Origin: a plasmid
Strand: one strand, 5' to 3'
DNA length: 64,000 nt
Sequence record: NZ_CP039562.1
Shown: piece by piece, positions 1 through 64,000 of the stretch
How the letters are laid out: every line of letters begins with the position of its first letter
Numbering within the stretch: position 1 is the first letter of the stretch
Notes under the pieces: model-generated
Databases searched by the model: none
What the model was told of the DNA's origin: nothing
The model's input: the letters and a program-made list of their open reading frames with translations, nothing else
Program-made: the position numbers and the translations under genes

Positions 1-594
1 ATCTTCGCGAGTCCGGCTTTTTGGGTTTACACTGTCGGCTTTAGCGCCGGTATGGGCACCTACTTCGTCTTCTTCTCGACGGCTCCCCGTGTGCTCATAG
101 GCCAAGCGGAATATTCCGAGATCGGATTCAGCTTTGCCTTCGCCACTGTCGCGCTTGTAATGATCGTGACAACCCGTTTCGCGAAGTCCTTTGTCGCCAG
201 ATGGGGCATCGCAGGATGCGTGGCGCGTGGGATGGCGTTGCTTGTTTGCGGAGCGGTCCTGTTGGGGATCGGCGAACTTTACGGCTCGCCGTCATTCCTC
301 ACCTTCATCCTACCGATGTGGGTTGTCGCGGTCGGTATTGTCTTCACGGTGTCCGTTACCGCGAACGGCGCTTTGGCAGAGTTCGACGACATCGCGGGAT
401 CAGCGGTCGCGTTCTACTTCTGCGTTCAAAGCCTGATAGTCAGCATTGTCGGGACATTGGCGGTGGCACTTTTAAACGGTGACACAGCGTGGCCCGTGAT
501 CTGTTACGCCACGGCGATGGCGGTACTGGTTTCGTTGGGGCTGGTGCTCCTTCGGCTCCGTGGGGCTGCCACCGAGAAGTCGCCAGTCGTCTAA
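1..594 (+). CDS. floR: Florfenicol/chloramphenicol MFS exporter FloR, 3' part (the gene starts left of the window)
   Basis: The reading frame is open from base 1 to the stop at 594. The hydrophobic TM-helix C-terminus ends ...LRLRGAATEKSPVV, which I recall as the FloR end. It is followed by a truncated lysR and tetA(A)/tetR(A), as in floR-tetA-strAB-sul2 islands. Confidence 0.8.
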   Translation: MFASPAFWVYTVGFSAGMGTYFVFFSTAPRVLIGQAEYSEIGFSFAFATVALVMIVTTRFAKSFVARWGIAGCVARGMALLVCGAVLLGIGELYGSPSFLTFILPMWVVAVGIVFTVSVTANGALAEFDDIAGSAVAFYFCVQSLIVSIVGTLAVALLNGDTAWPVICYATAMAVLVSLGLVLLRLRGAATEKSPVV

Positions 595-621
595 CCGACG
601 ACTGGTAGCAGGCCCGCTCCG

Positions 622-927
622 ATGCGGCGCACTAACCATCGAAACCTCGTGAATGTCGGTATCCTGTCTGGCAGGATACCGCTCATTTCCCTTGTTCAGT
701 TCATCGCCGTCGCCGAGCATCTGAATTTTCGGCATGCGGCCAAGGCACTTGGTATCAGCCAGTCGAGCGTCAGCGCGCGTGTGAAAGCGCTGGAGGATAA
801 CCTTGGTGTCCTGCTATTTGAGCGCCATGCGCGGGGCGTTCGGCTAACAGACGCAGGCAGGCACTTCATGGAGCGTGTCACGGCGGGTGTCGATCAACTC
901 GATCACGCAGTGAAGACCGCGGAGTGA
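622..927 (+). pseudogene. Truncated LysR-family regulator (N-terminal HTH part only, 101 aa)
   Basis: An HTH region (LVQFIAVAEHLNFRHAAKALGISQSSVSARVKALE) typical of LysR N-termini. The ORF stops after ~100 aa, which is the usual floR-downstream delta-lysR. Confidence 0.6.
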
Positions 928-1193
928 CGGGCACTGGCTGGCAATGTCTAGCAACGGCAGGCATTTCGGCTGAGGGTAAAAGAACTTTCCGCTAAGCGAT
1001 AGACTGTATGTAAACACAGTATTGCAAGGACGCGGAACATGCCTCATGTGGCGGCCAGGACGGCCAGCCGGGATCGGGATACTGGTCGTTACCAGAGCCA
1101 CCGACCCGAGCAAACCCTTCTCTATCAGATCGTTGACGAGTATTACCCGGCATTCGCTGCGCTTATGGCAGAGCAGGGAAAGGAATTGCCGGG

Positions 1194-2393
1194 CTATGTG
1201 CAACGGGAATTTGAAGAATTTCTCCAAAGCCCGCGACGCAGCGCCGGCAGGCAGAGCAAGTAGAGGGCAGCGCCTGCAATCCATGCCCACCCGTTCCACG
1301 TTGTTATAGAAGCCGCATAGATCGCCGTGAAGAGGAGGGGTCCGACGATCGAGGTCAGGCTGGTGAGCGCCGCCAGTGAGCCTTGCAGCTGCCCCTGACG
1401 TTCCTCATCCACCTGCCTGGACAACATTGCTTGCAGCGCCGGCATTCCGATGCCACCCGAAGCAAGCAGGACCATGATCGGGAACGCCATCCATCCCCGT
1501 GTCGCGAAGGCAAGCAGGATGTAGCCTGTGCCGTCGGCAATCATTCCGAGCATGAGTGCCCGCCTTTCGCCGAGCCGGGCGGCTACAGGGCCGGTGATCA
1601 TTGCCTGGGCGAGTGAATGCAGAATGCCAAATGCGGCAAGCGAAATGCCGATCGTGGTCGCGTCCCAGTGAAAGCGATCCTCGCCGAAAATGACCCAAAG
1701 CGCGGCCGGCACCTGTCCGACAAGTTGCATGATGAAGAAGACCGCCATCAGGGCGGCGACGACGGTCATGCCCCGGGCCCACCGGAACGAAGCGAGCGGG
1801 TTGAGAGCCTCCCGGCGTAACGGCCGGCGTTCGCCTTTGTGCGACTCCGGCAAAAGGAAACAGCCCGTCAGGAAATTGAGGCCGTTCAAGGCTGCCGCGG
1901 CGAAGAACGGAGCGTGGGGGGAGAAACCGCCCATCAGCCCACCGAGCACAGGTCCCGCGACCATCCCGAACCCGAAACAGGCGCTCATGAAGCCGAAGTG
2001 CCGCGCGCGCTCATCGCCATCAGTGATATCGGCAATATAAGCGCCGGCTACCGCCCCAGTCGCCCCGGTGATGCCGGCCACGATCCGCCCGATATAGAGA
2101 ACCCAAAGGAAAGGCGCCGTCGCCATGATGGCGTAGTCGACAGCAGCGCCGGCCAGCGAGACGAGCAAGACCGGCCGCCGCCCGAAACGATCCGACAGCG
2201 CGCCCAGCACAGGTGCGCAGGCAAATTGCATCAACGCATACAGCGCCAGCAGAATGCCATAGTGGGCGGTGACGTCGTTCGAGTGAACCAGATCGCGCAG
2301 GAGGCCCGGCAGCACCGGCATAATCAGGCCGATGCCGACAGCGTCGAGCGCGACAGTGCTCAGAATTACGATCAGGGGTCTGTTGGGTTTCAC
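1194..2393 (-). CDS. tetA(A): Tetracycline efflux MFS pump TetA class A
   Basis: Near-identical over most of its length to the TetA(A) sequence as I recall it from Tn1721, starting (V)KPNRPLIVILSTVALDAVGIGLIMPVLPGLL. The C-terminal tail differs from the Tn1721 copy. It lies divergent from tetR, with tet operators in between. Confidence 0.9.
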   Translation of the reverse strand: MKPNRPLIVILSTVALDAVGIGLIMPVLPGLLRDLVHSNDVTAHYGILLALYALMQFACAPVLGALSDRFGRRPVLLVSLAGAAVDYAIMATAPFLWVLYIGRIVAGITGATGAVAGAYIADITDGDERARHFGFMSACFGFGMVAGPVLGGLMGGFSPHAPFFAAAALNGLNFLTGCFLLPESHKGERRPLRREALNPLASFRWARGMTVVAALMAVFFIMQLVGQVPAALWVIFGEDRFHWDATTIGISLAAFGILHSLAQAMITGPVAARLGERRALMLGMIADGTGYILLAFATRGWMAFPIMVLLASGGIGMPALQAMLSRQVDEERQGQLQGSLAALTSLTSIVGPLLFTAIYAASITTWNGWAWIAGAALYLLCLPALRRGLWRNSSNSRCT

Positions 2394-2498
2394 GTCTGGC
2401 CTCCGGACCAGCCTCCGCTGGTCCGATTGAACGCGCGGATTCTTTATCACTGATAAGTTGGTGGACATATTATGTTTATCAGTGATAAAGTGTCAAGC
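2394..2498. promoter_or_regulatory. Divergent tetA/tetR promoter region with two palindromic tet operators
   Basis: The palindromes TTATCACTGATAA (about 2441-2457) and TTATCAGTGATAA (about 2479-2495) sit between the divergent tetA and tetR starts. Confidence 0.7.
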
Positions 2499-3149
2499 AT
2501 GACAAAGTTGCAGCCGAATACAGTGATCCGTGCCGCCCTGGACCTGTTGAACGAGGTCGGCGTAGACGGTCTGACGACACGCAAACTGGCGGAACGGTTG
2601 GGGGTTCAGCAGCCGGCGCTTTACTGGCACTTCAGGAACAAGCGGGCGCTGCTCGACGCACTGGCCGAAGCCATGCTGGCGGAGAATCATACGCATTCGG
2701 TGCCGAGAGCCGACGACGACTGGCGCTCATTTCTGATCGGGAATGCCCGCAGCTTCAGGCAGGCGCTGCTCGCCTACCGCGATGGCGCGCGCATCCATGC
2801 CGGCACGCGACCGGGCGCACCGCAGATGGAAACGGCCGACGCGCAGCTTCGCTTCCTCTGCGAGGCGGGTTTTTCGGCCGGGGACGCCGTCAATGCGCTG
2901 ATGACAATCAGCTACTTCACTGTTGGGGCCGTGCTTGAGGAGCAGGCCGGCGACAGCGATGCCGGCGAGCGCGGCGGCACCGTTGAACAGGCTCCGCTCT
3001 CGCCGCTGTTGCGGGCCGCGATAGACGCCTTCGACGAAGCCGGTCCGGACGCAGCGTTCGAGCAGGGACTCGCGGTGATTGTCGATGGATTGGCGAAAAG
3101 GAGGCTCGTTGTCAGGAACGTTGAAGGACCGAGAAAGGGTGACGATTGA
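2499..3149 (+). CDS. tetR(A): Tetracycline repressor TetR class A (216 aa)
   Basis: MTKLQPNTVIRAALDLLNEVGVDGLTTRKLAERLGVQQPALYWHFRNKRALLDALAEAML... matches TetR(A) of Tn1721 from memory. Confidence 0.9.
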   Translation: MTKLQPNTVIRAALDLLNEVGVDGLTTRKLAERLGVQQPALYWHFRNKRALLDALAEAMLAENHTHSVPRADDDWRSFLIGNARSFRQALLAYRDGARIHAGTRPGAPQMETADAQLRFLCEAGFSAGDAVNALMTISYFTVGAVLEEQAGDSDAGERGGTVEQAPLSPLLRAAIDAFDEAGPDAAFEQGLAVIVDGLAKRRLVVRNVEGPRKGDD

Positions 3150-3622
3150 TCAGGACCGCTGCCGGAGCGCAACCCACTCACTACAGCAGAGCCATGTAGA
3201 CAACATCCCCTCCCCCTTTCCACCGCGTCAGACGCCCGTAGCAGCCCGCTACGGGCTTTTTCATGCCCTGCCCTAGCGTCCAAGCCTCACGGCCGCGCTC
3301 GGCCTCTCTGGCGGCCTTCTGGCGCTCCTGCTGCGGCGTCCGCTCGTGGGCCGTGGCGCGGGTCCGCGCGCCGGCCTCGTGCGCCTGGCGCTCGCGGGCG
3401 AGGTCCAGGGCGGCCGTCTTCACGTTCTGCCTTGCGCAGATGAGATAGATCTAGCGTGGACTCAAGGCTCTCGCGAATGGCTCGCGTTGGAAACTTTCAT
3501 TGACACTTGAGGGGCACCGCAGGGAAATTCTCGTCCTTGCGAGAACCGGCTATGTCGTGCTGCGCATCGAGCCTGCGCCCTTGGCTTGTCTCGCCCCTCT
3601 CCGCGTCGCTACGGGGCTTCCA

Positions 3623-3707
3623 GGGGTCGTTTGCGGGAAGGGGCGGAATCCTACGCTAAGGCTTTGGCCAGCGATATTCTCCGGTGAGATTGATGTGTTC
3701 CCAGGGG
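3623..3707. repeat. Tn5393 long terminal inverted repeat (strB-proximal end)
   Basis: GGGGTCGTTTGCGGGAAGGGGCGGAATCCTACGCTAAGGCTTTGGCCAGCGATATTCTCCGGTGAGATTGATGTGTTCCCAGGGG, immediately downstream of strB. I recall this as the ~81-bp Tn5393 IR. Confidence 0.7.
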
Positions 3708-3728
3708 ATAGGAGAAGTCGCTTGATAT

Positions 3729-4565
3729 CTAGTATGACGTCTGTCGCACCTGCTTGATCGCGGCCGCGATAGCTAGATCGCGTTGCTCCTCTTCTCCATC
3801 CGCGTTCCAAGCTGCGGAAAGGCACCCATAAGCGTACGCCTGGTCGAGCAGGCGACGCGGATCGACGTCCAGCGCACGAGAGAATGCGTCCGCCATCTGT
3901 GCAATGCGTCTAGGATCGAGACAAAGGTCGTCTCTGTCAGCCGGATCGTAGAACATATTGGCGGCGCCAAAGCCCACTTCACCGACCAGACCGACGGGAT
4001 CTATCACCAGCCAGCCGCGACTGGAGAACATGATGTTTTCATGATGCAGATCGCCATGTAGCCCACGCAGTTCCGAGGCATTGCTCATCATTTGATCGGC
4101 TATAATCGCCGCGTGGACGTAGTCAGTTTGACAACCTGCGTTTTGATCATCGCGCGCCCGCTGAAACAAAGCTGCAAAGCGATCCCGGATCGGGAGAAGG
4201 GCAGAAGGCAGGGGTTCCTCAGATGCGGCATACAGCTTCGCCATTAGTTCCGCTGCAATTTCGGTCGCCTGGTAGTCGCCGTGCTCGGCAACGATGTGAG
4301 AGAGCATTCGCTCCCCGGCATATTCGAGCAACATCAGATTGTTCTCACGACCGAGCAACCGGACTGCTCCCCTCCCATTGCGCCATACCAGATAGTCGGC
4401 CCCGCGCAGTTCATCAGCAATGTCTTCTATAGGTTTCAATCCCTTGACGATTGCAGGAGTCCCGTCTGGCAATGAAACTTTCCAAACGAGGCTGGAAAAG
4501 GTGTCCGCAATGAGAACAGGTTGCGAAACGTGCCAATGAGCAGGAAAAACAGGCGGCATGAACAT
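3729..4565 (-). CDS. strB: Aminoglycoside 6-phosphotransferase APH(6)-Id
   Basis: MFMPPVFPAHWHVSQPVLIADTFSSLVWKVSLPDGTPAIVKGL... is the StrB sequence. It overlaps the strA stop by 1 nt. Confidence 0.92.
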   Translation of the reverse strand: MFMPPVFPAHWHVSQPVLIADTFSSLVWKVSLPDGTPAIVKGLKPIEDIADELRGADYLVWRNGRGAVRLLGRENNLMLLEYAGERMLSHIVAEHGDYQATEIAAELMAKLYAASEEPLPSALLPIRDRFAALFQRARDDQNAGCQTDYVHAAIIADQMMSNASELRGLHGDLHHENIMFSSRGWLVIDPVGLVGEVGFGAANMFYDPADRDDLCLDPRRIAQMADAFSRALDVDPRRLLDQAYAYGCLSAAWNADGEEEQRDLAIAAAIKQVRQTSY

Positions 4566-5368
4566 CAACCCCAAGTCAGAGGGTCCAATCGCAGATAGAA
4601 GGCAAGGCGTTCGCGGTCGGGGGCTTCGATCCCCAATACATTGAATAGGACAGCGAAGGCGCGCTCTGCTTCATCTGGCGCTGCCCAGTTCTCTTCGGCG
4701 TTAGCAATCATGAGTGCCAAATCGGCATAGCGATCTGCTGTTCCGAGCCGCCCAAGGTCGATCAGACCCGTGCATTGAAGAGTTTTAGGGTCCACCATGA
4801 AGTTCGGCATGCAGGGATCACCATGGCAAACAACCATATCGGTGCGCTCTTGGTCGAGCCGCACCGGTAGCTCTCGTTCGACACGAGCCAAAAGATCGAG
4901 CTGCGGCGTACTCTTGTCCTCGTCCGGTAAGAAGTCGGGATTGACGGCATTGCGGGACACCACATCAACGGCGCGTCCGAACATTCGCGACAGCCTGCGC
5001 TCAAACGGACATTGATCAACCGATAGGCTGTGAACAGCGCCAAGTTGCTGCCCCATTGACGGCCACGCTTTGAGCAAATCCGCTCCAGACAGATCAGCCG
5101 CCGGTACTCCCGGAATTGCCGTTATCACCAAGCATGCACCCTCCTGTTCCTCCTGCCAGTTGATGACCTCGGGGCAAGCCACACCTCGACCTTTGAGCCA
5201 AATGAGGCGGTCACGCTCTCCAGCGAGCTCACCGCGGCGGGAAGCAGGTGCGATTTTCGCGAAGGCATGCCCGTCACCACGTCGAAAAACAAAATCACCA
5301 GATTCTCCGCCTCTGACAGGCAACCAGTCAGAATGCGATTCACCAAAAAAAATATTAGTTCGATTCAA
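4565..5368 (-). CDS. strA: Aminoglycoside 3''-phosphotransferase APH(3'')-Ib
   Basis: MNRTNIFFGESHSDWLPVRGGESGDFVFRRGDGHAFAKIAPASRRGELAGERDRLIWLKG... is the StrA sequence. Confidence 0.92.
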   Translation of the reverse strand: MNRTNIFFGESHSDWLPVRGGESGDFVFRRGDGHAFAKIAPASRRGELAGERDRLIWLKGRGVACPEVINWQEEQEGACLVITAIPGVPAADLSGADLLKAWPSMGQQLGAVHSLSVDQCPFERRLSRMFGRAVDVVSRNAVNPDFLPDEDKSTPQLDLLARVERELPVRLDQERTDMVVCHGDPCMPNFMVDPKTLQCTGLIDLGRLGTADRYADLALMIANAEENWAAPDEAERAFAVLFNVLGIEAPDRERLAFYLRLDPLTWG

Positions 5369-5428
5369 TGGAGGTTCCTTCAGTTTTCTGATGAAGCGCG
5401 AATATAGAGAAATATCCCGAATGTGCAG

Positions 5429-6244
5429 TTAACGAATTCTTGCGGTTTCTTTCAGCGCCGCCAATACCGCCAGCCCGTCGCGCAAGGGGCGCGGCTCGTG
5501 TGTGCGGATGAAGTCAGCTCCACCTGCGGCGGCGGCAAGCTCTGCAGCGAGTGTCGCGGCCCCGACATCCCCCGGACCACGGCCTGTGAGCGCGCGCAGA
5601 AAGGATTTGCGCGAAACAGACAGAAGCACCGGCAAATCGAAGCGCAGCCGCAATTCATCGAACCGCGCCAGCACCGAGAGCGAGGTTTCGGGAGCAGCCC
5701 CCAGAAAAAACCCCATGCCGGGATCAAGGACAAGGCGGTTGCGTTTGATACCGGCACCCGTCAGCGCCGCGATGCGCGCGTCAAAGAACGCCGCAATGTG
5801 ATCCATGATGTCGCCAGCGGGTGCCTCGCGCCGATCTGCCTGCCCGTCTTGCACCGAATGCATAACGACGAGTTTGGCAGATGATTTCGCCAATTGCGGA
5901 TAGAACGCAGCGTCTGGAAAACCGCGAATATCATTGAGATAGGCCACACCACGCGACAAGGCATAGGCTTGCGTCGCGGGTTGATAACTGTCGAGCGAGA
6001 CGGGAATGCCATCTGCCTTGAGCGCGTCCAGCACCGGCGCGATACGCGCGATTTCTGTGTCGGACGAAACAGGCGCGGCGTCGGGATTGCTGGATGCCGG
6101 ACCGAGGTCGATCACATCTGCCCCCTCGGCCATCAGCTTACGCGCCTGCGCAATGGCTGCGTCTGGCGCCAGATACCGGCCTCCATCGGAGAAACTGTCC
6201 GAGGTTATGTTGACGATGCCGAAAATGATGAGCGATTTATTCAT
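5429..6244 (-). CDS. sul2: Sulfonamide-resistant dihydropteroate synthase Sul2
   Basis: MNKSLIIFGIVNITSDSFSDGGRYLAPDAAIAQARKLMAEGADVIDLGPASSNPDAAPVSS... is the Sul2 sequence. Confidence 0.92.
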   Translation of the reverse strand: MNKSLIIFGIVNITSDSFSDGGRYLAPDAAIAQARKLMAEGADVIDLGPASSNPDAAPVSSDTEIARIAPVLDALKADGIPVSLDSYQPATQAYALSRGVAYLNDIRGFPDAAFYPQLAKSSAKLVVMHSVQDGQADRREAPAGDIMDHIAAFFDARIAALTGAGIKRNRLVLDPGMGFFLGAAPETSLSVLARFDELRLRFDLPVLLSVSRKSFLRALTGRGPGDVGAATLAAELAAAAGGADFIRTHEPRPLRDGLAVLAALKETARIR

Positions 6245-6550
6245 GGGGGCTTCTATAATAATAATAATCGAGCATGAGTCTCATACGGATGCTCGGGTCG
6301 AAAGGGAATCCCCAGGCGAGTAACCTGTTTGCGGTGATCCATTAGCTGCAGGAGCAGAATAGCATACATCTGGAAGCAAAGCCAGGAAAGCGGCCTATGG
6401 AGCTGTGCGGCAGCGCTCAGTAGGCAATTTTTCAAAATATTGTTAAGCCTTTTCTGAGCATGGTATTTTTCATGGTATTACCAATTAGCAGGAAAATAAG
6501 CCATTGAATATAAAAGATAAAAATGTCTTGTTTACAATAGAGTGGGATAA

Positions 6551-6862
6551 ATGGACGCTAAAGAACTGAACCACATGATAGCTGAGGCCTACAGCCGGGA
6601 TTTGCAAAAGCCTGAGCTGGTATCGTTCAAAGAGGTGAGTCGCTGGGGGCGTAAGTACGGTTTCCCCGTCGTATGCACTCTGGCCGATGAAAGTGAAGAA
6701 AAGCAGATCCACTGGGCTGCCAGTTTGCTCATTCAAGTAGCCGGTACTTGGCCGCGAGAAGATATGCCGGAATTGCTCACACCGGAACGGGGCTCCGCGC
6801 TGTTCAACGATGCGATGCAGTTATTGGCGAATGGGCTTGGAGCAGCAAATCAATTGCGCTGA
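6551..6862 (+). CDS. Hypothetical protein (103 aa), backbone side of the resistance island
   Basis: ORF with a reasonable start, in an AT-rich backbone-like region. No recognisable motifs. Confidence 0.35.
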   Translation: MDAKELNHMIAEAYSRDLQKPELVSFKEVSRWGRKYGFPVVCTLADESEEKQIHWAASLLIQVAGTWPREDMPELLTPERGSALFNDAMQLLANGLGAANQLR

Positions 6863-6971
6863 CAGCACAAACCTTGTCAATAAGCGGCCTTCATGGCCGT
6901 TTTTTTGTTTAAAGTTTGTTTTAACAGAACCATAATTAGATATTGCAGTATCATTTTATGATCGCTACAAT

Positions 6972-6987
6972 CTTTCACATGTGAAAG
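6972..6987. promoter_or_regulatory. parS-like 16-bp perfect palindrome CTTTCACATGTGAAAG, copy 1, 43 bp upstream of parA
   Basis: Perfect palindrome. It resembles the chromosomal parS core TGTTTCACGTGAAACA with a 2-bp central insertion. Two identical copies occur at 10387 and 27806. Confidence 0.5.
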
Positions 6988-7029
6988 TTTGGGGGTGGTC
7001 TTGATCACCTGCGAGAAACCAAAATAGAG

Positions 7030-7821
7030 GTGGGTATGGCAAAAGTAATCAGCTTCGCCAACCAGAAAGGCGGAGTGGGTAAGAGTACCCTCTGTATCCA
7101 GCAGGCCTTTTATCTGGCGTTACAGAAGAAAAAGAAAGTGCTGGTCTTGGATATGGATGGTCAGGGGAACACGTCCTCTCGACTGGCCCCCAGACGAGAG
7201 CTTGAGGATGGTGACTACGAGCCCATCCTCACAGGAACCAAAACCGCAGAGCTGTTCGCTTACGAGCTGGACGGCATTGAGGTCATGCACTGCCCTTGCG
7301 GTGCAGACCTCATTCATACGCCGAAAAACGACCCGGATCTGTTTGAGATGGAGGCTGTGCCTCTTGACCAGGCCATGAATCCGGCTCGCCATTTGGCTGA
7401 GCTGTTTGAGAACTACGACTACGTGCTGATTGATTGTCCGCCTAGCCTCGGCAGAAAGCTGGTGGCAGCGTTGGTGATGTCTACCCATGTGGCATGTCCA
7501 GTAAAGCTCTCTGGCTTCGCTGTGGACGGCGTAGAAGGTCTCCTGAACACGATTATTGGTGTGCGCGAGGCGTACAACCAAGATTTGGAGATCCTGGGCA
7601 TCGTGATCAACGACATGGACCGCTCTGTCAATCACGACAAAGCCCTCAAGTCGCTGGAGAACACAGTTCCGGATCTGTTGTTTGAGAACAAAATTATGCA
7701 CCGGCCTCCGCTCGATACGGCGACGACTGATGGCATCCCTGTCTGGGAGCTTCGCTATGGACATGTCGCGGCCAAAGAAGTTGAGGCGGTGTTGGAAGAA
7801 CTATTAGAGAAGGTGGGCTAA
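7030..7821 (+). CDS. parA: ParA partition ATPase (small, Soj-like; deviant Walker A KGGVGKST)
   Basis: MAKVISFANQKGGVGKSTLCIQQAFYLA... The 263-aa size lacks the N-terminal HTH, so it is chromosomal-type or type Ib-like. Confidence 0.85.
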   Translation: MGMAKVISFANQKGGVGKSTLCIQQAFYLALQKKKKVLVLDMDGQGNTSSRLAPRRELEDGDYEPILTGTKTAELFAYELDGIEVMHCPCGADLIHTPKNDPDLFEMEAVPLDQAMNPARHLAELFENYDYVLIDCPPSLGRKLVAALVMSTHVACPVKLSGFAVDGVEGLLNTIIGVREAYNQDLEILGIVINDMDRSVNHDKALKSLENTVPDLLFENKIMHRPPLDTATTDGIPVWELRYGHVAAKEVEAVLEELLEKVG

Positions 7822-7824
7822 GCG

Positions 7825-9006
7825 ATGGCATTGAACAATTTAAAAGGCCTGTCCGAACTTGCTAAAGCCGCCAAAGGCAAGAAAGGCAAAGAGGTTCTTA
7901 CCGTACCTGTTGACGACGTTGTATCCAAGGTCCAGGTTCGTAAGCGCTTCCGTAACATTGAAGAGCTGGCGGCAACCTTGCTGACCGAAGGGCAGCAGTC
8001 TCCGATCATCGTGTTCCCGAAGAACGAAGAAGGCAAGTTCGTCATCCAAAAAGGGGAGCGGCGTTGGAGAGCGTGTAAACACGCTGGTATCGAGACCATT
8101 GACTTGGTGGTGAATGATAAGGTCCAGAACAACTTGGACGAGACTGCTGGTGAGCTGATCGAAAACATCCAGCGGGATGACTTGACTCCGGTAGAGATTG
8201 CCGAGGCGTTAAACCTGTTTATTGAAGAAGGTTGGAAGCAAAAGGATATTGCTGATCGGCTCGGTAAGAATATCACTTTCGTATCTACGCATCTGTCGTT
8301 GCTCAAGCTACCTGACTGTGTGCGTGAGTTATACGATAATGAAGTATGTTCTGATACAGAGACCTTGAATAACCTTCGTCTCTTGTTCGATCTGAATGAA
8401 GAAAGATGTCGCGCCGTCTGCGCGGTGGCTATGTCTGACGGGATTACTCGTAAACAAAGCCGTGAGCTGCTGAATGATGCCAAACGTATCAAAGACGAAA
8501 TGGAAAAAGGCCCACTGACTGGCTCCCACCAGAATGATGAGCTTGGCGCTGGCAACACCGACGAGCAATCCCTCAACTCGGGTGGGGATGGTACGTCGGA
8601 ACAAACCGGGAATGACGACCTGAACCTTGCCCAGGAGGAACTGGAAGGGGGTAAAAATTCCAATGGTCAGGACGATGATGACGAAGACCCTTTGCGTGAT
8701 GAAGAGGGTGAGCACAAAGATCCTGTCAAGCAGCCAGATAACAGCGGCAAGGACAAAGATGAAGAAGGCGGTGATGCTCTTCCTCCTCTGCCGAAGGACA
8801 AGGAATGGAAGAACGTCCGGGCTGACAGTTTGATTTTTGCTGTCAACGTTAACCTGGATGGCGAGACCAAACGTGGAGTCATCATGACCGACCGTGTTGC
8901 TCTGGTTCCGTCTACTGTCTGGGTTAAAACGCTCGATGGCGAAGGCAAGGAAAAGCATGTTCATGTGCCTGTGTCAGACATTGAACTCCTGAGTGTCGAA
9001 GGCTAA
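7825..9006 (+). CDS. parB: ParB/Spo0J-family partition protein with an acidic low-complexity C-terminal half
   Basis: It lies immediately downstream of parA. The ParB N-terminal box region (QQSPIIVFPKNEEGKFVIQKGERRWRACKHAG) has GERRWRA as the ParB arginine patch. Confidence 0.8.
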   Translation: MALNNLKGLSELAKAAKGKKGKEVLTVPVDDVVSKVQVRKRFRNIEELAATLLTEGQQSPIIVFPKNEEGKFVIQKGERRWRACKHAGIETIDLVVNDKVQNNLDETAGELIENIQRDDLTPVEIAEALNLFIEEGWKQKDIADRLGKNITFVSTHLSLLKLPDCVRELYDNEVCSDTETLNNLRLLFDLNEERCRAVCAVAMSDGITRKQSRELLNDAKRIKDEMEKGPLTGSHQNDELGAGNTDEQSLNSGGDGTSEQTGNDDLNLAQEELEGGKNSNGQDDDDEDPLRDEEGEHKDPVKQPDNSGKDKDEEGGDALPPLPKDKEWKNVRADSLIFAVNVNLDGETKRGVIMTDRVALVPSTVWVKTLDGEGKEKHVHVPVSDIELLSVEG

Positions 9007-9048
9007 TAAAGGAGGCCCAGCCAGAGAGGTTGGGCCTGTCAAGAACAG

Positions 9049-9327
9049 GTGAATATGAAGATCTCACAGGACATGAAAAGAAAATTTGCTTTGGTGAATG
9101 CCCTGTCTAAAACGGAGAAGCCAAGTCTCCAAGACCTTCACAAGGCAACAAATATTCCTGAATCAACGATCAAGAGACAGTTGTCTGCCCTGCGTGATGA
9201 GTTCGGAATGAATATCTTGTTCGTCAGGGAGTCTACCGGCGAACGAGGTGCCACCGGCTACTACATGCTGACAGACTGGGGGATCTTAGACAGGTCTTCG
9301 TTCTTGAACCGGTACGGAAAACTGTAA
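9049..9327 (+). CDS. Small HTH DNA-binding protein (92 aa; orf053-like position in the IncC backbone, from memory)
   Basis: HTH-like segment PESTIKRQLSALRDEFG. It is followed by a strong bidirectional terminator. Confidence 0.5.
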   Translation: MNMKISQDMKRKFALVNALSKTEKPSLQDLHKATNIPESTIKRQLSALRDEFGMNILFVRESTGERGATGYYMLTDWGILDRSSFLNRYGKL

Positions 9328-9354
9328 GGTGCCATAGAGCAGCGCATTGAATGC

Positions 9355-9381
9355 AAAACCCGCCAATCGGCGGGTTTTTTT
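9355..9381. terminator. Bidirectional rho-independent terminator
   Basis: AAAACCCGCCAATCGGCGGGTTTTTTT is a GC stem flanked by an A-run and a T-run, between convergent genes. Confidence 0.8.
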
Positions 9382-10048
9382 ATGCTGCCACGGTAGCGGC
9401 GGTTGCTGGAGGTTTTTCGGCGTAGTAGGCGATGTTCTTGGTTCGTCTGCTAAGGGTGTCTATGCCGACGATACTCAGCGTTTTGGGAGTGGTATTGCGG
9501 GACTCGAAATAATGGAATAGCTGGATCATGCAGCACTTCACCATCAACGGATCGATGTCTTCCAGGTAGATTGAGGCTTCTCTCAATGCTTCGGGACCGT
9601 GGTTCTCGATCAGGTTTTCCATCCAGTGAATGGCGTTGATGCCAGAACCACAGCAGGGCTCATAAAAGTCTGCCGAAGACTGTGAGCCAACAATGAGTGA
9701 CATCAAGCGGCCAATCTCTGGAGGAGTGGGGAAGTAATTGGTGCCCTTCTTGTGGAAGCCAGACATGCTTAGGACGTAACCCAAAACATCGCTGGTGGGG
9801 TCGCGCTTAATGGCGGCAGACAGGACGTGAGAGAGCTCGAAGGCGACCGGCTGAAGTTCTTCCGGGATCTCCTCCTTGGCTGGGTATAGGCCAGTCTGCA
9901 AGTATGCCCACTGGTCAATAAAGGCCTCAACAAACCGAGATGTGCCCATTCTGTATCGGGACTGCTCGATGAGAGATAAAGCCTTGGATGTAAGTTGCTG
10001 TGTTTCTGGTGACATAAGCGCTCCAGTTTGTTCTGACGAAACATTCAA
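9380..10048 (-). CDS. Orphan N6-adenine (or N4-C) DNA methyltransferase
   Basis: AdoMet motif I-like EPCCGSGIN and an NYFPTPP catalytic motif (variant of (D/N)PP(Y/F)). There is no adjacent restriction gene. Confidence 0.6.
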   Translation of the reverse strand: MNVSSEQTGALMSPETQQLTSKALSLIEQSRYRMGTSRFVEAFIDQWAYLQTGLYPAKEEIPEELQPVAFELSHVLSAAIKRDPTSDVLGYVLSMSGFHKKGTNYFPTPPEIGRLMSLIVGSQSSADFYEPCCGSGINAIHWMENLIENHGPEALREASIYLEDIDPLMVKCCMIQLFHYFESRNTTPKTLSIVGIDTLSRRTKNIAYYAEKPPATAATVAA

Positions 10049-10386
10049 GAGGTAGAAACGAAGAACCCCGCCGAAGCGAGGTTCTTTGCTTTCCTGCCTG
10101 ATCGCCTTAATGCCGAAGCAAAGACGTCTTGATAAAGTCGGGGCAACCGGACATTTCCCGGTCGATGAAGTCCTGACGTTTCGCCAGCGGCCATTTCATG
10201 AACGCCGCGAGCGGGATGCGCTTATTCGTGTTAGTATTGCCTTGCAGCATAACAAAGCTCCTTAATTGCTTGATTGTGTTGTAAGGGCTGCAACGAAGGT
10301 CGAAGAGCGATGCGGCCCTTATTTATGATTATTACAGCATCATAAAATAATATCAAGAGACAATAAAACGATACCAAGAAACAAAA

Positions 10387-10402
10387 CTTTCACATGTGAA
10401 AG
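10387..10402. promoter_or_regulatory. parS-like palindrome CTTTCACATGTGAAAG, copy 2
   Basis: Identical 16-mer to copy 1. It is followed ~70 bp downstream by a conserved GCCCAAAATGGGC element, also present after copy 3. Confidence 0.45.
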
Positions 10403-10567
10403 TCTCCCCGCTGTCCACCTCGCACACTCCAAACGCCCAAACGCCCAAATAACTTGTCTATCTGCCCAAAATGGGCGCGTAAGCGTCCGATAGAAAGTAA
10501 TTGTTAGTGAGATATTGACTACACGGAATATGGCTATATCATAGAATCATAAAATGATGCTGTAAAA

Positions 10568-10954
10568 GTGATATGTATGCCAAAGCAAGCAAATCATCTC
10601 CGTTTGAAGAAACCTTGCGCCAACTGTCCATTCCGGAAGGAGGGCGCTATCGAGCTGGCCCCTGGGCGATTAGAAGGCATCATCAACGACATCGTTGAAA
10701 ACGACATGACGACGTTTCATTGCCACAAGACCGTGCACTCAAAGTCAGGTGGTGAATGGGATGAAGAGGGTAACTATGCACCTTCGGGACAAGAGTCGAT
10801 GTGTGCCGGTGCTGCGGCTTACTTGATGAAAATAGGCAGGCCGACAGTGGCTATGCGAATTGCCTTTGCGTTTGGTGATGCAAAGGTGTCCGACTGGGAC
10901 GAAGCTCAAGAGCTGGTTGTCGAGCCTTTGGTACAAGGGGACCGAAATGAGTAA
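10568..10954 (+). CDS. Hypothetical protein (Cys-rich N-terminus CANCPF...HCH)
   Basis: ORF only. Confidence 0.35.
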   Translation: MICMPKQANHLRLKKPCANCPFRKEGAIELAPGRLEGIINDIVENDMTTFHCHKTVHSKSGGEWDEEGNYAPSGQESMCAGAAAYLMKIGRPTVAMRIAFAFGDAKVSDWDEAQELVVEPLVQGDRNE

Positions 10955-11228
10955 GCGATATGCGGTAGTGCCGCATCCGAAACTGAAACGAGAGTACAAA
11001 GGTCGGCTGGTCAGAACTACTCGGGTACTAAAAAACGGCTGGGGGTTGATCCCTCTAGGGGCTGTGGCAACGGTCACGCATCAGTCTCCCAAGGGATCAG
11101 AACTGACCTTTGAACCATGCGACTGCTGCGGCCTGAAAGCCATTATCAGTCATGTAAGCATGGACTCCATTGAATTTATCGAACCGATTACTGAGGAAGA
11201 AGATGGACGAGAACAAGCTCAACATTGA
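10947..11228 (+). CDS. Hypothetical protein (MSKRY... start inside the 10860-11228 ORF)
   Basis: ORF only. The start is chosen to avoid overlap with the upstream ORF. Confidence 0.25.
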   Translation: MSKRYAVVPHPKLKREYKGRLVRTTRVLKNGWGLIPLGAVATVTHQSPKGSELTFEPCDCCGLKAIISHVSMDSIEFIEPITEEEDGREQAQH

Positions 11229-11877
11229 AACGGTCGATGGGCACAACGAGCTGGTAGTCAGCTTTTTGTCCAGAATGGTAAGCCTGAGTGACGAGGAAAA
11301 GCAGACAGTATTGTCCTGCCTTCCGGACACCGGCAAACAAACAATCACCCAGCTCTATGAGGCGCTGCGTTCTCAAGGGCACCAGGATCTTGCAGAGAAA
11401 GTCGAACCATACCTCCAGCAGGGGGTGTTTGGGCCGATCTTCGATAACGCCAAGTCCAAGGTGTTCGTTCGGGACGAAGCGCCTTTTTTCCTCATGGATG
11501 AAAATCCTTTGAACTGGGATGACGCTAAAGCATTCAATCGCCTACGTATGAGTACGACCTGTGTTCTTGGCCGTGGCGGCTGGACTATCGGTGAGCGCTT
11601 TGATGACCGCTTTGATACCGAGGTGGGCGGAACACAGCTTATCGTCACTCAGTCACTCAACGAAAAAGGTGAGATTGAAGGAGGACTTCCTACCTCGATG
11701 TCGCTGAATGACTTTGCTGAGTTCCCTAAACAGCCAAGGCCTCCTCAAATAGTCGATTACCAGGAAGACAAGCGATACACGCTTGAGGAAGCGGAAGCTA
11801 TCCCTGAGCTCGCACCAGTGGTTCAGCGTCTGAAAGAGCGCATCGAAGAGTATGAGGAGAGAAGAGCCCATGATTGA
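11170..11877 (+). CDS. Hypothetical protein (235 aa)
   Basis: ORF only. It is part of a co-oriented block of backbone ORFs. Confidence 0.35.
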   Translation: MNLSNRLLRKKMDENKLNIETVDGHNELVVSFLSRMVSLSDEEKQTVLSCLPDTGKQTITQLYEALRSQGHQDLAEKVEPYLQQGVFGPIFDNAKSKVFVRDEAPFFLMDENPLNWDDAKAFNRLRMSTTCVLGRGGWTIGERFDDRFDTEVGGTQLIVTQSLNEKGEIEGGLPTSMSLNDFAEFPKQPRPPQIVDYQEDKRYTLEEAEAIPELAPVVQRLKERIEEYEERRAHD

Positions 11878-12376
11878 CCTGACATGCCGCCTTTGTGCTG
11901 GTTCCGGTGTTTATGACTTTTCCCCTTCCAAAGAAACCTGCGGTATGTGCCAAGGGCATGGGAAATTTGTTGACGCCAAAGCAATGCTGGTGGCTGCCAT
12001 CGAGCTGGCAAAGAAGCAACGCGAGCCTGTCATTGAAGTGGTAATGGGGTTGGTGCTCCAGGGTGTGGATGTTAGAGGGAAGGAGCCTGGAGAGCGGTTC
12101 AAGGCTGCTCAGGCCTTTAACGCCCCAGGGCACAACCTATTACGATACGGGTGGGATGCTTGGGAGCTCTATGCCCTCCATGAGGGTGTAAGTCCAGAAC
12201 TTGCATCGCTTGGCCGAAGTGTGATGCGCGAGTGGCATAGCCATTCATGGGGCCGGTTCAGTGGAGAGGTAGGCTTTAACGCCGCCGAGATCATGATCAA
12301 ACAGGCCAAAGACAACCCAGAAAAAGCAGAAGAGCGCTGGGCGTTCCTGCTTAGTGAAGAATGGATGGTGGAGTAA
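11852..12376 (+). CDS. Hypothetical protein with a DnaJ-type zinc-finger motif (CxxCxGxG x2)
   Basis: CRLCAGSG ... CGMCQGHG near the N-terminus. Confidence 0.4.
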   Translation: MRREEPMIDLTCRLCAGSGVYDFSPSKETCGMCQGHGKFVDAKAMLVAAIELAKKQREPVIEVVMGLVLQGVDVRGKEPGERFKAAQAFNAPGHNLLRYGWDAWELYALHEGVSPELASLGRSVMREWHSHSWGRFSGEVGFNAAEIMIKQAKDNPEKAEERWAFLLSEEWMVE

Positions 12377-12693
12377 TTGTCGTGACAGAACAAACCAATA
12401 AGAAATTGATGCTGGATGAGTCTCCAGATATGCCCCTGCAATTCAAGTGGAGAAAGTTTGGTGGTGCGATTTTTACTGCCACGCAAACAATGGAGCACGT
12501 CAAGGAAGGACGTAAGCTCGGGCCGACTCCAGCAGGGATGCTACCTCAAGAAGTGTGGCTGAACCGCCTGATCGCTATGGAAGAAACCCTGCCACGAGGG
12601 AAGTTTTTTGACAGATTCCGCCGCCGCGACAAAAACGAGCAGTATGACTTGGCCGCCGATCATCTCCGTCTTGTCGGAAAGAAAAAGCGATAG
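12361..12693 (+). CDS. Hypothetical protein (110 aa)
   Basis: ORF only. Co-oriented and overlaps its neighbours by a few nt. Confidence 0.3.
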   Translation: MDGGVIVVTEQTNKKLMLDESPDMPLQFKWRKFGGAIFTATQTMEHVKEGRKLGPTPAGMLPQEVWLNRLIAMEETLPRGKFFDRFRRRDKNEQYDLAADHLRLVGKKKR

Positions 12694-12701
12694 GGGGATA
12701 G

Positions 12702-13202
12702 ATGAAAGCCCAGGCATACCCACCATCAGTCATTCGTAAAGGCGCTGTGTTGTACGCAGCCCTTTATTACATCTCTGATGATGATAAAGCAAAGGTCGAG
12801 GTTACAGAGTGGATAGTTCGCTCTATTCAGAAACGACGCAACTCAACCAGCGATCAACGCTATGTCAATCTTGCCCAAAAGTTAGATGGGATTACGTGGG
12901 GGAAAAGGTCACGGAAGAATGGGGACTTTGGTTGGTTGCCATCTATACCGAGCTGGTGCTTGAAGCAGTTCCGGGAAGGTGGCGAATTGCCTTTTGGCGT
13001 TTATACGACGCGACTGGCCGCTCTCAAGTTTGCGAAAGTCAGCTTGCAGGAAGAGGTCCAATATTGCGAGGCCGAGCTGAAAAAGGCTCAGACAGAAGAG
13101 GATACTCAGGAACTCCAAGAGGAGCTGGCGGAGAACCAGAGACTTCTGAAAGCTGCTGGAGCAATGGTGAAGCGCGAGCAAAACAAGAAGAAAAGAGGTT
13201 GA
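12702..13202 (+). CDS. Hypothetical coiled-coil protein (166 aa)
   Basis: ORF only. The C-terminus is rich in E/Q/K. Confidence 0.3.
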   Translation: MKAQAYPPSVIRKGAVLYAALYYISDDDKAKVEVTEWIVRSIQKRRNSTSDQRYVNLAQKLDGITWGKRSRKNGDFGWLPSIPSWCLKQFREGGELPFGVYTTRLAALKFAKVSLQEEVQYCEAELKKAQTEEDTQELQEELAENQRLLKAAGAMVKREQNKKKRG

Positions 13203-13205
13203 CCA

Positions 13206-14633
13206 ATGTTACCGATCGTCTCCCCCTCCGTAGTAACCAAACAACTTGCGTTCAATCGAGTAGGCGATAAACGCAAGGTTAGGGTTTCGTCCAACTTTTT
13301 GGATGTTATGGGGTTCAAGCCAGGTATGGGCATCGCCGTTGAGCCAGGGGAGGGGATGGGCGGTTTTTCGGTGATCCCAGCGACCGATGAACTACAGACA
13401 CACCAGGTTTATCAGCGCCGGTATCAACCAAAGAGTCGCTCCAACAACCCGCTGGAAACCGTTATTGAGTTTTCTGGACAAGGGCTCATAGATAAGTGCT
13501 TCCCTCGCTATACAGAGCGTTTCCACGTCGAAATGCGAAAAGGTCGAGTAGTCTTCACTCCCGTCGCAAACAGAGCCTTTGCCATTGCTGATCGGTTCAG
13601 AAAAACCAGCCCTTTCCGTGCCTTTGTGGCATTGACTGGCGGGGTAGACATTCATGTTATGGAATCGCTTGGCTGGAAGGCTGAGATTGTTTTGGAACAT
13701 CGTCCAGTTGAAGCCAGAGACAGAGCATCCGGGCGGAACCTGAGTGAAGTACATGCGCTCAATACGCTGGTGAACAGCTCCCCGCGTATCCTGCTGAATG
13801 AAGACATTCATCACCTGGAGCTGGATCGCCTTGGAGCCTTGCTGGCGGAGTGCCCACCAATTGGTTTGGCCCATTACTCGTTGGGGTGTGATGACCACTC
13901 AAACGCCAAAAGTCCAAGGGACAAAGAGCGTTCTCTTGAAGATCTCTCCACCATGCTCGACATGGTTTACCCGGCACTAAAACAGATCGAGGTCGTGAAC
14001 CCTGCCGTCGTGCTGGTGGAAAACGTCCCGAACTTCAAAGCATCCGGAGCCGGGGCGATGATGGGAACGACACTGCGGCGGATGGGGTACTTCCTCACTG
14101 AGATGGTCTTGAACGGTCTGGATTTCGGCGCGTACCAGGGGCGAGAACGCTATTACATGGTGGCGTCGGTCTTCCCTGGGTTCGTTCCACCGAAACCTGA
14201 GCAGAGAGCTGGTGGACGATTGTGGCCGGTGATCGAGAAGCACCTCGGGGATTGTGCAGACGTCACAGCGTTGAAGTCAATTCAGGCCAGAGAGTCAACT
14301 TCTCGCAGGATGCCTGCGTTCTTGACGAGAGAAAGCACCAGTTGCCCGACCATCCTCAAGTCTCAGGATCGTGGGGTAAAGGATGCAGTGTACATCCAAG
14401 ACGGTGGCCGCATTTACAAGCCATCGGTCGATCTGGTTCAGGAGTTGATGTCGATACCTGATAGCTTTGATATTTCGTGGATGGCAAAAGAACAAGCGAC
14501 AGAAACACTTGGGCAGAGTGTGGATTACAGATTGCATTCAGCGGTCATGGCCGCAGTTCGGGATCACCTGAATGTGAATTGCGGTCGCCATACCGTGGTG
14601 CAGCACGGTATCAGAAGTAAGGAAGGTAAATAA
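13206..14633 (+). CDS. dcm: Putative DNA cytosine-5 methyltransferase (orphan)
   Basis: A conserved ENVPNF motif (C5-MTase motif VI) and the ~475-aa size. IncC backbones are known to carry dcm genes. Motif IV is not a clean PCQ, hence the moderate confidence. Confidence 0.5.
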   Translation: MLPIVSPSVVTKQLAFNRVGDKRKVRVSSNFLDVMGFKPGMGIAVEPGEGMGGFSVIPATDELQTHQVYQRRYQPKSRSNNPLETVIEFSGQGLIDKCFPRYTERFHVEMRKGRVVFTPVANRAFAIADRFRKTSPFRAFVALTGGVDIHVMESLGWKAEIVLEHRPVEARDRASGRNLSEVHALNTLVNSSPRILLNEDIHHLELDRLGALLAECPPIGLAHYSLGCDDHSNAKSPRDKERSLEDLSTMLDMVYPALKQIEVVNPAVVLVENVPNFKASGAGAMMGTTLRRMGYFLTEMVLNGLDFGAYQGRERYYMVASVFPGFVPPKPEQRAGGRLWPVIEKHLGDCADVTALKSIQARESTSRRMPAFLTRESTSCPTILKSQDRGVKDAVYIQDGGRIYKPSVDLVQELMSIPDSFDISWMAKEQATETLGQSVDYRLHSAVMAAVRDHLNVNCGRHTVVQHGIRSKEGK

Positions 14634-15289
14634 TGGCAGTCATTTACTACGGCGAGGGAACCCATGACGCCGGTTTCGTCGGGTTCCGTGTCGCACGAAC
14701 AGTTGGGGTGGCGGATGATTACCGGCAGGAATACTTCTCCTTGAGAGAGTATTCCTACGCAACAGCTCACCGGCTGGCCTACAGCTTGGACCGAAAGTGG
14801 GAAGCTGAGGCAGAAGAGGTGAAGCGTCAGAATAAGACTTGTAAGCGGCGACGCAACTCCGGGCCAAATATCATTGCTGAGGGGCTGAGGGCTTATATCA
14901 GTATCGAGAACCGGAGCCGGATGGGGGTGAAGAGAACCTACTTCGCACCTTGTTTTCTCGTCACAAAGCCAGGCTACGGCAATGGGGATATTGTTTTCAG
15001 GATTTCCACTCATGGCTACGCAGAAGCCTACGAAAAGGCGGTGGAAAAATATTGTGAGATCCATGATTTGACGGATGAGCAGTATGTTGAGTTGCTTGAC
15101 CGTATGCCGAGTACAGAGGTGTTCACTGGATACCTGCTGAATGCTCTTTTAATACGCGGTCATCGCGCCACAAAAGCTGAAATACTGAGTAAGCTGGGGG
15201 CTGCGAAGAATGAAGATGACATCACCAATAGCAAAGGGAAAAGCGGCCACAACAGAGTGCGTTGCCCAGAGTATCGGTGGGCGCAATAA
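14633..15289 (+). CDS. Hypothetical protein (218 aa)
   Basis: ORF only. Confidence 0.3.
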   Translation: MAVIYYGEGTHDAGFVGFRVARTVGVADDYRQEYFSLREYSYATAHRLAYSLDRKWEAEAEEVKRQNKTCKRRRNSGPNIIAEGLRAYISIENRSRMGVKRTYFAPCFLVTKPGYGNGDIVFRISTHGYAEAYEKAVEKYCEIHDLTDEQYVELLDRMPSTEVFTGYLLNALLIRGHRATKAEILSKLGAAKNEDDITNSKGKSGHNRVRCPEYRWAQ

Positions 15290-15344
15290 CAGCGCCAGAT
15301 GTTCAAACCATGTTTTATAGCAACACCTCTTTGGGGGCGGAATT

Positions 15345-15962
15345 ATGTTTTTTGATAACAAAGTAGAATCTCACTCGCTCGTAATGGGAGCCAGCGGGAA
15401 GGGCAAATCGGTCTTGTCCGAACAAGTGCGGAAAAACGCGAGGCTGCGCGGTGATCTGCTGGTGGATACTGAGATGTACCGTGAAGGTCGAGGGTTGAAA
15501 CCATACGAGCATGAGTACGCTCGTCGCTTAGTTCTGGGGCTAAGTGGACCGTTGCCGCGTGAACTGCGTGGGAAGCCGGTGACGGTTATCTCTGATGTGT
15601 CCAGACCAAAAAAGGTAAAGCGTCAGCCAAAGCAATTTGTTAAGACCGTAAATGGCGTCACCCTTGAACGCCAATTGGTGGCAGATGCAAGAGACCAGTT
15701 GGAAATGCAAACAGGCGTCTGGCTCAAACAACCTCAGCTCATCGAGCTGATGGAAGAGTCGGGCATAGACGAAACTCTAGCCGATTTTGGTGAGGCTGAA
15801 ACACAGATCCGAGAAATGCTGGCGGATGCGTTGGCGATGAAACTGGTAGGGCGCTCATGGCCCAAGTGTGGAGCCCTCTATAACGCGGCAGAAAAGTCCG
15901 ACGTTAACTTTTCCTCCGAGCTTGATGCTGCGGCAAAAGAAGCTGGATACATGGTTCGCTGA
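15345..15962 (+). CDS. Hypothetical protein (205 aa)
   Basis: ORF only. Confidence 0.3.
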   Translation: MFFDNKVESHSLVMGASGKGKSVLSEQVRKNARLRGDLLVDTEMYREGRGLKPYEHEYARRLVLGLSGPLPRELRGKPVTVISDVSRPKKVKRQPKQFVKTVNGVTLERQLVADARDQLEMQTGVWLKQPQLIELMEESGIDETLADFGEAETQIREMLADALAMKLVGRSWPKCGALYNAAEKSDVNFSSELDAAAKEAGYMVR

Positions 15963-16169
15963 ATGGGATTTGGTGTGGACAAGATAGATCGGCAAAGTTG
16001 GCTCGTTAAATTCAGGCGAGCGAAGTGTCAGGACACTTTAGACACGATGCGGGATGCGGCCATTCGCAACTATGAAGGGAATATTCGTGTTATCGCGGAT
16101 ATTGTATTGGCCCATGAGGCGAGAGAGACAGAAATTGAAAAAGGGATGTTTTGTCTAATAGTTAGATAG
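15963..16169 (+). CDS. Hypothetical small protein (68 aa)
   Basis: ORF only. Confidence 0.2.
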   Translation: MGFGVDKIDRQSWLVKFRRAKCQDTLDTMRDAAIRNYEGNIRVIADIVLAHEARETEIEKGMFCLIVR

Positions 16170-16173
16170 TCTG

Positions 16174-16473
16174 ATGAGCTATCAGGTGGTGATTATGAAA
16201 AAGAGAATACTTCATCTGCCCGTAAAAAAGATTTACTTCGATCAGATCAAATCTGGAGAAAAACCAGATGAATATCGCCTCGTCACAGACTACTGGATAA
16301 AAAGACTAGAGGGGCGCGAGTATGATGAAGTCCATGTTAAGTGTGGCTACCCAAAGGCTGGAGATATGTCCAGGATAGAGATTCGTCCTTGGCGTGGCTT
16401 CTCAAGGAACGTCATAACGCACCCGCACTTTGGAGATTATCCGGTTGAAGTATTCGCCATCCATGTGAATTGA
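16174..16473 (+). CDS. Hypothetical protein (99 aa)
   Basis: ORF only. Confidence 0.25.
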   Translation: MSYQVVIMKKRILHLPVKKIYFDQIKSGEKPDEYRLVTDYWIKRLEGREYDEVHVKCGYPKAGDMSRIEIRPWRGFSRNVITHPHFGDYPVEVFAIHVN

Positions 16474-16563
16474 TTTTGGTATTCTGATTTAAAACTATTG
16501 TAGCTCAGGTATCAAAAGAACTTGGGTAATTAAAGATAAGGGGCCGACGGCCCCTTAATTGTT

Positions 16564-17052
16564 TTAGTTTGTGAATATTGAACAATCGAGGTGGGATAGC
16601 GCTTGTTCGTAGCTACCTTTGTTGTTCGTCTTACGCAGTGCCACCAGCTCAACAATCAATTGGCTTAAAGCCAGTGATTGAGGCTCCCAGACGCGCTTGC
16701 ATTTGTCAGCCATGTTGGCATTTACGTCTGTAATGACGTAGAGGAAATCAGGGACGTCTTTCAAGGTCCCCAGGCCTTTTGCCATATCAACAGCCTCAGG
16801 GTTTTGATAGCTTCGAGTGGCGCTCAGGTCATCGTGGGAAATATAGCTGGCAGATGTCTCAGCGAAACCTAACACCATGCCTTTTCCTGCGCTTTTTGCA
16901 ATGGCCGAGCCGATAGCTAGAGTTGGCATGATGGCCTGACCTATTTGGCGGGTAGATGCAGTTGCCAAGCCTGAGGCGATGTTCTTCCCGGCATCTTCGG
17001 CAGTGGCAGAGCTGGTTGTGAGCATCGCAGTTAAAATGATTTTTCCAAACAT
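16564..17052 (-). CDS. Secreted/membrane-associated hypothetical protein (signal-peptide-like N-terminus MFGKIILTAMLTTSSATA)
   Basis: The internal Met is preceded by GAGGAA. Using it avoids overlap with the topB 3' end. Confidence 0.35.
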   Translation of the reverse strand: MFGKIILTAMLTTSSATAEDAGKNIASGLATASTRQIGQAIMPTLAIGSAIAKSAGKGMVLGFAETSASYISHDDLSATRSYQNPEAVDMAKGLGTLKDVPDFLYVITDVNANMADKCKRVWEPQSLALSQLIVELVALRKTNNKGSYEQALSHLDCSIFTN

Positions 17053-17066
17053 ACTTAATTCCTCTA

Positions 17067-19259
17067 TCAATCCATAAAGTCCGACTTTTTGAAGGGCATA
17101 GTGCCTTTGCAATCGGGATACGCTGTGCAGCCCCAGAACTTAGAGGCTCGTTTCTTGCCAGGGGCTTTTCCTTTCCTGAGACGCATCGGGCTACCGCAAT
17201 CTGGGCAGTCTGGACAATCCTCCGCCGCGATACGTTTCTCGGGTTTCCCTCGGTTGTCTGGGAACGTCTTCTTGCAAGCCTCGTTCTGGCAGCCCCAGAA
17301 AAAACCGTTCTTCCCTTTGATCCGGTGCATCTCTCCACCGCAGTTGAAGCATTCGTGTGAAGGAGGCTTCGCGCCCTCGAAGGCTTTAGCCATCGCGCCA
17401 CCTTCTTTGGTCAGAACCGGTGCGGCCACTTTGAGCTGCTCAACCATTTGGCAGATCCAGGTGGAAATCTGCTTCATGAAGACAGACATGTTCCCGGAGC
17501 CGGAGGCAACTTTCTCAAGCTCCTGCTCCCAAGCCGCAGTCATGCCGGGTGATTTGATGGCTGGTGGAAGCACTGCTATAAGCGCATGAGCCTTATCAGT
17601 TGCAAGCAGTACCTTTTTCTGACGCTTGAAGTAGCCTTTATCAACAGCGCCCTGGATGATGCTTGCGCGTGTTGCTGGAGTGCCTAAACCGGCTGTGTCT
17701 TTGAGGATTTGTTTGAACTTCTCCTCAGTCACGAACCGGGCAATGTTCTCCATCGCGGCAAGCAATGTGGCTTCGGTGAAGTGCGGTGCTGGCCGCGTCA
17801 TTTTGTTTGCCAGCTCGGCCCCATTCAGCAAGGCAGGTTCGCCCTGGCTAACCCTGGGGAGCTTCTCTTGTTCAACCGGCGCGTCGGTGTCTTCCCCCTC
17901 GTCCTTGGGACTGCTTTCACTATCAGAAGCAAACAAAACCTTCCAGCCTTGTTTGGTAGGTGTCTTACCAGCGGACGCAAAGAGGTGACGCCCACACTGC
18001 ACCTCGATGGAGGTTTTGGTGAACTCGAACTCGCTGTAGAACTGCGCGATGTAGAAACGACGGATGGCGTCGTAAAGATTGAACTCGATCTCAGACATGG
18101 CACTGATGTCTGTTCTGGCCGGTGTTGGAATGATCGCGTGGTGCGCGGTCACTTTGGCGTCATTGAATACCCTGGCCTTGCGATGAGGATCTGCGCCAGC
18201 CACCAGCCCAGAGACGTTCTGATCGGACAAAATGAGCGCCTGGAGAATGTCCGGAATGTCTTCCTTTTGGCTCTCGGGTAGATAACGACTGTCAGTACGA
18301 GGGTAGGTGGTCGCTTTGTGCGTCTCGTACAGAGCTTGAGCTGCATCCAGTACCTGCTGAGCTGTGTATCCCCATCGTTTGCTCGCGTATTGTTGCAGCG
18401 ACGTTAGATCGAAGGGGAGGGGGGCTGACTCTTTACCTGGTTTGGTTTCTGCTTTGCTGATAACAGCATTGGCACCATTGACCTGGGAGGCTACCTGCTC
18501 GGCATAGGCCTTATTGACGCACCGGCCTTGCTCGTCACTGCACTCTTCTGGTGGTATCCATTGGGCGGCAAACTGTCCATTCTGTACGGACACGTTCACA
18601 CCCAGAGTCCAGTATGGTGAGGGGGTGAAACCGGCGATCTCTCGGTCCCGTTGACAAACAAGAGCGACGGTTGGGGTGATAACCCTGCCAACGTGAAGAG
18701 TGTGGTTGAAGCCGACATCTCGGGCCAGCACTGTGTAGAGGCGGCTCACGTTCATGCCTACCAACCAGTCAGCGCGTTGCCGTGCCAATGCGGCGTAGTA
18801 GAGTGAGACCGTATCCTTGCCATCCTTTACGTTGTTCAGCGCTTTCTTGATGCTTGACTCATCGAGAGCCGTCAAACAAACTCGGCGAATAGGGCCAGAG
18901 TAGCGGAATCGATCCAGAAGCGAACGGGCGATAGCCTCACCTTCTCGGTCGTAGTCCGTTGAGATGTAGATGGTGCTCGCCTTTTTGACCAGTCCCTCAA
19001 CAATTTTGTACTGTTTGAACGCACTCTTGCGAACGTTGTACCGCCATGACTCTGGTGCAATAGGGAGGGTCTCCAGTGACCATGACTTGTAGCGTTCGTC
19101 ATAATCGTCTGGCATATACAATTCCAGCAGGTGGCCGAACGCCCACGTAATAACGCGGTTTCCTCCATCATGGAGAAATCCATCACCTCGTTGGGAGGCC
19201 TTCATTACGCCAGCCAAATCTTTTGCCTGAGAAGGCTTCTCGCAGATATAAAGGTCCAT
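17067..19259 (-). CDS. topB: DNA topoisomerase III with C-terminal zinc-ribbon repeats
   Basis: MDLYICEKPSQAKDLAGV...AFGHLLEL TOPRIM start, 730 aa. The C-terminal repeats are CPDCG, CxxC and FWGC. Confidence 0.85.
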   Translation of the reverse strand: MDLYICEKPSQAKDLAGVMKASQRGDGFLHDGGNRVITWAFGHLLELYMPDDYDERYKSWSLETLPIAPESWRYNVRKSAFKQYKIVEGLVKKASTIYISTDYDREGEAIARSLLDRFRYSGPIRRVCLTALDESSIKKALNNVKDGKDTVSLYYAALARQRADWLVGMNVSRLYTVLARDVGFNHTLHVGRVITPTVALVCQRDREIAGFTPSPYWTLGVNVSVQNGQFAAQWIPPEECSDEQGRCVNKAYAEQVASQVNGANAVISKAETKPGKESAPLPFDLTSLQQYASKRWGYTAQQVLDAAQALYETHKATTYPRTDSRYLPESQKEDIPDILQALILSDQNVSGLVAGADPHRKARVFNDAKVTAHHAIIPTPARTDISAMSEIEFNLYDAIRRFYIAQFYSEFEFTKTSIEVQCGRHLFASAGKTPTKQGWKVLFASDSESSPKDEGEDTDAPVEQEKLPRVSQGEPALLNGAELANKMTRPAPHFTEATLLAAMENIARFVTEEKFKQILKDTAGLGTPATRASIIQGAVDKGYFKRQKKVLLATDKAHALIAVLPPAIKSPGMTAAWEQELEKVASGSGNMSVFMKQISTWICQMVEQLKVAAPVLTKEGGAMAKAFEGAKPPSHECFNCGGEMHRIKGKNGFFWGCQNEACKKTFPDNRGKPEKRIAAEDCPDCPDCGSPMRLRKGKAPGKKRASKFWGCTAYPDCKGTMPFKKSDFMD

Positions 19260-19492
19260 TAAGCAGCTCCTCTCATCTTTGATTCCAGATTCGCCAGCTC
19301 AGTCCAGCTTTGAGCCAGACCTTTGACTTCGGGGTAGTCTCTGGAGAGGTTTTCGAGGACTCCAGAAATGACATAGGCCGCTTCGCTGGAATTACCCCTC
19401 GAACCGGCCTCCTGGAGCATGATTAATAAAGCGTCGAAGAGCTCAGCCTTACGGCCTAGCTCTGTCTGGTTTCTTATTTCAGAGCTTTGCAT
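19259..19492 (-). CDS. Hypothetical small protein (77 aa)
   Basis: ORF only. Confidence 0.25.
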   Translation of the reverse strand: MQSSEIRNQTELGRKAELFDALLIMLQEAGSRGNSSEAAYVISGVLENLSRDYPEVKGLAQSWTELANLESKMRGAA

Positions 19493-20091
19493 GGGTTCAC
19501 CACTGAATAGGGACGCACGGACTCGCGCACAATGCGGCGATCTGCGTCAGTTACAGCCTGACTGGTGCAAAAGTGCGTCCAGGCATTCAGATAATCTTTA
19601 TAGGTGTGGGTAGGTGGTATGCAGCCGGTTACAACGTCCTTGGGGATGTTTGTGGTTCCCTCGGCTTCCACAAAGCGCCAATCGTGCTCGTCCATACCTT
19701 TGCCACCATCGCAATAGCGTTCCCAGCGTGACAACTCGTACAGCGAGTAGCCTTTGCCTTTATTCATGGACTTGAAGGTATTGATGGCTTCGTTGACATC
19801 CCCGTGCTGTTTGATCCCTGCTGGAGTTTTATCTGAACCAGCGGAGTCATCTTTGACCTTGTTCATCGTTGCGCTGACATTACCGTCGCCCAGCACATGG
19901 ATATAACCAGGTTGACGTAATGCAGCACCACCGCGCCCCATGTTGTCCCATGCCATCGACAGTTCCCGGCTAACTCGGGCAGGTTTGTCATTTTCGGCAG
20001 GGGCAGTCTGGGGCTGAGGCTTTTGCTCGGGGGCGTTAGAGGCACACCCGGCCAGAATTGCCACTCCCAGAATTGCTATCAGTTGTCTCAT
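19474..20091 (-). CDS. Lipoprotein (lipobox LAGC)
   Basis: MRQLIAILGVAILAGCAS signal and lipobox, with a GAGGAA RBS. The start is taken at the internal Met. Confidence 0.5.
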   Translation of the reverse strand: MRQLIAILGVAILAGCASNAPEQKPQPQTAPAENDKPARVSRELSMAWDNMGRGGAALRQPGYIHVLGDGNVSATMNKVKDDSAGSDKTPAGIKQHGDVNEAINTFKSMNKGKGYSLYELSRWERYCDGGKGMDEHDWRFVEAEGTTNIPKDVVTGCIPPTHTYKDYLNAWTHFCTSQAVTDADRRIVRESVRPYSVVNPCKALK

Positions 20092-20258
20092 CGTGTCGTT
20101 CCTCATAAAAAATTGTCGATGAGCCCATTCTAAAAGGGGGGGGATGGAAAGCTGGTTTCTCAAACTGCCCAAATTGGACAGATAGGCGTGTGTGCGATCT
20201 AAAGGTGTTTTGAGAGCATGTAGCGACGAGAAATACGATAGGAATATGGTCAACCTAC

Positions 20259-23231
20259 ATGCTGAAAGCCCTTAACAAGTTATTTGGTGGGCGAAGTGGA
20301 GTGATCGAGACCGCGCCGAGCGTCAGAGTGTTGCCGCTTAAAGACGTGGAAGATGAAGAAATCCCTCGATACCCACCTTTTGCCAAGGGCCTGCCAGTGG
20401 CCCCACTAGACAAGATACTGGCAACCCAAGCTGAACTGATTGAGAAAGTGCGGAACTCTCTCGGTTTCACTGTGGACGACTTCAACCGGCTTGTTTTGCC
20501 GGTGATCCAGCGGTATGCCGCGTTTGTTCACCTGTTGCCAGCTTCCGAATCACACCACCACCGTGGCGCTGGTGGTCTGTTCCGACATGGGCTTGAAGTG
20601 GCCTTCTGGGCAGCTCAGGCATCTGAGTCAGTTATCTTTTCCATCGAGGGGACGCCTCGTGAACGCCGTGACAATGAGCCGCGTTGGAGACTGGCGAGCT
20701 GTTTCTCCGGGCTGCTGCATGATGTGGGTAAACCGCTCTCGGATGTGTCCATTACGGACAAAGACGGGTCAATCACATGGAACCCGTATTCGGAGTCACT
20801 TCATGACTGGGCACACCGTCACGAAATCGACCGTTACTTTATCCGGTGGCGCGACAAGCGACACAAAAGACATGAGCAATTCTCGCTGCTGGCGGTGGAT
20901 CGAATTATTCCGGCTGAGACTCGGGAGTTTCTGTCCAAGTCTGGCCCGTCCATCATGGAAGCGATGCTGGAAGCTATCTCAGGAACCAGCGTCAATCAGC
21001 CTGTGACCAAGCTGATGCTTCGCGCTGACCAAGAGAGCGTCTCACGGGACCTTCGCCAGAGTCGTCTCGATGTGGACGAGTTCTCCTATGGTGTGCCTGT
21101 CGAGCGGTACGTGTTCGATGCCATCCGCCGCCTGGTTAAAACCGGAAAATGGAAGGTCAATGAGCCAGGCGCGAAAGTCTGGCACCTCAACCAAGGTGTA
21201 TTCATTGCCTGGAAACAGCTTGGGGACCTTTATGACTTGATCAGCCACGACAAGATCCCCGGTATTCCACGAGACCCTGACACACTGGCCGACATTCTCA
21301 TCGAACGTGGTTTTGCTGTACCAAACACGGTGCAGGAGAAGGGTGAACGTGCGTACTACCGCTACTGGGAAGTTTTGCCTGAGATGCTCCAGGAGGCGGC
21401 GGGATCGGTGAAGATCTTGATGCTCCGACTCGAATCAAACGACCTGGTGTTTACGACTGAGCCTCCTGCGGCTGTTGCTGCGGAAGTTGTTGGTGATGTT
21501 GAGGACGCTGAGATTGAGTTCGTTGATCCTGAGGAAGTCGATGACGACCAAGAGGAAGATGTGTCAGCTCTGAACGATGACATGTTGGCCGCAGAGCAGG
21601 AAGCAGAGAAAGCTCTAGCTGGTCTTGGCTTTGGTGATGCGATGGAGATGCTGAAAAGCACCTCAGATGCTGTCGAGGAGAAACCAGAGCAAAAAGATGC
21701 TGGATCAACGGAATCATCTAAGCCTGACGCTGGCAAGAAGGGTAAGCCGCAGAGCAAACCGGGCAAAGCAAAACCGAAGAGTGATACAGAGAAACAACCC
21801 CACAAACCAGAGGCAAAAGAGGATTTGTCCCCTCAGGACATTGCCAAAAACGCACCACCTTTGGCAAACGACAATCCGTTACAAGCACTCAAGGATGTTG
21901 GGGGTGGACTGGGGGACATCGACTTTCCGTTTGACGCATTCAGCGCATCGGCAGAGACAGCCAGCACTGACGCAACAAACTCAGAAATCCCAGATGTGGC
22001 AATGCCCGGAAAGCAAGAGAAGCAGCCAAAACAGGACTTCGTTCCACAAGAACAAAACTCCCTGCAGGGCGATGACTTTCCAATGTTCGGTAGTTCTGAT
22101 GAACCGCCATCATGGGCGATTGAGCCGCTCCCTATGCTGACTGACGCACCAGAACAAACAACACCAGCGCCAGCAATGCCACCTACGGACAAACCTAATC
22201 TGCATGAGAAAGACGCAAAGACCTTACTCGTTGAGATGTTAGCCGGGTACGGAGAAGCATCGGCGTTGCTTGAACAAGCGATCATGCCTGTTTTGGAAGG
22301 TAAAACGACGCTGGGCGAAGTCCTATGCCTGATGAAGGGTCAAGCCGTCATTTTGTACCCGGATGGCGCTCGGTCGCTGGGTGCGCCGTCAGAGGTTCTC
22401 TCGAAGCTGTCCCACGCCAACGCGATTGTTCCAGACCCGATTATGCCAGGTCGCAAAGTTCGTGATTTCAGCGGAGTGAAGGCAATTGTACTGGCGGAGC
22501 AGCTTTCAGATGCAGTCGTAGCGGCCATTAAGGATGCCGAGGCGTCAATGGGGGGATACCAGGATGCCTTTGAGCTCGTCTCTCCCCCTGGCTTGGATGC
22601 AAGCAAGAATAAGTCTGCACCGAAACAACAAAGCCGAAAAAAGGCGCAGCAGCAGAAGCCTGAGGTTAACGCCGGTAAACCCTCGCCTGAACAAAAGGCG
22701 AAAGGTAAGGACTCCCAGCCACAGCAGAAGGAGAAGAAGGTCGATGTTACTTCTCCGGTTGAAGAGCCGCAGCGCCAGCCGGTCCAAGAAAAACAGAACG
22801 TGGCTCGCCTTCCTAAGCGGGAGGTTCAACCAGTGGCTCCTGAGCCCAAAGTTGAGCGTGAGAAGGAATTGGGACACGTCGAGGTGCGAGAAAGGGAAGA
22901 GCCAGAGGTTAGGGAGTTTGAGCCGCCTAAGGCGAAAACAAACCCGAAAGACATCAACGCGGAAGATTTCTTGCCGTCTGGTGTTACGCCTCAGAAAGCA
23001 CTCCAGATGCTCAAGGACATGATCCAAAAACGCTCGGGCAGATGGCTCGTGACACCTGTCCTGGAAGAGGATGGCTGCTTAGTAACCAGTGACAAAGCCT
23101 TCGACATGATTGCCGGTGAAAACATCGGCATCAGCAAACACATCCTCTGCGGGATGCTGAGCCGGGCACAGAGACGGCCTTTGCTCAAGAAACGTCAGGG
23201 AAAACTGTATTTAGAGGTAAATGAAACATGA
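20259..23231 (+). CDS. traI: MOBH-family conjugative relaxase TraI (HD-hydrolase motif)
   Basis: 990 aa with an HHHRGAGGLFRHGLEV HD motif and a long acidic/Lys-rich C-terminal linker. It is followed by traD, the SXT/IncC-type arrangement. Confidence 0.8.
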   Translation: MLKALNKLFGGRSGVIETAPSVRVLPLKDVEDEEIPRYPPFAKGLPVAPLDKILATQAELIEKVRNSLGFTVDDFNRLVLPVIQRYAAFVHLLPASESHHHRGAGGLFRHGLEVAFWAAQASESVIFSIEGTPRERRDNEPRWRLASCFSGLLHDVGKPLSDVSITDKDGSITWNPYSESLHDWAHRHEIDRYFIRWRDKRHKRHEQFSLLAVDRIIPAETREFLSKSGPSIMEAMLEAISGTSVNQPVTKLMLRADQESVSRDLRQSRLDVDEFSYGVPVERYVFDAIRRLVKTGKWKVNEPGAKVWHLNQGVFIAWKQLGDLYDLISHDKIPGIPRDPDTLADILIERGFAVPNTVQEKGERAYYRYWEVLPEMLQEAAGSVKILMLRLESNDLVFTTEPPAAVAAEVVGDVEDAEIEFVDPEEVDDDQEEDVSALNDDMLAAEQEAEKALAGLGFGDAMEMLKSTSDAVEEKPEQKDAGSTESSKPDAGKKGKPQSKPGKAKPKSDTEKQPHKPEAKEDLSPQDIAKNAPPLANDNPLQALKDVGGGLGDIDFPFDAFSASAETASTDATNSEIPDVAMPGKQEKQPKQDFVPQEQNSLQGDDFPMFGSSDEPPSWAIEPLPMLTDAPEQTTPAPAMPPTDKPNLHEKDAKTLLVEMLAGYGEASALLEQAIMPVLEGKTTLGEVLCLMKGQAVILYPDGARSLGAPSEVLSKLSHANAIVPDPIMPGRKVRDFSGVKAIVLAEQLSDAVVAAIKDAEASMGGYQDAFELVSPPGLDASKNKSAPKQQSRKKAQQQKPEVNAGKPSPEQKAKGKDSQPQQKEKKVDVTSPVEEPQRQPVQEKQNVARLPKREVQPVAPEPKVEREKELGHVEVREREEPEVREFEPPKAKTNPKDINAEDFLPSGVTPQKALQMLKDMIQKRSGRWLVTPVLEEDGCLVTSDKAFDMIAGENIGISKHILCGMLSRAQRRPLLKKRQGKLYLEVNET

Positions 23232-25093
23232 CAATGAGTTATGACCCGCTCGCCTACGAGATGCCGTGGCGGCCCAACTATGAAAAAAATGCTGTAGCAG
23301 GCTGGCTTGCCGCCTCCGGCGCGGCTTTGGCCGTAGAGCAAGTCAGCACGATGCCTCCGGAGCCCTTCTATTGGATGACGGGGATCTGTGGCGTGATGGC
23401 GATGGCTCGTTTGCCAAAGGCTATCAAACTTCACCTGCTCCAAAAGCATTTGAAGGGGCGTGATCTGGAGTTTATTTCTATTGCGGAGCTCCAAAAGTAC
23501 ATCAAGGACACGCCGGACGATATGTGGCTTGGTAGTGGGTTCCTGTGGGAAAACCGCCATGCCCAGCGCGTGTTTGAGATCCTGAAACGCGACTGGACTT
23601 CCATCGTAGGGAGAGAGTCCACGGTCAAAAAGGTTGTCCGGAAGATACAGGGTAAGAAAAAGGAGCTGCCAATCGGCCAGCCCTGGATTCACGGGGTAGA
23701 ACCCAAAGAAGAGAAGCTGATGCAGCCACTCAAGCACACTGAGGGGCATTCGCTGATCGTTGGGACCACCGGCTCGGGCAAGACCCGTATGTTCGACATC
23801 CTGATTTCACAGGCCATTCTGCGTGGGGAAGCCGTGATCATCATAGACCCGAAAGGGGATAAGGAGATGCGGGACAATGCACGACGTGCCTGTGAAGCTA
23901 TGGGGCAGCCGGAAAGATTCGTCTCATTTCATCCAGCATTCCCGGAAGAGTCGGTGCGTATCGACCCTCTGCGTAACTTCACCCGCGTGACTGAAATTGC
24001 AAGTCGTTTGGCAGCGTTGATCCCGTCCGAAGCAGGGGCCGACCCGTTCAAATCATTTGGATGGCAGGCACTGAACAACATCGCTCAGGGCTTGGTCATC
24101 ACTCATGATCGTCCCAACCTGACAAAGCTCCGCCGATTCCTTGAAGGTGGCGCTGCTGGCTTGGTCATCAAGGCCGTTCAGGCTTACTCAGAGCGAGTTA
24201 TGCCCGACTGGGAGGCAGAAGCAGCGGCTTATTTGGAGAAAGTCAAAAACGGTTCGCGTGAGAAGATCGCTTTCGCGTTGATGAAGTTCTACTACGACAT
24301 CATCCAACCTGAGCACCCAAACTCTGATCTGGAAGGCTTGCTGTCGATGTTCCAGCACGACCAAACCCACTTCTCCAAGATGGTGGCGAACCTCCTGCCG
24401 ATCATGAATATGCTGACGTCCGGGGAGCTAGGCCCTCTGCTGTCTCCAGACTCATCTGATCTGAGCGACGAACGCCAGATCACTGATTCCGCAAAAATCA
24501 TCAACAACGCTCAAGTTGCTTATCTGGGGCTCGACTCCCTGACCGACAACATGGTTGGTAGTGCTATGGGGTCCATCTTCCTGTCAGACCTGACAGCGGT
24601 TGCCGGTGACAGATACAACTACGGCGTCAACAACAGACCCGTAAATATCTTTGTTGATGAGGCTGCTGAGGTGATCAACGACCCGTTCATCCAGCTCCTG
24701 AACAAAGGTCGCGGTGCGAAACTTCGTCTTTTCGTTGCAACTCAGACTTTTGCTGACTTCGCAGCTCGACTGGGTAGCAAAGACAAAGCGCTCCAAGTGT
24801 TGGGGAACATCAACAACACGTTTGCTCTGCGTATCGTCGATGGTGAAACACAGGAGTATATCGCAGATAACTTGCCGAAGACCCGGCTCAAGTACGTCAT
24901 GCGGACTCAAGGCCAGAACTCGGATGGCAAGGAGCCCATTATGCACGGAGGCAACCAAGGCGAGCGTTTGATGGAGGAGGAAGCTGATCTGTTCCCAGCC
25001 CAGTTATTGGGAATGCTTCCGAACCTGGAATACATAGCCAAAATTTCAGGCGGAACAATCGTAAAAGGCCGTCTGCCCATATTGACCCAGTAA
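23228..25093 (+). CDS. traD: Type IV coupling protein TraD (VirD4-like)
   Basis: Two N-terminal TM segments. Walker A is GTTGSGKT and Walker B is VNIFVDEAA. 621 aa. Confidence 0.85.
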   Translation: MTMSYDPLAYEMPWRPNYEKNAVAGWLAASGAALAVEQVSTMPPEPFYWMTGICGVMAMARLPKAIKLHLLQKHLKGRDLEFISIAELQKYIKDTPDDMWLGSGFLWENRHAQRVFEILKRDWTSIVGRESTVKKVVRKIQGKKKELPIGQPWIHGVEPKEEKLMQPLKHTEGHSLIVGTTGSGKTRMFDILISQAILRGEAVIIIDPKGDKEMRDNARRACEAMGQPERFVSFHPAFPEESVRIDPLRNFTRVTEIASRLAALIPSEAGADPFKSFGWQALNNIAQGLVITHDRPNLTKLRRFLEGGAAGLVIKAVQAYSERVMPDWEAEAAAYLEKVKNGSREKIAFALMKFYYDIIQPEHPNSDLEGLLSMFQHDQTHFSKMVANLLPIMNMLTSGELGPLLSPDSSDLSDERQITDSAKIINNAQVAYLGLDSLTDNMVGSAMGSIFLSDLTAVAGDRYNYGVNNRPVNIFVDEAAEVINDPFIQLLNKGRGAKLRLFVATQTFADFAARLGSKDKALQVLGNINNTFALRIVDGETQEYIADNLPKTRLKYVMRTQGQNSDGKEPIMHGGNQGERLMEEEADLFPAQLLGMLPNLEYIAKISGGTIVKGRLPILTQ

Positions 25094-25103
25094 GAGCAGA
25101 GCT

Positions 25104-25688
25104 ATGTGTGACAAGAAGTATAGAAATTACGAGGTAGCCATCATGGTCGATGTGAACCCTTTCGACAGGGTTATGAATGAATTGAAAAGTCGTGGCCGCA
25201 AGAACGCTCACATCCTGAGCATCCTCCAATTCGACTGGCCTGCATCGGAGGCCATCATCGAGAAGCTGAGCTGCTACATCACAGACGGGATTAAGGCTAA
25301 TCAGGAGCCTGTGATTTACCCGATCATTGAAGAAGCTCTGCATCGCTACAGCCAGCTCGTGTTTCATGAGCAGAGAGAGAAATATGAAGACCCGGCCAGA
25401 ATTGGGGCATTTCTGGAAACCCTGATCACCGAAACCTGCCGGGCGTTGGAAGTGCAAATTGTCGATAGTGGCGGTGATTCATGGTCTGTCGATTCAGGAG
25501 AGTCGTTCTCACTGTGGCTTTCTTCCCATCCAGGAGAACTATCCATTAACCCGCAGCCCCATGAGGATGAGACCTCTTTGCGTGGCTTGCTGTATGAGCT
25601 CATCACCTGTGAGAGCGTGAAAACTGTTTTAAGGAGAACCGACTATGAAGAAGCCGTGGTTGCTGGTCGCATGGCTGCTGGTTATTGA
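25104..25688 (+). CDS. Hypothetical protein (194 aa)
   Basis: ORF only, in the transfer-region block. Confidence 0.3.
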   Translation: MCDKKYRNYEVAIMVDVNPFDRVMNELKSRGRKNAHILSILQFDWPASEAIIEKLSCYITDGIKANQEPVIYPIIEEALHRYSQLVFHEQREKYEDPARIGAFLETLITETCRALEVQIVDSGGDSWSVDSGESFSLWLSSHPGELSINPQPHEDETSLRGLLYELITCESVKTVLRRTDYEEAVVAGRMAAGY

Positions 25689-26274
25689 GTTGCTGGCAAT
25701 ATTGCTGCTGATCCCTGGCGACTGGACAGACAGAGCCATCAAAAGGGAATCCGAGCTGGTGGAACAGAGTCTTGGTGTCGAAGCAAGAGACTGGATACAG
25801 AACAAAGCATCTACCTGGTTCAGGTCGAGCGTTATTGATTCAGGATTCTATGAGGGGATGTACCAAACGCTGATCCCATCAGAAGAGGAGCGCCAGAAGT
25901 CCAAGGGGATGCAGGACATGGGCAAGGGCTGGTTTGTGTGGGTCAAAGGCCGCATGGAAGCCTTTGTCAACGTCATTTACCAGTTCTACACAAGGTTGGC
26001 ACTGTTAGCCGCGTGGGCTCCCTATATGCTGATCCTGTTCGTACCTGCGGTATATGACGGGATGATGACATGGCGAATTAAGCGGACCAACTTCGATTAT
26101 GCGAGTCCGGTTCTCCATCGTTACAGCGTTCGCGGAACGATGTACCTGATGGCCGGATTGTTCATCGCGTTCTTCATCCCCATAGCGCTCGATCCGGTTG
26201 TCATCCCGATGACAATGATGACGTGCTGTGTCCTGGTTGGCCTGACGTTCGGCAACCTCCAGAAACGGGTATAG
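25645..26274 (+). CDS. Integral membrane protein (209 aa)
   Basis: Multiple hydrophobic helices. Confidence 0.35.
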   Translation: MKKPWLLVAWLLVIELLAILLLIPGDWTDRAIKRESELVEQSLGVEARDWIQNKASTWFRSSVIDSGFYEGMYQTLIPSEEERQKSKGMQDMGKGWFVWVKGRMEAFVNVIYQFYTRLALLAAWAPYMLILFVPAVYDGMMTWRIKRTNFDYASPVLHRYSVRGTMYLMAGLFIAFFIPIALDPVVIPMTMMTCCVLVGLTFGNLQKRV

Positions 26275-26283
26275 GGAGGGAGG

Positions 26284-26730
26284 ATGAGCTACTCCGTTAT
26301 AAATCAAGATGGGGTGCATCTGTGCGACATCCCATTGAACGTCTACCAGGTGATACGTCGCCAATCCTTGTCTGCGTTGTGGCTTTACTGGGCGCAGAGC
26401 TTGAATTTGGTGAAGGTGCTCATTGCTTGCGTCGGAAAGATGATCTTTGTGATGCCGGTAATGTGGTTCTGGGTGCTGGTGGTGTGCCGCTTGGTTGAAC
26501 CAGAACGTATCTCAGACGTGTCAGGACTTATCTCTCCGGACGTGATCGGGTGGGCCGCTGGTGCGGCCATCACCCTCATTATCTTTTCCGTATTTACACG
26601 CCCAGCGTTGTACGGATACCACAACTTTTTCAAGCAGCATATTTGCTCAAGAGTAAAGCAAGTAACGCCGGAACTCAGAACAGTCACTGGGCCACTGTTC
26701 TTTTACCGAAACGAAATTGGAACGATATAG
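26284..26730 (+). CDS. Membrane protein (148 aa)
   Basis: Hydrophobic helices. Confidence 0.3.
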   Translation: MSYSVINQDGVHLCDIPLNVYQVIRRQSLSALWLYWAQSLNLVKVLIACVGKMIFVMPVMWFWVLVVCRLVEPERISDVSGLISPDVIGWAAGAAITLIIFSVFTRPALYGYHNFFKQHICSRVKQVTPELRTVTGPLFFYRNEIGTI

Positions 26731-26739
26731 AGAGGAACC

Positions 26740-27117
26740 ATGAAAGTAACTAATAGACTCCAACTGCTGGCACTGGGGCTGTGTATAGCCGGTACTGCCA
26801 TCGCGGCTCCTGATGTGCTCAATGACGACGCAAAGCTCAAGAACCTTGAGAAGGTGTGTCCCGACTGTCAGATGGTGGCAAAAGATGTACTCAATCTGCG
26901 GGTTGAAAACTGCCAGCTCAAAGACACTTCCAGTGCAATGATGATTGGCACCATGCAAAATGACCCTATGTTTTCGTTTATGCTGGCTGTACACACAGCG
27001 GCAGGCTCGGAGGCATACAAAACGGTAGTTGGTGCCGCTGGCAACCATGTTGACTGTGAAAACCCGTTGAACTGGATCAAGCTGACCCAGCAAGCGATTA
27101 AAGGTGGCAAAGTCTAA
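26740..27117 (+). CDS. Secreted protein (signal peptide, 125 aa)
   Basis: N-terminal MKVTNRLQLLALGLCIAGTAIA. Confidence 0.35.
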   Translation: MKVTNRLQLLALGLCIAGTAIAAPDVLNDDAKLKNLEKVCPDCQMVAKDVLNLRVENCQLKDTSSAMMIGTMQNDPMFSFMLAVHTAAGSEAYKTVVGAAGNHVDCENPLNWIKLTQQAIKGGKV

Positions 27118-27779
27118 TGCGTAAGAGAGATTTCTTTTTTGGAGAGGTGTATGAGGGGAGTGGAGGAGCCACTCTACGACTGAGTGATATGGAACCATTG
27201 GCAAGAAAAGTGTCGGCAGAGTTCTTCACTGCACAACTGAACCGTATACTGAAAGAGCATGACGGTCAGTTGACGCTCAGCGATGGAACGTCGTACCCCA
27301 GCTTTTGGAGCTTCATCGACAAGGTTGATCCAGAGCAGGTTGGTTTCGTGGAGATCTACGCTCGGCAGGATGTTAACGATAATGTTGAAGCGACACTGGC
27401 GTGTGACATCGTTTTGGTAAATGGTGTGATCACCGTTAAACCTCACTGGTGTGCTTACAAAGACATCAGGGCTGACGAAGTGATTTCCACCTTACTGGTG
27501 CCTTTGCATTTGAAGGCTCTCCAGGGTAAGGCTTACATTCGCTGGGATGATGGTGAAACCGAACCTCTGTTACAAAACGACGACTATCAGGCTGAACTTG
27601 AAAATGTGTTTAGTGTTTCCAAGTACCCATCAGCCATGAGCTGGGGCGATACAGCAGACCAGAAGGTTAAGCAGTACAAGATGGACCTTGAGTGCGCCAC
27701 AGATGTTGGTCGTCGAGGTGTCTCATCAGAGCAAGCATGGGATGCTTATCGAGAACTCCGTTACAATAGAACAGTGTGA
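27117..27779 (+). CDS. Hypothetical protein (220 aa)
   Basis: ORF only. It is followed by a GCGGCC-ATC-GGCCGC hairpin plus T-run. Confidence 0.3.
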   Translation: MRKRDFFFGEVYEGSGGATLRLSDMEPLARKVSAEFFTAQLNRILKEHDGQLTLSDGTSYPSFWSFIDKVDPEQVGFVEIYARQDVNDNVEATLACDIVLVNGVITVKPHWCAYKDIRADEVISTLLVPLHLKALQGKAYIRWDDGETEPLLQNDDYQAELENVFSVSKYPSAMSWGDTADQKVKQYKMDLECATDVGRRGVSSEQAWDAYRELRYNRTV

Positions 27780-27805
27780 AACAAGCGGCCATCGGCCGCT
27801 TTGAA

Positions 27806-27821
27806 CTTTCACATGTGAAAG
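27806..27821. promoter_or_regulatory. parS-like palindrome CTTTCACATGTGAAAG, copy 3
   Basis: Identical 16-mer. A downstream GCCCAAAATGGGC element is shared with copy 2. Confidence 0.45.
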
Positions 27822-28102
27822 TTTTTCGCCTCCCGCTCTTATCATCTCCTCGAATAAACCTCCATAAAGTGCCCAAAATGGGCCGTAACAGCACTGTTCC
27901 TAGATTGATCAATTAAGAGACGATTACTCCGTGATGACGACAAGTTATTTGGAGGGTCTATGTCCGCACAAGCTCACGTCAGAGAAAGCGAAAGCTCATC
28001 TGGTTCATTCATCTCCTGGCAGTTCCTTGTCTGGCAGGTGATGTTCGTTATAGGTGTTGTTGCAGGGATGAACCTGGAACACGCATTCAATTTTCTAGGT
28101 TA

Positions 28103-28480
28103 ATGGGAGGAAGTGTGAACCTTAATAAACAATTTTTCTGGTTTTTGATGAACGCGGTGCTGATGTGCATCTTCATCGTTCCAGTGGCCGTCGCGTTTTG
28201 GCTGTCTGCTTTTGCGGCAGGTTTTGACTGGAGTCAGTGGGTTAAGTTGGCTGCTGATACGGCCAACAGAGCTGCAAGTGACCCGGCCAAGGCTCTGGGC
28301 ACGGTTCAGACCTACTGGGGCATTCTCAGCTTCTTCCTGCTGGCGGCGTACAGTCTGATGTTCAAGTTTAAAGCCAATGCTAACAAGGAAGTGAAAACTC
28401 TGGAGGTGGCCCGACCAGCCAATGAAGTTAGCGTTGCGGCTTCGGAAAAACATTCGGAAGCGGTTCCTCAAAATCAATAA
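28103..28480 (+). CDS. Membrane protein (125 aa)
   Basis: Hydrophobic N-terminal half. It is followed by a terminator. Confidence 0.3.
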   Translation: MGGSVNLNKQFFWFLMNAVLMCIFIVPVAVAFWLSAFAAGFDWSQWVKLAADTANRAASDPAKALGTVQTYWGILSFFLLAAYSLMFKFKANANKEVKTLEVARPANEVSVAASEKHSEAVPQNQ

Positions 28481-28494
28481 CCGATCCAGTAAAC

Positions 28495-28528
28495 GCAAAA
28501 AAGGCGGCTTAGGCCGCCTTCTTTTATT
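28495..28528 (+). terminator. Rho-independent terminator
   Basis: AAGGCGGC-TTAG-GCCGCCTT stem followed by TCTTTTATTT. Confidence 0.7.
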
Positions 28529-28624
28529 TGTCGCTGGAAGTGCCCGAAAAGGGCGCGAAGCCGTGGCAGAAAATCAGTGACCCTGAATGAGAATACAGGC
28601 CACTAGGAAAAGAAGAGGGTTGCT

Positions 28625-28906
28625 ATGAAGCCTGTAAAGATACCGCGCCGGGTCGATGAGCCCCCGCATCTGCTGTTGTGGAGCGCAGATGAGTTGGCCC
28701 CGATGCTTTTGGGGCTAACGATAGGGGTCATCATCGGTAAGGCTCTGATCTGCTTTCTGGGGGGGTTACTTGTAACCAACCTTTATCGCCGATTCAGGGA
28801 TAACCATCCGGATGGATACCTGCTCCACATGATCTACTGGGCCGGGTTCATCATGACCAAGGCCAAATCTCTCAAGAACCCGTTTGTCCGGAGGTATTTG
28901 CCTTGA
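28625..28906 (+). CDS. traL: TraL-like pilus assembly protein (93 aa)
   Basis: A small membrane protein preceding traE, as in the SXT/IncC traLEKBVA order. Confidence 0.55.
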   Translation: MKPVKIPRRVDEPPHLLLWSADELAPMLLGLTIGVIIGKALICFLGGLLVTNLYRRFRDNHPDGYLLHMIYWAGFIMTKAKSLKNPFVRRYLP

Positions 28907-29294
28907 ACCTGAAAAAGTATCTCAAGACCTGGGAAGGGACCCAAACAGAAAATAAGTGGGGGCGAATCTTCCAGGGTGGTCTTATTGCTATCGTTTTCCT
29001 GCTGGTGGTCCAAGTATTCAGCAAGGAAACCATCGTCACTATCCAGCCTTTCACGCTCACGGAAGAAGCCTGGGTGACGAAAAGTAACGCCTCTCAGTCC
29101 TATAAAGAGGCTTGGGGTTTCGCTTTTGCTCAGCTCCTTGGCAATGTGACGCCAGGAACCGTTGACTTTGTGAAAGAACGGATCACCCCGCTTCTCTCCC
29201 CGAGCATCTATCAGGACGTGATTGATGCCATCGAAATTCAAGCTCAACAGATCAAGAACGACCGCGTAACCATGCGGTTTGAGCCGCGTTTTGT
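28903..29294 (+). pseudogene. traE: traE (pilus assembly) 5' portion, 3' end removed by IS26 insertion
   Basis: TraE-like single-TM protein MNLKKYLKTWEGTQTENKWGRIFQGGLIAIVFLLVV.... The reading frame runs directly into the IS26 left IR at 29295. Confidence 0.6.
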
Positions 29295-30114
29295 GGCACT
29301 GTTGCAAATAGTCGGTGGTGATAAACTTATCATCCCCTTTTGCTGATGGAGCTGCACATGAACCCATTCAAAGGCCGGCATTTTCAGCGTGACATCATTC
29401 TGTGGGCCGTACGCTGGTACTGCAAATACGGCATCAGTTACCGTGAGCTGCAGGAGATGCTGGCTGAACGCGGAGTGAATGTCGATCACTCCACGATTTA
29501 CCGCTGGGTTCAGCGTTATGCGCCTGAAATGGAAAAACGGCTGCGCTGGTACTGGCGTAACCCTTCCGATCTTTGCCCGTGGCACATGGATGAAACCTAC
29601 GTGAAGGTCAATGGCCGCTGGGCGTATCTGTACCGGGCCGTCGACAGCCGGGGCCGCACTGTCGATTTTTATCTCTCCTCCCGTCGTAACAGCAAAGCTG
29701 CATACCGGTTTCTGGGTAAAATCCTCAACAACGTGAAGAAGTGGCAGATCCCACGATTCATCAACACGGATAAAGCGCCCGCCTATGGTCGCGCGCTTGC
29801 TCTGCTCAAACGCGAAGGCCGGTGCCCGTCTGACGTTGAACACCGACAGATTAAGTACCGGAACAACGTGATTGAATGCGATCATGGCAAACTGAAACGG
29901 ATAATCAACGCCACGCTGGGATTTAAATCCATGAAGACGGCTTACGCCACCATCAAAGGTATTGAGGTGATGCGTGCACTACGCAAAGGCCAGGCCTCAG
30001 CATTTTATTATGGTGATCCCCTGGGCGAAATGCGCCTGGTAAGCAGAGTTTTTGAAATGTAAGGCCTTTGAATAAGACAAAAGGCTGCCTCATCGCTAAC
30101 TTTGCAACAGTGCC
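29295..30114 (+). mobile_element. IS26: IS26 copy 1 (820 bp; tnp26 29358-30062; N184 variant)
   Basis: Terminal IRs GGCACTGTTGCAAA at both ends and a 234-aa Tnp26 ([31 protein letters not shown]...). The flanks are cgttttgt and ccacctgc. Confidence 0.95.
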
Positions 30115-31021
30115 CCACCTGCAGCGCGTTATAATGCATCACATTTTCTGCAGAAAGTGGCATAAGAAGATAGTCCGTATGCCTGTTGACATGCTCGAGC
30201 ATTTCAAACGGGCGCATGTGACGCGGGATTAGATCCGGCGCTCTGGCAATAAGATGAAGGAGATGCTGCTTTTCACGAACTTTCTGTTCACGGATGGAAG
30301 GGCAATACATGGCCAGCATCAGCGTCGATGACAGGGGCAGATAGATTTGTATGCCGGGCACGGCTAGGCCGATATTACCGTACACACCGAAGTCATTGCG
30401 GTTCTCCAGTACCACCGGATTGTCTGACACATAGAACGGATGTTCTGGCCTGGTTTCCAGGAGGTACCAGTCCTTACTTAGCAGGTGTTTAATATGCGAC
30501 ACCTGTTGGACAAGCTGCCGCAGAAAAATGTCTCTGGTATCGCCCCCGGGCGATAAACCCAGAGTTTCTCCTGCCTGCTCCTCAGTCACGCCCATTGCCG
30601 CCAGCTTATCAGTCAGCACCGAAATCATGCCTGAGATACGTTCCAGCTCACCGAAGGTACGTGCGCGCTGCACGGCAACAAACACGGCCAGCTTGTAGCG
30701 GTCATCTTCAGTCAGCCGGCGAATGTCCTTATGCTCCAGTAGGCCGGCAATGACCGGTGCCGCGTCATGTTCGTAAATCCCCAACAACGGTTCAAGACTG
30801 AATCGTTGAGGGTGATTATCGAAGTTGTAGAACGTATTCCGGACGGTGGCGTCATCCGGCGTGGTGGCATAAGCACGCCCGGCAGCCTTATCAAAGGCGT
30901 GTAAACGCTGGCGTTTTCCCTTTACCGGCTTGCTGAAGTGCTTCAGTAAAAAACGGGGGACTGTGTGCTGCCTGACAACGTCGGTCCGCAGGTTTAATGG
31001 TTCGGTCATGGAAATTATCAT
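30115..31021 (-). pseudogene. DUF4238-family (Rst_DUF4238-like) gene, 5' portion (302 codons); 3' end at 56333-56447
   Basis: The N-terminal motif RQHTVPRFLLKHFS resembles the DUF4238 signature. The frame is broken by IS26 after ...MHYNALQV. Confidence 0.5.
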
Positions 31022-31311
31022 CCTTGATGGACTGGTACTGTAGATTCACCGTGGACCAGCGAATCTATTATGTGGTGAGCAGAACATTAACACATCAATG
31101 TAACGCCGTAATCATTGAGTCTTTGCCGGGGACGCTTGACATCTCCGAAAGAATTATATCGTGAGTCTTAAGGGGAATCTCTTGCTTCCGGTTATACATT
31201 TAACCGGATCTAGCTATAAGACTGTTACATCTATTGGGATTAGGTCAGGACAGATAGCCTGAAAGCTTTTATAGTGAGGGACTTCAGAAATACCCTAGAA
31301 AAGGAACTGTT

Positions 31312-33987
31312 ATGGTAGGTTCGCGCTGGTATAAATTTGATTTTCATAACCATACTCCGGCTTCGCATGATTACAAAATTCCTGACATCAGCCCCAGAGA
31401 GTGGCTTCTGGCTTATATGAAACAGCATGTCGATTGTGTTGTAATCAGCGATCATAACAGCGGAGCCTGGGTCGACGTGTTGAAGGGTGAGCTGGAGAAT
31501 ATGTCCCGGGACGCCAGCACCGGCGACCTGCCGGAATTTCGGCCACTGACACTCTTTCCGGGGGTTGAACTGACAGCGACCGGTAACGTACATATTCTGG
31601 CTGTGCTGCACACGCACAGTACAAGTGCCGATGTGGAAAGGCTTCTGGCCCAGTGCAATAATAATAGCCCCATTCCGAGTGAAGTCCCTAACCATCAGCT
31701 CGTTCTTCAACTGGGCCCCGCCGGCATCATCAGTAATATCCGCCGTAATCCGAAGGCTGTTTGTATTCTTGCGCACATTGATGCAGCCAAAGGTGTCTTA
31801 AGTCTGACTAATCAGGCAGAGCTCACCGCAGCCTTTCAGGAAAGTCCCCATGCCGTTGAGATTCGACACCGGGTGGAGGATATCACCGACGGAACCCGCC
31901 GGCGGCTGATTGATAATTTACCGTGGCTACGGGGCTCTGATGCGCACCATCCTGAACAAGCCGGCATGCGAACCTGCTGGCTGAAAATGTCATCCCCTGA
32001 TTTTGACGGACTCAGGCATGCACTGCTCGATCCGGAAAACTGTGTGCTGTTTGATCAGCTCCCTCCGGAGGAACCTGCGTCATATTTGCGCAGCCTGAAA
32101 TTCAGAACCCGCCACTGCCATCCTGTGGGTCAGGATTCGGCCTCGGTGGAATTCAGCCCGTTCTATAACGCTGTAATCGGCTCAAGAGGCAGCGGGAAGT
32201 CCACGCTCATTGAAAGCATTCGTCTTGCAATGCGCAAAACAGAAGGTCTCACTGCGACCCAGGGGAGTAAGCTGGACCAGTTCATTCGGACGGGGATGGA
32301 AGCGGATTCCTTCATCGAATGTATTTTCCACAAAGAAGGCACAGATTTCCGGCTCAGTTGGCGACCAGACAGTAAGCATGAATTACATATCTTCAGTGAC
32401 GGAGAATGGATGCCTGACAGTCACTGGTCGGCTGACCGTTTTCCACTCTCGATTTACAGCCAGAAAATGCTCTATGAGCTGGCTTCGGATACTGGTGCAT
32501 TCCTGCGCGTCTGTGATGAGAGCCCGGTGGTTAACAAACGGGCCTGGAAAGAGCGCTGGGATCAGCTGGAAAGGGAATATCTGAATGAACAAATCACGTT
32601 GCGGGGCCTGCGTGCCAGACAGGGAAGTGCGGATTCGCTGCGGGGGGAATTATCGGATGCTGAACGTGCCGTCAGTCAGCTGCAGTCAAGCGCCTATTAT
32701 CCGGTTTGCAGACAGCTGGCCCTCGCCAGAAACGAGCTGTCCGCAGCAACCTTACCCCTGGAGCACTTTGAGCGGCGTATTGCAGCCATTCAGGCTCTGG
32801 CAGAAGAACCGCTGCAGAGATCCGATATCCCGCCGGAACCTTCCGGTCTGCTGATGGCATTTATGGCGCGCCTGTCATCTGTGCAACAGCAGTATGACCA
32901 GCGGCTCAATACTCTCCTGGCAGAATATGCTGCAGAGCTCGCGGGTATCAGGAGAGAGCAATCTTTTATTGCCCTCCGAACAGCAGTGAGTGACCAGGAA
33001 ACAAATGTAGAAAGTGAAGCTGTTTCCCTGCGGGCCAGAGGGCTTAATCCCGATGTTCTCAACGAACTGATGGCACGCTGTGAGTCACTGAAAAATGAGC
33101 TGAGAAATTACGACGGTCTTGATGGGGCGATCTCTGCCTCTGTTGCACGGTCTGAGCAGTTGCTGGCTGAAATGCGTGCCCACAGAATGGCATTGACAGA
33201 TAACCGGAAGGCGTTTCTCTCCTCCCTGTCGCTCAGCGCTCTGGAAATCAAAATTCTTCCCCTCTGCGCCCCTTATGAAGATGTTATATCTGGTTACCAG
33301 ACGGTTACCGGCATCAGTAATTTTGCCGAACGTATCTACGATAACAGTGACGGGAGCGGATTACTGAGCGACTTTATCAGTGAACGTCCGTTCAGCCCGT
33401 TGCCTGCCGCAACAGAGAAAAAATACAGGGCGCTGGACGAGCTGAAAGCGCTGCATCACAGCATCCGGCTGGATAATTCAGAGGCTGGGGCGGGGCTTCA
33501 TGGTTCTTTCCGGAATCGTCTCAGGAGTCTGAATGACCAGCAGCTGGATGCCCTGCAATGCTGGTATCCTGATGACGGCATCCACATACGTTACCAGACC
33601 CCCGGGGGGCAGATGGAAGACATTGCCTTTGCTTCTCCGGGGCAAAAGGGAGCGAGTATGCTGCAGTTCCTCTTATCCTATGGCACCGATCCTCTACTAC
33701 TGGATCAACCGGAGGATGACCTGGACTGCCTGATGCTGAGCATGAGCGTGATCCCTGCCATCATGTCGAACAAGAAACGCCGGCAGCTGATTATCGTGTC
33801 GCACTCTGCCCCTATAGTGGTTAACGGCGATGCAGAATATGTTATCAGTATGCAGCACGATCGCACAGGCCTGTATCCAGGACTCTGCGGTGCACTGCAG
33901 GAAGCTCCGATGAAGGCACTGATATGCCGTCAAATGGAGGGGGGAGAAAAAGCGTTTCGTTCGCGCTATGAGCGTATTCTTAGCTGA
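31312..33987 (+). CDS. Ppl-like defence protein: N-terminal PHP phosphoesterase domain fused to an SMC/RecF-like ABC ATPase with a coiled-coil insert (891 aa)
   Basis: PHP motifs YKFDFHNHTPASHDY and VISDHNS. Walker A is GSRGSGKST (aa 289-297). The C-terminus has a signature-like SPGQKG, Walker B/D-loop LLLDQPEDDLD and an H-loop IIVSHS. Confidence 0.6.
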   Translation: MVGSRWYKFDFHNHTPASHDYKIPDISPREWLLAYMKQHVDCVVISDHNSGAWVDVLKGELENMSRDASTGDLPEFRPLTLFPGVELTATGNVHILAVLHTHSTSADVERLLAQCNNNSPIPSEVPNHQLVLQLGPAGIISNIRRNPKAVCILAHIDAAKGVLSLTNQAELTAAFQESPHAVEIRHRVEDITDGTRRRLIDNLPWLRGSDAHHPEQAGMRTCWLKMSSPDFDGLRHALLDPENCVLFDQLPPEEPASYLRSLKFRTRHCHPVGQDSASVEFSPFYNAVIGSRGSGKSTLIESIRLAMRKTEGLTATQGSKLDQFIRTGMEADSFIECIFHKEGTDFRLSWRPDSKHELHIFSDGEWMPDSHWSADRFPLSIYSQKMLYELASDTGAFLRVCDESPVVNKRAWKERWDQLEREYLNEQITLRGLRARQGSADSLRGELSDAERAVSQLQSSAYYPVCRQLALARNELSAATLPLEHFERRIAAIQALAEEPLQRSDIPPEPSGLLMAFMARLSSVQQQYDQRLNTLLAEYAAELAGIRREQSFIALRTAVSDQETNVESEAVSLRARGLNPDVLNELMARCESLKNELRNYDGLDGAISASVARSEQLLAEMRAHRMALTDNRKAFLSSLSLSALEIKILPLCAPYEDVISGYQTVTGISNFAERIYDNSDGSGLLSDFISERPFSPLPAATEKKYRALDELKALHHSIRLDNSEAGAGLHGSFRNRLRSLNDQQLDALQCWYPDDGIHIRYQTPGGQMEDIAFASPGQKGASMLQFLLSYGTDPLLLDQPEDDLDCLMLSMSVIPAIMSNKKRRQLIIVSHSAPIVVNGDAEYVISMQHDRTGLYPGLCGALQEAPMKALICRQMEGGEKAFRSRYERILS

Positions 33988-34497
33988 AGAACGGAACCGT
34001 CCTTAAGGCGGCCACGACCGGAGAGTGGGCCTGGCGGCTGAATGCCTGGATAAAAGACGCAAATGTCAGACTGATGGCCTCTGCGTCTTTGTCAGCGCCA
34101 GTGATATAAGACGGTAATGGGGATGCGGACGATTTCCTGGACTCTCAGGAGATGAAACATGTTTACTGAAAAACAAAAAATCCGCGCCATTGAGCTTTTT
34201 TGTCGGGATAAAACGGAAAGCCGCTGGCCAGCCAGCTGTTGTTTACTCGTCACGCGACAGGCAAGCCTGTTCAAAAAACAGGCTTGCCGTACAATAATTC
34301 TCTATATCCAAACTGACCCCTTATAGAGAGCCTGACAGAGGCTGCCATGATATGGGCACATCAAGAATGACAATCCACACTCGTGTTGTTCTATCTGCTC
34401 AACCAGCAAGATATCATTGCGATGACTGTCCATCAGTAAGCGTCCCGGTTCCGGGCGGTCTAGTTTTGTGCCACTGATGTTCTCCCCGCAGTGGTTT

Positions 34498-35382
34498 CTA
34501 ACCATAGTATCTGTGGTAACTTTCACGTGCTTTTTCAAAAAGTTGGCATAGTACTTTACTGTTTTTTTGAGTCCAACTTTTTAATACATCCAGATGAATA
34601 TAGAAAGATGTCTCATCACCTGTTGCTATCAGTACTGAAAAATTTCTCAAGGAGATTGAACATGTGAATAATACATGTCTGAATAAAATATTTTCTTCTG
34701 AATTTGCTTTATGACAAAACGCTATGACAGAACCTGGTAAAAATGTAATATTTCGCATTGTATGATTCAGATCAGATAATAATAAACTCGAAATCGGATA
34801 AATGCCGGAGTTTTCTATATATCCCCTTCCATGCAATTCAAAATCATATGGTATATATTTATCTTTAGTTTCCATATATTCAACAGAGACTATTTTTGAA
34901 GGTGGGATGACCCCATTAAAGATATACCAGGTATCTTCTTTTGTGTTACCTTTTCGCATAATTTTACTTATCTGCTCATCGGTCATCCCCCTTGCCCCCT
35001 CAACCCCCATTGCACCTACGTACTTAACATAAGCTTTAGGTTGTCCAAGGTCACGCATTAGCTTTTTATATGAGCAAAATCCAGGCTGCTTTTTTATCCA
35101 TTCAGTATCTATTTTTAACCTTATTAACTTTTTATTATGTGTTCCATTTATAGACGTAGACTCAGATATATTACCGACTCTTCGCATAAATGATTTTTCT
35201 GATTCACTTAATTTTTCAGTACCGTTACATAATCCGTGACCATATGGTAATGGAGATGTCGTTAACCATACTTTATTATACAAAATTGTTCCATCATACA
35301 ACGTTAGATATCCTTCTCTCAGGCCTTCAGATGCAAGTATGGAATGCAACATAGGAATTGCTGTAAAGTGATATAAATCCAT
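34498..35382 (-). CDS. Unrecognised low-GC protein (294 aa), with possible ART-like N-terminal motif LYHFT
   Basis: Clean ORF with ~33% GC amid ~50% GC surroundings. Its start is 36 bp from the Tn1721 IR. Confidence 0.4.
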   Translation of the reverse strand: MDLYHFTAIPMLHSILASEGLREGYLTLYDGTILYNKVWLTTSPLPYGHGLCNGTEKLSESEKSFMRRVGNISESTSINGTHNKKLIRLKIDTEWIKKQPGFCSYKKLMRDLGQPKAYVKYVGAMGVEGARGMTDEQISKIMRKGNTKEDTWYIFNGVIPPSKIVSVEYMETKDKYIPYDFELHGRGYIENSGIYPISSLLLSDLNHTMRNITFLPGSVIAFCHKANSEENILFRHVLFTCSISLRNFSVLIATGDETSFYIHLDVLKSWTQKNSKVLCQLFEKARESYHRYYG

Positions 35383-35417
35383 AAATAACCCTATTCTGTC
35401 TATTTATATTCATTTTA

Positions 35418-35455
35418 GGGGAGCCCGCAGAATTCGGAAAAAATCGTACGCTAAG
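35418..35455. repeat. Tn1721/Tn1722 38-bp terminal inverted repeat
   Basis: GGGGAGCCCGCAGAATTCGGAAAAAATCGTACGCTAAG. The tnpA stop lies inside the IR. Confidence 0.85.
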
Positions 35456-36967
35456 GTTTTCCGGGCATCCGTAAGGGCCGAAACTTCCCGTCTTCCAGTC
35501 TGCGGCTCTGCCGCCAGACGTAATCGCCGGTTAGGTTGATGTGCTCCCAGCCCAGCGGCGACAGGAATTGCAGCAGCTCGCCGTCCACCGGCTTGCCGGC
35601 CTCGACCAACCCCTGGGTGGCGCGTTCCAGGTACACCGTGTTCCACAGCACGATAGCCGCCGTCACCAGGTTGAGGCCGCTGGCCCGGTAGCGCTGCTGC
35701 TCGAAGCTCCGATCCCTGATTTCCCCAAGGCGGTTGAAGAACACCGCCCTGGCCAGCGAGTTGCGCGCCTCACCTTTGTTCAGGCCGGCATGCACGCGGC
35801 GGCGCAGTTCAACACTTTGCAGCCAGTCCAGGATGAACAGCGTGCGCTCGATCCGGCCCAGCTCGCGCAGGGCCACGGCCAGTCCGTTCTGGCGCGGGTA
35901 GCTGCCGAGCTTGCGCAGCATCAGCGAGGCGGTGACGGTGCCCTGCTTGATCGAGCTGGCCAGGCGCAGGATGTCGTCCCAGTGGGCACGCACGTGCTTG
36001 ATGTTCAGGGTGCCGCCGATCAGCGGGCGCAACGTCGGGTAGGCTTGCACGCCCTGCGGCACGTACAGCTTGGTTTCGCCGAGGTCGCGGATGCGCGGCG
36101 CGAAGCGGAAGCCTAGCAGGTGCATCAGGGCAAAGACGTGATCGGTGAAGCCGGCCGTGTCGGTGTAGTGCTCCTCGATCCGCAGGTCGGACTCGTGGTA
36201 CAGCAGGCCGTCGAGCACATAGGTGGAATCGCGGACGCCGACATTCACCACGCGGGTGCTGAACGGCGCGTACTGGTCGGAGATATGGGTATAGAACAGC
36301 CGTCCCGGCTCGCTACCGTACTTCGGGTTGACGTGCCCGGTGCTCTCGCCCCGGCCACCCGCGCGGAAGCGCTGGCCATCGGAGGATGAGGTCGTGCCGT
36401 CGCCCCAGTGGGCGGCAAAGGCGTGGCGATACTGGTGGTTGACCAGCTCGGCCAAGGCCGCCGAATAGGTTTCGTCGCGGATGTGCCAGGCTTGCAGCCA
36501 GGACAGCTTGGCGTAGGTCAGGCCGGGGCTCGACTCGGCCATCTTGGTCAGCCCGAGGTTGATCGCATCACCGAGGATTGCGGACAGCAGCAACGTCCTG
36601 TCTTTGGCCTCGGCCCCGTCCTTCAAGTGGGTGAAGTGGCGGCTGAAGCCCGTCCAGTCGTCCACGTCCATCAGCAGTTCGGTGATCTTGATGCGCGGCA
36701 GTAACTGGCTGGTTTGGTCGATCAGCGCCTGCGCCCGATCCGGCACCGCCGCATCCAGCGGGGTGATTTTCAGCCCTGACTCGGTGAGGATGGCATCGGG
36801 CAGCTCGTTGTCCTTGGCCAGGCGGGTGACGGTGGCCAACTGCTCGTCCAGCAGCTGCAAACGCTCTTCCAGGTACTGGTCGCTGTTCGGGTTGATCGCC
36901 AGGGGCAGGGCCTGCTCGCGCTTGAGTGCGGCGAACTTCTCGGCCGGCAGCAGGTAGTCGTCGAAGT
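35451..36967 (-). pseudogene. tnpA: Tn1721-like Tn3-family transposase tnpA, 3' ~505 codons, 5' end removed by IS26
   Basis: Tn3-family TnpA C-terminal region (DDE region ...[31 protein letters not shown]...) ending in the Tn1721 IR. The N-terminal extension of the ORF is IS26 read-through. Confidence 0.8.
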
Positions 36968-37787
36968 GGCACTGTTGCAAATAGTCGGTGGTGATAAACT
37001 TATCATCCCCTTTTGCTGATGGAGCTGCACATGAACCCATTCAAAGGCCGGCATTTTCAGCGTGACATCATTCTGTGGGCCGTACGCTGGTACTGCAAAT
37101 ACGGCATCAGTTACCGTGAGCTGCAGGAGATGCTGGCTGAACGCGGAGTGAATGTCGATCACTCCACGATTTACCGCTGGGTTCAGCGTTATGCGCCTGA
37201 AATGGAAAAACGGCTGCGCTGGTACTGGCGTAACCCTTCCGATCTTTGCCCGTGGCACATGGATGAAACCTACGTGAAGGTCAATGGCCGCTGGGCGTAT
37301 CTGTACCGGGCCGTCGACAGCCGGGGCCGCACTGTCGATTTTTATCTCTCCTCCCGTCGTAACAGCAAAGCTGCATACCGGTTTCTGGGTAAAATCCTCA
37401 ACAACGTGAAGAAGTGGCAGATCCCGCGATTCATCAACACGGATAAAGCGCCCGCCAATGGTCGCGCGCTTGCTCTGCTCAAACGCGAAGGCCGGTGCCC
37501 GTCTGACGTTGAACACCGACAGATTAAGTACCGGAACAACGTGATTGAATGCGATCATGGCAAACTGAAACGGATAATCGGCGCCACGCTGGGATTTAAA
37601 TCCATGAAGACGGCTTACGCCACCATCAAAGGTATTGAGGTGATGCGTGCACTACGCAAAGGCCAGGCCTCAGCATTTTATTATGGTGATCCCCTGGGCG
37701 AAATGCGCCTGGTAAGCAGAGTTTTTGAAATGTAAGGCCTTTGAATAAGACAAAAGGCTGCCTCATCGCTAACTTTGCAACAGTGCC
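36968..37787 (+). mobile_element. IS26: IS26 copy 2 (tnp26 37031-37735), sequence variant Y143N / G184
   Basis: Same IRs as the other copies. Tnp differs from the other six at codon 143 (AAT Asn vs TAT Tyr) and codon 184 (GGC Gly vs AAC Asn), plus one silent change. Confidence 0.9.
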
Positions 37788-37878
37788 TTCTGAAACGAAA
37801 TTACAGATTACGGTTAAAATATAAAAAAAAGCCACCAATCCTGCCGGATACGGTGGCTTAAATACAGAATTAATTAAT

Positions 37879-38520
37879 TTATTTCAGTATGTTATCACAC
37901 ATCAGCTGAAGTGTATTGATAAACCTTGCTGCATGAAAACCATCACAGACTGCATGATGAACCTGTACAGAAACAGGTAATAGTACGCGGTCACCTTCCT
38001 GCTGAAACTTTGCCATTGTAAAAACCGGGGAAAAATAATCATCATTTCCGGTGATATTCAGATTAAATCCGTCAAAACTCACCCAGGGTAACGATGATAT
38101 ATTCAGGTGATTCTCCGGTAAATTTCCCTGCGGAAACAACCTGGTATCATGCTGATATTCTGCTGTTACCGCGTTATAACCCGCCATAAACTCACTGAGA
38201 TCCGGAAAATAACGGCAGGACAGTGCGGAGAATGTTTCGGTTTCTTTATGAAAGACAGTAAAGACCGGGTCTGACTGTTCCCAGTAAATCAGTTCATTAT
38301 CTTTCATTGCCATCCGGAACTCCGGAAACTGATTAACAGCCCGGGAGATCAGGTAAATCATCAGCGGATAAAACTTATAACCGGTTTTCGCCAGTGCAGT
38401 ACGCAAAGCGGTAATATCGAGTTTGGTGGTCAGGCTGAATCCGCATTTAATCTGCTGACGATAAAGGGCAAAATGTTCCCTGCGATTCCAGGTATTCAGG
38501 TCAATCCGGGTAAAATTCAT
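37879..38520 (-). CDS. catA2: Chloramphenicol acetyltransferase CatA2 (type II)
   Basis: MNFTRIDLNTWNRREHFALYRQQIKCGFSLTTKLDITALRTALA... with the HHAVCDGFH active-site region. It matches CatA2 from memory. Confidence 0.9.
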   Translation of the reverse strand: MNFTRIDLNTWNRREHFALYRQQIKCGFSLTTKLDITALRTALAKTGYKFYPLMIYLISRAVNQFPEFRMAMKDNELIYWEQSDPVFTVFHKETETFSALSCRYFPDLSEFMAGYNAVTAEYQHDTRLFPQGNLPENHLNISSLPWVSFDGFNLNITGNDDYFSPVFTMAKFQQEGDRVLLPVSVQVHHAVCDGFHAARFINTLQLMCDNILK

Positions 38521-38552
38521 GGTTATTCCTTCTGATTAATAGTGAAAAATAT

Positions 38553-39372
38553 GGCACTGTTGCAAATAGTCGGTGGTGATAAACTTATCATCCCCTTTTG
38601 CTGATGGAGCTGCACATGAACCCATTCAAAGGCCGGCATTTTCAGCGTGACATCATTCTGTGGGCCGTACGCTGGTACTGCAAATACGGCATCAGTTACC
38701 GTGAGCTGCAGGAGATGCTGGCTGAACGCGGAGTGAATGTCGATCACTCCACGATTTACCGCTGGGTTCAGCGTTATGCGCCTGAAATGGAAAAACGGCT
38801 GCGCTGGTACTGGCGTAACCCTTCCGATCTTTGCCCGTGGCACATGGATGAAACCTACGTGAAGGTCAATGGCCGCTGGGCGTATCTGTACCGGGCCGTC
38901 GACAGCCGGGGCCGCACTGTCGATTTTTATCTCTCCTCCCGTCGTAACAGCAAAGCTGCATACCGGTTTCTGGGTAAAATCCTCAACAACGTGAAGAAGT
39001 GGCAGATCCCACGATTCATCAACACGGATAAAGCGCCCGCCTATGGTCGCGCGCTTGCTCTGCTCAAACGCGAAGGCCGGTGCCCGTCTGACGTTGAACA
39101 CCGACAGATTAAGTACCGGAACAACGTGATTGAATGCGATCATGGCAAACTGAAACGGATAATCAACGCCACGCTGGGATTTAAATCCATGAAGACGGCT
39201 TACGCCACCATCAAAGGTATTGAGGTGATGCGTGCACTACGCAAAGGCCAGGCCTCAGCATTTTATTATGGTGATCCCCTGGGCGAAATGCGCCTGGTAA
39301 GCAGAGTTTTTGAAATGTAAGGCCTTTGAATAAGACAAAAGGCTGCCTCATCGCTAACTTTGCAACAGTGCC
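38553..39372 (+). mobile_element. IS26: IS26 copy 3 (tnp26 38616-39320; N184)
   Basis: IRs and an identical Tnp. It lies 32 bp upstream of the catA2 start. Confidence 0.95.
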
Positions 39373-40793
<1,421 letters not shown>

Positions 40794-40797
40794 TAGC

Positions 40798-40828
40798 GGA
40801 AACGGAATGGGGAAACTCATTCCGTTTT
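40798..40828 (+). terminator. Rho-independent terminator after blaCTX-M
   Basis: GAAACGGAATG-GGGAAACT-CATTCCGTTTTTG. Confidence 0.7.
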
Positions 40829-40851
40829 TGTTTATCGCCTTAGACGGCAAA

Positions 40852-40980
40852 AGTGCTGTCGCCCACCTGCGCTTGCGCATACCAGGCCATAAGCTCCGTG
40901 GTTCCTGGTTCTCCTTCCGCTGGAGCCCAGTGCGCATAGTCATCGGCAGCCACGGGTTGATAGCCACCGTGTTTTACTTC
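40852..40980 (-). pseudogene. wbuC: orf477/wbuC (cupin) 3' fragment, separated from its 5' part (47362-47553) by IS26 inversion
   Basis: When joined to 47362-47553 across one copy of the 8-bp TSD, it continues in frame (...GGIIF|EVKHGGYQPVAADDYAHW...AV*) to a stop. Confidence 0.6.
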
Positions 40981-40988
40981 AAAAATTA

Positions 40989-41808
40989 GGCACTGTTGCA
41001 AAGTTAGCGATGAGGCAGCCTTTTGTCTTATTCAAAGGCCTTACATTTCAAAAACTCTGCTTACCAGGCGCATTTCGCCCAGGGGATCACCATAATAAAA
41101 TGCTGAGGCCTGGCCTTTGCGTAGTGCACGCATCACCTCAATACCTTTGATGGTGGCGTAAGCCGTCTTCATGGATTTAAATCCCAGCGTGGCGTTGATT
41201 ATCCGTTTCAGTTTGCCATGATCGCATTCAATCACGTTGTTCCGGTACTTAATCTGTCGGTGTTCAACGTCAGACGGGCACCGGCCTTCGCGTTTGAGCA
41301 GAGCAAGCGCGCGACCATAGGCGGGCGCTTTATCCGTGTTGATGAATCGTGGGATCTGCCACTTCTTCACGTTGTTGAGGATTTTACCCAGAAACCGGTA
41401 TGCAGCTTTGCTGTTACGACGGGAGGAGAGATAAAAATCGACAGTGCGGCCCCGGCTGTCGACGGCCCGGTACAGATACGCCCAGCGGCCATTGACCTTC
41501 ACGTAGGTTTCATCCATGTGCCACGGGCAAAGATCGGAAGGGTTACGCCAGTACCAGCGCAGCCGTTTTTCCATTTCAGGCGCATAACGCTGAACCCAGC
41601 GGTAAATCGTGGAGTGATCGACATTCACTCCGCGTTCAGCCAGCATCTCCTGCAGCTCACGGTAACTGATGCCGTATTTGCAGTACCAGCGTACGGCCCA
41701 CAGAATGATGTCACGCTGAAAATGCCGGCCTTTGAATGGGTTCATGTGCAGCTCCATCAGCAAAAGGGGATGATAAGTTTATCACCACCGACTATTTGCA
41801 ACAGTGCC
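40989..41808 (-). mobile_element. IS26: IS26 copy 4 (tnp26 41041-41745, minus strand; N184)
   Basis: IRs. The left flank aaaaatta is the reverse complement of the copy 5 left flank. Confidence 0.95.
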
Positions 41809-42125
41809 CTATCGACACAACAACGGCCGCTGGCAAGCTTGTCTTCGGTATCTTTGCCGCACTGGCGGAGTTTGAGCGCGAACTGATTGCTGAAAGAACG
41901 ACTGCAGGTCTGGCATCAGCAAGAGCCCGTGGGCGGAACGGCGGCCGACCTTATAAAATGACGCCAGTCAAACTGCGACTGGCAATGGCATCAATGGGAC
42001 AATCAGAAACAAAGGTCAGTACGCTATGCCAGGAACTTGGGATAACCCGGCAAACTTTGTACAGGCATATTTCCCCTGTTGGTCAACTGCGGGCGGACGG
42101 GATCAAGCTGCTCAACCGTGGATAA
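41809..42125 (+). pseudogene. tnpR: Tn3-family resolvase tnpR, C-terminal 105 codons
   Basis: Serine-recombinase C-terminal HTH region (...GRPYKMTPVKLRLAMASMGQSETKVSTLCQELGITRQTLYRHI...). The preceding residues are IS26 read-through. Confidence 0.7.
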
Positions 42126-42443
42126 TTTGAACGGACGGAAAAATCTGGGGTTCCGGCGTAGTACCCCTATCACCTCCACATTTTTGCAACAGTGCCTTAT
42201 AAATGGCAGCCTTATGTTTACTTGCCAAGATGGGCTACCATATGATGTTTTATACTGAGCAATATTAATATTATCTTTAATGGAAAAATTAAGCCCACTA
42301 AGTGACCCACTGCTATATGGCTCTATTGTGAAGACGCCTGAGGGTAAAAATTTATACATGGTTGTCCCTATGTCTATTATTGCAAGGTTGACAATATTAT
42401 TCGTTTTATAAATTTGAGCGTTTAAAATCACACATCAAAGCAA

Positions 42444-43100
42444 TTAGTCAGGATAAACAACAATACCCAGTGCTTCGAGAATCAGTTCTTGCTGCCAGGC
42501 TGCAATTTTGATACCTGATGTATCGACTTTGCGGGGATCTAAACCGTCGAGTTCGGCGTGGCATAAATTGGCACCCTGTAGGCTAAATTGCCCCCAGACA
42601 TCTTCGGAAAAAACACCTCGACTTAAGTCTGACTCTTTCAGTGATGCACCCGCTAGGTTCGTTCCTATCCAGCGATTTTCAAACAACTCACATTTTTCTA
42701 AACAAACCCTCTCCATATTGGCATAGGAAAGATTACATCCAGAAATAAATGCTGAGCAAAAGTACATACGATTACTCACTTGATGGGCAAAGTTTGTTCG
42801 GGAAAAGTTGGCACCTTTTAAATCACACGCACGGAACTCTATACCGTAGCAATTGGCATTACTGAAGTTTGCCATCGCAAGTTGGCATTGTTGGAAACTT
42901 GCATCACGAAGATCTGCGACATCAAAGTGGCAGCCTTCGATATCACCCTGTTCAATGAACTTGCAGTTGACGAATGTCGTATCACGCAAGTTAGCACGTC
43001 GAAAGTCGCTGCGAATGAATGTGCAAGCGGTGAAGGTGAGATCACTTAAGTCTTTATGTGAAAAGTTGTGGTGCCGATATGTATGATTGTAGGTTTCCAT
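42444..43100 (-). CDS. qnrS1: Pentapeptide-repeat quinolone resistance protein QnrS1
   Basis: METYNHTYRHHNFSHKDLSDLTFTACTFIRSDFRRANLRDTTFVNCKF... 218 aa. Matches QnrS1 from memory. Confidence 0.9.
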   Translation of the reverse strand: METYNHTYRHHNFSHKDLSDLTFTACTFIRSDFRRANLRDTTFVNCKFIEQGDIEGCHFDVADLRDASFQQCQLAMANFSNANCYGIEFRACDLKGANFSRTNFAHQVSNRMYFCSAFISGCNLSYANMERVCLEKCELFENRWIGTNLAGASLKESDLSRGVFSEDVWGQFSLQGANLCHAELDGLDPRKVDTSGIKIAAWQQELILEALGIVVYPD

Positions 43101-43399
43101 GAGTACTCCTTGTTGAAAGGAGGGCTAGACTACCATTATACATATGCCAAGACATTAAAATAAAAGCCTGTTACATCAACACATTACAACCCCTCAATTT
43201 ACCTGTTTTAAGTGGTCAAATTGGCGCGTAGAGCGCCTATCGCTCTTGCATTGGCACGCGGCCCTGTTGAAAAAAGTTATTCGCTTTAGATAGGGTTAGG
43301 AGAGCCGTGCTTCGCCGGTAAAAAATCGGACTATCCGACGCAGGGCGGACTCATCGGCGGAGAAGCAAACTTTGACTATATCTCCCTACACTTGGAAGA

Positions 43400-44519
43400 G
43401 GGCTAGACTGGCCCCATAGATCACCAGACACTTCGACTCTCTTAAAATAAGAGGTAGTCTTGGAACTATGTTTAATACCAGTCAGAACGATAAGATGGTT
43501 GAAGTGTTATCAGGACCTGAGCGGCGTCGGCGTCGTACACCGCAGGAAAAAATTGCCATTATTCAGCAGACTATGGAGCCCGGTATGACCGTGTCTCATG
43601 TCGCGCGCCTGCATGGCATCAATGCAAACCAGATATTCAAATGGCGCAAGCAATATTAAGACGGTTCACTGACGGCTGTTGCATCGGGCGAGGAAGTGGT
43701 GCCGGCCTCCGAACTCGCTGCCGCCAATAAGCAAATTCGCGAACTCCAGCGCCTTCTGGGCAAAAAGACGATGGAAGCCGAGATACTCAAAGAGGCCGTG
43801 GAGTTCGGCCGGGCAAAAAAATGGATTGCGCATGCGCCCTCGTTGCCTGGGAACGACGAATAAGCGACGTTTGCAGAAGTCTTGGCGTGTCGCGTGCGCA
43901 GTTGAGCATTCGGGTTCACCGGCCATCTGACTGACAGGATCGCAGACGGCAGCCCCGTTCTGACGATACCACCGTATTGTCCCGGATAAACATGGCGGTG
44001 GCTGACCTGCCGACGTATGGTTATCGCCGTGTGTGGGCGCTGCTGCGACGGGAGTCGGAGCGGGACGGCCTGCCTGTGGTTAATGCAAAGCGGGTGTATC
44101 GCATTATGAGAACGCATAATCTGCTTCTTGAACGTAAACCCGCTGATCCTTGCCGTAAGCGGGCCCATAAGGGGCGCGTAGCAGTAGCGGAAAGTAACCG
44201 GCGCTGGTGCTCAGATGGCTTTGAGTTCCGCTGTGATAATGGCGAAAAGCTGCGGGTGACCTTCGCGCAGGACTGCTGCGACAGGGAGATCATTGACTGG
44301 GCAGCGAGCACCGGAGGCTATGACAAAGAAACGGTGCAGGATGTCATGCTGGGTGCGGTGGAAAAACGCTTCGGAAGGCAGTTGCCAACAGTGCCGGCGT
44401 TCGCCCGGTTGCTGGGACTGGAGCCTTGTACGACAGCAGTGCGAAGCCCGGAAAGCAATGGCATAGCAGAAAGCTTCGTGATGACGATAAAACGGGACTA
44501 CATCAGCATCAGGATTTTA
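43400..44519 (+). mobile_element. IS3-family element remnant (ISKpn19-like): orfA 43468-43659 and orfB truncated at the Tn2 IR
   Basis: OrfA has an HTH ([24 protein letters not shown]). OrfB has a DDE integrase core and is cut at 44519. This is the typical qnrS1-adjacent IS. Confidence 0.65.
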
Positions 44520-44557
44520 GGGGTCTGACGCTCAGTGGAACGAAAACTCACGTTAAG
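44520..44557. repeat. Tn2/Tn3 38-bp terminal inverted repeat
   Basis: GGGGTCTGACGCTCAGTGGAACGAAAACTCACGTTAAG. Confidence 0.9.
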
Positions 44558-47338
44558 CAACGTTTTCTGCCTCTGACGCCTCTTTTAATGGTCTCAGATG
44601 TCCTTTGGTCACCAGTTCTGCCAGCGTGAAGGAATAATGGCCGAGCATATTGATATGTCCGTGGCAAAGCGGGGAGAGGCGTGCGATATCTTCATCATTC
44701 AGTGTTTCACCCTGCGCCCGGAGATGATCCAGGGCTGCCTGCATATAAATAGTGTTCCATAACACGACGGCGTTAGTGACCAGCCCCAGTGTGCCCAGTT
44801 GATCTTCCTGACCGTCGGTATATCGTTTTCTTATCTCACCTTTTTGACCGTGACAGATGGCTCTGGCAACGGCATGGCGACTTTCTCCCCGATTAAGCTG
44901 GGTCAGAATGCGCCGGCGGTAATCTTCATCATCAATATAATTAAGCAGATACAGCGTTTTGTTGATGCGCCCCACTTCAATGATTGCCTGAGTCAGTCCG
45001 GAAGGACGTTCACTTTTCAGCAATGAACGGACCAGCACTGAAACCTGTACTTTGCCCAGCTTCAGGGAGCCAGCGGTCCGGATCATTTCGTCCCACTGAA
45101 GGACTATTTTTCGGGGATCTGATTGCCCTCTGGCAATATCATTCAGCACGCCATAGTCGGCATCATGGTCCATTCGCCAGAAAACCGAAGCACCGGCATC
45201 AGCCAGGCGTGGAGAAAACTGGTATCCCAGCAGCCAGAAAAGGCCAAAGACAAGTTCGCTGGCACCTGCTGTATCGGTCATAATTTCGGTTGGATTCAGC
45301 CCGGTCTCCTGTTCCAGAAGACCTTCCAGCACAAAGATAGAGTCCCTCAGCGTCCCCGGTATAACGATGCCATGAAAGCCGGAATACTGATCGGACACAA
45401 AGTTGTACCAGGTGATCCCTCTGTTATTACCAAAGTATTTGCGGTTCGGTCCGGCATTGATTGTTCTGACTGGCGTAACAAAGCGCATTCCATCTGCAGA
45501 TGCCACTTCTCCTCCACCCCATATCTGTGCCAGTGGCAGCGTTGCCTGAAAATCAACCAGTCTGGCATTAGCGCTGGTGATAGTTTCAGCCCGCAGATAG
45601 TTCGCTTTTGTCCAGTTCAGCCGGTGTCGGGTCAGTGCAGGAACATTTGATCTGATCAGTGGTTCCAGACCGATATTGCAGGCTTCAGCCATCAGCACGG
45701 CGCTGATGCTGACGGGCAGATCATCAACTCTGGCACTGGCTTCACTAGCATGGAAAAACTCATCAGCAAATCCGGTATGGGCGTTAATTTCGAGCAGCAA
45801 CTCCGTTAAATCCACCGGAGGGAGTAGATCACTGATCATTTTGCTCAGTCGTTTCAGACTGTCCGGCTCATCAAGACTGGCGAGGGGAGAAATTGTCAAC
45901 CGGGGCTTCGGGCCAGAAACATCGAGTTCGACAGCCTCATTTTCGCAAAGACGTGCAGCAACCTGTCTGTAACGACTATCAAGCTGATGACCCAGAGATT
46001 TTATTGCTTCCTGCGGGTCTGTCGGGTGCCCCAAAGAACGATAAACCTTAATCCGGTTTGCCTGCCAGTCAGCACCCTGTAGTAATCTTGCACGAGGATC
46101 TCCCCACCGGTTACTGCCGGTAACGTAGACATCCCTCCGCCTCAGACTATCCTGCAGTTTACTGAGAAAGCAGAGCGTGTATCCCCTGCGGGTGATATGT
46201 TTTTCCTTGTTAATCACCAGCCGTTTCCATGACCGACTGATAATTTCCGTTGGTGCGTCGTCAAAAAACTGCCGCCGTGAGCTGAACTCCCGGCTGAGGT
46301 AGTCACAGGCATTCAGAGTGGTAACCCCGGCAGGTGCGGATGAAAATTTAACGGTATTCAGCAGATGGGGCAGGAAACGACGAACGCGCCCGTACTGCTC
46401 CACCATTTCTTCATGAAAATTATCGTCTGAGGGCCGGGCAATTTCACGGACAAGCGTGATGATTTCAGCCAGCTTTTGCCTTGGGATGTAGCTGAACACC
46501 TCAGCACGAATCGATTCGTCCGGTGTTTCTTCTTTCAGCAGGTACGAACATGCGCTGGCGAGCGCCAATGCAGATTTATCCAGATCCTTCAGCGAGCGGA
46601 GCCGTTTTTTCTGCCCAATCTTTCTGGCGTCACGGATGATAACGGCCAGCATGGCGTCCAGAACGTCCAATGCATCATCCAGCGCCAGCGTTTCCCATGC
46701 AAGGACAAAGGCAACCAGAACCGCCATCCTTTTCTGCGGTGACATCCTGGCAATATTGAACACCGAAGTCATACCAGCATAACGTGCGAGATTTTTCAGG
46801 CGCACAGCCGGGAGTGTACTCAGGTTTTCAGCATGCAGGCCAAAATCGTTCAGAGTTTTCCAGCGTTCAATTGCTTCATTAAACGCCGGACCACTGATGG
46901 TCACAGGGCCCTTTTTCAGTGATTCCAGTAAAGACAGGCGGCTGCAATCAGTTGGCCCCAGCAGCATCTCCAGCTGTGAACGCTGTTCGGCTGACGGTAT
47001 CAGTGCCAGTTTGTTCCACAGGCGCAACGTCGCCTTTTCCCTTACCTCTGAAATCAACCGGGTCAGCGTAGTGGCTCCGGGGAGAATAATACGATGTTGC
47101 ATAAGCCACCCTGTCGCCAGATCGAAAAGCAGGCCAGGACGTTCGTTGCTTATCCAGCTCCGGGTATATAAAAGACGGGTAAGGCGAAATGTCCAGGGCC
47201 AGGCAAATTCACGATACTGATAGTGCTGACGTATCAGCGCTGCATGCTCACGGCGGGTATTTTCCCTCTGACCGTATTCTGCAAGAACGGTGATATCACG
47301 AATCCCGAGCTGTCTGGCGGTAAAATGCCGGACGCCGG
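44553..47338 (-). pseudogene. tnpA: Tn2/Tn3 transposase tnpA lacking its first ~70 codons
   Basis: Near-identical over most of its length to the Tn3 TnpA sequence from memory (MQHRIILPGATTLTRLISEVREKATLRLWNK... to ...EASEAENVA). Homology breaks near 47338 at the orf477 junction, the typical ISEcp1-blaCTX-M-orf477 insertion site. Confidence 0.85.
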
Positions 47339-47361
47339 AAGGAATATGACCTGGGACCTAC

Positions 47362-47553
47362 GTGCGCCCGCACCGACACCCTCACACCTTCGAGCTACTG
47401 TTGCCATTAAGGGGTCGTTTCGTGGTGCTGAATTTTGACGATCGGGGTACCGTCACCCATCGGGCGATATTGGGGGAAACCTGTACGGTGCTGGAGATGG
47501 CCGCAGGAACCTGGCATGCCGTGCTGTCGCTGGATACCGGTGGCATAATTTTT
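47362..47553 (+). pseudogene. wbuC: orf477/wbuC cupin gene 5' fragment
   Basis: MRPHRHPHTFELLLPLRGRFVVLNFDDRGTVTHRAIL... is a cupin HxH motif. It runs into the IS26 copy 5 left IR. Confidence 0.6.
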
Positions 47554-48373
47554 GGCACTGTTGCAAATAGTCGGTGGTGATAAACTTATCATCCCCTTTT
47601 GCTGATGGAGCTGCACATGAACCCATTCAAAGGCCGGCATTTTCAGCGTGACATCATTCTGTGGGCCGTACGCTGGTACTGCAAATACGGCATCAGTTAC
47701 CGTGAGCTGCAGGAGATGCTGGCTGAACGCGGAGTGAATGTCGATCACTCCACGATTTACCGCTGGGTTCAGCGTTATGCGCCTGAAATGGAAAAACGGC
47801 TGCGCTGGTACTGGCGTAACCCTTCCGATCTTTGCCCGTGGCACATGGATGAAACCTACGTGAAGGTCAATGGCCGCTGGGCGTATCTGTACCGGGCCGT
47901 CGACAGCCGGGGCCGCACTGTCGATTTTTATCTCTCCTCCCGTCGTAACAGCAAAGCTGCATACCGGTTTCTGGGTAAAATCCTCAACAACGTGAAGAAG
48001 TGGCAGATCCCACGATTCATCAACACGGATAAAGCGCCCGCCTATGGTCGCGCGCTTGCTCTGCTCAAACGCGAAGGCCGGTGCCCGTCTGACGTTGAAC
48101 ACCGACAGATTAAGTACCGGAACAACGTGATTGAATGCGATCATGGCAAACTGAAACGGATAATCAACGCCACGCTGGGATTTAAATCCATGAAGACGGC
48201 TTACGCCACCATCAAAGGTATTGAGGTGATGCGTGCACTACGCAAAGGCCAGGCCTCAGCATTTTATTATGGTGATCCCCTGGGCGAAATGCGCCTGGTA
48301 AGCAGAGTTTTTGAAATGTAAGGCCTTTGAATAAGACAAAAGGCTGCCTCATCGCTAACTTTGCAACAGTGCC
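47554..48373 (+). mobile_element. IS26: IS26 copy 5 (tnp26 47617-48321; N184)
   Basis: IRs. The left flank is taattttt. Confidence 0.95.
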
Positions 48374-48463
48374 AGCCAAACATCCCTGCGATGATCGACC
48401 TCTGGGCGTTTGGTCGTGAGCCCGCCACCCTCGCGCTACGCTTTGCGCAGGCGTCGAAGGCGA

Positions 48464-49006
48464 TCAGGTGCGCCCATCGATTCCGTCGAGCACCATCGCT
48501 GCGAGTTCATCGCTGGTGTGTGCACCACTATCGAGAACACGGGTTGTGCATGGAAGCCGTTCCCTTGCGGCCAAGCATCGGGCGACATTCGCTAATCGCC
48601 ACTCTCGAATCTCCGCATTTCGATTCGGGTCAGGATGCATGGTCTGGTTCGCGATCCGGTGACGCAATAGGTCCTCGTTGAGCGTCAGAAAGATGTGCAG
48701 CAGCTGATCGTCGATCCGCCTTACCCCGTCGAGTATCTCAGTCAGATAGTCCGGGTGCACGAGCGTCATTGGGATGATGATGTCCTGCGAGTAATTCCTT
48801 CGAATCTCCCTGACCGCCGCGATCGTAAGTCCCCTCCACAAGGGGAGATCCTGATAGTCTCCGCTCGCTGGCATGGGGACCGTTTCTTTCACCACGAACC
48901 CGATTTCCTCGGGGTCAAAGATCAGCGATTTGGAACGCCGATCGCGCAGCCGCTTAGCGAGCGTCGTCTTTCCGGCGCCGAAAGGTCCGTTGATCCAGAT
49001 TATCAT
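48464..49006 (-). CDS. tmrB: TmrB-like P-loop ATPase (tunicamycin resistance protein family)
   Basis: MIIWINGPFGAGKTTLAKRL Walker A. It is the typical partner downstream of aac(3)-IId. Confidence 0.7.
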   Translation of the reverse strand: MIIWINGPFGAGKTTLAKRLRDRRSKSLIFDPEEIGFVVKETVPMPASGDYQDLPLWRGLTIAAVREIRRNYSQDIIIPMTLVHPDYLTEILDGVRRIDDQLLHIFLTLNEDLLRHRIANQTMHPDPNRNAEIREWRLANVARCLAARERLPCTTRVLDSGAHTSDELAAMVLDGIDGRT

Positions 49007-49018
49007 TGTCGACGGCCT

Positions 49019-49879
49019 CTAACCTGAAGGCTCGCAAGAGCGCTCGACGGCCTCGTGCGGAGGCACGATCGGAGTGGTTCCGAAATGCTTCTCAAGATAG
49101 GTGACGCCGAACGTCACGATGTCCTGCGCGTCGAACAGGTAGCACTGAGCAAAGCCCACGACACCTTCTCGATGGCGACCGAGCTTCACGTAAGCATTTG
49201 CTATAGTTTCAACCGCATCCGGCTTTCCTTCGATAGCAAAGCAATCGAGAATGCCGTTTGAATCGTAATCCGATGCCGTTTTCCAGGCGACTTCACCGTC
49301 TCTTCCAAGCATCGGCATCTCATACGTCACCCACCGTTTGTTGGGGATATCGGCAACCGCCTCGGCGTAGTGCAATGCGGTAACGGAGTTTAGCGGCGCA
49401 CCCAACAGCAGGGCCTTCCCGCCAAGGCGAACGAACCGCTCGACGGGCGATCCTTCCCCCAAGGCGTGACCGAGTTCGTGAGGCTCCGTCAGCGTTTCAG
49501 CCAGCGGACCAACCGCGACCATCGATGCATCGGGGTGCGCGCTGCGCCGCGCGCCGGGGGCTTGAACCAGAAATTGATTCAGCAGGCCGAACCCACGGTA
49601 AGTCCCGGCTGTTGCGGGATCGAACGGCAGCCAGGTACGGCGGGCTTCGTCATCCAGCCGAGCGCCATTCAGAGTCTCCTCGTAGGGTGATCGGTCCCAC
49701 GACGCGTATCCCATCACAGTGCCAGTCGGCCCAACCGCGGAGCGTAACGCGGCAACGACCGTCTCCGCTCCTCCTTCGACCGGACCAATCGCTTTAAGTG
49801 AGGCATGCACCATCAAGAGGTCACCGGTTTGGACTCCGAGTTTTTGAAGCGCCTCCGTTATTGCCTTCCGCGTATGCAT
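49019..49879 (-). CDS. aac(3)-IId: Aminoglycoside 3-N-acetyltransferase AAC(3)-IId (gentamicin resistance)
   Basis: MHTRKAITEALQKLGVQTGDLLMVHASLKAIGPVEGGAETVVAAL... matches AAC(3)-II from memory. The start is taken at MHTRK. Confidence 0.85.
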   Translation of the reverse strand: MHTRKAITEALQKLGVQTGDLLMVHASLKAIGPVEGGAETVVAALRSAVGPTGTVMGYASWDRSPYEETLNGARLDDEARRTWLPFDPATAGTYRGFGLLNQFLVQAPGARRSAHPDASMVAVGPLAETLTEPHELGHALGEGSPVERFVRLGGKALLLGAPLNSVTALHYAEAVADIPNKRWVTYEMPMLGRDGEVAWKTASDYDSNGILDCFAIEGKPDAVETIANAYVKLGRHREGVVGFAQCYLFDAQDIVTFGVTYLEKHFGTTPIVPPHEAVERSCEPSG

Positions 49880-50085
49880 CGCGATATCTCCTCTAAACTG
49901 CAAAACACTATACGCTGATGAATCCCCTAATGATTTTGGTAAAAATCATTAAGTTAAGGTGGATACACATCTTGTCATATGATCAAATGGTTTCGCGAAA
50001 AATCAATAATCAGACAACAAGATGTGCGAACTCGATATTTTACACGACTCTCTTTACCAATTCTGCCCCGAATTACACTTAAAAC

Positions 50086-50905
50086 GGCACTGTTGCAAAG
50101 TTAGCGATGAGGCAGCCTTTTGTCTTATTCAAAGGCCTTACATTTCAAAAACTCTGCTTACCAGGCGCATTTCGCCCAGGGGATCACCATAATAAAATGC
50201 TGAGGCCTGGCCTTTGCGTAGTGCACGCATCACCTCAATACCTTTGATGGTGGCGTAAGCCGTCTTCATGGATTTAAATCCCAGCGTGGCGTTGATTATC
50301 CGTTTCAGTTTGCCATGATCGCATTCAATCACGTTGTTCCGGTACTTAATCTGTCGGTGTTCAACGTCAGACGGGCACCGGCCTTCGCGTTTGAGCAGAG
50401 CAAGCGCGCGACCATAGGCGGGCGCTTTATCCGTGTTGATGAATCGTGGGATCTGCCACTTCTTCACGTTGTTGAGGATTTTACCCAGAAACCGGTATGC
50501 AGCTTTGCTGTTACGACGGGAGGAGAGATAAAAATCGACAGTGCGGCCCCGGCTGTCGACGGCCCGGTACAGATACGCCCAGCGGCCATTGACCTTCACG
50601 TAGGTTTCATCCATGTGCCACGGGCAAAGATCGGAAGGGTTACGCCAGTACCAGCGCAGCCGTTTTTCCATTTCAGGCGCATAACGCTGAACCCAGCGGT
50701 AAATCGTGGAGTGATCGACATTCACTCCGCGTTCAGCCAGCATCTCCTGCAGCTCACGGTAACTGATGCCGTATTTGCAGTACCAGCGTACGGCCCACAG
50801 AATGATGTCACGCTGAAAATGCCGGCCTTTGAATGGGTTCATGTGCAGCTCCATCAGCAAAAGGGGATGATAAGTTTATCACCACCGACTATTTGCAACA
50901 GTGCC
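50086..50905 (-). mobile_element. IS26: IS26 copy 6 (tnp26 50138-50842, minus strand; N184)
   Basis: IRs. The flanks are cttaaaac and gcggcgac. Confidence 0.95.
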
Positions 50906-51655
50906 GCGGCGACAGATATTGCAACAATGTGTCGTCCAGCGCCGTGCCGTTGCCACGCAAAGCACTGGTGGCACGCTCCAGATATACCGTGTTCCACAAC
51001 ACGATGGCCGCCGTCACCAGATTGAGGCCGCTGGCCCGGTAGCGCTGCTGCTCAAAACTGCGGTCGCGGATTTCACCCAATCGGTAGAAGAAGACCGCCC
51101 TGGCCAGCGCGTTGCGCGCCTCGCCCTTATTCAGCCCCGCATGGACGCGGCGGCGCAGCTCCACGCTTTGCAGCCAATCCAAAATGAACAGCGTGCGCTC
51201 GATGCGCCCCAGCTCGCGCAACGCCACGGCCAAGCCGTTCTGGCGCGGGTAGCTGCCGAGTTTGCGCAGCATCAGCGAAGCCGTTACCGTGCCTTGCTTG
51301 ATGGAGGTGGCCAGCCGCAGAATTTCATCCCAATGGGCGCGTATTTGCTTGATGTTCAGCCTGTCGCTGCTAATCATCGGCTTGAGCGCGTCATAGGCGG
51401 CATCGCCCTTGGGGATGAATAGCTTGGTTTCGCCCAAGTCACGGATACGCGGCGCGAAGCGAAATCCCAGCAAATGCATCAAGCCAAACACGTGATCGGT
51501 GAAGCCTGCCGTGTCGGTGTAGTGTTCCTCGATGCGCAAGTCCGACTCGTGGTACAGCAGGCCATCAAGCACGTAAGTTGAATCACGAATGCCCACGTTG
51601 ACCACCTTGGCACTGAAGGGCGCGTACTGGTCGGAGATATGGGTGTAGAAAGTCC
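50906..51655 (-). pseudogene. tnpA: Tn3-family (Tn21/Tn1721 subgroup; TnAs2-like) tnpA internal fragment
   Basis: About 85-90% aa identity to the Tn1721-like fragment at 35451-36967 ([47 protein letters not shown]...). It is cut by IS26 on one side and by a junction at ~51655 on the other. Confidence 0.7.
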
Positions 51656-51659
51656 GTAA

Positions 51660-51750
51660 GTATCTTTACTCAAAAGTTGCAATCAATAATTTATTGAAAA
51701 AGATTGAAAGGTGGTGGTAAATAATGTTGCAATGTGGGAGTATCTGTAAT
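51660..51750 (+). mobile_element. IS1380-family (ISEcp1-like, diverged) right-end fragment carrying a TTGAAA-17 bp-TGCAAT outward promoter, without terminal IR
   Basis: About 85% identical to 39725-39800 of the ISEcp1 remnant (GATTGAAAGGTGGTGGTAAATAATGTTGCAATGTGGGAG). Confidence 0.5.
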
Positions 51751-51791
51751 TGTAATGACCCACTGAAATCCTGCTCAGGTCATAATGAGTG
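51751..51791 (+). repeat. Solo 41-bp copy of the ISKpn40-like left end (TGTAATGACCCACTGAAATCCTGCTCAGGTCATAATGAGTG)
   Basis: Identical to 54101-54141, the start of the complete IS3-family element downstream of dgkA. Confidence 0.8.
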
Positions 51792-51835
51792 ATGTCTCGT
51801 TAGAAAGTGATTGTTGGACTATTAATGGAGTAAGT

Positions 51836-53461
51836 ATGCCTTCCCTTATAAAAATAAAAATTGTTCCGCTTATGTTCTTTTTGGCACTGTATTTTGCATT
51901 TATGCTGAACTGGCGTGGAGTTCTCCATTTTTACGAAATCCTTTACAAATTAGAAGATTTTAAGTTTGGTTTCGCCATTTCATTACCAATATTGCTTGTT
52001 GCAGCGCTTAACTTTGTATTTGTTCCATTTTCGATACGGTATTTAATAAAGCCTTTTTTTGCACTTCTTATCGCACTTAGTGCAATCGTTAGTTACACAA
52101 TGATGAAGTATAGAGTCTTGTTTGATCAAAACATGATTCAGAATATTTTTGAAACCAATCAAAATGAGGCGTTAGCATATTTAAGCTTACCAATTATAGT
52201 ATGGGTTACTATTGCTGGTTTTATCCCTGCCATTTTACTTTTCTTTGTTGAAATTGAATATGAGGAAAAATGGTTCAAAGGGATTCTAACTCGTGCCCTA
52301 TCGATGTTTGCATCACTTATAGTGATTGCGGTTATTGCAGCACTATACTATCAAGATTATGTGTCAGTGGGGCGCAACAATTCAAACCTCCAGCGTGAGA
52401 TTGTTCCAGCCAATTTCGTTAATAGTACCGTTAAATACGTTTACAATCGTTATCTTGCTGAACCAATCCCATTTACAACTTTAGGTGATGATGCAAAACG
52501 GGATACTAATCAAAGTAAGCCCACGTTGATGTTTCTGGTCGTTGGTGAAACCGCTCGTGGTAAAAATTTCTCGATGAATGGCTATGAGAAAGACACCAAT
52601 CCATTTACCAGTAAATCTGGTGGCGTGATCTCCTTTAATGATGTTCGTTCGTGTGGGACTGCAACCGCTGTATCCGTCCCCTGCATGTTCTCCAATATGG
52701 GGAGAAAGGAGTTTGATGATAATCGCGCTCGCAATAGCGAGGGCCTGCTAGATGTGTTGCAAAAAACGGGGATCTCCATTTTTTGGAAGGAGAACGATGG
52801 AGGCTGCAAAGGCGTCTGCGACCGAGTACCTAACATCGAAATCGAACCAAAGGATCACCCTAAGTTCTGCGATAAAAACACATGCTATGACGAGGTTGTC
52901 CTTCAAGACCTCGATAGTGAAATTGCTCAAATGAAAGGGGATAAGCTGGTTGGCTTCCACCTGATAGGTAGCCATGGCCCAACCTACTACAAGCGCTACC
53001 CTGATGCTCATCGTCAGTTCACCCCTGACTGTCCACGCAGTGATATTGAAAACTGCACAGATGAAGAGCTCACCAACACCTATGACAACACCATCCGCTA
53101 CACCGATTTCGTGATTGGAGAGATGATTGCCAAGTTGAAAACCTACGAAGATAAGTACAACACCGCGTTGCTCTACGTCTCCGATCATGGTGAATCACTG
53201 GGAGCATTAGGGCTTTACCTACACGGTACACCGTACCAGTTTGCACCGGATGATCAGACCCGTGTTCCTATGCAGGTGTGGATGTCACCTGGATTTACCA
53301 AAGAGAAAGGCGTTGATATGGCGTGTTTGCAGCAGAAAGCCGCTGATACTCGTTACTCACACGATAATATTTTCTCATCTGTATTGGGTATCTGGGACGT
53401 CAAAACATCAGTTTACGAAAAGGGTCTAGATATTTTCAGTCAATGTCGTAATGTTCAATAA
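51836..53461 (+). CDS. mcr-3: Phosphoethanolamine-lipid A transferase MCR-3 (colistin resistance), 541 aa
   Basis: MPSLIKIKIVPLMFFLALYFAFMLNWRGVLHFYEIL... matches MCR-3 from memory. Low GC. Followed by dgkA, as in known mcr-3 cassettes. Confidence 0.85.
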   Translation: MPSLIKIKIVPLMFFLALYFAFMLNWRGVLHFYEILYKLEDFKFGFAISLPILLVAALNFVFVPFSIRYLIKPFFALLIALSAIVSYTMMKYRVLFDQNMIQNIFETNQNEALAYLSLPIIVWVTIAGFIPAILLFFVEIEYEEKWFKGILTRALSMFASLIVIAVIAALYYQDYVSVGRNNSNLQREIVPANFVNSTVKYVYNRYLAEPIPFTTLGDDAKRDTNQSKPTLMFLVVGETARGKNFSMNGYEKDTNPFTSKSGGVISFNDVRSCGTATAVSVPCMFSNMGRKEFDDNRARNSEGLLDVLQKTGISIFWKENDGGCKGVCDRVPNIEIEPKDHPKFCDKNTCYDEVVLQDLDSEIAQMKGDKLVGFHLIGSHGPTYYKRYPDAHRQFTPDCPRSDIENCTDEELTNTYDNTIRYTDFVIGEMIAKLKTYEDKYNTALLYVSDHGESLGALGLYLHGTPYQFAPDDQTRVPMQVWMSPGFTKEKGVDMACLQQKAADTRYSHDNIFSSVLGIWDVKTSVYEKGLDIFSQCRNVQ

Positions 53462-53578
53462 ATTACATTATTGGGGGCTCAGGCCCCCAATCATCTGTTA
53501 AATAATAGGTTTATTACTATTGTCCGTGTATTTCATGGTTGAAATTTTTAACGGGCAAATCAGAAAGAGGAAGCTAAA

Positions 53579-53959
53579 ATGGCAAAGCCTGGTGCAACTG
53601 GAATTACCCGAATCATTCATGCCACCAATTATAGTATGAAGGGGCTTTCTTCAGCTTGGAGACATGAAGCGGCTTTTCGTCAGGAACTGCTACTCATTGT
53701 GCTGTTGATGCCTCTGGCGTTTTTTGTCGGAGATGGTTTAAATCAAATACTACTCCTAATGGTTATAAGTTGGCTGGTTGTGATTGTAGAGATCCTGAAC
53801 TCAGCTATTGAAGCAGTAGTAGACAGAATAGGGTCAGAGCATCATGAGCTTTCTGGTCGAGCTAAAGACATGGGCTCTGCGGCTGTCTTCATTGCTCTGA
53901 TGTTGAATGCCATAGTGTGGGGTGCATTGACAGGGCGTAATTTATTAACCTGGTGGTAG
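53579..53959 (+). CDS. dgkA: Diacylglycerol kinase
   Basis: A 126-aa 3-TM protein with the DgkA motif EILNSAIEAVVDRIG. Confidence 0.8.
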   Translation: MAKPGATGITRIIHATNYSMKGLSSAWRHEAAFRQELLLIVLLMPLAFFVGDGLNQILLLMVISWLVVIVEILNSAIEAVVDRIGSEHHELSGRAKDMGSAAVFIALMLNAIVWGALTGRNLLTWW

Positions 53960-54100
53960 TGTTATCATCAATAATATTTTTAATTATTCATGGCAGCCAC
54001 CATAAATAGTGGCTGTTTAATGAAAAACAATAGATGCTAATTATAAGGTGGAACTTTTGTCTGTTTAGCCCGCACCATAGGTGCGAAAATAACCATATTT

Positions 54101-55315
54101 TGTAATGACCCACTGAAATCCTGCTCAGGTCATAATGAGTGGAGATCACAGACATGAGCATCACGATGGACGAAGAAATCAAACGTTGGACGGCCAAGCG
54201 CAAGTCCGCCTTGGTCATGGAAATCATTCAGGGCAAGACCACCGTCGCCGAAGCGGCTCGAGCCTTTGATTTGCCGCCCTCCGAGATTGAAGAATGGGTA
54301 GATGACGCCAAACGGGGCATGGAAAACGCCTTACGGGCCAAGCCACTGGATATTCGCGAGCAGTACGAGAAGCAGCTCAAGGAACTCCAGGAAGCTTATG
54401 GCGAGGCCATGCTGGAGTTACGCGCCAGAAAAAAGCTGGCCTCCCTGCTGGGCGAGGACGACAGATAGTCGCCGATGTTCAGCAGGGATTACGCGCAGAA
54501 GGTATTGATGTCTCCGTCAGCAAGCTCTGCCGCTGGTTTGGCCTGCCGCGTCGTAGTTGGTACTACCGCAGCGTCAAGGCCGCGCCCAAGCTTCAGGAGC
54601 ATCTGGTCACCCCGATCAAAAACATGATTGAGGAGAACCCATCGTTCGGTTACCGGACGGTTGCAGCCCTGTTGGGGTTCAACAAGAACACGGTACAGCG
54701 CATCTTCCAGCTCAAGGGCTGGCAAGTTCGCAAGCGTCCGGTTGGGTTTCGCCCCCGGATCCAGGCCCTGCCTTCGGTGGCCTCAGCGCCCAACCAACGC
54801 TGGGCGACGGACCTATGCCGGATCTGGGCTGGTCGCGATGGCTGGTGTTCCTTGGCGCTGGTGATTGATTGCCATACCCGTGAACTACTGGGATGGCATC
54901 TCTCGCGCAGTGGTAAATCGAAAACGGCCGAGGCAGCGCTGGAGCAAGCCTTAATTGCTCGCTTCGGCAGCTTGGGACGAGTTGCATCGCCGTTTTTGTT
55001 ACGTAGCGACAATGGGTTGGTGTTTACCAGCCGCAACTACACAGCACTGGTGAAGAGCTATGGGTTGCAGCAGGAGTTCATCACGCCGTACACGCCGGAA
55101 CAAAACGGCATGGTCGAGCGGGTGATCAGAACGCTCAAGGAGCAGTGTGCCCATCGGCAGAGGTTCGAGACCTTGCAGCATGCCAGTCGGGTGATTGGCG
55201 ACTGGATCCAGTTTTACAACCAGAAGCGTCCTCACCAGGCGCTAAAGATGAAAACACCGGCGCAGGCCTATGCCGAAGCCGCTTAGTTGTGCAGGAACGG
55301 CTGGGTCATTACAGT
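54101..55315 (+). mobile_element. IS3-family insertion sequence (ISKpn40-like), complete: orfA 54139-54468, orfB 54624-55286 (frameshift-fused)
   Basis: Imperfect terminal IRs TGTAATGACCCA.... OrfA has an HTH. OrfB has a DDE core (WATD...D...E) ending ...KTPAQAYAEAA. Confidence 0.75.
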
Positions 55316-55375
55316 TTATCGCAATAAAAACCTATACTCTTTTTAATATCCCCGACTGGCAATGCCGGGATAGAC

Positions 55376-55512
55376 TATTATTCTCCCCGGAGCCACTACG
55401 CTGACCCGGTTGATTTCAGAGGTAAGGGAAAAGGCGACGTTGCGCCTGTGGAACAAACTGGCACTGATACCGTCAGCCGAACAGCGTTCACAGCTGGAGA
55501 TGCTGCTGGGGC
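55376..55512 (+). pseudogene. tnpA: Tn2/Tn3 tnpA internal fragment (codons ~150-190)
   Basis: Encodes ...LTRLISEVREKATLRLWNKLALIPSAEQRSQLEMLLG, identical to part of the 44553-47338 tnpA. It abuts IS26 copy 7. Confidence 0.7.
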
Positions 55513-56332
55513 GGCACTGTTGCAAAGTTAGCGATGAGGCAGCCTTTTGTCTTATTCAAAGGCCTTACATTTCAAAAACTCTGCTTACCAGGCGCATTTC
55601 GCCCAGGGGATCACCATAATAAAATGCTGAGGCCTGGCCTTTGCGTAGTGCACGCATCACCTCAATACCTTTGATGGTGGCGTAAGCCGTCTTCATGGAT
55701 TTAAATCCCAGCGTGGCGTTGATTATCCGTTTCAGTTTGCCATGATCGCATTCAATCACGTTGTTCCGGTACTTAATCTGTCGGTGTTCAACGTCAGACG
55801 GGCACCGGCCTTCGCGTTTGAGCAGAGCAAGCGCGCGACCATAGGCGGGCGCTTTATCCGTGTTGATGAATCGTGGGATCTGCCACTTCTTCACGTTGTT
55901 GAGGATTTTACCCAGAAACCGGTATGCAGCTTTGCTGTTACGACGGGAGGAGAGATAAAAATCGACAGTGCGGCCCCGGCTGTCGACGGCCCGGTACAGA
56001 TACGCCCAGCGGCCATTGACCTTCACGTAGGTTTCATCCATGTGCCACGGGCAAAGATCGGAAGGGTTACGCCAGTACCAGCGCAGCCGTTTTTCCATTT
56101 CAGGCGCATAACGCTGAACCCAGCGGTAAATCGTGGAGTGATCGACATTCACTCCGCGTTCAGCCAGCATCTCCTGCAGCTCACGGTAACTGATGCCGTA
56201 TTTGCAGTACCAGCGTACGGCCCACAGAATGATGTCACGCTGAAAATGCCGGCCTTTGAATGGGTTCATGTGCAGCTCCATCAGCAAAAGGGGATGATAA
56301 GTTTATCACCACCGACTATTTGCAACAGTGCC
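55513..56332 (-). mobile_element. IS26: IS26 copy 7 (tnp26 55565-56269, minus strand; N184)
   Basis: IRs. The right flank gcaggtgg is the reverse complement of the copy 1 right flank ccacctgc. Confidence 0.95.
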
Positions 56333-56447
56333 GCAGGTGGAGTATGCTGAACAGTACGTGTTCTGCGGTGAAAACGATTTTTCTCTGGCTGAAAGAATGC
56401 TGGCTGCAGATGACCGTTACCGGACCGGGCCGCGGTTTACATTTTAG
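56333..56447 (+). pseudogene. DUF4238-family gene 3' fragment (37 codons + stop)
   Basis: Joining rc(30115-31021) to 56341 onward across one TSD copy gives ...NALQVEYAEQYVFCGENDFSLAERMLAADDRYRTGPRFTF*, in frame. Confidence 0.55.
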
Positions 56448-56671
56448 GGCAACTTCCGGTCAGCGCAGTGCCGCAAAATGCCGATGTCCGTTCCCTGCAG
56501 GACATTGTATAAATGTAACTCTGTCATACACGTTCGTAAGCGGCCCTCACGGCCCGGCTGCGGGTAAATTCTTCAACCGCGTACAGCAATTTTCATTGCT
56601 GACAGACCGTATAGCCTTGCAGGACAGGAGGTACTGGAGAATATCTGGTCCCTCTAATGCGGGAATTCATT

Positions 56672-57082
56672 TTATTCATCTTTAATTTGTGGATTCACAA
56701 TGAGGTAACTTGTGCCGTATTCATCGTTCATTTCTATGGCATCAAATCCAAGATAAGCGGCTACACGACCACGCAGGCGTTGCAATTCCCATGAGTATGC
56801 TCCATTAATATCGCTGCCGAGGCGTGGCGAGAGAATATCTGCGAAATCTTCGATATCTGAATTGTTATCCCACATGACGCGATCAGCTATTTCCTCTACG
56901 TCAGCAGTATCCAGTTCGTTATGTAAGAAGGCATAAACCTCTTGAAAACGAGCATCAAGATCGCTGGATTTAGCTATTTTATCATCATCAACATGGTATA
57001 TGAATACGGTGTTTCCGTGACTGGCGGCAATATCGCGCTCTGGGCTGGCAAACAACCCATCAAAAACGTTATTGCCAGACAT
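56672..57082 (-). CDS. Hypothetical acidic protein (136 aa, D/E-rich)
   Basis: Clean ORF downstream of stbB. Strongly acidic composition. Confidence 0.4.
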   Translation of the reverse strand: MSGNNVFDGLFASPERDIAASHGNTVFIYHVDDDKIAKSSDLDARFQEVYAFLHNELDTADVEEIADRVMWDNNSDIEDFADILSPRLGSDINGAYSWELQRLRGRVAAYLGFDAIEMNDEYGTSYLIVNPQIKDE

Positions 57083-57242
57083 TGCGAACTCACCAAGTTT
57101 GATTATTGGTATAAGTGCCGTGAAATAATTTCATAATAACGACGCTGTATTTATTTTATGTAATAATTGCCAATAAAATAACTTGATTAAGTTCCCTTTA
57201 TCCAGCCTGATAGTGGATAAAGGGAACTCAATAATAATTGAA

Positions 57243-57596
57243 TTAATTTATTAGCTTCATCGCATTTTTTTTGGTCTCTTCATCACTTTTTTGCTCTTGT
57301 TGTGAAGAGGATTGAGTGACTATTGAAGAATTAAAATCGGCCATCTCTTTTGGAAATAGCGATCTCAATATATTTACGATATCTGAAAATGTGGTTTCTT
57401 TCGTCAGCAGTTCACATAAAAGGAAAGGGGCCCTGGGATCTTGTCTGTATAAGGCCAGACCTGCCGTCAGTGCAGCCCGGTTAAGGCGGCTGCGTTCCCC
57501 TTGCGGGATACTGTCCAGTGTCTCACAAACAATTTTATCTGTTTGATTTACATCTGGATTTAGCTTAAAGGCAATGGTTCTGCGCTTGTCCATCAT
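57243..57596 (-). CDS. stbB: StbB (ParR-like centromere-binding adaptor) of IncFII/R100-type stb locus
   Basis: A 117-aa protein immediately downstream of stbA with a basic N-terminus. Confidence 0.65.
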   Translation of the reverse strand: MMDKRRTIAFKLNPDVNQTDKIVCETLDSIPQGERSRLNRAALTAGLALYRQDPRAPFLLCELLTKETTFSDIVNILRSLFPKEMADFNSSIVTQSSSQQEQKSDEETKKNAMKLIN

Positions 57597-58558
57597 TAAT
57601 TACCTATGAGATACATACCGTTAACTAAATCATATTGAGAGTTATTGGTTTTAAAAAAACGTTCATCACGAATCTGTGTGTGTTTTTTTACTGCATCGCA
57701 TATTAATTCTGCGCCACCGCCTATAACCATAACATGAGTATAACCAGAAAATTCATTGAGCGTATTTAATACACGTTGCTCAAGTTTACGAAGTGCTTCA
57801 TTCATTGCTTCGGTGACTATTGATATTTTGTTCTCATCATTAATTCGTTGCTTCAGATAGTTATTATCTTTTCTGTGAATGATTATATCGTCAGCAAGAT
57901 AGCTACTTCCTTTTGTTCTCGCAAGAGAAAGGGCATCTTTTACTGCAGATGTAACCAGAGAGACACCAAGAGATGAGTCTCCGTATATTTTACTGATCCC
58001 CGATAATTTCCCCATTACCTGAGAAATATCTAATGTGGTGCCCCCGAGATCTATAATTAATAAAGAATCTAACTCATCCAGTTCTTGTAGAACTTCATAA
58101 CCTGCCGGTATAGATTCAGGCATGACTTTTACATCTTTTATTGTGAATGTATCCCCGCCATTTAATGTAATTTTTTTCCGGAAGTTTGCTTTCTTACGCT
58201 CAATATTTTCCGTATTGGGTTGGTTATTTCTGTCGTAATACTCTGTCAGAGGAAGTGTGCAAACAATATCCACTTCGCTTACCGGCAGACCACTGGTCAG
58301 TAAGGCGTGATGCACTGCAACGACATTAACGTCGCTGTATTGCCATGCGATATTGGTTGTGACTACAGCATCCGGGCTGATTGGATCAAATGAATACTGT
58401 TCGCCGTTCAGTGTGTAGTTAAAGACCTTTTTATCACCAAAAGAGACTGCCCACTCGCGTTTGAAGCTGTTCGGGCTAATGTGCTGTTTAATTGTTCCGT
58501 CGTTTTCCTGCCACTGTAGTTTGATGTTTGTTGAACCGTCATCAATGAATACCAACAT
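57596..58558 (-). CDS. stbA: StbA (ParM-like actin-type partition ATPase) of IncFII/R100-type stb locus
   Basis: [40 protein letters not shown]... matches R100 StbA from memory. 320 aa. Confidence 0.85.
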
Positions 58559-58569
58559 TTATAAAACTC

Positions 58570-58740
58570 CTTATGGTGTTTTTGTGGTGTGCTTTTGGGG
58601 TTGTTTTGGGTTTTAAATGGGGTCGTTTGTCAAGTTTACCCCATTTTGACTATCAGTCAATGATTGTTTGTATTGTTTTTGGGTTTATTATGGTGTGTTT
58701 TGGGTTGTTTTTGGGTTTTATTTGGCGGGTAACAAAAGAT
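58570..58740. repeat. stb centromere-like iterated TTTTGGG(T)T repeats upstream of stbA
   Basis: Multiple direct repeats of GTTTTGGGTT / GTTTTTGGGTTT on both sides of a short spacer. Confidence 0.6.
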
Positions 58741-59074
58741 GTCGCTGTGCTTCTCTTTTTACTGCGCCGGCTGACGCGGCGCGGCAGGAACGCTGCCTGT
58801 GGTCAGTGTCCCGCGTCCGGCCGGGCACGGGACGGGCGCTTTTACCGCTCCTGGCTGGCGTCGGTGACAGTGTACGCCAGCCTGTCGCCCTTTTCTGATG
58901 AATGCCCTTCAAGCCGCTTTCGCGGCATATCCTCGCCGTCAGAAAGACGACGGCTGCGGTATTCCACGGTCGGCCTGACCCGTTACCGGACGCGGTGAAC
59001 AGCCCACAGGCAGCGGAGAACGGGCGCCACAGGGGCGCCCTCCCGGTGCCCTCTGTAAGAGGAGGAGTGCTGTT

Positions 59075-59758
59075 ATGTCCCGTTTTATCCTGGGTGACTG
59101 CGTGCGTGTTATGGCCACGATTCCTGATAACGCCATTGATTTCATCTTAACCGACCCACCATATCTCGTTGGTTTTCGTGACCGTTCCGGGCGCACCATT
59201 GCCGGTGACGTTAACGATGACTGGCTGCAACCTGCCAGTAATGAGATGTACCGCGTACTAAAAAAAGATGCGCTGATGGTGAGTTTCTATGGCTGGAACC
59301 GTATTGACCGCTTTATGGCAGCCTGGAAACGCGCCGGATTCAGCGTTGTAGGGCACCTTGTGTTCACCAAAAGCTACACATCCAAATCTGCGTATGTCGC
59401 GTACCGTCACGAATGCGCCTATATCCTGGCAAAAGGCCGTCCGGCGCTGCCTCCGAAGCCATTACCCGACGTGCTGGGCTGGAAATATTCGGGCAACCGC
59501 CATCACCCGACGGAAAAGCCTGTTACCAGCCTGCAACCGCTGATTGAGAGCTTCACACACCCGAACGCAATTGTGCTAGACCCGTTTGCTGGCAGCGGCT
59601 CAACCTGTGTGGCTGCCCTTCAGTCCGGACGCCGGTATATCGGTATCGAGCTGCTTGAACAGTATCACCGTGCCGGACAGCAACGACTGGCCACCGTGCA
59701 ACGGGCCATGCAGCAGGGGGCCGCGAATGATAACTGGTTTGAACCGGAGGCTGCGTAA
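59075..59758 (+). CDS. Orphan DNA methyltransferase (DPPY motif; N6-adenine/N4-cytosine class)
   Basis: FILTDPPYLVGF catalytic motif and an AdoMet-binding DPFAGSGST. Confidence 0.7.
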   Translation: MSRFILGDCVRVMATIPDNAIDFILTDPPYLVGFRDRSGRTIAGDVNDDWLQPASNEMYRVLKKDALMVSFYGWNRIDRFMAAWKRAGFSVVGHLVFTKSYTSKSAYVAYRHECAYILAKGRPALPPKPLPDVLGWKYSGNRHHPTEKPVTSLQPLIESFTHPNAIVLDPFAGSGSTCVAALQSGRRYIGIELLEQYHRAGQQRLATVQRAMQQGAANDNWFEPEAA

Positions 59759-59980
59759 ATGAACTATGCCGGACACGAAAACCTTCGTGCTGAAGTGGCG
59801 GAGGTGGCCAATGCCATGTGTGACCTTCGGGCCAGGCTGAACGATATGGAGCATCGCTGTCGCTTTGATTCCGATGTGCTCGTCGAACGCCTGGCACGCC
59901 AGACGCTGTATCGCGCCAATCGCCTGTTCATGGAGGCATATACCGAAATTCTTGAACTGGATGCGTGCTTCAAAGATTAA
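59759..59980 (+). CDS. Hypothetical small protein (73 aa)
   Basis: ORF only. IncF leading-region-like context. Confidence 0.3.
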   Translation: MNYAGHENLRAEVAEVANAMCDLRARLNDMEHRCRFDSDVLVERLARQTLYRANRLFMEAYTEILELDACFKD

Positions 59981-59992
59981 GGGGGAGACGAA

Positions 59993-60427
59993 ATGTACGG
60001 AACATGCGAAACGCTCTGCCGGGAGCTGGAAGCAAAGTATCCGGGAGACACGCCGCTGATGCTGGTTATCTGGTCTCCGGAAGAGATTCAGGCACTGGCT
60101 GACGGTATGGAAATTTCTCTGACCGATCATGAAATCAGGGCCGTCCTGGCGCGCATGGAGGACATCCCGGAAGACCAGAGGACTGAATCCGGTATTTCTT
60201 CCGCCGCGGTGATGGAGATTATCAGCAACGTGAGCGAAAACCGCCAGGTGACCGTCCCTGCTGAACTGCTGGCGTCCCTGATTCAGACCGCTGAACAGGC
60301 ACTGTGGAAACGTGAGTGGGCCGCCCGTGATAACGGCCTCGTCGTCCCGGAATGCGTCACCCGCCGACAGGCGGTGGTTAATCAGGCCCGCGCCCTGCTG
60401 AAAAACAACACACGCGAAAACGACTGA
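59993..60427 (+). CDS. Hypothetical protein (144 aa), paralog of 62074-62496
   Basis: It shares a ...RQVTVPAELL... core with the downstream paralog. Confidence 0.4.
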   Translation: MYGTCETLCRELEAKYPGDTPLMLVIWSPEEIQALADGMEISLTDHEIRAVLARMEDIPEDQRTESGISSAAVMEIISNVSENRQVTVPAELLASLIQTAEQALWKREWAARDNGLVVPECVTRRQAVVNQARALLKNNTREND

Positions 60428-60471
60428 TGTTATCGCCGCCTGCGGGCGGCGATTCAGGGAGACCATGAATC

Positions 60472-61242
60472 ATGAACGAAACGCTGAATGCACTGATTTG
60501 TCGCCACGCCCGTAACCTGCTGCTGGCGCAGGGCTGGCCGGAAGAGACGGATGTTGACCAGCGAAATCCGAACCATCCGGGCTGGATCAGCATTTACGTG
60601 CGGCTGGATGCGCCCCGGCTGGCGACGTTACTTATCAACCGTCACGGCGGCGTACTGCCGCCGCACCTGGCCTCTGCCATTCAGAAACTGACCGGAACCG
60701 GGGCGGAACTTGTTCTGTCCGGCAGTCAGTGGCAGTCGCTGCCGGTACTTCCGGCAGACGGAACGCAGGTGTCTTTCCCGTATGCCGGTGAGTGGCTGGC
60801 AGAAGACGAAATCAGGGCTGTACTTGCGGCGGTGCGCGATGCAATACGAAGCATCTGTTACCAGGTGGCAGACGATGCGCGGCGTATCCGGGCGGCGCTG
60901 ACCACCACCGGTCAGACGTTGCTGACCCGCCAGACGCGCCGCTTTCGTCTGGTTGTGAAGGAAAGCGATCACCCCTGCTGGCTCGATGAAGATGACGAAA
61001 ACCTGCCCGTGGTGCTCGATGCCATCGTGAACCGGGGAGCACGTTTTTCGTCGGTGGAAATGTACCTGGTCAGCGATTGTATTGAGCATATCCTGTCCAG
61101 TGGGCTGGCCTGCGATGTGCTGCGTATACCGGATGAACCGCCCCGCCGCTGGTTTGACCGTGGTGTTCTGCGGGAGGTGGTCCGGGAAGCCCGGGTAGAA
61201 ATCCGCAGCATGGCGGATGCCCTGGCAAAAATCAGGGACTAA
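60472..61242 (+). CDS. Hypothetical protein (256 aa)
   Basis: ORF only. Confidence 0.4.
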
Positions 61243-61601
61243 GGAAGTCGCCGCCGGCTCCGCTTTACCCGGCCATGCGGGGCATGGCCTTGTGGGTTTT
61301 CAGTTATGTGGCCGCTGTGTCGTGTGCGGGCTGTGCCGTGCCTCCATCTTAGCCGGGCTGGCAGGGATGCAAGGGTACGCTTCGCCGCTGCGGTCACCCG
61401 GTCCCTCCTTCCCGTCTGCCGTGATTTTCCGGTCGTTCACCCGCTCAGATTTCGCGGTCTCACCCTCCAACTCCCGCCAGCCGTGTGCGTCAGGCTGCGG
61501 CTTCCCTTGCGCCCTGTGCATCCCCGCCTTATCGCCCGGCTTTTATGGAGGCACGGCACCGCCCGGTGTCGCGGAATATGTGAATAACGGAGGAAAACAT
61601 C

Positions 61602-62027
61602 ATGCAATATGCGAAACCTGTCACTCTGAATGTTGAAGAGTGCGACCGTCTCTCCTTTCTGCCTTACCTGTTTGGCAACGATTTTCTGTATGCCGAGGCG
61701 TATGTGTACGCGCTGGCGAAAAAAATGATGCCGGAGTATCAGGGAGGCTTCTGGCACTTCATCCGCCTGCCGGACGGTGGCGGTTACATGATGCCGGATG
61801 GCGACCGTTTCCACATGGTGAACGGTGCAAACTGGTTTGACCGTACCGTGAGTGCTGATGCCGCAGGCATCATCCTTACCTCCCTTGTGATTAACCGCCA
61901 GTTGTGGCTGTACCACGACAGCGGGGATGCAGGACTGACCCAGCTTTACCGGATGCGCGATGCGCAGTTGTGGCGTCACATCGAATTTCACCCTGAATGC
62001 AACGCGATTTACGCAGCACTGGACTGA
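61602..62027 (+). CDS. klcA: KlcA/ArdB-family antirestriction protein (141 aa)
   Basis: LSFLPYLFGNDF...YQGGFWHFIRLPDGGGYMMPD...VNGANWFDRTVSADAAGIILTSLVINRQL parallels RK2 KlcA as I recall it (DFLPTYFG...YWHYY.LSDGGFYMAPD...LSADAAGIVATLFALGQL). Confidence 0.7.
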   Translation: MQYAKPVTLNVEECDRLSFLPYLFGNDFLYAEAYVYALAKKMMPEYQGGFWHFIRLPDGGGYMMPDGDRFHMVNGANWFDRTVSADAAGIILTSLVINRQLWLYHDSGDAGLTQLYRMRDAQLWRHIEFHPECNAIYAALD

Positions 62028-62073
62028 TTAACGGACGGGGCGGCAATGCCGCCCCTGTAAAGGAGACGAGAAC

Positions 62074-62496
62074 ATGTACTGTACTGTTAAAGAAATCATC
62101 CGCGATGTACTGGATACAGACGTGCCGGACAGTGAATGCGTTTTTGCCGTGGTGCTGACCCGAGGGGATGTGCGTCACATAGCCCAGGACTGGAACCTGT
62201 CAGACGATGAGCTGGAAACCGTCATGCAGCGACTGGACGATGCCTTTGAGCATGGTGCGGATGTCAGCGTTGTTCACGGCGTTGTTCGTGAACTGATGGA
62301 AGAAAAGCGCGCCAGCCGTCAGGTGACAGTCCCGGCGGTGATGCTGGAAAAAGTGATGGCGCTGGCAGGCAGTGAAATGAAGCGCCTGTATGCCGTCGGG
62401 AGTGAGAACGGGGGCGACGGTGACGCATTCGTCAGGGAGGAACGCGAAGCAATGGACGTTGTGTTACAGGCGCTGGACGGGGAGACGATGTCATGA
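62074..62496 (+). CDS. Hypothetical protein (140 aa), paralog of 59993-60427
   Basis: Shared core with the upstream paralog. Confidence 0.4.
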   Translation: MYCTVKEIIRDVLDTDVPDSECVFAVVLTRGDVRHIAQDWNLSDDELETVMQRLDDAFEHGADVSVVHGVVRELMEEKRASRQVTVPAVMLEKVMALAGSEMKRLYAVGSENGGDGDAFVREEREAMDVVLQALDGETMS

Positions 62497-62684
62497 ATAT
62501 CAGCACAGAAACCCGCGGAATTCTGCGTAATTACAGGGCCGTGATTAATGCGCGGCGTCGTGAAATGGGGCAGAAACCGCTCACCACCGCGCAGATTGTT
62601 GATGAAATCTGCGATTTTGTGGTGAATCAGCAGGCGGTTTTCCTGGGCGGTCACTACATCTTACAGGGTAGCAGAAACAGGTGA
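62493..62684 (+). CDS. Hypothetical small protein (63 aa)
   Basis: ORF overlaps the upstream stop by 4 nt. Confidence 0.25.
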   Translation: MNISTETRGILRNYRAVINARRREMGQKPLTTAQIVDEICDFVVNQQAVFLGGHYILQGSRNR

Positions 62685-63718
62685 TACAGGGGCAGGCGGT
62701 GGAGGCCGCCTGTCAGTCCGCGCGAAAACCCCTGGCAGGCTGACGCCTGCCGGAAGGGAAGCGGGCCACGCTGGCGCGTCGCCCGTTACCCTTCCCGTCT
62801 GTGATGTGTCTGACTCAGGAGTGTTTCTTTCTTATGTTATGGAACTGTTCCTGATGTTGTTGTTCCTTTATCTGCTGCTCTGATTCTGACTACTGCAGTG
62901 TTGTTCTGTCTGCCGGGCGCACCTTCGGCTCCCGGCTGCCTGGCGGCATCCGGTCGTCAGGCCCGACTCCGACAGGCAGCTGCTGGCGCACCCGCCAGTC
63001 TCCGCCGAACCCGCTGGCGCGGTTTCGGGCTGTCGCTACGGTCCGATGCGTGAAAACCCCGGGCTTGCAGCGACCGTTCCGGTCGCGCCACCCTTGTCGC
63101 GCCGTGGCCTGCGCTCCCGGCATCCCGGCAAAAGGCCGCCGGGATGTAAGGGGCAACGCCGTTTCGCGCACGCGCTCTCCGTCGTTGCGGCGGGTCCCTG
63201 CTCATTGCCTGCCGGTGCCACACACCCGTATGAGTCCCTGTCGCCGGGGGCTGATACAGCCACAACCTGCCGCACTGACTGTCCAGGGTAAATGAACAGC
63301 CCACAAAATTTTTTACCCAAAACCCGGTAAAAAATTTTGCGTTCTGCCCAGGACAGGTGCGTCAGGCCGTGGCAGTGATGCCCCTTGCGGCGAAGGTTCT
63401 CAAACGGGTGAAGTTCATACCACAGGGAATACAGCAGCAGGTTCCCGCGAAACGTCAAAACCGCGGCTCCCGAAACTCAACGGGTGATGTTCTTTAAAAA
63501 TCAGGATTTATTTCAGGCTCCGGCAATACGCATTTATGTGTTCTGTCAGTCATCCGGCTGGCAGGTAATGAGAACGCAGGAACAGAAGGAGGAAAACACC
63601 GGAGAACGTCAGACGCAGATATGAAAAAAGCAGGTCAGGGACCTGCTTAATCCACACCGCAGAGACTGCACGAACAGTCTTTACGGTTTCATTAATTAAC
63701 GTCATAAGAGGCTAAATT

Positions 63719-63949
63719 ATGACAGTAAGTATTGTTTCACCTTCCGCAGCGGCTGTAAAGCCCCGCCGTCATCCCCGTTTCAGACGCGAAGACATCCCCG
63801 CGCCGGAAATTGACCCCGTGCTGAAAGCCTTCGGGCGACACATTGCCCGGAGTTTTCACCGGGGGCGTGGTGTACACATCCCCGCCATGAAAAACACGGC
63901 CTTCGGGCAGGTGCTCCGCACACTCGAACTGAAACGCGCTTTTAACTGA
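63719..63949 (+). CDS. Hypothetical small basic protein (76 aa)
   Basis: ORF with an AGAGG RBS a few bp upstream. Confidence 0.3.
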   Translation: MTVSIVSPSAAAVKPRRHPRFRREDIPAPEIDPVLKAFGRHIARSFHRGRGVHIPAMKNTAFGQVLRTLELKRAFN

Positions 63950-64000
63950 TGAGGTGAGCCGCCCCGCGAGGGGCGGCAACAGACGGAAGGAGAACATTTT

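Follow-up and report, generated by a model that had tools for sequence, protein, structure and literature searches.

An IS26 inversion with inverted target duplications in the resistance region of an IncC-IncFII hybrid plasmid

The analysed window, a 64,000-nucleotide stretch of plasmid record NZ_CP039562.1, joins an IncC backbone to IncFII-derived DNA carrying mcr-3.1, blaCTX-M-55 and qnrS1 (Table 1). Seven full-length, 820-bp copies of IS26 were located by direct reading and scripted mapping. The first of them interrupts the IncC traE gene, the remaining part of which is identical to the IncC backbone of pST34VN2; the intact IncC traE of L007 extends past this break point. On the other side of copy 1 lies the 5' part of a DUF4238 gene. 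Its annotated CDS (30008-31009) runs on into IS26, so that 35 IS26-encoded residues stand in place of the last 35 native ones. The adjacent ppl gene is assigned with confidence, as its product scores 1826 bits against the PADLOC Ppl model over residues 1-891 and 1330 bits, over its full length, against NCBIfam NF042955, which has a curated cut-off of 1000. The DUF4238 protein matched no PADLOC family at E <= 0.01. An earlier note on this DNA had spoken of a defence cluster, a description that fits Ppl, a named single-gene system, but that for DUF4238 depends on its adjacency to ppl.

Table 1. Features of the window discussed in the text
Feature	Coordinates	Strand	Remarks
IncC traE, 5' 392 nt only, cut by IS26 copy 1	28903-29294	+	Pfam TraE; last 8 bp CGTTTTGT (29287-29294)
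IS26 copy 1	29295-30114	+	Direct reading and mapping
Target duplication, inverted copy	30115-30122		CCACCTGC, right flank of copy 1
DUF4238 5' part, ~298 codons	30115-31009	-	
ppl, anti-phage protein Ppl, single-gene defence system	31312-33987	+	PADLOC and NCBIfam
IS26 copy 2	36968-37787	+	Variant, 4 mismatches (mapping)
catA2	37879-38520	-	Annotation of identical pST34VN2 stretch
IS26 copy 3	38553-39372	+	Mapping
blaCTX-M-55	39918-40793	+	Annotation of identical pST34VN2 stretch
Target duplication of nested inversion	40981-40988		AAAAATTA, left flank of copy 4
IS26 copy 4	40989-41808	-	Mapping
qnrS1 segment	41809-47545		Resolvase fragment, qnrS1 (42444-43100, -), truncated Tn3-family transposase
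Target duplication of nested inversion, inverted copy	47546-47553		TAATTTTT, left flank of copy 5
IS26 copy 5	47554-48373	+	Mapping
aac(3)-IId segment	48374-50085		AAA ATPase (48464-49006, -), aac(3)-IId (49019-49879, -)
IS26 copy 6	50086-50905	-	Mapping
mcr-3.1 module	50906-55512		Includes Tn3-family (TnAs2-type) tnpA remnant; ends with GCTGGGGC (55505-55512) beside IS26
mcr-3.1	51836-53461	+	
dgkA	53579-53959	+	
ISKpn40	54101-55314		
IS26 copy 7	55513-56332	-	Direct reading and mapping
DUF4238 3' remnant, 35 codons and stop	56333-56447	+	Opens with target duplication GCAGGTGG (56333-56340), right flank of copy 7
IncFII stbB	57243-57596	-	Pfam; same order in IncF plasmids
IncFII parM/stbA	57596-58558	-	Pfam; same order in IncF plasmids

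IS26 copies 1 and 7 are identical to each other and, as the earlier note had recognized, lie in opposite orientation. Reverse-complementing the 8 bp that adjoin copy 1 on its inner side, CCACCTGC, gives exactly the 8 bp that flank copy 7 on its outer side, GCAGGTGG. The remaining two flanks of the pair, CGTTTTGT and GCTGGGGC, are unrelated to each other; all four read as that note had given them. A second reverse-complement pair, not listed in the note, is formed by the left flanks of copies 4 and 5, AAAAATTA and TAATTTTT. When 14 random 8-mers, corresponding to the 14 IS26 flanks, were drawn from the window in 200,000 trials, at least one reverse-complement pair appeared in 0.25% of the trials (p ~0.0025), and at least two pairs in none of them. 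The DNA enclosed by copies 1 and 7 amounts to 25,398 bp.

Reversal of this DNA in silico, by which the reverse complement of the sequence starting at 30115 is joined to the sequence starting at 56341, restores an intact, in-frame DUF4238 ORF of 333 amino acids with a match to Pfam PF14022 (E = 8e-40). In PLSDB, 223 plasmids contain the healed junction at 100% identity. Most of these are conjugative IncF plasmids from E. coli and Klebsiella, and their gene order is ppl, DUF4238, a hypothetical gene, stbB and parM. The target lay inside the DUF4238 gene, as had been proposed, and the stbB-parM pair is the backbone that the array ancestrally adjoined.

A relative with the non-inverted arrangement also exists. 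The E. coli IncFII mcr-3.1 plasmid pPN24 (MT449722) carries the full array, in the predicted order, beside stbB-parM, with a single IS26 at the ISKpn40 end and with the target GCAGGTGG single and uninterrupted. Once the inversion is undone, the window aligns to pPN24 in one block of 18,537 bp at 99.98% identity that spans the healed gene. The two plasmids share their genes at 99.9-100% identity, the IS26-ISKpn40 junction (IS26-GCCCCAGC), and even the 4-mismatch IS26 variant, which in both occupies the same place beside catA2. They differ in that pPN24 has an intact DUF4238 gene and a non-inverted array, lacks IncC DNA, and contains, unlike the window, an inserted IS4321 and a stretch of 451 bp. 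The healed junction in IncF plasmids and the array of pPN24 bear out the proposal that ppl and DUF4238 once lay next to stbAB and arrived with the IncF-like segment. That proposal was too modest, in that the entire resistance region, rather than these two genes alone, derives from the IncFII plasmid.

The earlier note had the whole region between copies 1 and 7 inverted. Although 30115-55512 is flipped overall, alignment with pPN24 indicates that two parts of it have been flipped back by two further, nested IS26 inversions, so that not the whole region is inverted. The first is the qnrS1 segment, which an event at copies 4 and 5 turned back into line with the stbAB side: window 40989-47554 corresponds to pPN24 23131-29696 on the plus strand, and pPN24 has the target TAATTTTT without any interruption. 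The second is the aac(3)-IId segment (window 47946-50086, corresponding to pPN24 20539-22679, plus strand), which a third IS26 event likewise returned to the orientation of the stbAB side. Of this third inverted duplication, one half survives as the right flank of copy 6, GCGGCGAC (50906-50913); its partner has since been lost from the window, and the pair GTCGCCGC/GCGGCGAC is kept in pST34VN2. Several more reverse-complement flank pairs were seen in the same plasmid family, indicating that the IS26 inversion reaction is frequent there.

We consider it probable that the inversion between copies 1 and 7 was produced by one replicative IS26 transposition in inverse ('trans') orientation within the IncFII-derived array. 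The ancestral array would have read ISKpn40, dgkA, mcr-3.1, aac(3)-IId, qnrS1, blaCTX-M-55, catA2, ppl, DUF4238, stbB and parM. The IS26 at its ISKpn40 end would have attacked GCAGGTGG, near the 3' end of the DUF4238 gene on the same molecule; such an attack copies IS26, duplicates the 8-bp target in inverted form and flips the intervening DNA, here ~25.4 kb, which would leave the DUF4238 gene split into its two present parts. Two later inversions of the same type would then have turned back the qnrS1 and aac(3)-IId sub-segments. This single transposition step would date to the common ancestor of the Salmonella IncC-IncFII hybrids or to a time shortly before it.

The position of the attacking IS26 before the inversion is best discussed together with the order of inversion and plasmid fusion. 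The two outer flanks had been taken to mark the site of the pre-existing IS26. This holds on the ISKpn40 side, where the junction with GCTGGGGC is found in pPN24, but the traE flank is only a candidate position: the predicted pre-inversion junction traE-IS26-ISKpn40 has no PLSDB record covering at least 80% of it. The reciprocal junction IS26-CGTTTTGT-traE 3', built from the intact IncC traE with IS26 in the plus orientation only, was not found in PLSDB either. It is therefore possible, though the less favored order, that the inversion occurred in a free IncFII plasmid before its fusion with IncC, with CGTTTTGT marking the later point of fusion and not an old IS26 position. Besides the two missing junctions, the corresponding IS26 of pPN24 has an IncFII left flank, TCAGGCTG, instead of traE, and either order of events gives the same final structure. 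However, the IS26-interrupted DUF4238 gene occurs in only eight of 72,556 PLSDB plasmids, all of them Salmonella IncC hybrids, and in none of the more than 220 IncF plasmids that carry the locus. Its exact IS26-DUF4238' junction was also not found in 5,426 complete E. coli genomes, which gave only ~90% matches to a divergent allele. Moreover, the pPN24 DNA to the left of IS26 (9000-13653) is absent from the hybrids compared, the window and pST34VN2.

A two-step origin of the inversion is rather unlikely, although its product would be the same base for base. By this route, IS26 would have inserted into the DUF4238 gene in the ordinary way, through a cointegrate and its resolution and with a direct duplication of GCAGGTGG, and RecA-dependent homologous recombination with an inverted IS26 would have followed. 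The flank pattern that had been called the signature of trans transposition is indeed present, as is the healed gene, but both routes lead to one and the same sequence. As He et al. remark, such a route has been put forward for similar cases (PMC4471558), and recombination between IS26 copies does occur in the family: the single IS26 of AUSMDU00004549 P01 combines the copy 5 flank TAATTTTT with the copy 1 flank CCACCTGC, and copy 5 of the window has taken the place of a truncated IS26, 145 bp being lost. On the other hand, the route needs three steps instead of one, its intermediate, with IS26 in the DUF4238 gene and both halves collinear, was not found in PLSDB or in the 5,426 complete E. coli genomes, and three separate inversions in the array all display the inverted duplication that the one-step reaction yields directly.

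A chance match or an assembly artefact at the 820-bp repeat can be dismissed as highly improbable: IS26 exceeds short-read length, so that segments between copies can be mis-oriented in assemblies, but a mis-join is unable to create an 8-bp duplication or to split a gene exactly at it, the random 8-mer trials speak against chance, and the same junctions recur in independently sequenced plasmids from Vietnam, China and Australia, which effectively refutes an error at either boundary.

The left junction is reproduced in the independent assemblies of pST34VN2, p16E080 and CP101380, and both DUF4238 halves occur in pAUSMDU00008979_01, where their flanks are unchanged and the two IS26 copies point in opposite directions. 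With pST34VN2 (25013-72186), window 1-47174 shares 47,174 bp at 100.0% identity, including the traE-IS26-DUF4238' junction, and the IncFII stbAB side of the window is identical to pPN24 and pAUSMDU00008979_01. These identities place the window in a published lineage of mcr-3.1/blaCTX-M-55 hybrid plasmids from Salmonella ST34, of the type IncA/C2(IncC)-IncFII, with pST34VN2 (OQ658820), p16E080 (MN647788), pH1-012/pH1-014 and pAUSMDU00008979_01 as relatives. Within this lineage, pST34VN2 has lost IS26 copy 7, the DUF4238 3' stub and stbAB, all three of which the window has kept. The interruption of DUF4238 is fixed in every sampled member of this internationally spreading lineage, and in an unrelated E. 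coli plasmid, p5735-2, a divergent allele of DUF4238 carries an independent IS26 junction at a distance of 7 bp. It nevertheless seems quite improbable to us that selection favored losing or altering DUF4238, for example because this relieved the hybrid of a cost or of an exclusion effect, or that the site is an IS26 hot spot.

The plasmid lineage has already been published and deposited in databases. We did not find the copy 1/7 inversion itself described; the open-access papers on the lineage speak of inversions in general terms, 'IS26' and 'inversion' do not occur in PMC10547704, and 'target site' does not occur in PMC10151351. The mechanism of IS26 is established, and no new biology is involved. 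Our analysis provides the base-level history of the resistance region in a globally disseminated mcr-3.1/blaCTX-M-55/qnrS1 plasmid, in which the complete array, including the anti-phage gene ppl, came from a pPN24-like IncFII plasmid and was then reshaped by three nested IS26 inversions. The split-DUF4238 junctions IS26-CCACCTGC and IS26-GCAGGTGG are specific markers of the hybrid lineage, given their distribution in PLSDB and in the complete E. coli genomes, and could serve to track it in short-read data.

Intramolecular transposition of IS26 in trans was defined and catalogued by He et al. (2015, mBio, PMC4471558). Their trans cases share with the present one a pair of IS26 copies in opposite orientation, identical 8-bp flanks in inverted form, a split gene and inverted intervening DNA. 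The part played here by pPN24, with one IS26 and an intact target, parallels that of pKpQIL-10 for pKpQIL-234 (PMC4471558). The mechanism is the same as in those cases; what sets the window apart is the nesting of three such events within a single 25-kb array.

Both boundaries were re-read, and all four flanks of IS26 copies 1 and 7 (numbered along the window) are exactly as the earlier note had given them, with CCACCTGC (30115-30122) being the reverse complement of GCAGGTGG (56333-56340). The inversion signature at these copies was a correct and well-read observation, borne out by the 8-mers, the healed DUF4238 gene and the E. coli IncFII mcr-3.1 plasmid pPN24 (MT449722). Scripted mapping of IS26 ends and bodies, together with direct reading, revealed seven complete IS26 of 820 bp each and a second reverse-complement pair absent from the note, AAAAATTA (40981-40988, left of copy 4) and TAATTTTT (47546-47553, left of copy 5). 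When 14 random 8-mers were sampled from the window in 200,000 trials, a reverse-complement pair arose in 0.25% of them and two pairs, the number observed, in none. A solitary 14-bp IS26 terminal inverted repeat without an IS26 body lies at 42183-42196, between the resolvase fragment and qnrS1; since pPN24 has its counterpart, ending at 24338, it is an old remnant. The variant copy 2 adjoins catA2 at the equivalent place in the window, pPN24 and the Salmonella hybrid plasmid pST34VN2 (OQ658820). This placement in the window and pPN24 indicates that both arrays descend from one ancestor, of which the variant is a useful marker. Truncated Tn3-family transposase genes (NCBIfam NF033527) occur at 35451-37040 (-), reading into copy 2, and 44553-47102 (-); both are missing from public gene tables, which omit pseudogenes.

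IS26 copies in the window and segments shared with pPN24 by local alignment
Feature	Window	Orientation	pPN24	Remark
IS26 copy 1	29295-30114	+		
IS26 copy 2	36968-37787	+		4 mismatches vs other six copies
IS26 copy 3	38553-39372	+		
IS26 copy 4	40989-41808	-		
IS26 copy 5	47554-48373	+		
IS26 copy 6	50086-50905	-		
IS26 copy 7	55513-56332	-		
Aligned segment	30115-40991	-	40561 to 29685	
Aligned segment	40989-47554	+	23131-29696	
Aligned segment	47946-50086	+	20539-22679	
Aligned segment	50906-56336	-	19074 to 13651	
Aligned segment	56330-64000	+	40551-48221	

The comparison with relatives that the note had proposed located the non-inverted array in pPN24 and the healed junction in 223 plasmids of PLSDB (72,556 plasmids). 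The order in pPN24 is IS26, ISKpn40, dgkA, mcr-3.1, IS4321, truncated IS26, an AAA ATPase gene, aac(3)-IId, IS26, resolvase fragment, qnrS1, blaCTX-M-55, IS26, catA2, IS26, a hypothetical gene, ppl, intact DUF4238, stbB and parM, and the 8-bp targets of the copy 1/7 and copy 4/5 events are each single and uninterrupted there. The sequence obtained by reversing the copy 1/7 inversion in silico, with one IS26 and one 8-mer dropped, aligned with pPN24 as a single block of 18,537 bp (99.98%) that crosses the repaired DUF4238 and extends into the stbAB backbone.

In the window, the DUF4238 gene has its final 35 codons at 56333-56447, while its 5' part continues into IS26, so that 35 native residues are swapped for 35 IS26-encoded ones. 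If the reverse complement of the sequence from 30115 is fused to the sequence starting at 56341, the reading frame stays open across the junction and the full DUF4238 protein is restored (PF14022, E = 8e-40). The 223 plasmids carry this DNA junction at 100% identity and are mostly 80-110 kb conjugative plasmids of E. coli and Klebsiella; the IncF plasmid NZ_CP023895.1 has the order ppl, DUF4238, small gene, stbB, parM. Separately, in p5735-2 (NZ_CP154889.1), an unrelated plasmid of bovine E. coli, an IS26 (3581-4400) abuts a divergent DUF4238 allele (~80% nucleotide identity) with an offset of only 7 bp from the window's breakpoint, either by chance or because this spot is a preferred target of IS26.

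The earlier note took the whole region to be inverted. The copy 1/7 interval measures 25.4 kb, of which 18.0 kb is inverted relative to the stbAB side and the remaining 7.4 kb is not: with the copy 1/7 inversion undone, two segments, that of qnrS1 (41809-47545) and that of aac(3)-IId (48374-50085), each remain inverted in place compared to pPN24. The copy 4/5 pair of inverted 8-mers explains the first flip (40981-47553), and a third IS26 inversion explains the second (48374-50913). The inverted duplication of this third event, GTCGCCGC / GCGGCGAC, is complete in pST34VN2 (record 99897-103821). The window retains only the GCGGCGAC half (50906-50913), the GTCGCCGC half and 145 bp being gone where the full copy 5 replaces a truncated IS26. 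In the hybrid plasmid pAUSMDU00008979_01, the GTCGCCGC partner is present with its 145 bp, and the mcr-3.1-side IS26 has another flank, beside a 670-bp deletion. The missing 670 bp correspond to window 50906-51575, part of a Tn3-family tnpA remnant by copy 6, and their loss looks like an IS26 adjacent deletion. Outside the window, at 147614-151890 and 77654-158142 of the pST34VN2 record, more IS26 copies have flanks that pair as reverse complements: TTATTGCT/AGCAATAA on either side of hha-PIN, CGTGAATC/GATTCACG spanning ~79 kb, and TATAAAAG/CTTTTATA. IS26 inversions are pervasive in the hybrid lineage.

We favour one-step transposition in trans for the copy 1/7 event. A second IS26 insertion followed by recombination between both copies, an alternative noted in PMC4471558, would leave the identical sequence, and IS26-IS26 recombination does occur in this plasmid family. 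However, that route is less economical, its intermediate is nowhere on record, and all three separate inversions of the array show the signature, which argues for the one-step route. An assembly artefact at the boundaries is ruled out, because the junctions recur in plasmids from Vietnam, China and Australia that were assembled independently.

Window 1-47174 is 100.0% identical to 25013-72186 of pST34VN2. This IncA/C2 plasmid comes from a Vietnamese monophasic Salmonella Typhimurium ST34 and has an IncFII-derived transfer region (PMC10547704); it belongs to a family of IncA/C-IncFII hybrids whose resistance regions show many small rearrangements (PMC10151351). Three PLSDB plasmids (p16E080, pST34VN2 and CP101380) have the left junction, traE-IS26-DUF4238', and five more, all Salmonella IncC hybrids, have its IS26-DUF4238' half. 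In these five the left flank is a different one: an IncC site upstream of traE, traY of IncFII, the flank of copy 5, or the qnrS1 segment. Such flanks are consistent with adjacent deletions by IS26 and recombination between IS26 copies at a later time. Among the relatives searched, only pAUSMDU00008979_01 retains the right junction, and it independently has both DUF4238 halves with the same flanks and IS26 in opposite orientation.

The interruption was found in none of >220 IncF plasmids with the locus, and the exact IS26-DUF4238' junction in 0/5,426 complete E. coli genomes. As all eight carriers are IncC hybrids, the inversion would date to the ancestor shared by the hybrid lineage or to shortly before it; inversion before or after the IncC fusion gives an identical product. 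Regarding the earlier IS26 position, GCTGGGGC is confirmed by the same junction in pPN24, and CGTTTTGT in traE is a plausible counterpart. The predicted traE-IS26-ISKpn40 and reciprocal IS26-CGTTTTGT-traE 3' junctions are absent from PLSDB, and pST34VN2 wholly lacks the IncC DNA between the 3' part of traE and a point upstream of traF.

The proposal that Ppl and DUF4238 came with the IncF segment was right, and this origin extends to the whole resistance array. As to the "defence cluster", Ppl is confirmed as a named single-gene anti-phage protein, but DUF4238 has no match in PADLOC, so the label reaches it by adjacency only. Between the DUF4238 stub and stbB, the small "hypothetical" gene at 56672-57082 (-) matches an AcrIF11-family anti-CRISPR ADP-ribosyltransferase model (NCBIfam NF052490, E = 1.5e-26, 94 bits against a cut-off of 50), and is a likely anti-defence gene that, on the IncF backbone, has the defence gene ppl as its neighbour.

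The rearrangement is an ordinary, well-understood IS26 event in a published plasmid lineage, and its content will not surprise specialists; its use lies in the base-level history of the array and in lineage-specific junction markers. He et al. (2015; PMC4471558) inferred IS26 intramolecular replicative transposition in trans from IS26 copies in opposite orientation, 8-mers that are identical but inverted with respect to one another, and inversion of the DNA in between; the pattern in the window is the same.

What the first reader, a model, noticed from the sequence alone, without database searches (positions are those of the whole stretch)
31312..33987. Ppl-like PHP-phosphoesterase + SMC/ABC-ATPase single-gene defence candidate carried inside an IS26-bounded resistance region
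The 891-aa protein fuses a PHP domain (YKFDFHNHTPASHDY, VISDHNS, HILAVLH) to an ABC/SMC-type ATPase.
- Walker A GSRGSGKST is at aa 289-297, followed by a ~400-aa coiled-coil-like insert.
- The C-terminus has signature-like SPGQKG, Walker B/D-loop PLLLDQPEDDLD and an H-loop.
- This PHP + SMC-like ATPase architecture is what I recall for the single-gene Ppl anti-phage system of Gao et al. 2020.

It sits next to a DUF4238 gene and an unrecognised low-GC gene, inside an MDR region otherwise made only of resistance genes and IS remnants. Phage-defence genes therefore travel on this resistance plasmid.

The upstream intergenic region (31022-31311) carries a plausible sigma70 promoter (TTGACA at ~31135) and an imperfect palindrome CCGGTTATACATTTAACCGG (~31180-31199) that could be an operator.
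Basis: partly seen in the sequence, partly recalled or inferred. Interest (0 to 1): 0.7.

Follow-up and report, generated by a model that had tools for sequence, protein, structure and literature searches.

The report
Known Ppl anti-phage gene on plasmid

Summary
The 891-aa ORF at 31312-33987 (+) is real and is Ppl. It matches the PADLOC Ppl model end to end (1826 bits) and the NCBIfam equivalog 'anti-phage protein Ppl' (1330 bits, cut-off 1000). The identical protein is RefSeq WP_015059139.1, already named Ppl, and is seen on at least 1000 contigs. ppl occurs in 339 PLSDB plasmids and 118 of 5426 complete E. coli genomes, almost always on plasmids.

All nine PHP metal ligands and all ABC-ATPase motifs are invariant across the family. 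A confident model shows a PHP domain fused to a Rad50/SMC-like head with a helical hairpin. The mechanism is published (Xu et al., Mol Cell 2026): a 3'-5' ssDNA exonuclease, held off by NTPs, activated by NTP depletion plus 3'-OH DNA ends. Plasmid (IncF) carriage of ppl is also published.

New details are minor:
- The module is IncFII-derived DNA inside an IncC plasmid.
- The DUF4238 neighbour was split by an IS26 inversion.
- The low-GC neighbour is an uncharacterised ADP-ribosyltransferase-fold protein.

Verdict: already known, low interest.

The parts
31312..33987 (+). ppl coding sequence (891 aa plus stop); identical to RefSeq WP_015059139.1 'anti-phage protein Ppl'
31312..32061 (+). PHP phosphoesterase/exonuclease domain (aa 1-250); invariant metal ligands H12, H14, D20, H48, E86, H94, H155, D210, H212
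32080..32526 (+). ABC-ATPase N-lobe (aa 257-405); Walker A GSRGSGKST at aa 290-298 (nt 32179-32205), Q-loop Q384
32536..33225 (+). long helical hairpin (coiled-coil-like) insert, aa 409-638; no CxxC zinc hook at its tip
   Evidence: sequence read
33577..33984 (+). ABC-ATPase C-lobe (aa 756-891): signature SPGQKG at 775-780, Walker B/D-loop PLLLDQPEDDLD at 794-805 (D798, invariant Q799, E801, D805), H-loop H831
31247..31275 (+). best promoter candidate AGGACA-17-TATAGT; the -10 hexamer (31270-31275) and its flanks (CTTTATAGT(A)G) are the only upstream element conserved in the Yersinia, Escherichia sp. and Pantoea homologue loci; an AAGGA ribosome-binding site lies at about 31301-31305
30115..31009 (-). 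5' part (298 codons) of the DUF4238 gene; the reading frame runs on into IS26, which adds a 35-residue foreign tail (annotated CDS 30008-31009)
56333..56447 (+). displaced 3' end of the same DUF4238 gene (encodes QVEYAEQYVFC...GPRFTF*), 26 kb away, beginning with the inverted 8-bp target duplication GCAGGTGG
29295..30114 (+). IS26 copy that cuts IncC traE on its left and DUF4238 on its right (right flank CCACCTGC)
55513..56332 (-). IS26 copy in the opposite orientation, partner of the inversion that split DUF4238 (flank GCAGGTGG)
36968..37787 (+). IS26 copy bounding the module on the right; truncates the TnAs1-like tnpA; its transposase differs from the other six copies (N143, G184)
34159..34326 (+). 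55-codon ORF annotated as a hypothetical protein (WP_001430249.1) downstream of ppl
34333..34502 (-). resolvase pseudogene fragment (coordinates transferred from the annotation of CP085624)
34498..35382 (-). low-GC 294-aa orphan gene (WP_001345827.1) whose product is predicted to have an ADP-ribosyltransferase fold (Tpt1/DarT-like)
35451..36965 (-). 5'-truncated Tn3-family (TnAs1-like) transposase pseudogene

Best explanation
The ORF is an intact copy of ppl, a single-gene anti-phage system. One polypeptide joins an N-terminal PHP metal-dependent nuclease to a Rad50/SMC-like ABC NTPase whose two lobes are separated by a helical hairpin.

The published model (Xu et al., Mol Cell 2026, read here only through citing papers) is as follows:
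- Ppl is a 3'-5' single-stranded-DNA exonuclease.
- Cellular NTPs bound at both the PHP and the NTPase domains keep it inactive.
- Phage infection drains the nucleotide pool, and phage homing endonucleases create DNA ends with 3'-OH overhangs.
- The two signals together switch the nuclease on, and it degrades the DNA and stops infection.

Shown here: family membership, intactness, conservation of every catalytic residue, the fold, single-gene organisation, and an unaltered upstream region compared with IncFII plasmids.

Inferred: that the gene is expressed from the conserved TATAGT promoter and is active in this host.

The gene got here as part of an IncFII (pHN7A8/F33-like) plasmid segment. 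IS26 fused that segment into traE of an IncC plasmid and then inverted parts of it, so ppl is co-transferred and co-selected with mcr-3.1, blaCTX-M-55, catA2 and aac(3)-IId.
For: Family membership:
- PADLOC Ppl PDLC02208: 1826 bits over residues 1-891 of 891.
- NCBIfam NF042955 Ppl_antiphage equivalog: 1330 bits against a cut-off of 1000. The next family, TrlF, scores 477 bits; Rad50, RecF and RecN models score below 30 bits.
- The exact sequence is named 'MULTISPECIES: anti-phage protein Ppl' and is on at least 1000 contigs. RefSeq annotates it as ppl in every plasmid inspected.

Catalytic residues and fold:
- Across 27 family members at 29-85% identity, H12, H14, D20, H48, E86, H94, H155, D210, H212, K296, Q384, S775/G777/Q778, D798, D805 and H831 are invariant.
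- The AlphaFold model has pLDDT 89.1 with the stated domain order.
- Foldseek finds SMC, Rad50, JetC, RecN and LmuB heads at E down to 1e-11.
- A profile of the N-terminal domain hits PHP-family structures 2anu, 9etk, 7ug9 and 3e0f.

Single-gene organisation: no conserved neighbour in four chromosomal homologue loci.

Mechanism and phenotype from the literature:
- Review PMC12904381; citations of Xu et al. 2026.
- ppl restricts T7 and is countered by Bas63 gp130 (PMC11482910).

Context: 99.96-99.98% identity to IncFII plasmid CP085624 on both sides of an 8-bp inverted duplication; IncC backbone and interrupted traE.
Against: - I could not read Xu et al. 2026 or Gao et al. 2020. The mechanism therefore rests on second-hand summaries, and I could not confirm that the allele tested experimentally is identical to this one.
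- The Pfam PHP model does not hit this sequence directly.
- The residue after the Walker B aspartate is an invariant Gln (Q799), not the usual catalytic Glu, so the ATPase may bind rather than hydrolyse NTP. That fits a sensor role but was not tested here.
- Near-100% identity over hundreds of plasmids reflects recent spread. It is not evidence of selection for function in this host.
- Expression was not shown.
Confidence: 0.9

Rival explanations
1. ppl here is a silent or irrelevant passenger. It was carried in with the IncFII fragment, and it is either not expressed or gives no benefit in this Salmonella/IncC setting.
For: - The gene arrived as part of a large block moved by IS26 along with resistance genes.
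- The sequence is essentially clonal (233 plasmids at 99% identity or more), so conservation says nothing about selection.
- The neighbouring DUF4238 gene has been broken without apparent consequence.
Against: - The ORF is intact and every catalytic residue is retained.
- The upstream 300 nt are unchanged from the IncFII source and contain a -10 element conserved in distant homologues.
- In some other plasmids ppl is visibly disrupted (an IS150 insertion, 5' truncations), which shows that loss does happen but has not happened here.
Confidence: 0.12
2. DUF4238, ppl and the 294-aa gene work together as one multi-gene defence system rather than as independent genes.
For: - The three genes travel together in at least 200 plasmids.
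- DUF4238 and ppl are divergently transcribed from one 300-nt intergenic region.
Against: - None of four full-length chromosomal Ppl homologue loci has a DUF4238 or 294-aa homologue within 6 kb.
- A DUF4238 protein alone protects against T7 (PMC9122126), and ppl is used as a single-gene construct.
- The 294-aa gene has a very different GC content, is separated from ppl by a resolvase remnant, and its homologues sit in unrelated plasmid contexts.
- DUF4238 is truncated here while ppl is intact.
Confidence: 0.04
3. The protein is a housekeeping DNA-repair ATPase of the SbcC/Rad50/RecN type, or a plasmid-maintenance SMC, rather than an immune protein.
For: The closest solved structures by sequence and fold are Rad50 and SMC heads, and Pfam SMC_N gives a weak hit.
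Against: - Rad50, RecF and RecN NCBIfam models score 15-29 bits against cut-offs of 172-1000, whereas the Ppl model scores 1330.
- There is no Mre11/SbcD partner; the nuclease is fused as a PHP domain.
- In E. coli the gene is accessory: 2% of genomes, and 124 of 127 copies are on plasmids.
- Anti-phage activity is reported in the literature.
Confidence: 0.02

Closest known systems
Ppl (Gao_Ppl; NCBIfam NF042955; PADLOC PDLC02208), single-gene anti-phage system of Gao et al. 2020, mechanism in Xu et al. 2026
   Same: Full-length member, and identical to the RefSeq protein already named Ppl. It shares the PHP plus ABC-NTPase architecture, all the catalytic residues and the single-gene organisation.
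   Different: Nothing detectable. I could not confirm whether the experimentally tested allele is this exact sequence.
TrlF family AAA-like ATPases (NCBIfam NF045780; trlF of the Photorhabdus temperature-restriction locus)
   Same: Same architecture and about 30% identity end to end. The PHP ligands and ABC motifs are shared.
   Different: This is a sister family. The window protein scores 477 bits on the TrlF model against 1330 on the Ppl model. TrlF is encoded in an operon with trlG and trlR, whereas ppl stands alone.
Rad50-Mre11 / SbcCD and SMC-like defence ATPases (Wadjet JetC, Lamassu LmuB)
   Same: ABC head split by a coiled coil and coupled to a nuclease that acts at DNA ends. These are the best fold matches.
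   Different: The nuclease is a fused PHP domain, not a separate Mre11/SbcD, JetD or LmuA subunit. The hairpin is short (about 230 aa) and has no zinc hook. Gln replaces the Walker B catalytic Glu.
OLD-family / Gabija GajA, PARIS AriA and Septu PtuA ATPase-nucleases
   Same: Weak ABC-ATPase similarity. Inhibition of an anti-phage nuclease by NTPs is a shared theme in the literature.
   Different: Their nuclease domain (Toprim or HNH) and partners are different, and the matches cover the P-loop and C-lobe only.
Plasmid-borne defence islands on resistance plasmids (ARG and defence-system co-localisation)
   Same: A defence gene is physically linked to resistance genes on a conjugative plasmid. 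ppl is reported as mostly IncF-associated in Salmonella (PMC11305592), and general co-localisation is documented (bioRxiv 10.1101/2025.07.25.666796).
   Different: Here the IncF-derived ppl segment has been moved into an IncC plasmid by IS26. That is a particular instance, not a new principle.

Membership tests
Ppl (anti-phage protein Ppl) | Full-length match to the curated family model above its cut-off | tested here: met
   NCBIfam NF042955 equivalog 1330 bits (cut-off 1000), residues 3-889. PADLOC PDLC02208 1826 bits, residues 1-891.
Ppl (anti-phage protein Ppl) | N-terminal PHP domain with a complete metal-binding site | tested here: met
   H12, H14, D20, H48, E86, H94, H155, D210 and H212 are invariant in 27 sequences. 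The profile hits PHP structures.
Ppl (anti-phage protein Ppl) | C-terminal ABC/SMC-like NTPase with Walker A, Q-loop, signature, Walker B, D-loop and H-loop | tested here: met
   K296, Q384, S775/G777/Q778, D798, D805 and H831 are invariant. SMC/Rad50 fold matches.
Ppl (anti-phage protein Ppl) | Acts as a single gene, with no conserved partner | tested here: met
   The neighbours differ in all four full-length homologue loci L003-L006. The literature uses a single-gene construct.
Ppl (anti-phage protein Ppl) | Confers phage resistance; NTP-inhibited 3'-5' ssDNA exonuclease activity | not testable with these tools
   Literature only. The primary papers are not held.
PHP superfamily (Pfam PF02811) | Significant match to the Pfam PHP model | tested here: not met
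   No PF02811 hit for this sequence at E up to 0.01. Only 1 of 27 family members hits PHP and 6 of 27 hit PHP_C. Membership rests instead on the profile-to-PDB hits, the NCBIfam CehA/McbA metallohydrolase hit at E 3.9e-7 and the nine metal ligands.
Rad50/SMC-type ABC ATPases | Catalytic Glu immediately after the Walker B Asp; zinc hook or hinge at the coiled-coil tip | tested here: not met
   The motif is LLLDQPEDDLD with an invariant Q799. There is no CxxC in the 455-520 tip region (sequence; model).
Rst_DUF4238 single-gene defence (Rousset et al. 2022), for the neighbour at 30115-31009 | Intact protein with a DUF4238 domain (PF14022) | tested here: inconclusive
   The domain is present at 131 bits, but IS26 has replaced the last 35 residues with foreign sequence. 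There is no PADLOC hit, and the DefenseFinder model is not available here.
DarT / Tpt1 ADP-ribosyltransferase-fold enzymes, for the neighbour at 34498-35382 | ART fold | tested here: met
   [not shown]
DarT / Tpt1 ADP-ribosyltransferase-fold enzymes, for the neighbour at 34498-35382 | Sequence-level family membership, and for DarT an adjacent DarG macrodomain antitoxin | tested here: not met
   No Pfam, PHROG, PADLOC or NCBIfam hit. No PDB profile hit at E up to 10. No macrodomain gene next to the homologues or here.

The most novel reading that the evidence does not exclude
The part not yet described is the 294-aa low-GC neighbour (34498-35382, minus strand). It belongs to a small, unannotated, plasmid-restricted family with a confident ADP-ribosyltransferase fold closest to Tpt1 and DarT. 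Its invariant motifs are YHxT, W-TTSPLPYGHGL, TWY and PYDFExHGR. It could be a new NAD-dependent nucleic-acid-modifying effector that plasmids carry for defence or counter-defence, so that the IncFII module would be a three-gene immune island (DUF4238, Ppl, ART) spreading with resistance genes. For Ppl itself, the only open point is whether the invariant Gln after Walker B makes the ABC domain a non-hydrolysing NTP sensor.
Probability: 0.2. Interest if true: 0.5.

Novelty: already known. Interest (0 to 1): 0.12.

Why it matters
Practically, it is one more documented case of a phage-defence gene physically linked to clinically important resistance genes (mcr-3.1, blaCTX-M-55) on a conjugative plasmid. 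Antibiotic use can therefore co-select phage resistance, and phage therapy can co-select resistance plasmids.

That principle, the plasmid (IncF) association of ppl, and the mechanism of Ppl are all already published, and annotation pipelines label this gene automatically. Nothing here opens a new question about Ppl.

The reconstruction of how IS26 carried the gene from an IncFII into an IncC plasmid is useful only for plasmid epidemiology. The uncharacterised ART-fold neighbour is the only lead of possible wider interest.

Tried and rejected
- **Primary papers.** I tried to read Xu et al. 2026 (DOI) and Gao et al. 2020 (PMC id and DOI). Neither is held. A full-text search for WP_015059139 found nothing. 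So I could not confirm that the tested allele is identical to this one.
- **Solved Ppl structure.** None was found by sequence or by fold.
- **Pfam PHP.** The model does not hit this sequence. I did not treat this as refuting PHP, because the profile-to-PDB search and the ligand conservation support it.
- **TTGACA promoter and palindrome as operator.** Rejected. There is no correctly spaced -10, and neither element is conserved in the homologue loci.
- **DUF4238 as a partner of Ppl.** Rejected.
- **The '2-piece' matches spanning about 7.7 kb in many plasmids as a 2-kb insertion.** Rejected. They are an artefact of the IS26 end in my query matching a downstream IS26 copy.
- **Sequence-level link of the 294-aa protein to DarT or Tpt1.** Nothing was found; only the fold supports it.
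Full report
**Observation**

The window has an 891-codon ORF at 31312-33987 on the plus strand, exactly as reported. The only correction is that Walker A (GSRGSGKST) spans residues 290-298, so its lysine is K296 rather than K295.

The segment lies between two IS26 copies, at 29295-30114 and 36968-37787. On the minus strand upstream is a gene with a strong DUF4238 match (131 bits). Downstream on the minus strand is a 294-codon ORF with a GC content of 0.33-0.37, against 0.52-0.57 for the large ORF.

**Identity**

The protein matches the PADLOC Ppl model over its whole length (1826 bits, residues 1-891). It also matches the NCBIfam equivalog NF042955 'anti-phage protein Ppl' at 1330 bits against a curated cut-off of 1000. 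The next family, TrlF, scores 477 bits.

The exact sequence is in the public protein collection on at least 1000 contigs, under the name 'MULTISPECIES: anti-phage protein Ppl [Enterobacteriaceae]' and as UniProt I1WZW2. RefSeq annotates it as ppl (WP_015059139.1), with the GO term 'defense response to virus', in every plasmid I inspected.

With the gene alone as the query:
- 339 PLSDB plasmids carry it. Of these, 233 are at 99% identity or more and 298 are conjugative. By organism: E. coli 165, Klebsiella 96, Enterobacter 35, Salmonella 16.
- 118 of 5426 complete E. coli genomes carry it, and 124 of the 127 copies are on plasmids.

**Domains and catalytic residues**

I aligned 27 family members spanning 29-85% identity, including TrlF-family proteins.

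The invariant columns include the full PHP metal-binding set in its canonical order H-H-D-H-E-H-H-D-H: H12, H14, D20, H48, E86, H94, H155, D210, H212. That order is from my knowledge of PolX and YcdX PHP domains.

They also include every ABC-ATPase motif:
- Walker A: K296
- Q-loop: Q384
- signature: S775/G777/Q778
- Walker B: D798
- D-loop: D805
- H-loop: H831

The Pfam PHP model PF02811 does not hit this sequence on its own. Only 1 of the 27 members hits PHP and 6 hit PHP_C. A profile of the N-terminal 255 residues, however, finds solved PHP-family proteins by sequence:
- TM0559 (2anu), E 6e-8
- 'Metal-dependent phosphoesterases (PHP family)' (9etk), E 1.4e-6
- a 5'-3' exoribonuclease (7ug9), E 7e-6
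- 3e0f, E 2e-4

An AlphaFold model built on the alignment is confident (pLDDT 89.1, pTM 0.72). Its layout is:
- an alpha/beta domain at 1-250
- an ATPase N-lobe at 257-405
- a long helical hairpin at 409-638
- a mixed region at 644-750
- the ATPase C-lobe at 756-891

Foldseek against the PDB returns SMC, Rad50, JetC, RecN, MukB and Lamassu LmuB heads with coiled coils, at E down to 1e-11. It returns no solved Ppl structure.

Two details differ from classical Rad50/SMC proteins. The residue after the Walker B aspartate is an invariant glutamine (LLLDQPEDDLD, Q799) where the catalytic glutamate normally sits. The hairpin tip has no CxxC zinc hook.

**How it works**

I could not obtain the primary papers, but three held papers summarise or cite the mechanism.

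[quoted passage not shown] The two requirements are:
- phage-mediated nucleotide-pool depletion, which relieves inhibition by NTPs bound to both the PHP exonuclease and the NTPase domains
[quoted passage not shown] Independently, ppl restricts T7, and Bas63 gp130 counters it (PMC11482910).

The sequence features found here fit that model: a complete PHP site, a complete NTP-binding site, and a Gln at the hydrolytic position, which would suit a sensor. Nothing here tests it directly.

**Single gene or system?**

Four full-length chromosomal homologues, in Yersinia, Escherichia sp., Pantoea and Photobacterium (54-82% identity), have no DUF4238 or 294-aa homologue within 6 kb. Ppl therefore stands alone.

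A DUF4238 protein on its own gives strong T7 resistance (PMC9122126). In its IncFII source the module is best read as two independent single-gene defences side by side.

**Upstream region**

TTGACA is at 31136-31141, but it has no -10 hexamer at 16-18 nt and was not called by the scan. The palindrome is a perfect 8-bp inverted repeat at 31187-31208.

Neither element is conserved upstream of the homologues. The one conserved element in the four Enterobacterales loci is CTTTATAGT(A)G. It contains the -10 hexamer of the scan's AGGACA-17-TATAGT site at 31247-31275, 37 nt before the start codon. That is the better promoter candidate. The operator idea has no support.

**Context and history**

The left part of the window is IncC backbone (parA, korB, methylases, topoisomerase III, mobH, traD, traL). 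It matches Salmonella plasmids p16E080 (MN647788), OQ658820 and CP101380, in which IS26 interrupts traE at the same point.

The ppl module does not belong to IncC. In IncFII plasmids such as CP085624 it sits directly next to parM-stbB, with an intact 333-aa DUF4238 gene.

Aligning that plasmid to the window gives these segments:

| CP085624 locus L002 | Window | Direction | Identity |
|---|---|---|---|
| 1-6011 | 62340-56330 | reversed | 99.98% |
| 6001-16874 | 30115-40988 | forward | 99.96% |
| 16866-19673 | 47554-44747 | reversed | 100% |

The first two pieces overlap by 8 bp. CCACCTGC abuts the plus-oriented IS26 at 30115-30122, and its reverse complement GCAGGTGG abuts the minus-oriented IS26 at 56333-56340. 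This is the signature of an intramolecular replicative IS26 transposition into the DUF4238 gene that inverted the intervening DNA.

As a result, the DUF4238 reading frame here keeps 298 native codons and then runs into IS26, which adds 35 foreign residues. The true 3' end, encoding QVEYAEQYVFC...GPRFTF*, lies 26 kb away at 56333-56447. A second inverted 8-bp pair, AAAAATTA and TAATTTTT, marks another such inversion at 40989 and 47554.

So the 'IS26-bounded resistance region' is an IS26-scrambled IncFII fragment that also contains IncFII backbone genes. It is not only resistance genes and IS remnants.

**The low-GC neighbour**

The 294-aa protein has no hit in Pfam, NCBIfam, PADLOC or PHROGs. 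It has only 14 homologous clusters in 5.8 billion proteins, none of them named.

- then pertussis-like, Rhs and PARP catalytic domains

Its invariant motifs are YHxT (4-7), W-TTSPLPYGHGL (39-51), TWY (151-153) and PYDFExHGR (178-186). There is no sequence-level link to any solved structure.

Homologues at 37-46% identity are all in plasmid settings, next to parA, a resolvase, IncFII repA, hipBA and PLD nuclease genes. None has a macrodomain antitoxin beside it. I file it as having an ART fold, not as a member of the DarT or Tpt1 families. Its function is unknown.

**Comparison with what is known, and novelty**

The gene is a member of Ppl by every feature that could be tested. It is already named in RefSeq and UniProt, detected by PADLOC and NCBIfam, and mechanistically characterised.

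Its association with plasmids is also published. In 12,244 Salmonella genomes, 'ppl ... frequently associated with plasmids' and 'ppl (30%) ... mostly associated with IncF plasmids' (PMC11305592). Co-localisation of resistance genes and defence systems on E. coli plasmids has been quantified (bioRxiv 10.1101/2025.07.25.666796).

The finding is therefore correct but already known. The additional results here (the IncFII origin, the IS26 inversion that split DUF4238, the better promoter candidate, the ART-fold orphan) are incremental.

**Verdict**

- Observation: confirmed.
- Interpretation: supported, apart from the promoter/operator guess and the description of the surroundings.
- Novelty: already known.
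- Interest: 0.12.

Noticed in passing
[not shown]
   Followed up: partly
window 30115-31009 (minus strand) and 56333-56447 (plus strand): The DUF4238 gene, a family with a reported single-gene anti-T7 member, is split in two, 26 kb apart, by an IS26 intramolecular inversion. The inverted 8-bp duplication CCACCTGC/GCAGGTGG marks the event. The annotated 333-aa product is a chimera with a 35-residue tail encoded by IS26.
   Followed up: yes
window 40989 and 47554 (left flanks of two IS26 copies): A second reverse-complementary 8-bp pair (AAAAATTA / TAATTTTT) flanks oppositely oriented IS26 copies. It coincides with the inverted Tn3 fragment at 44747-47554, which indicates a second IS26-mediated inversion.
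   Followed up: partly
window 28903-29346, with IS26 at 29295: The IncC conjugation gene traE is interrupted by IS26, and the whole IncFII/resistance mosaic is inserted there. The same junction occurs in MN647788, OQ658820 and CP101380. MOB-suite still types these plasmids as conjugative. I did not check whether the rest of traE survives elsewhere.
   Followed up: no
window IS26 copies at 29295, 38553, 40989, 47554, 50086, 55513 versus 36968: Six of the seven IS26 copies encode a transposase with Asn at position 184. The copy at 36968 has Gly184 and Asn143. From memory, G184N is the IS26 variant reported to have enhanced activity, which would fit the heavy rearrangement seen here. I did not verify this against the literature.
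   Followed up: partly
window 33691-33726 (Ppl residues 794-805): The residue after the Walker B aspartate is an invariant Gln (Q799, motif LLLDQPEDDLD) across Ppl and TrlF proteins, in place of the catalytic Glu of most ABC ATPases. E801 is also invariant. This suggests NTP sensing with little or altered hydrolysis.
   Followed up: partly
window about 51785-53461 and 49019-49903; 39858-40793; 37879-38520: The same IS26 mosaic carries mcr-3.1 with dgkA, aac(3)-IId, blaCTX-M-55 and catA2. The far left of the window matches the IncC ARI-B island (floR, tet(A), strAB, sul2), judging by the matching plasmid annotation.
   Followed up: partly
window 56400-62340: This is an IncFII leading-region and stability segment (hypothetical gene, stbB, parM, a DNA methylase, an antirestriction protein, DUF1380) inside an IncC plasmid. 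The plasmid is therefore an IncC-IncFII hybrid, which is consistent with the MOBF plus MOBH relaxase typing of p16E080.
   Followed up: partly
E. coli plasmids NZ_JBVWFV010000003.1, NZ_OY754836.1 and CP057469.1 (hits H97, H106, H95): In some other plasmids ppl is disrupted, either by an IS150 insertion that splits it into 'Ppl' and 'PHP domain-containing protein' or by 5' truncation. The gene is therefore sometimes lost.
   Followed up: no
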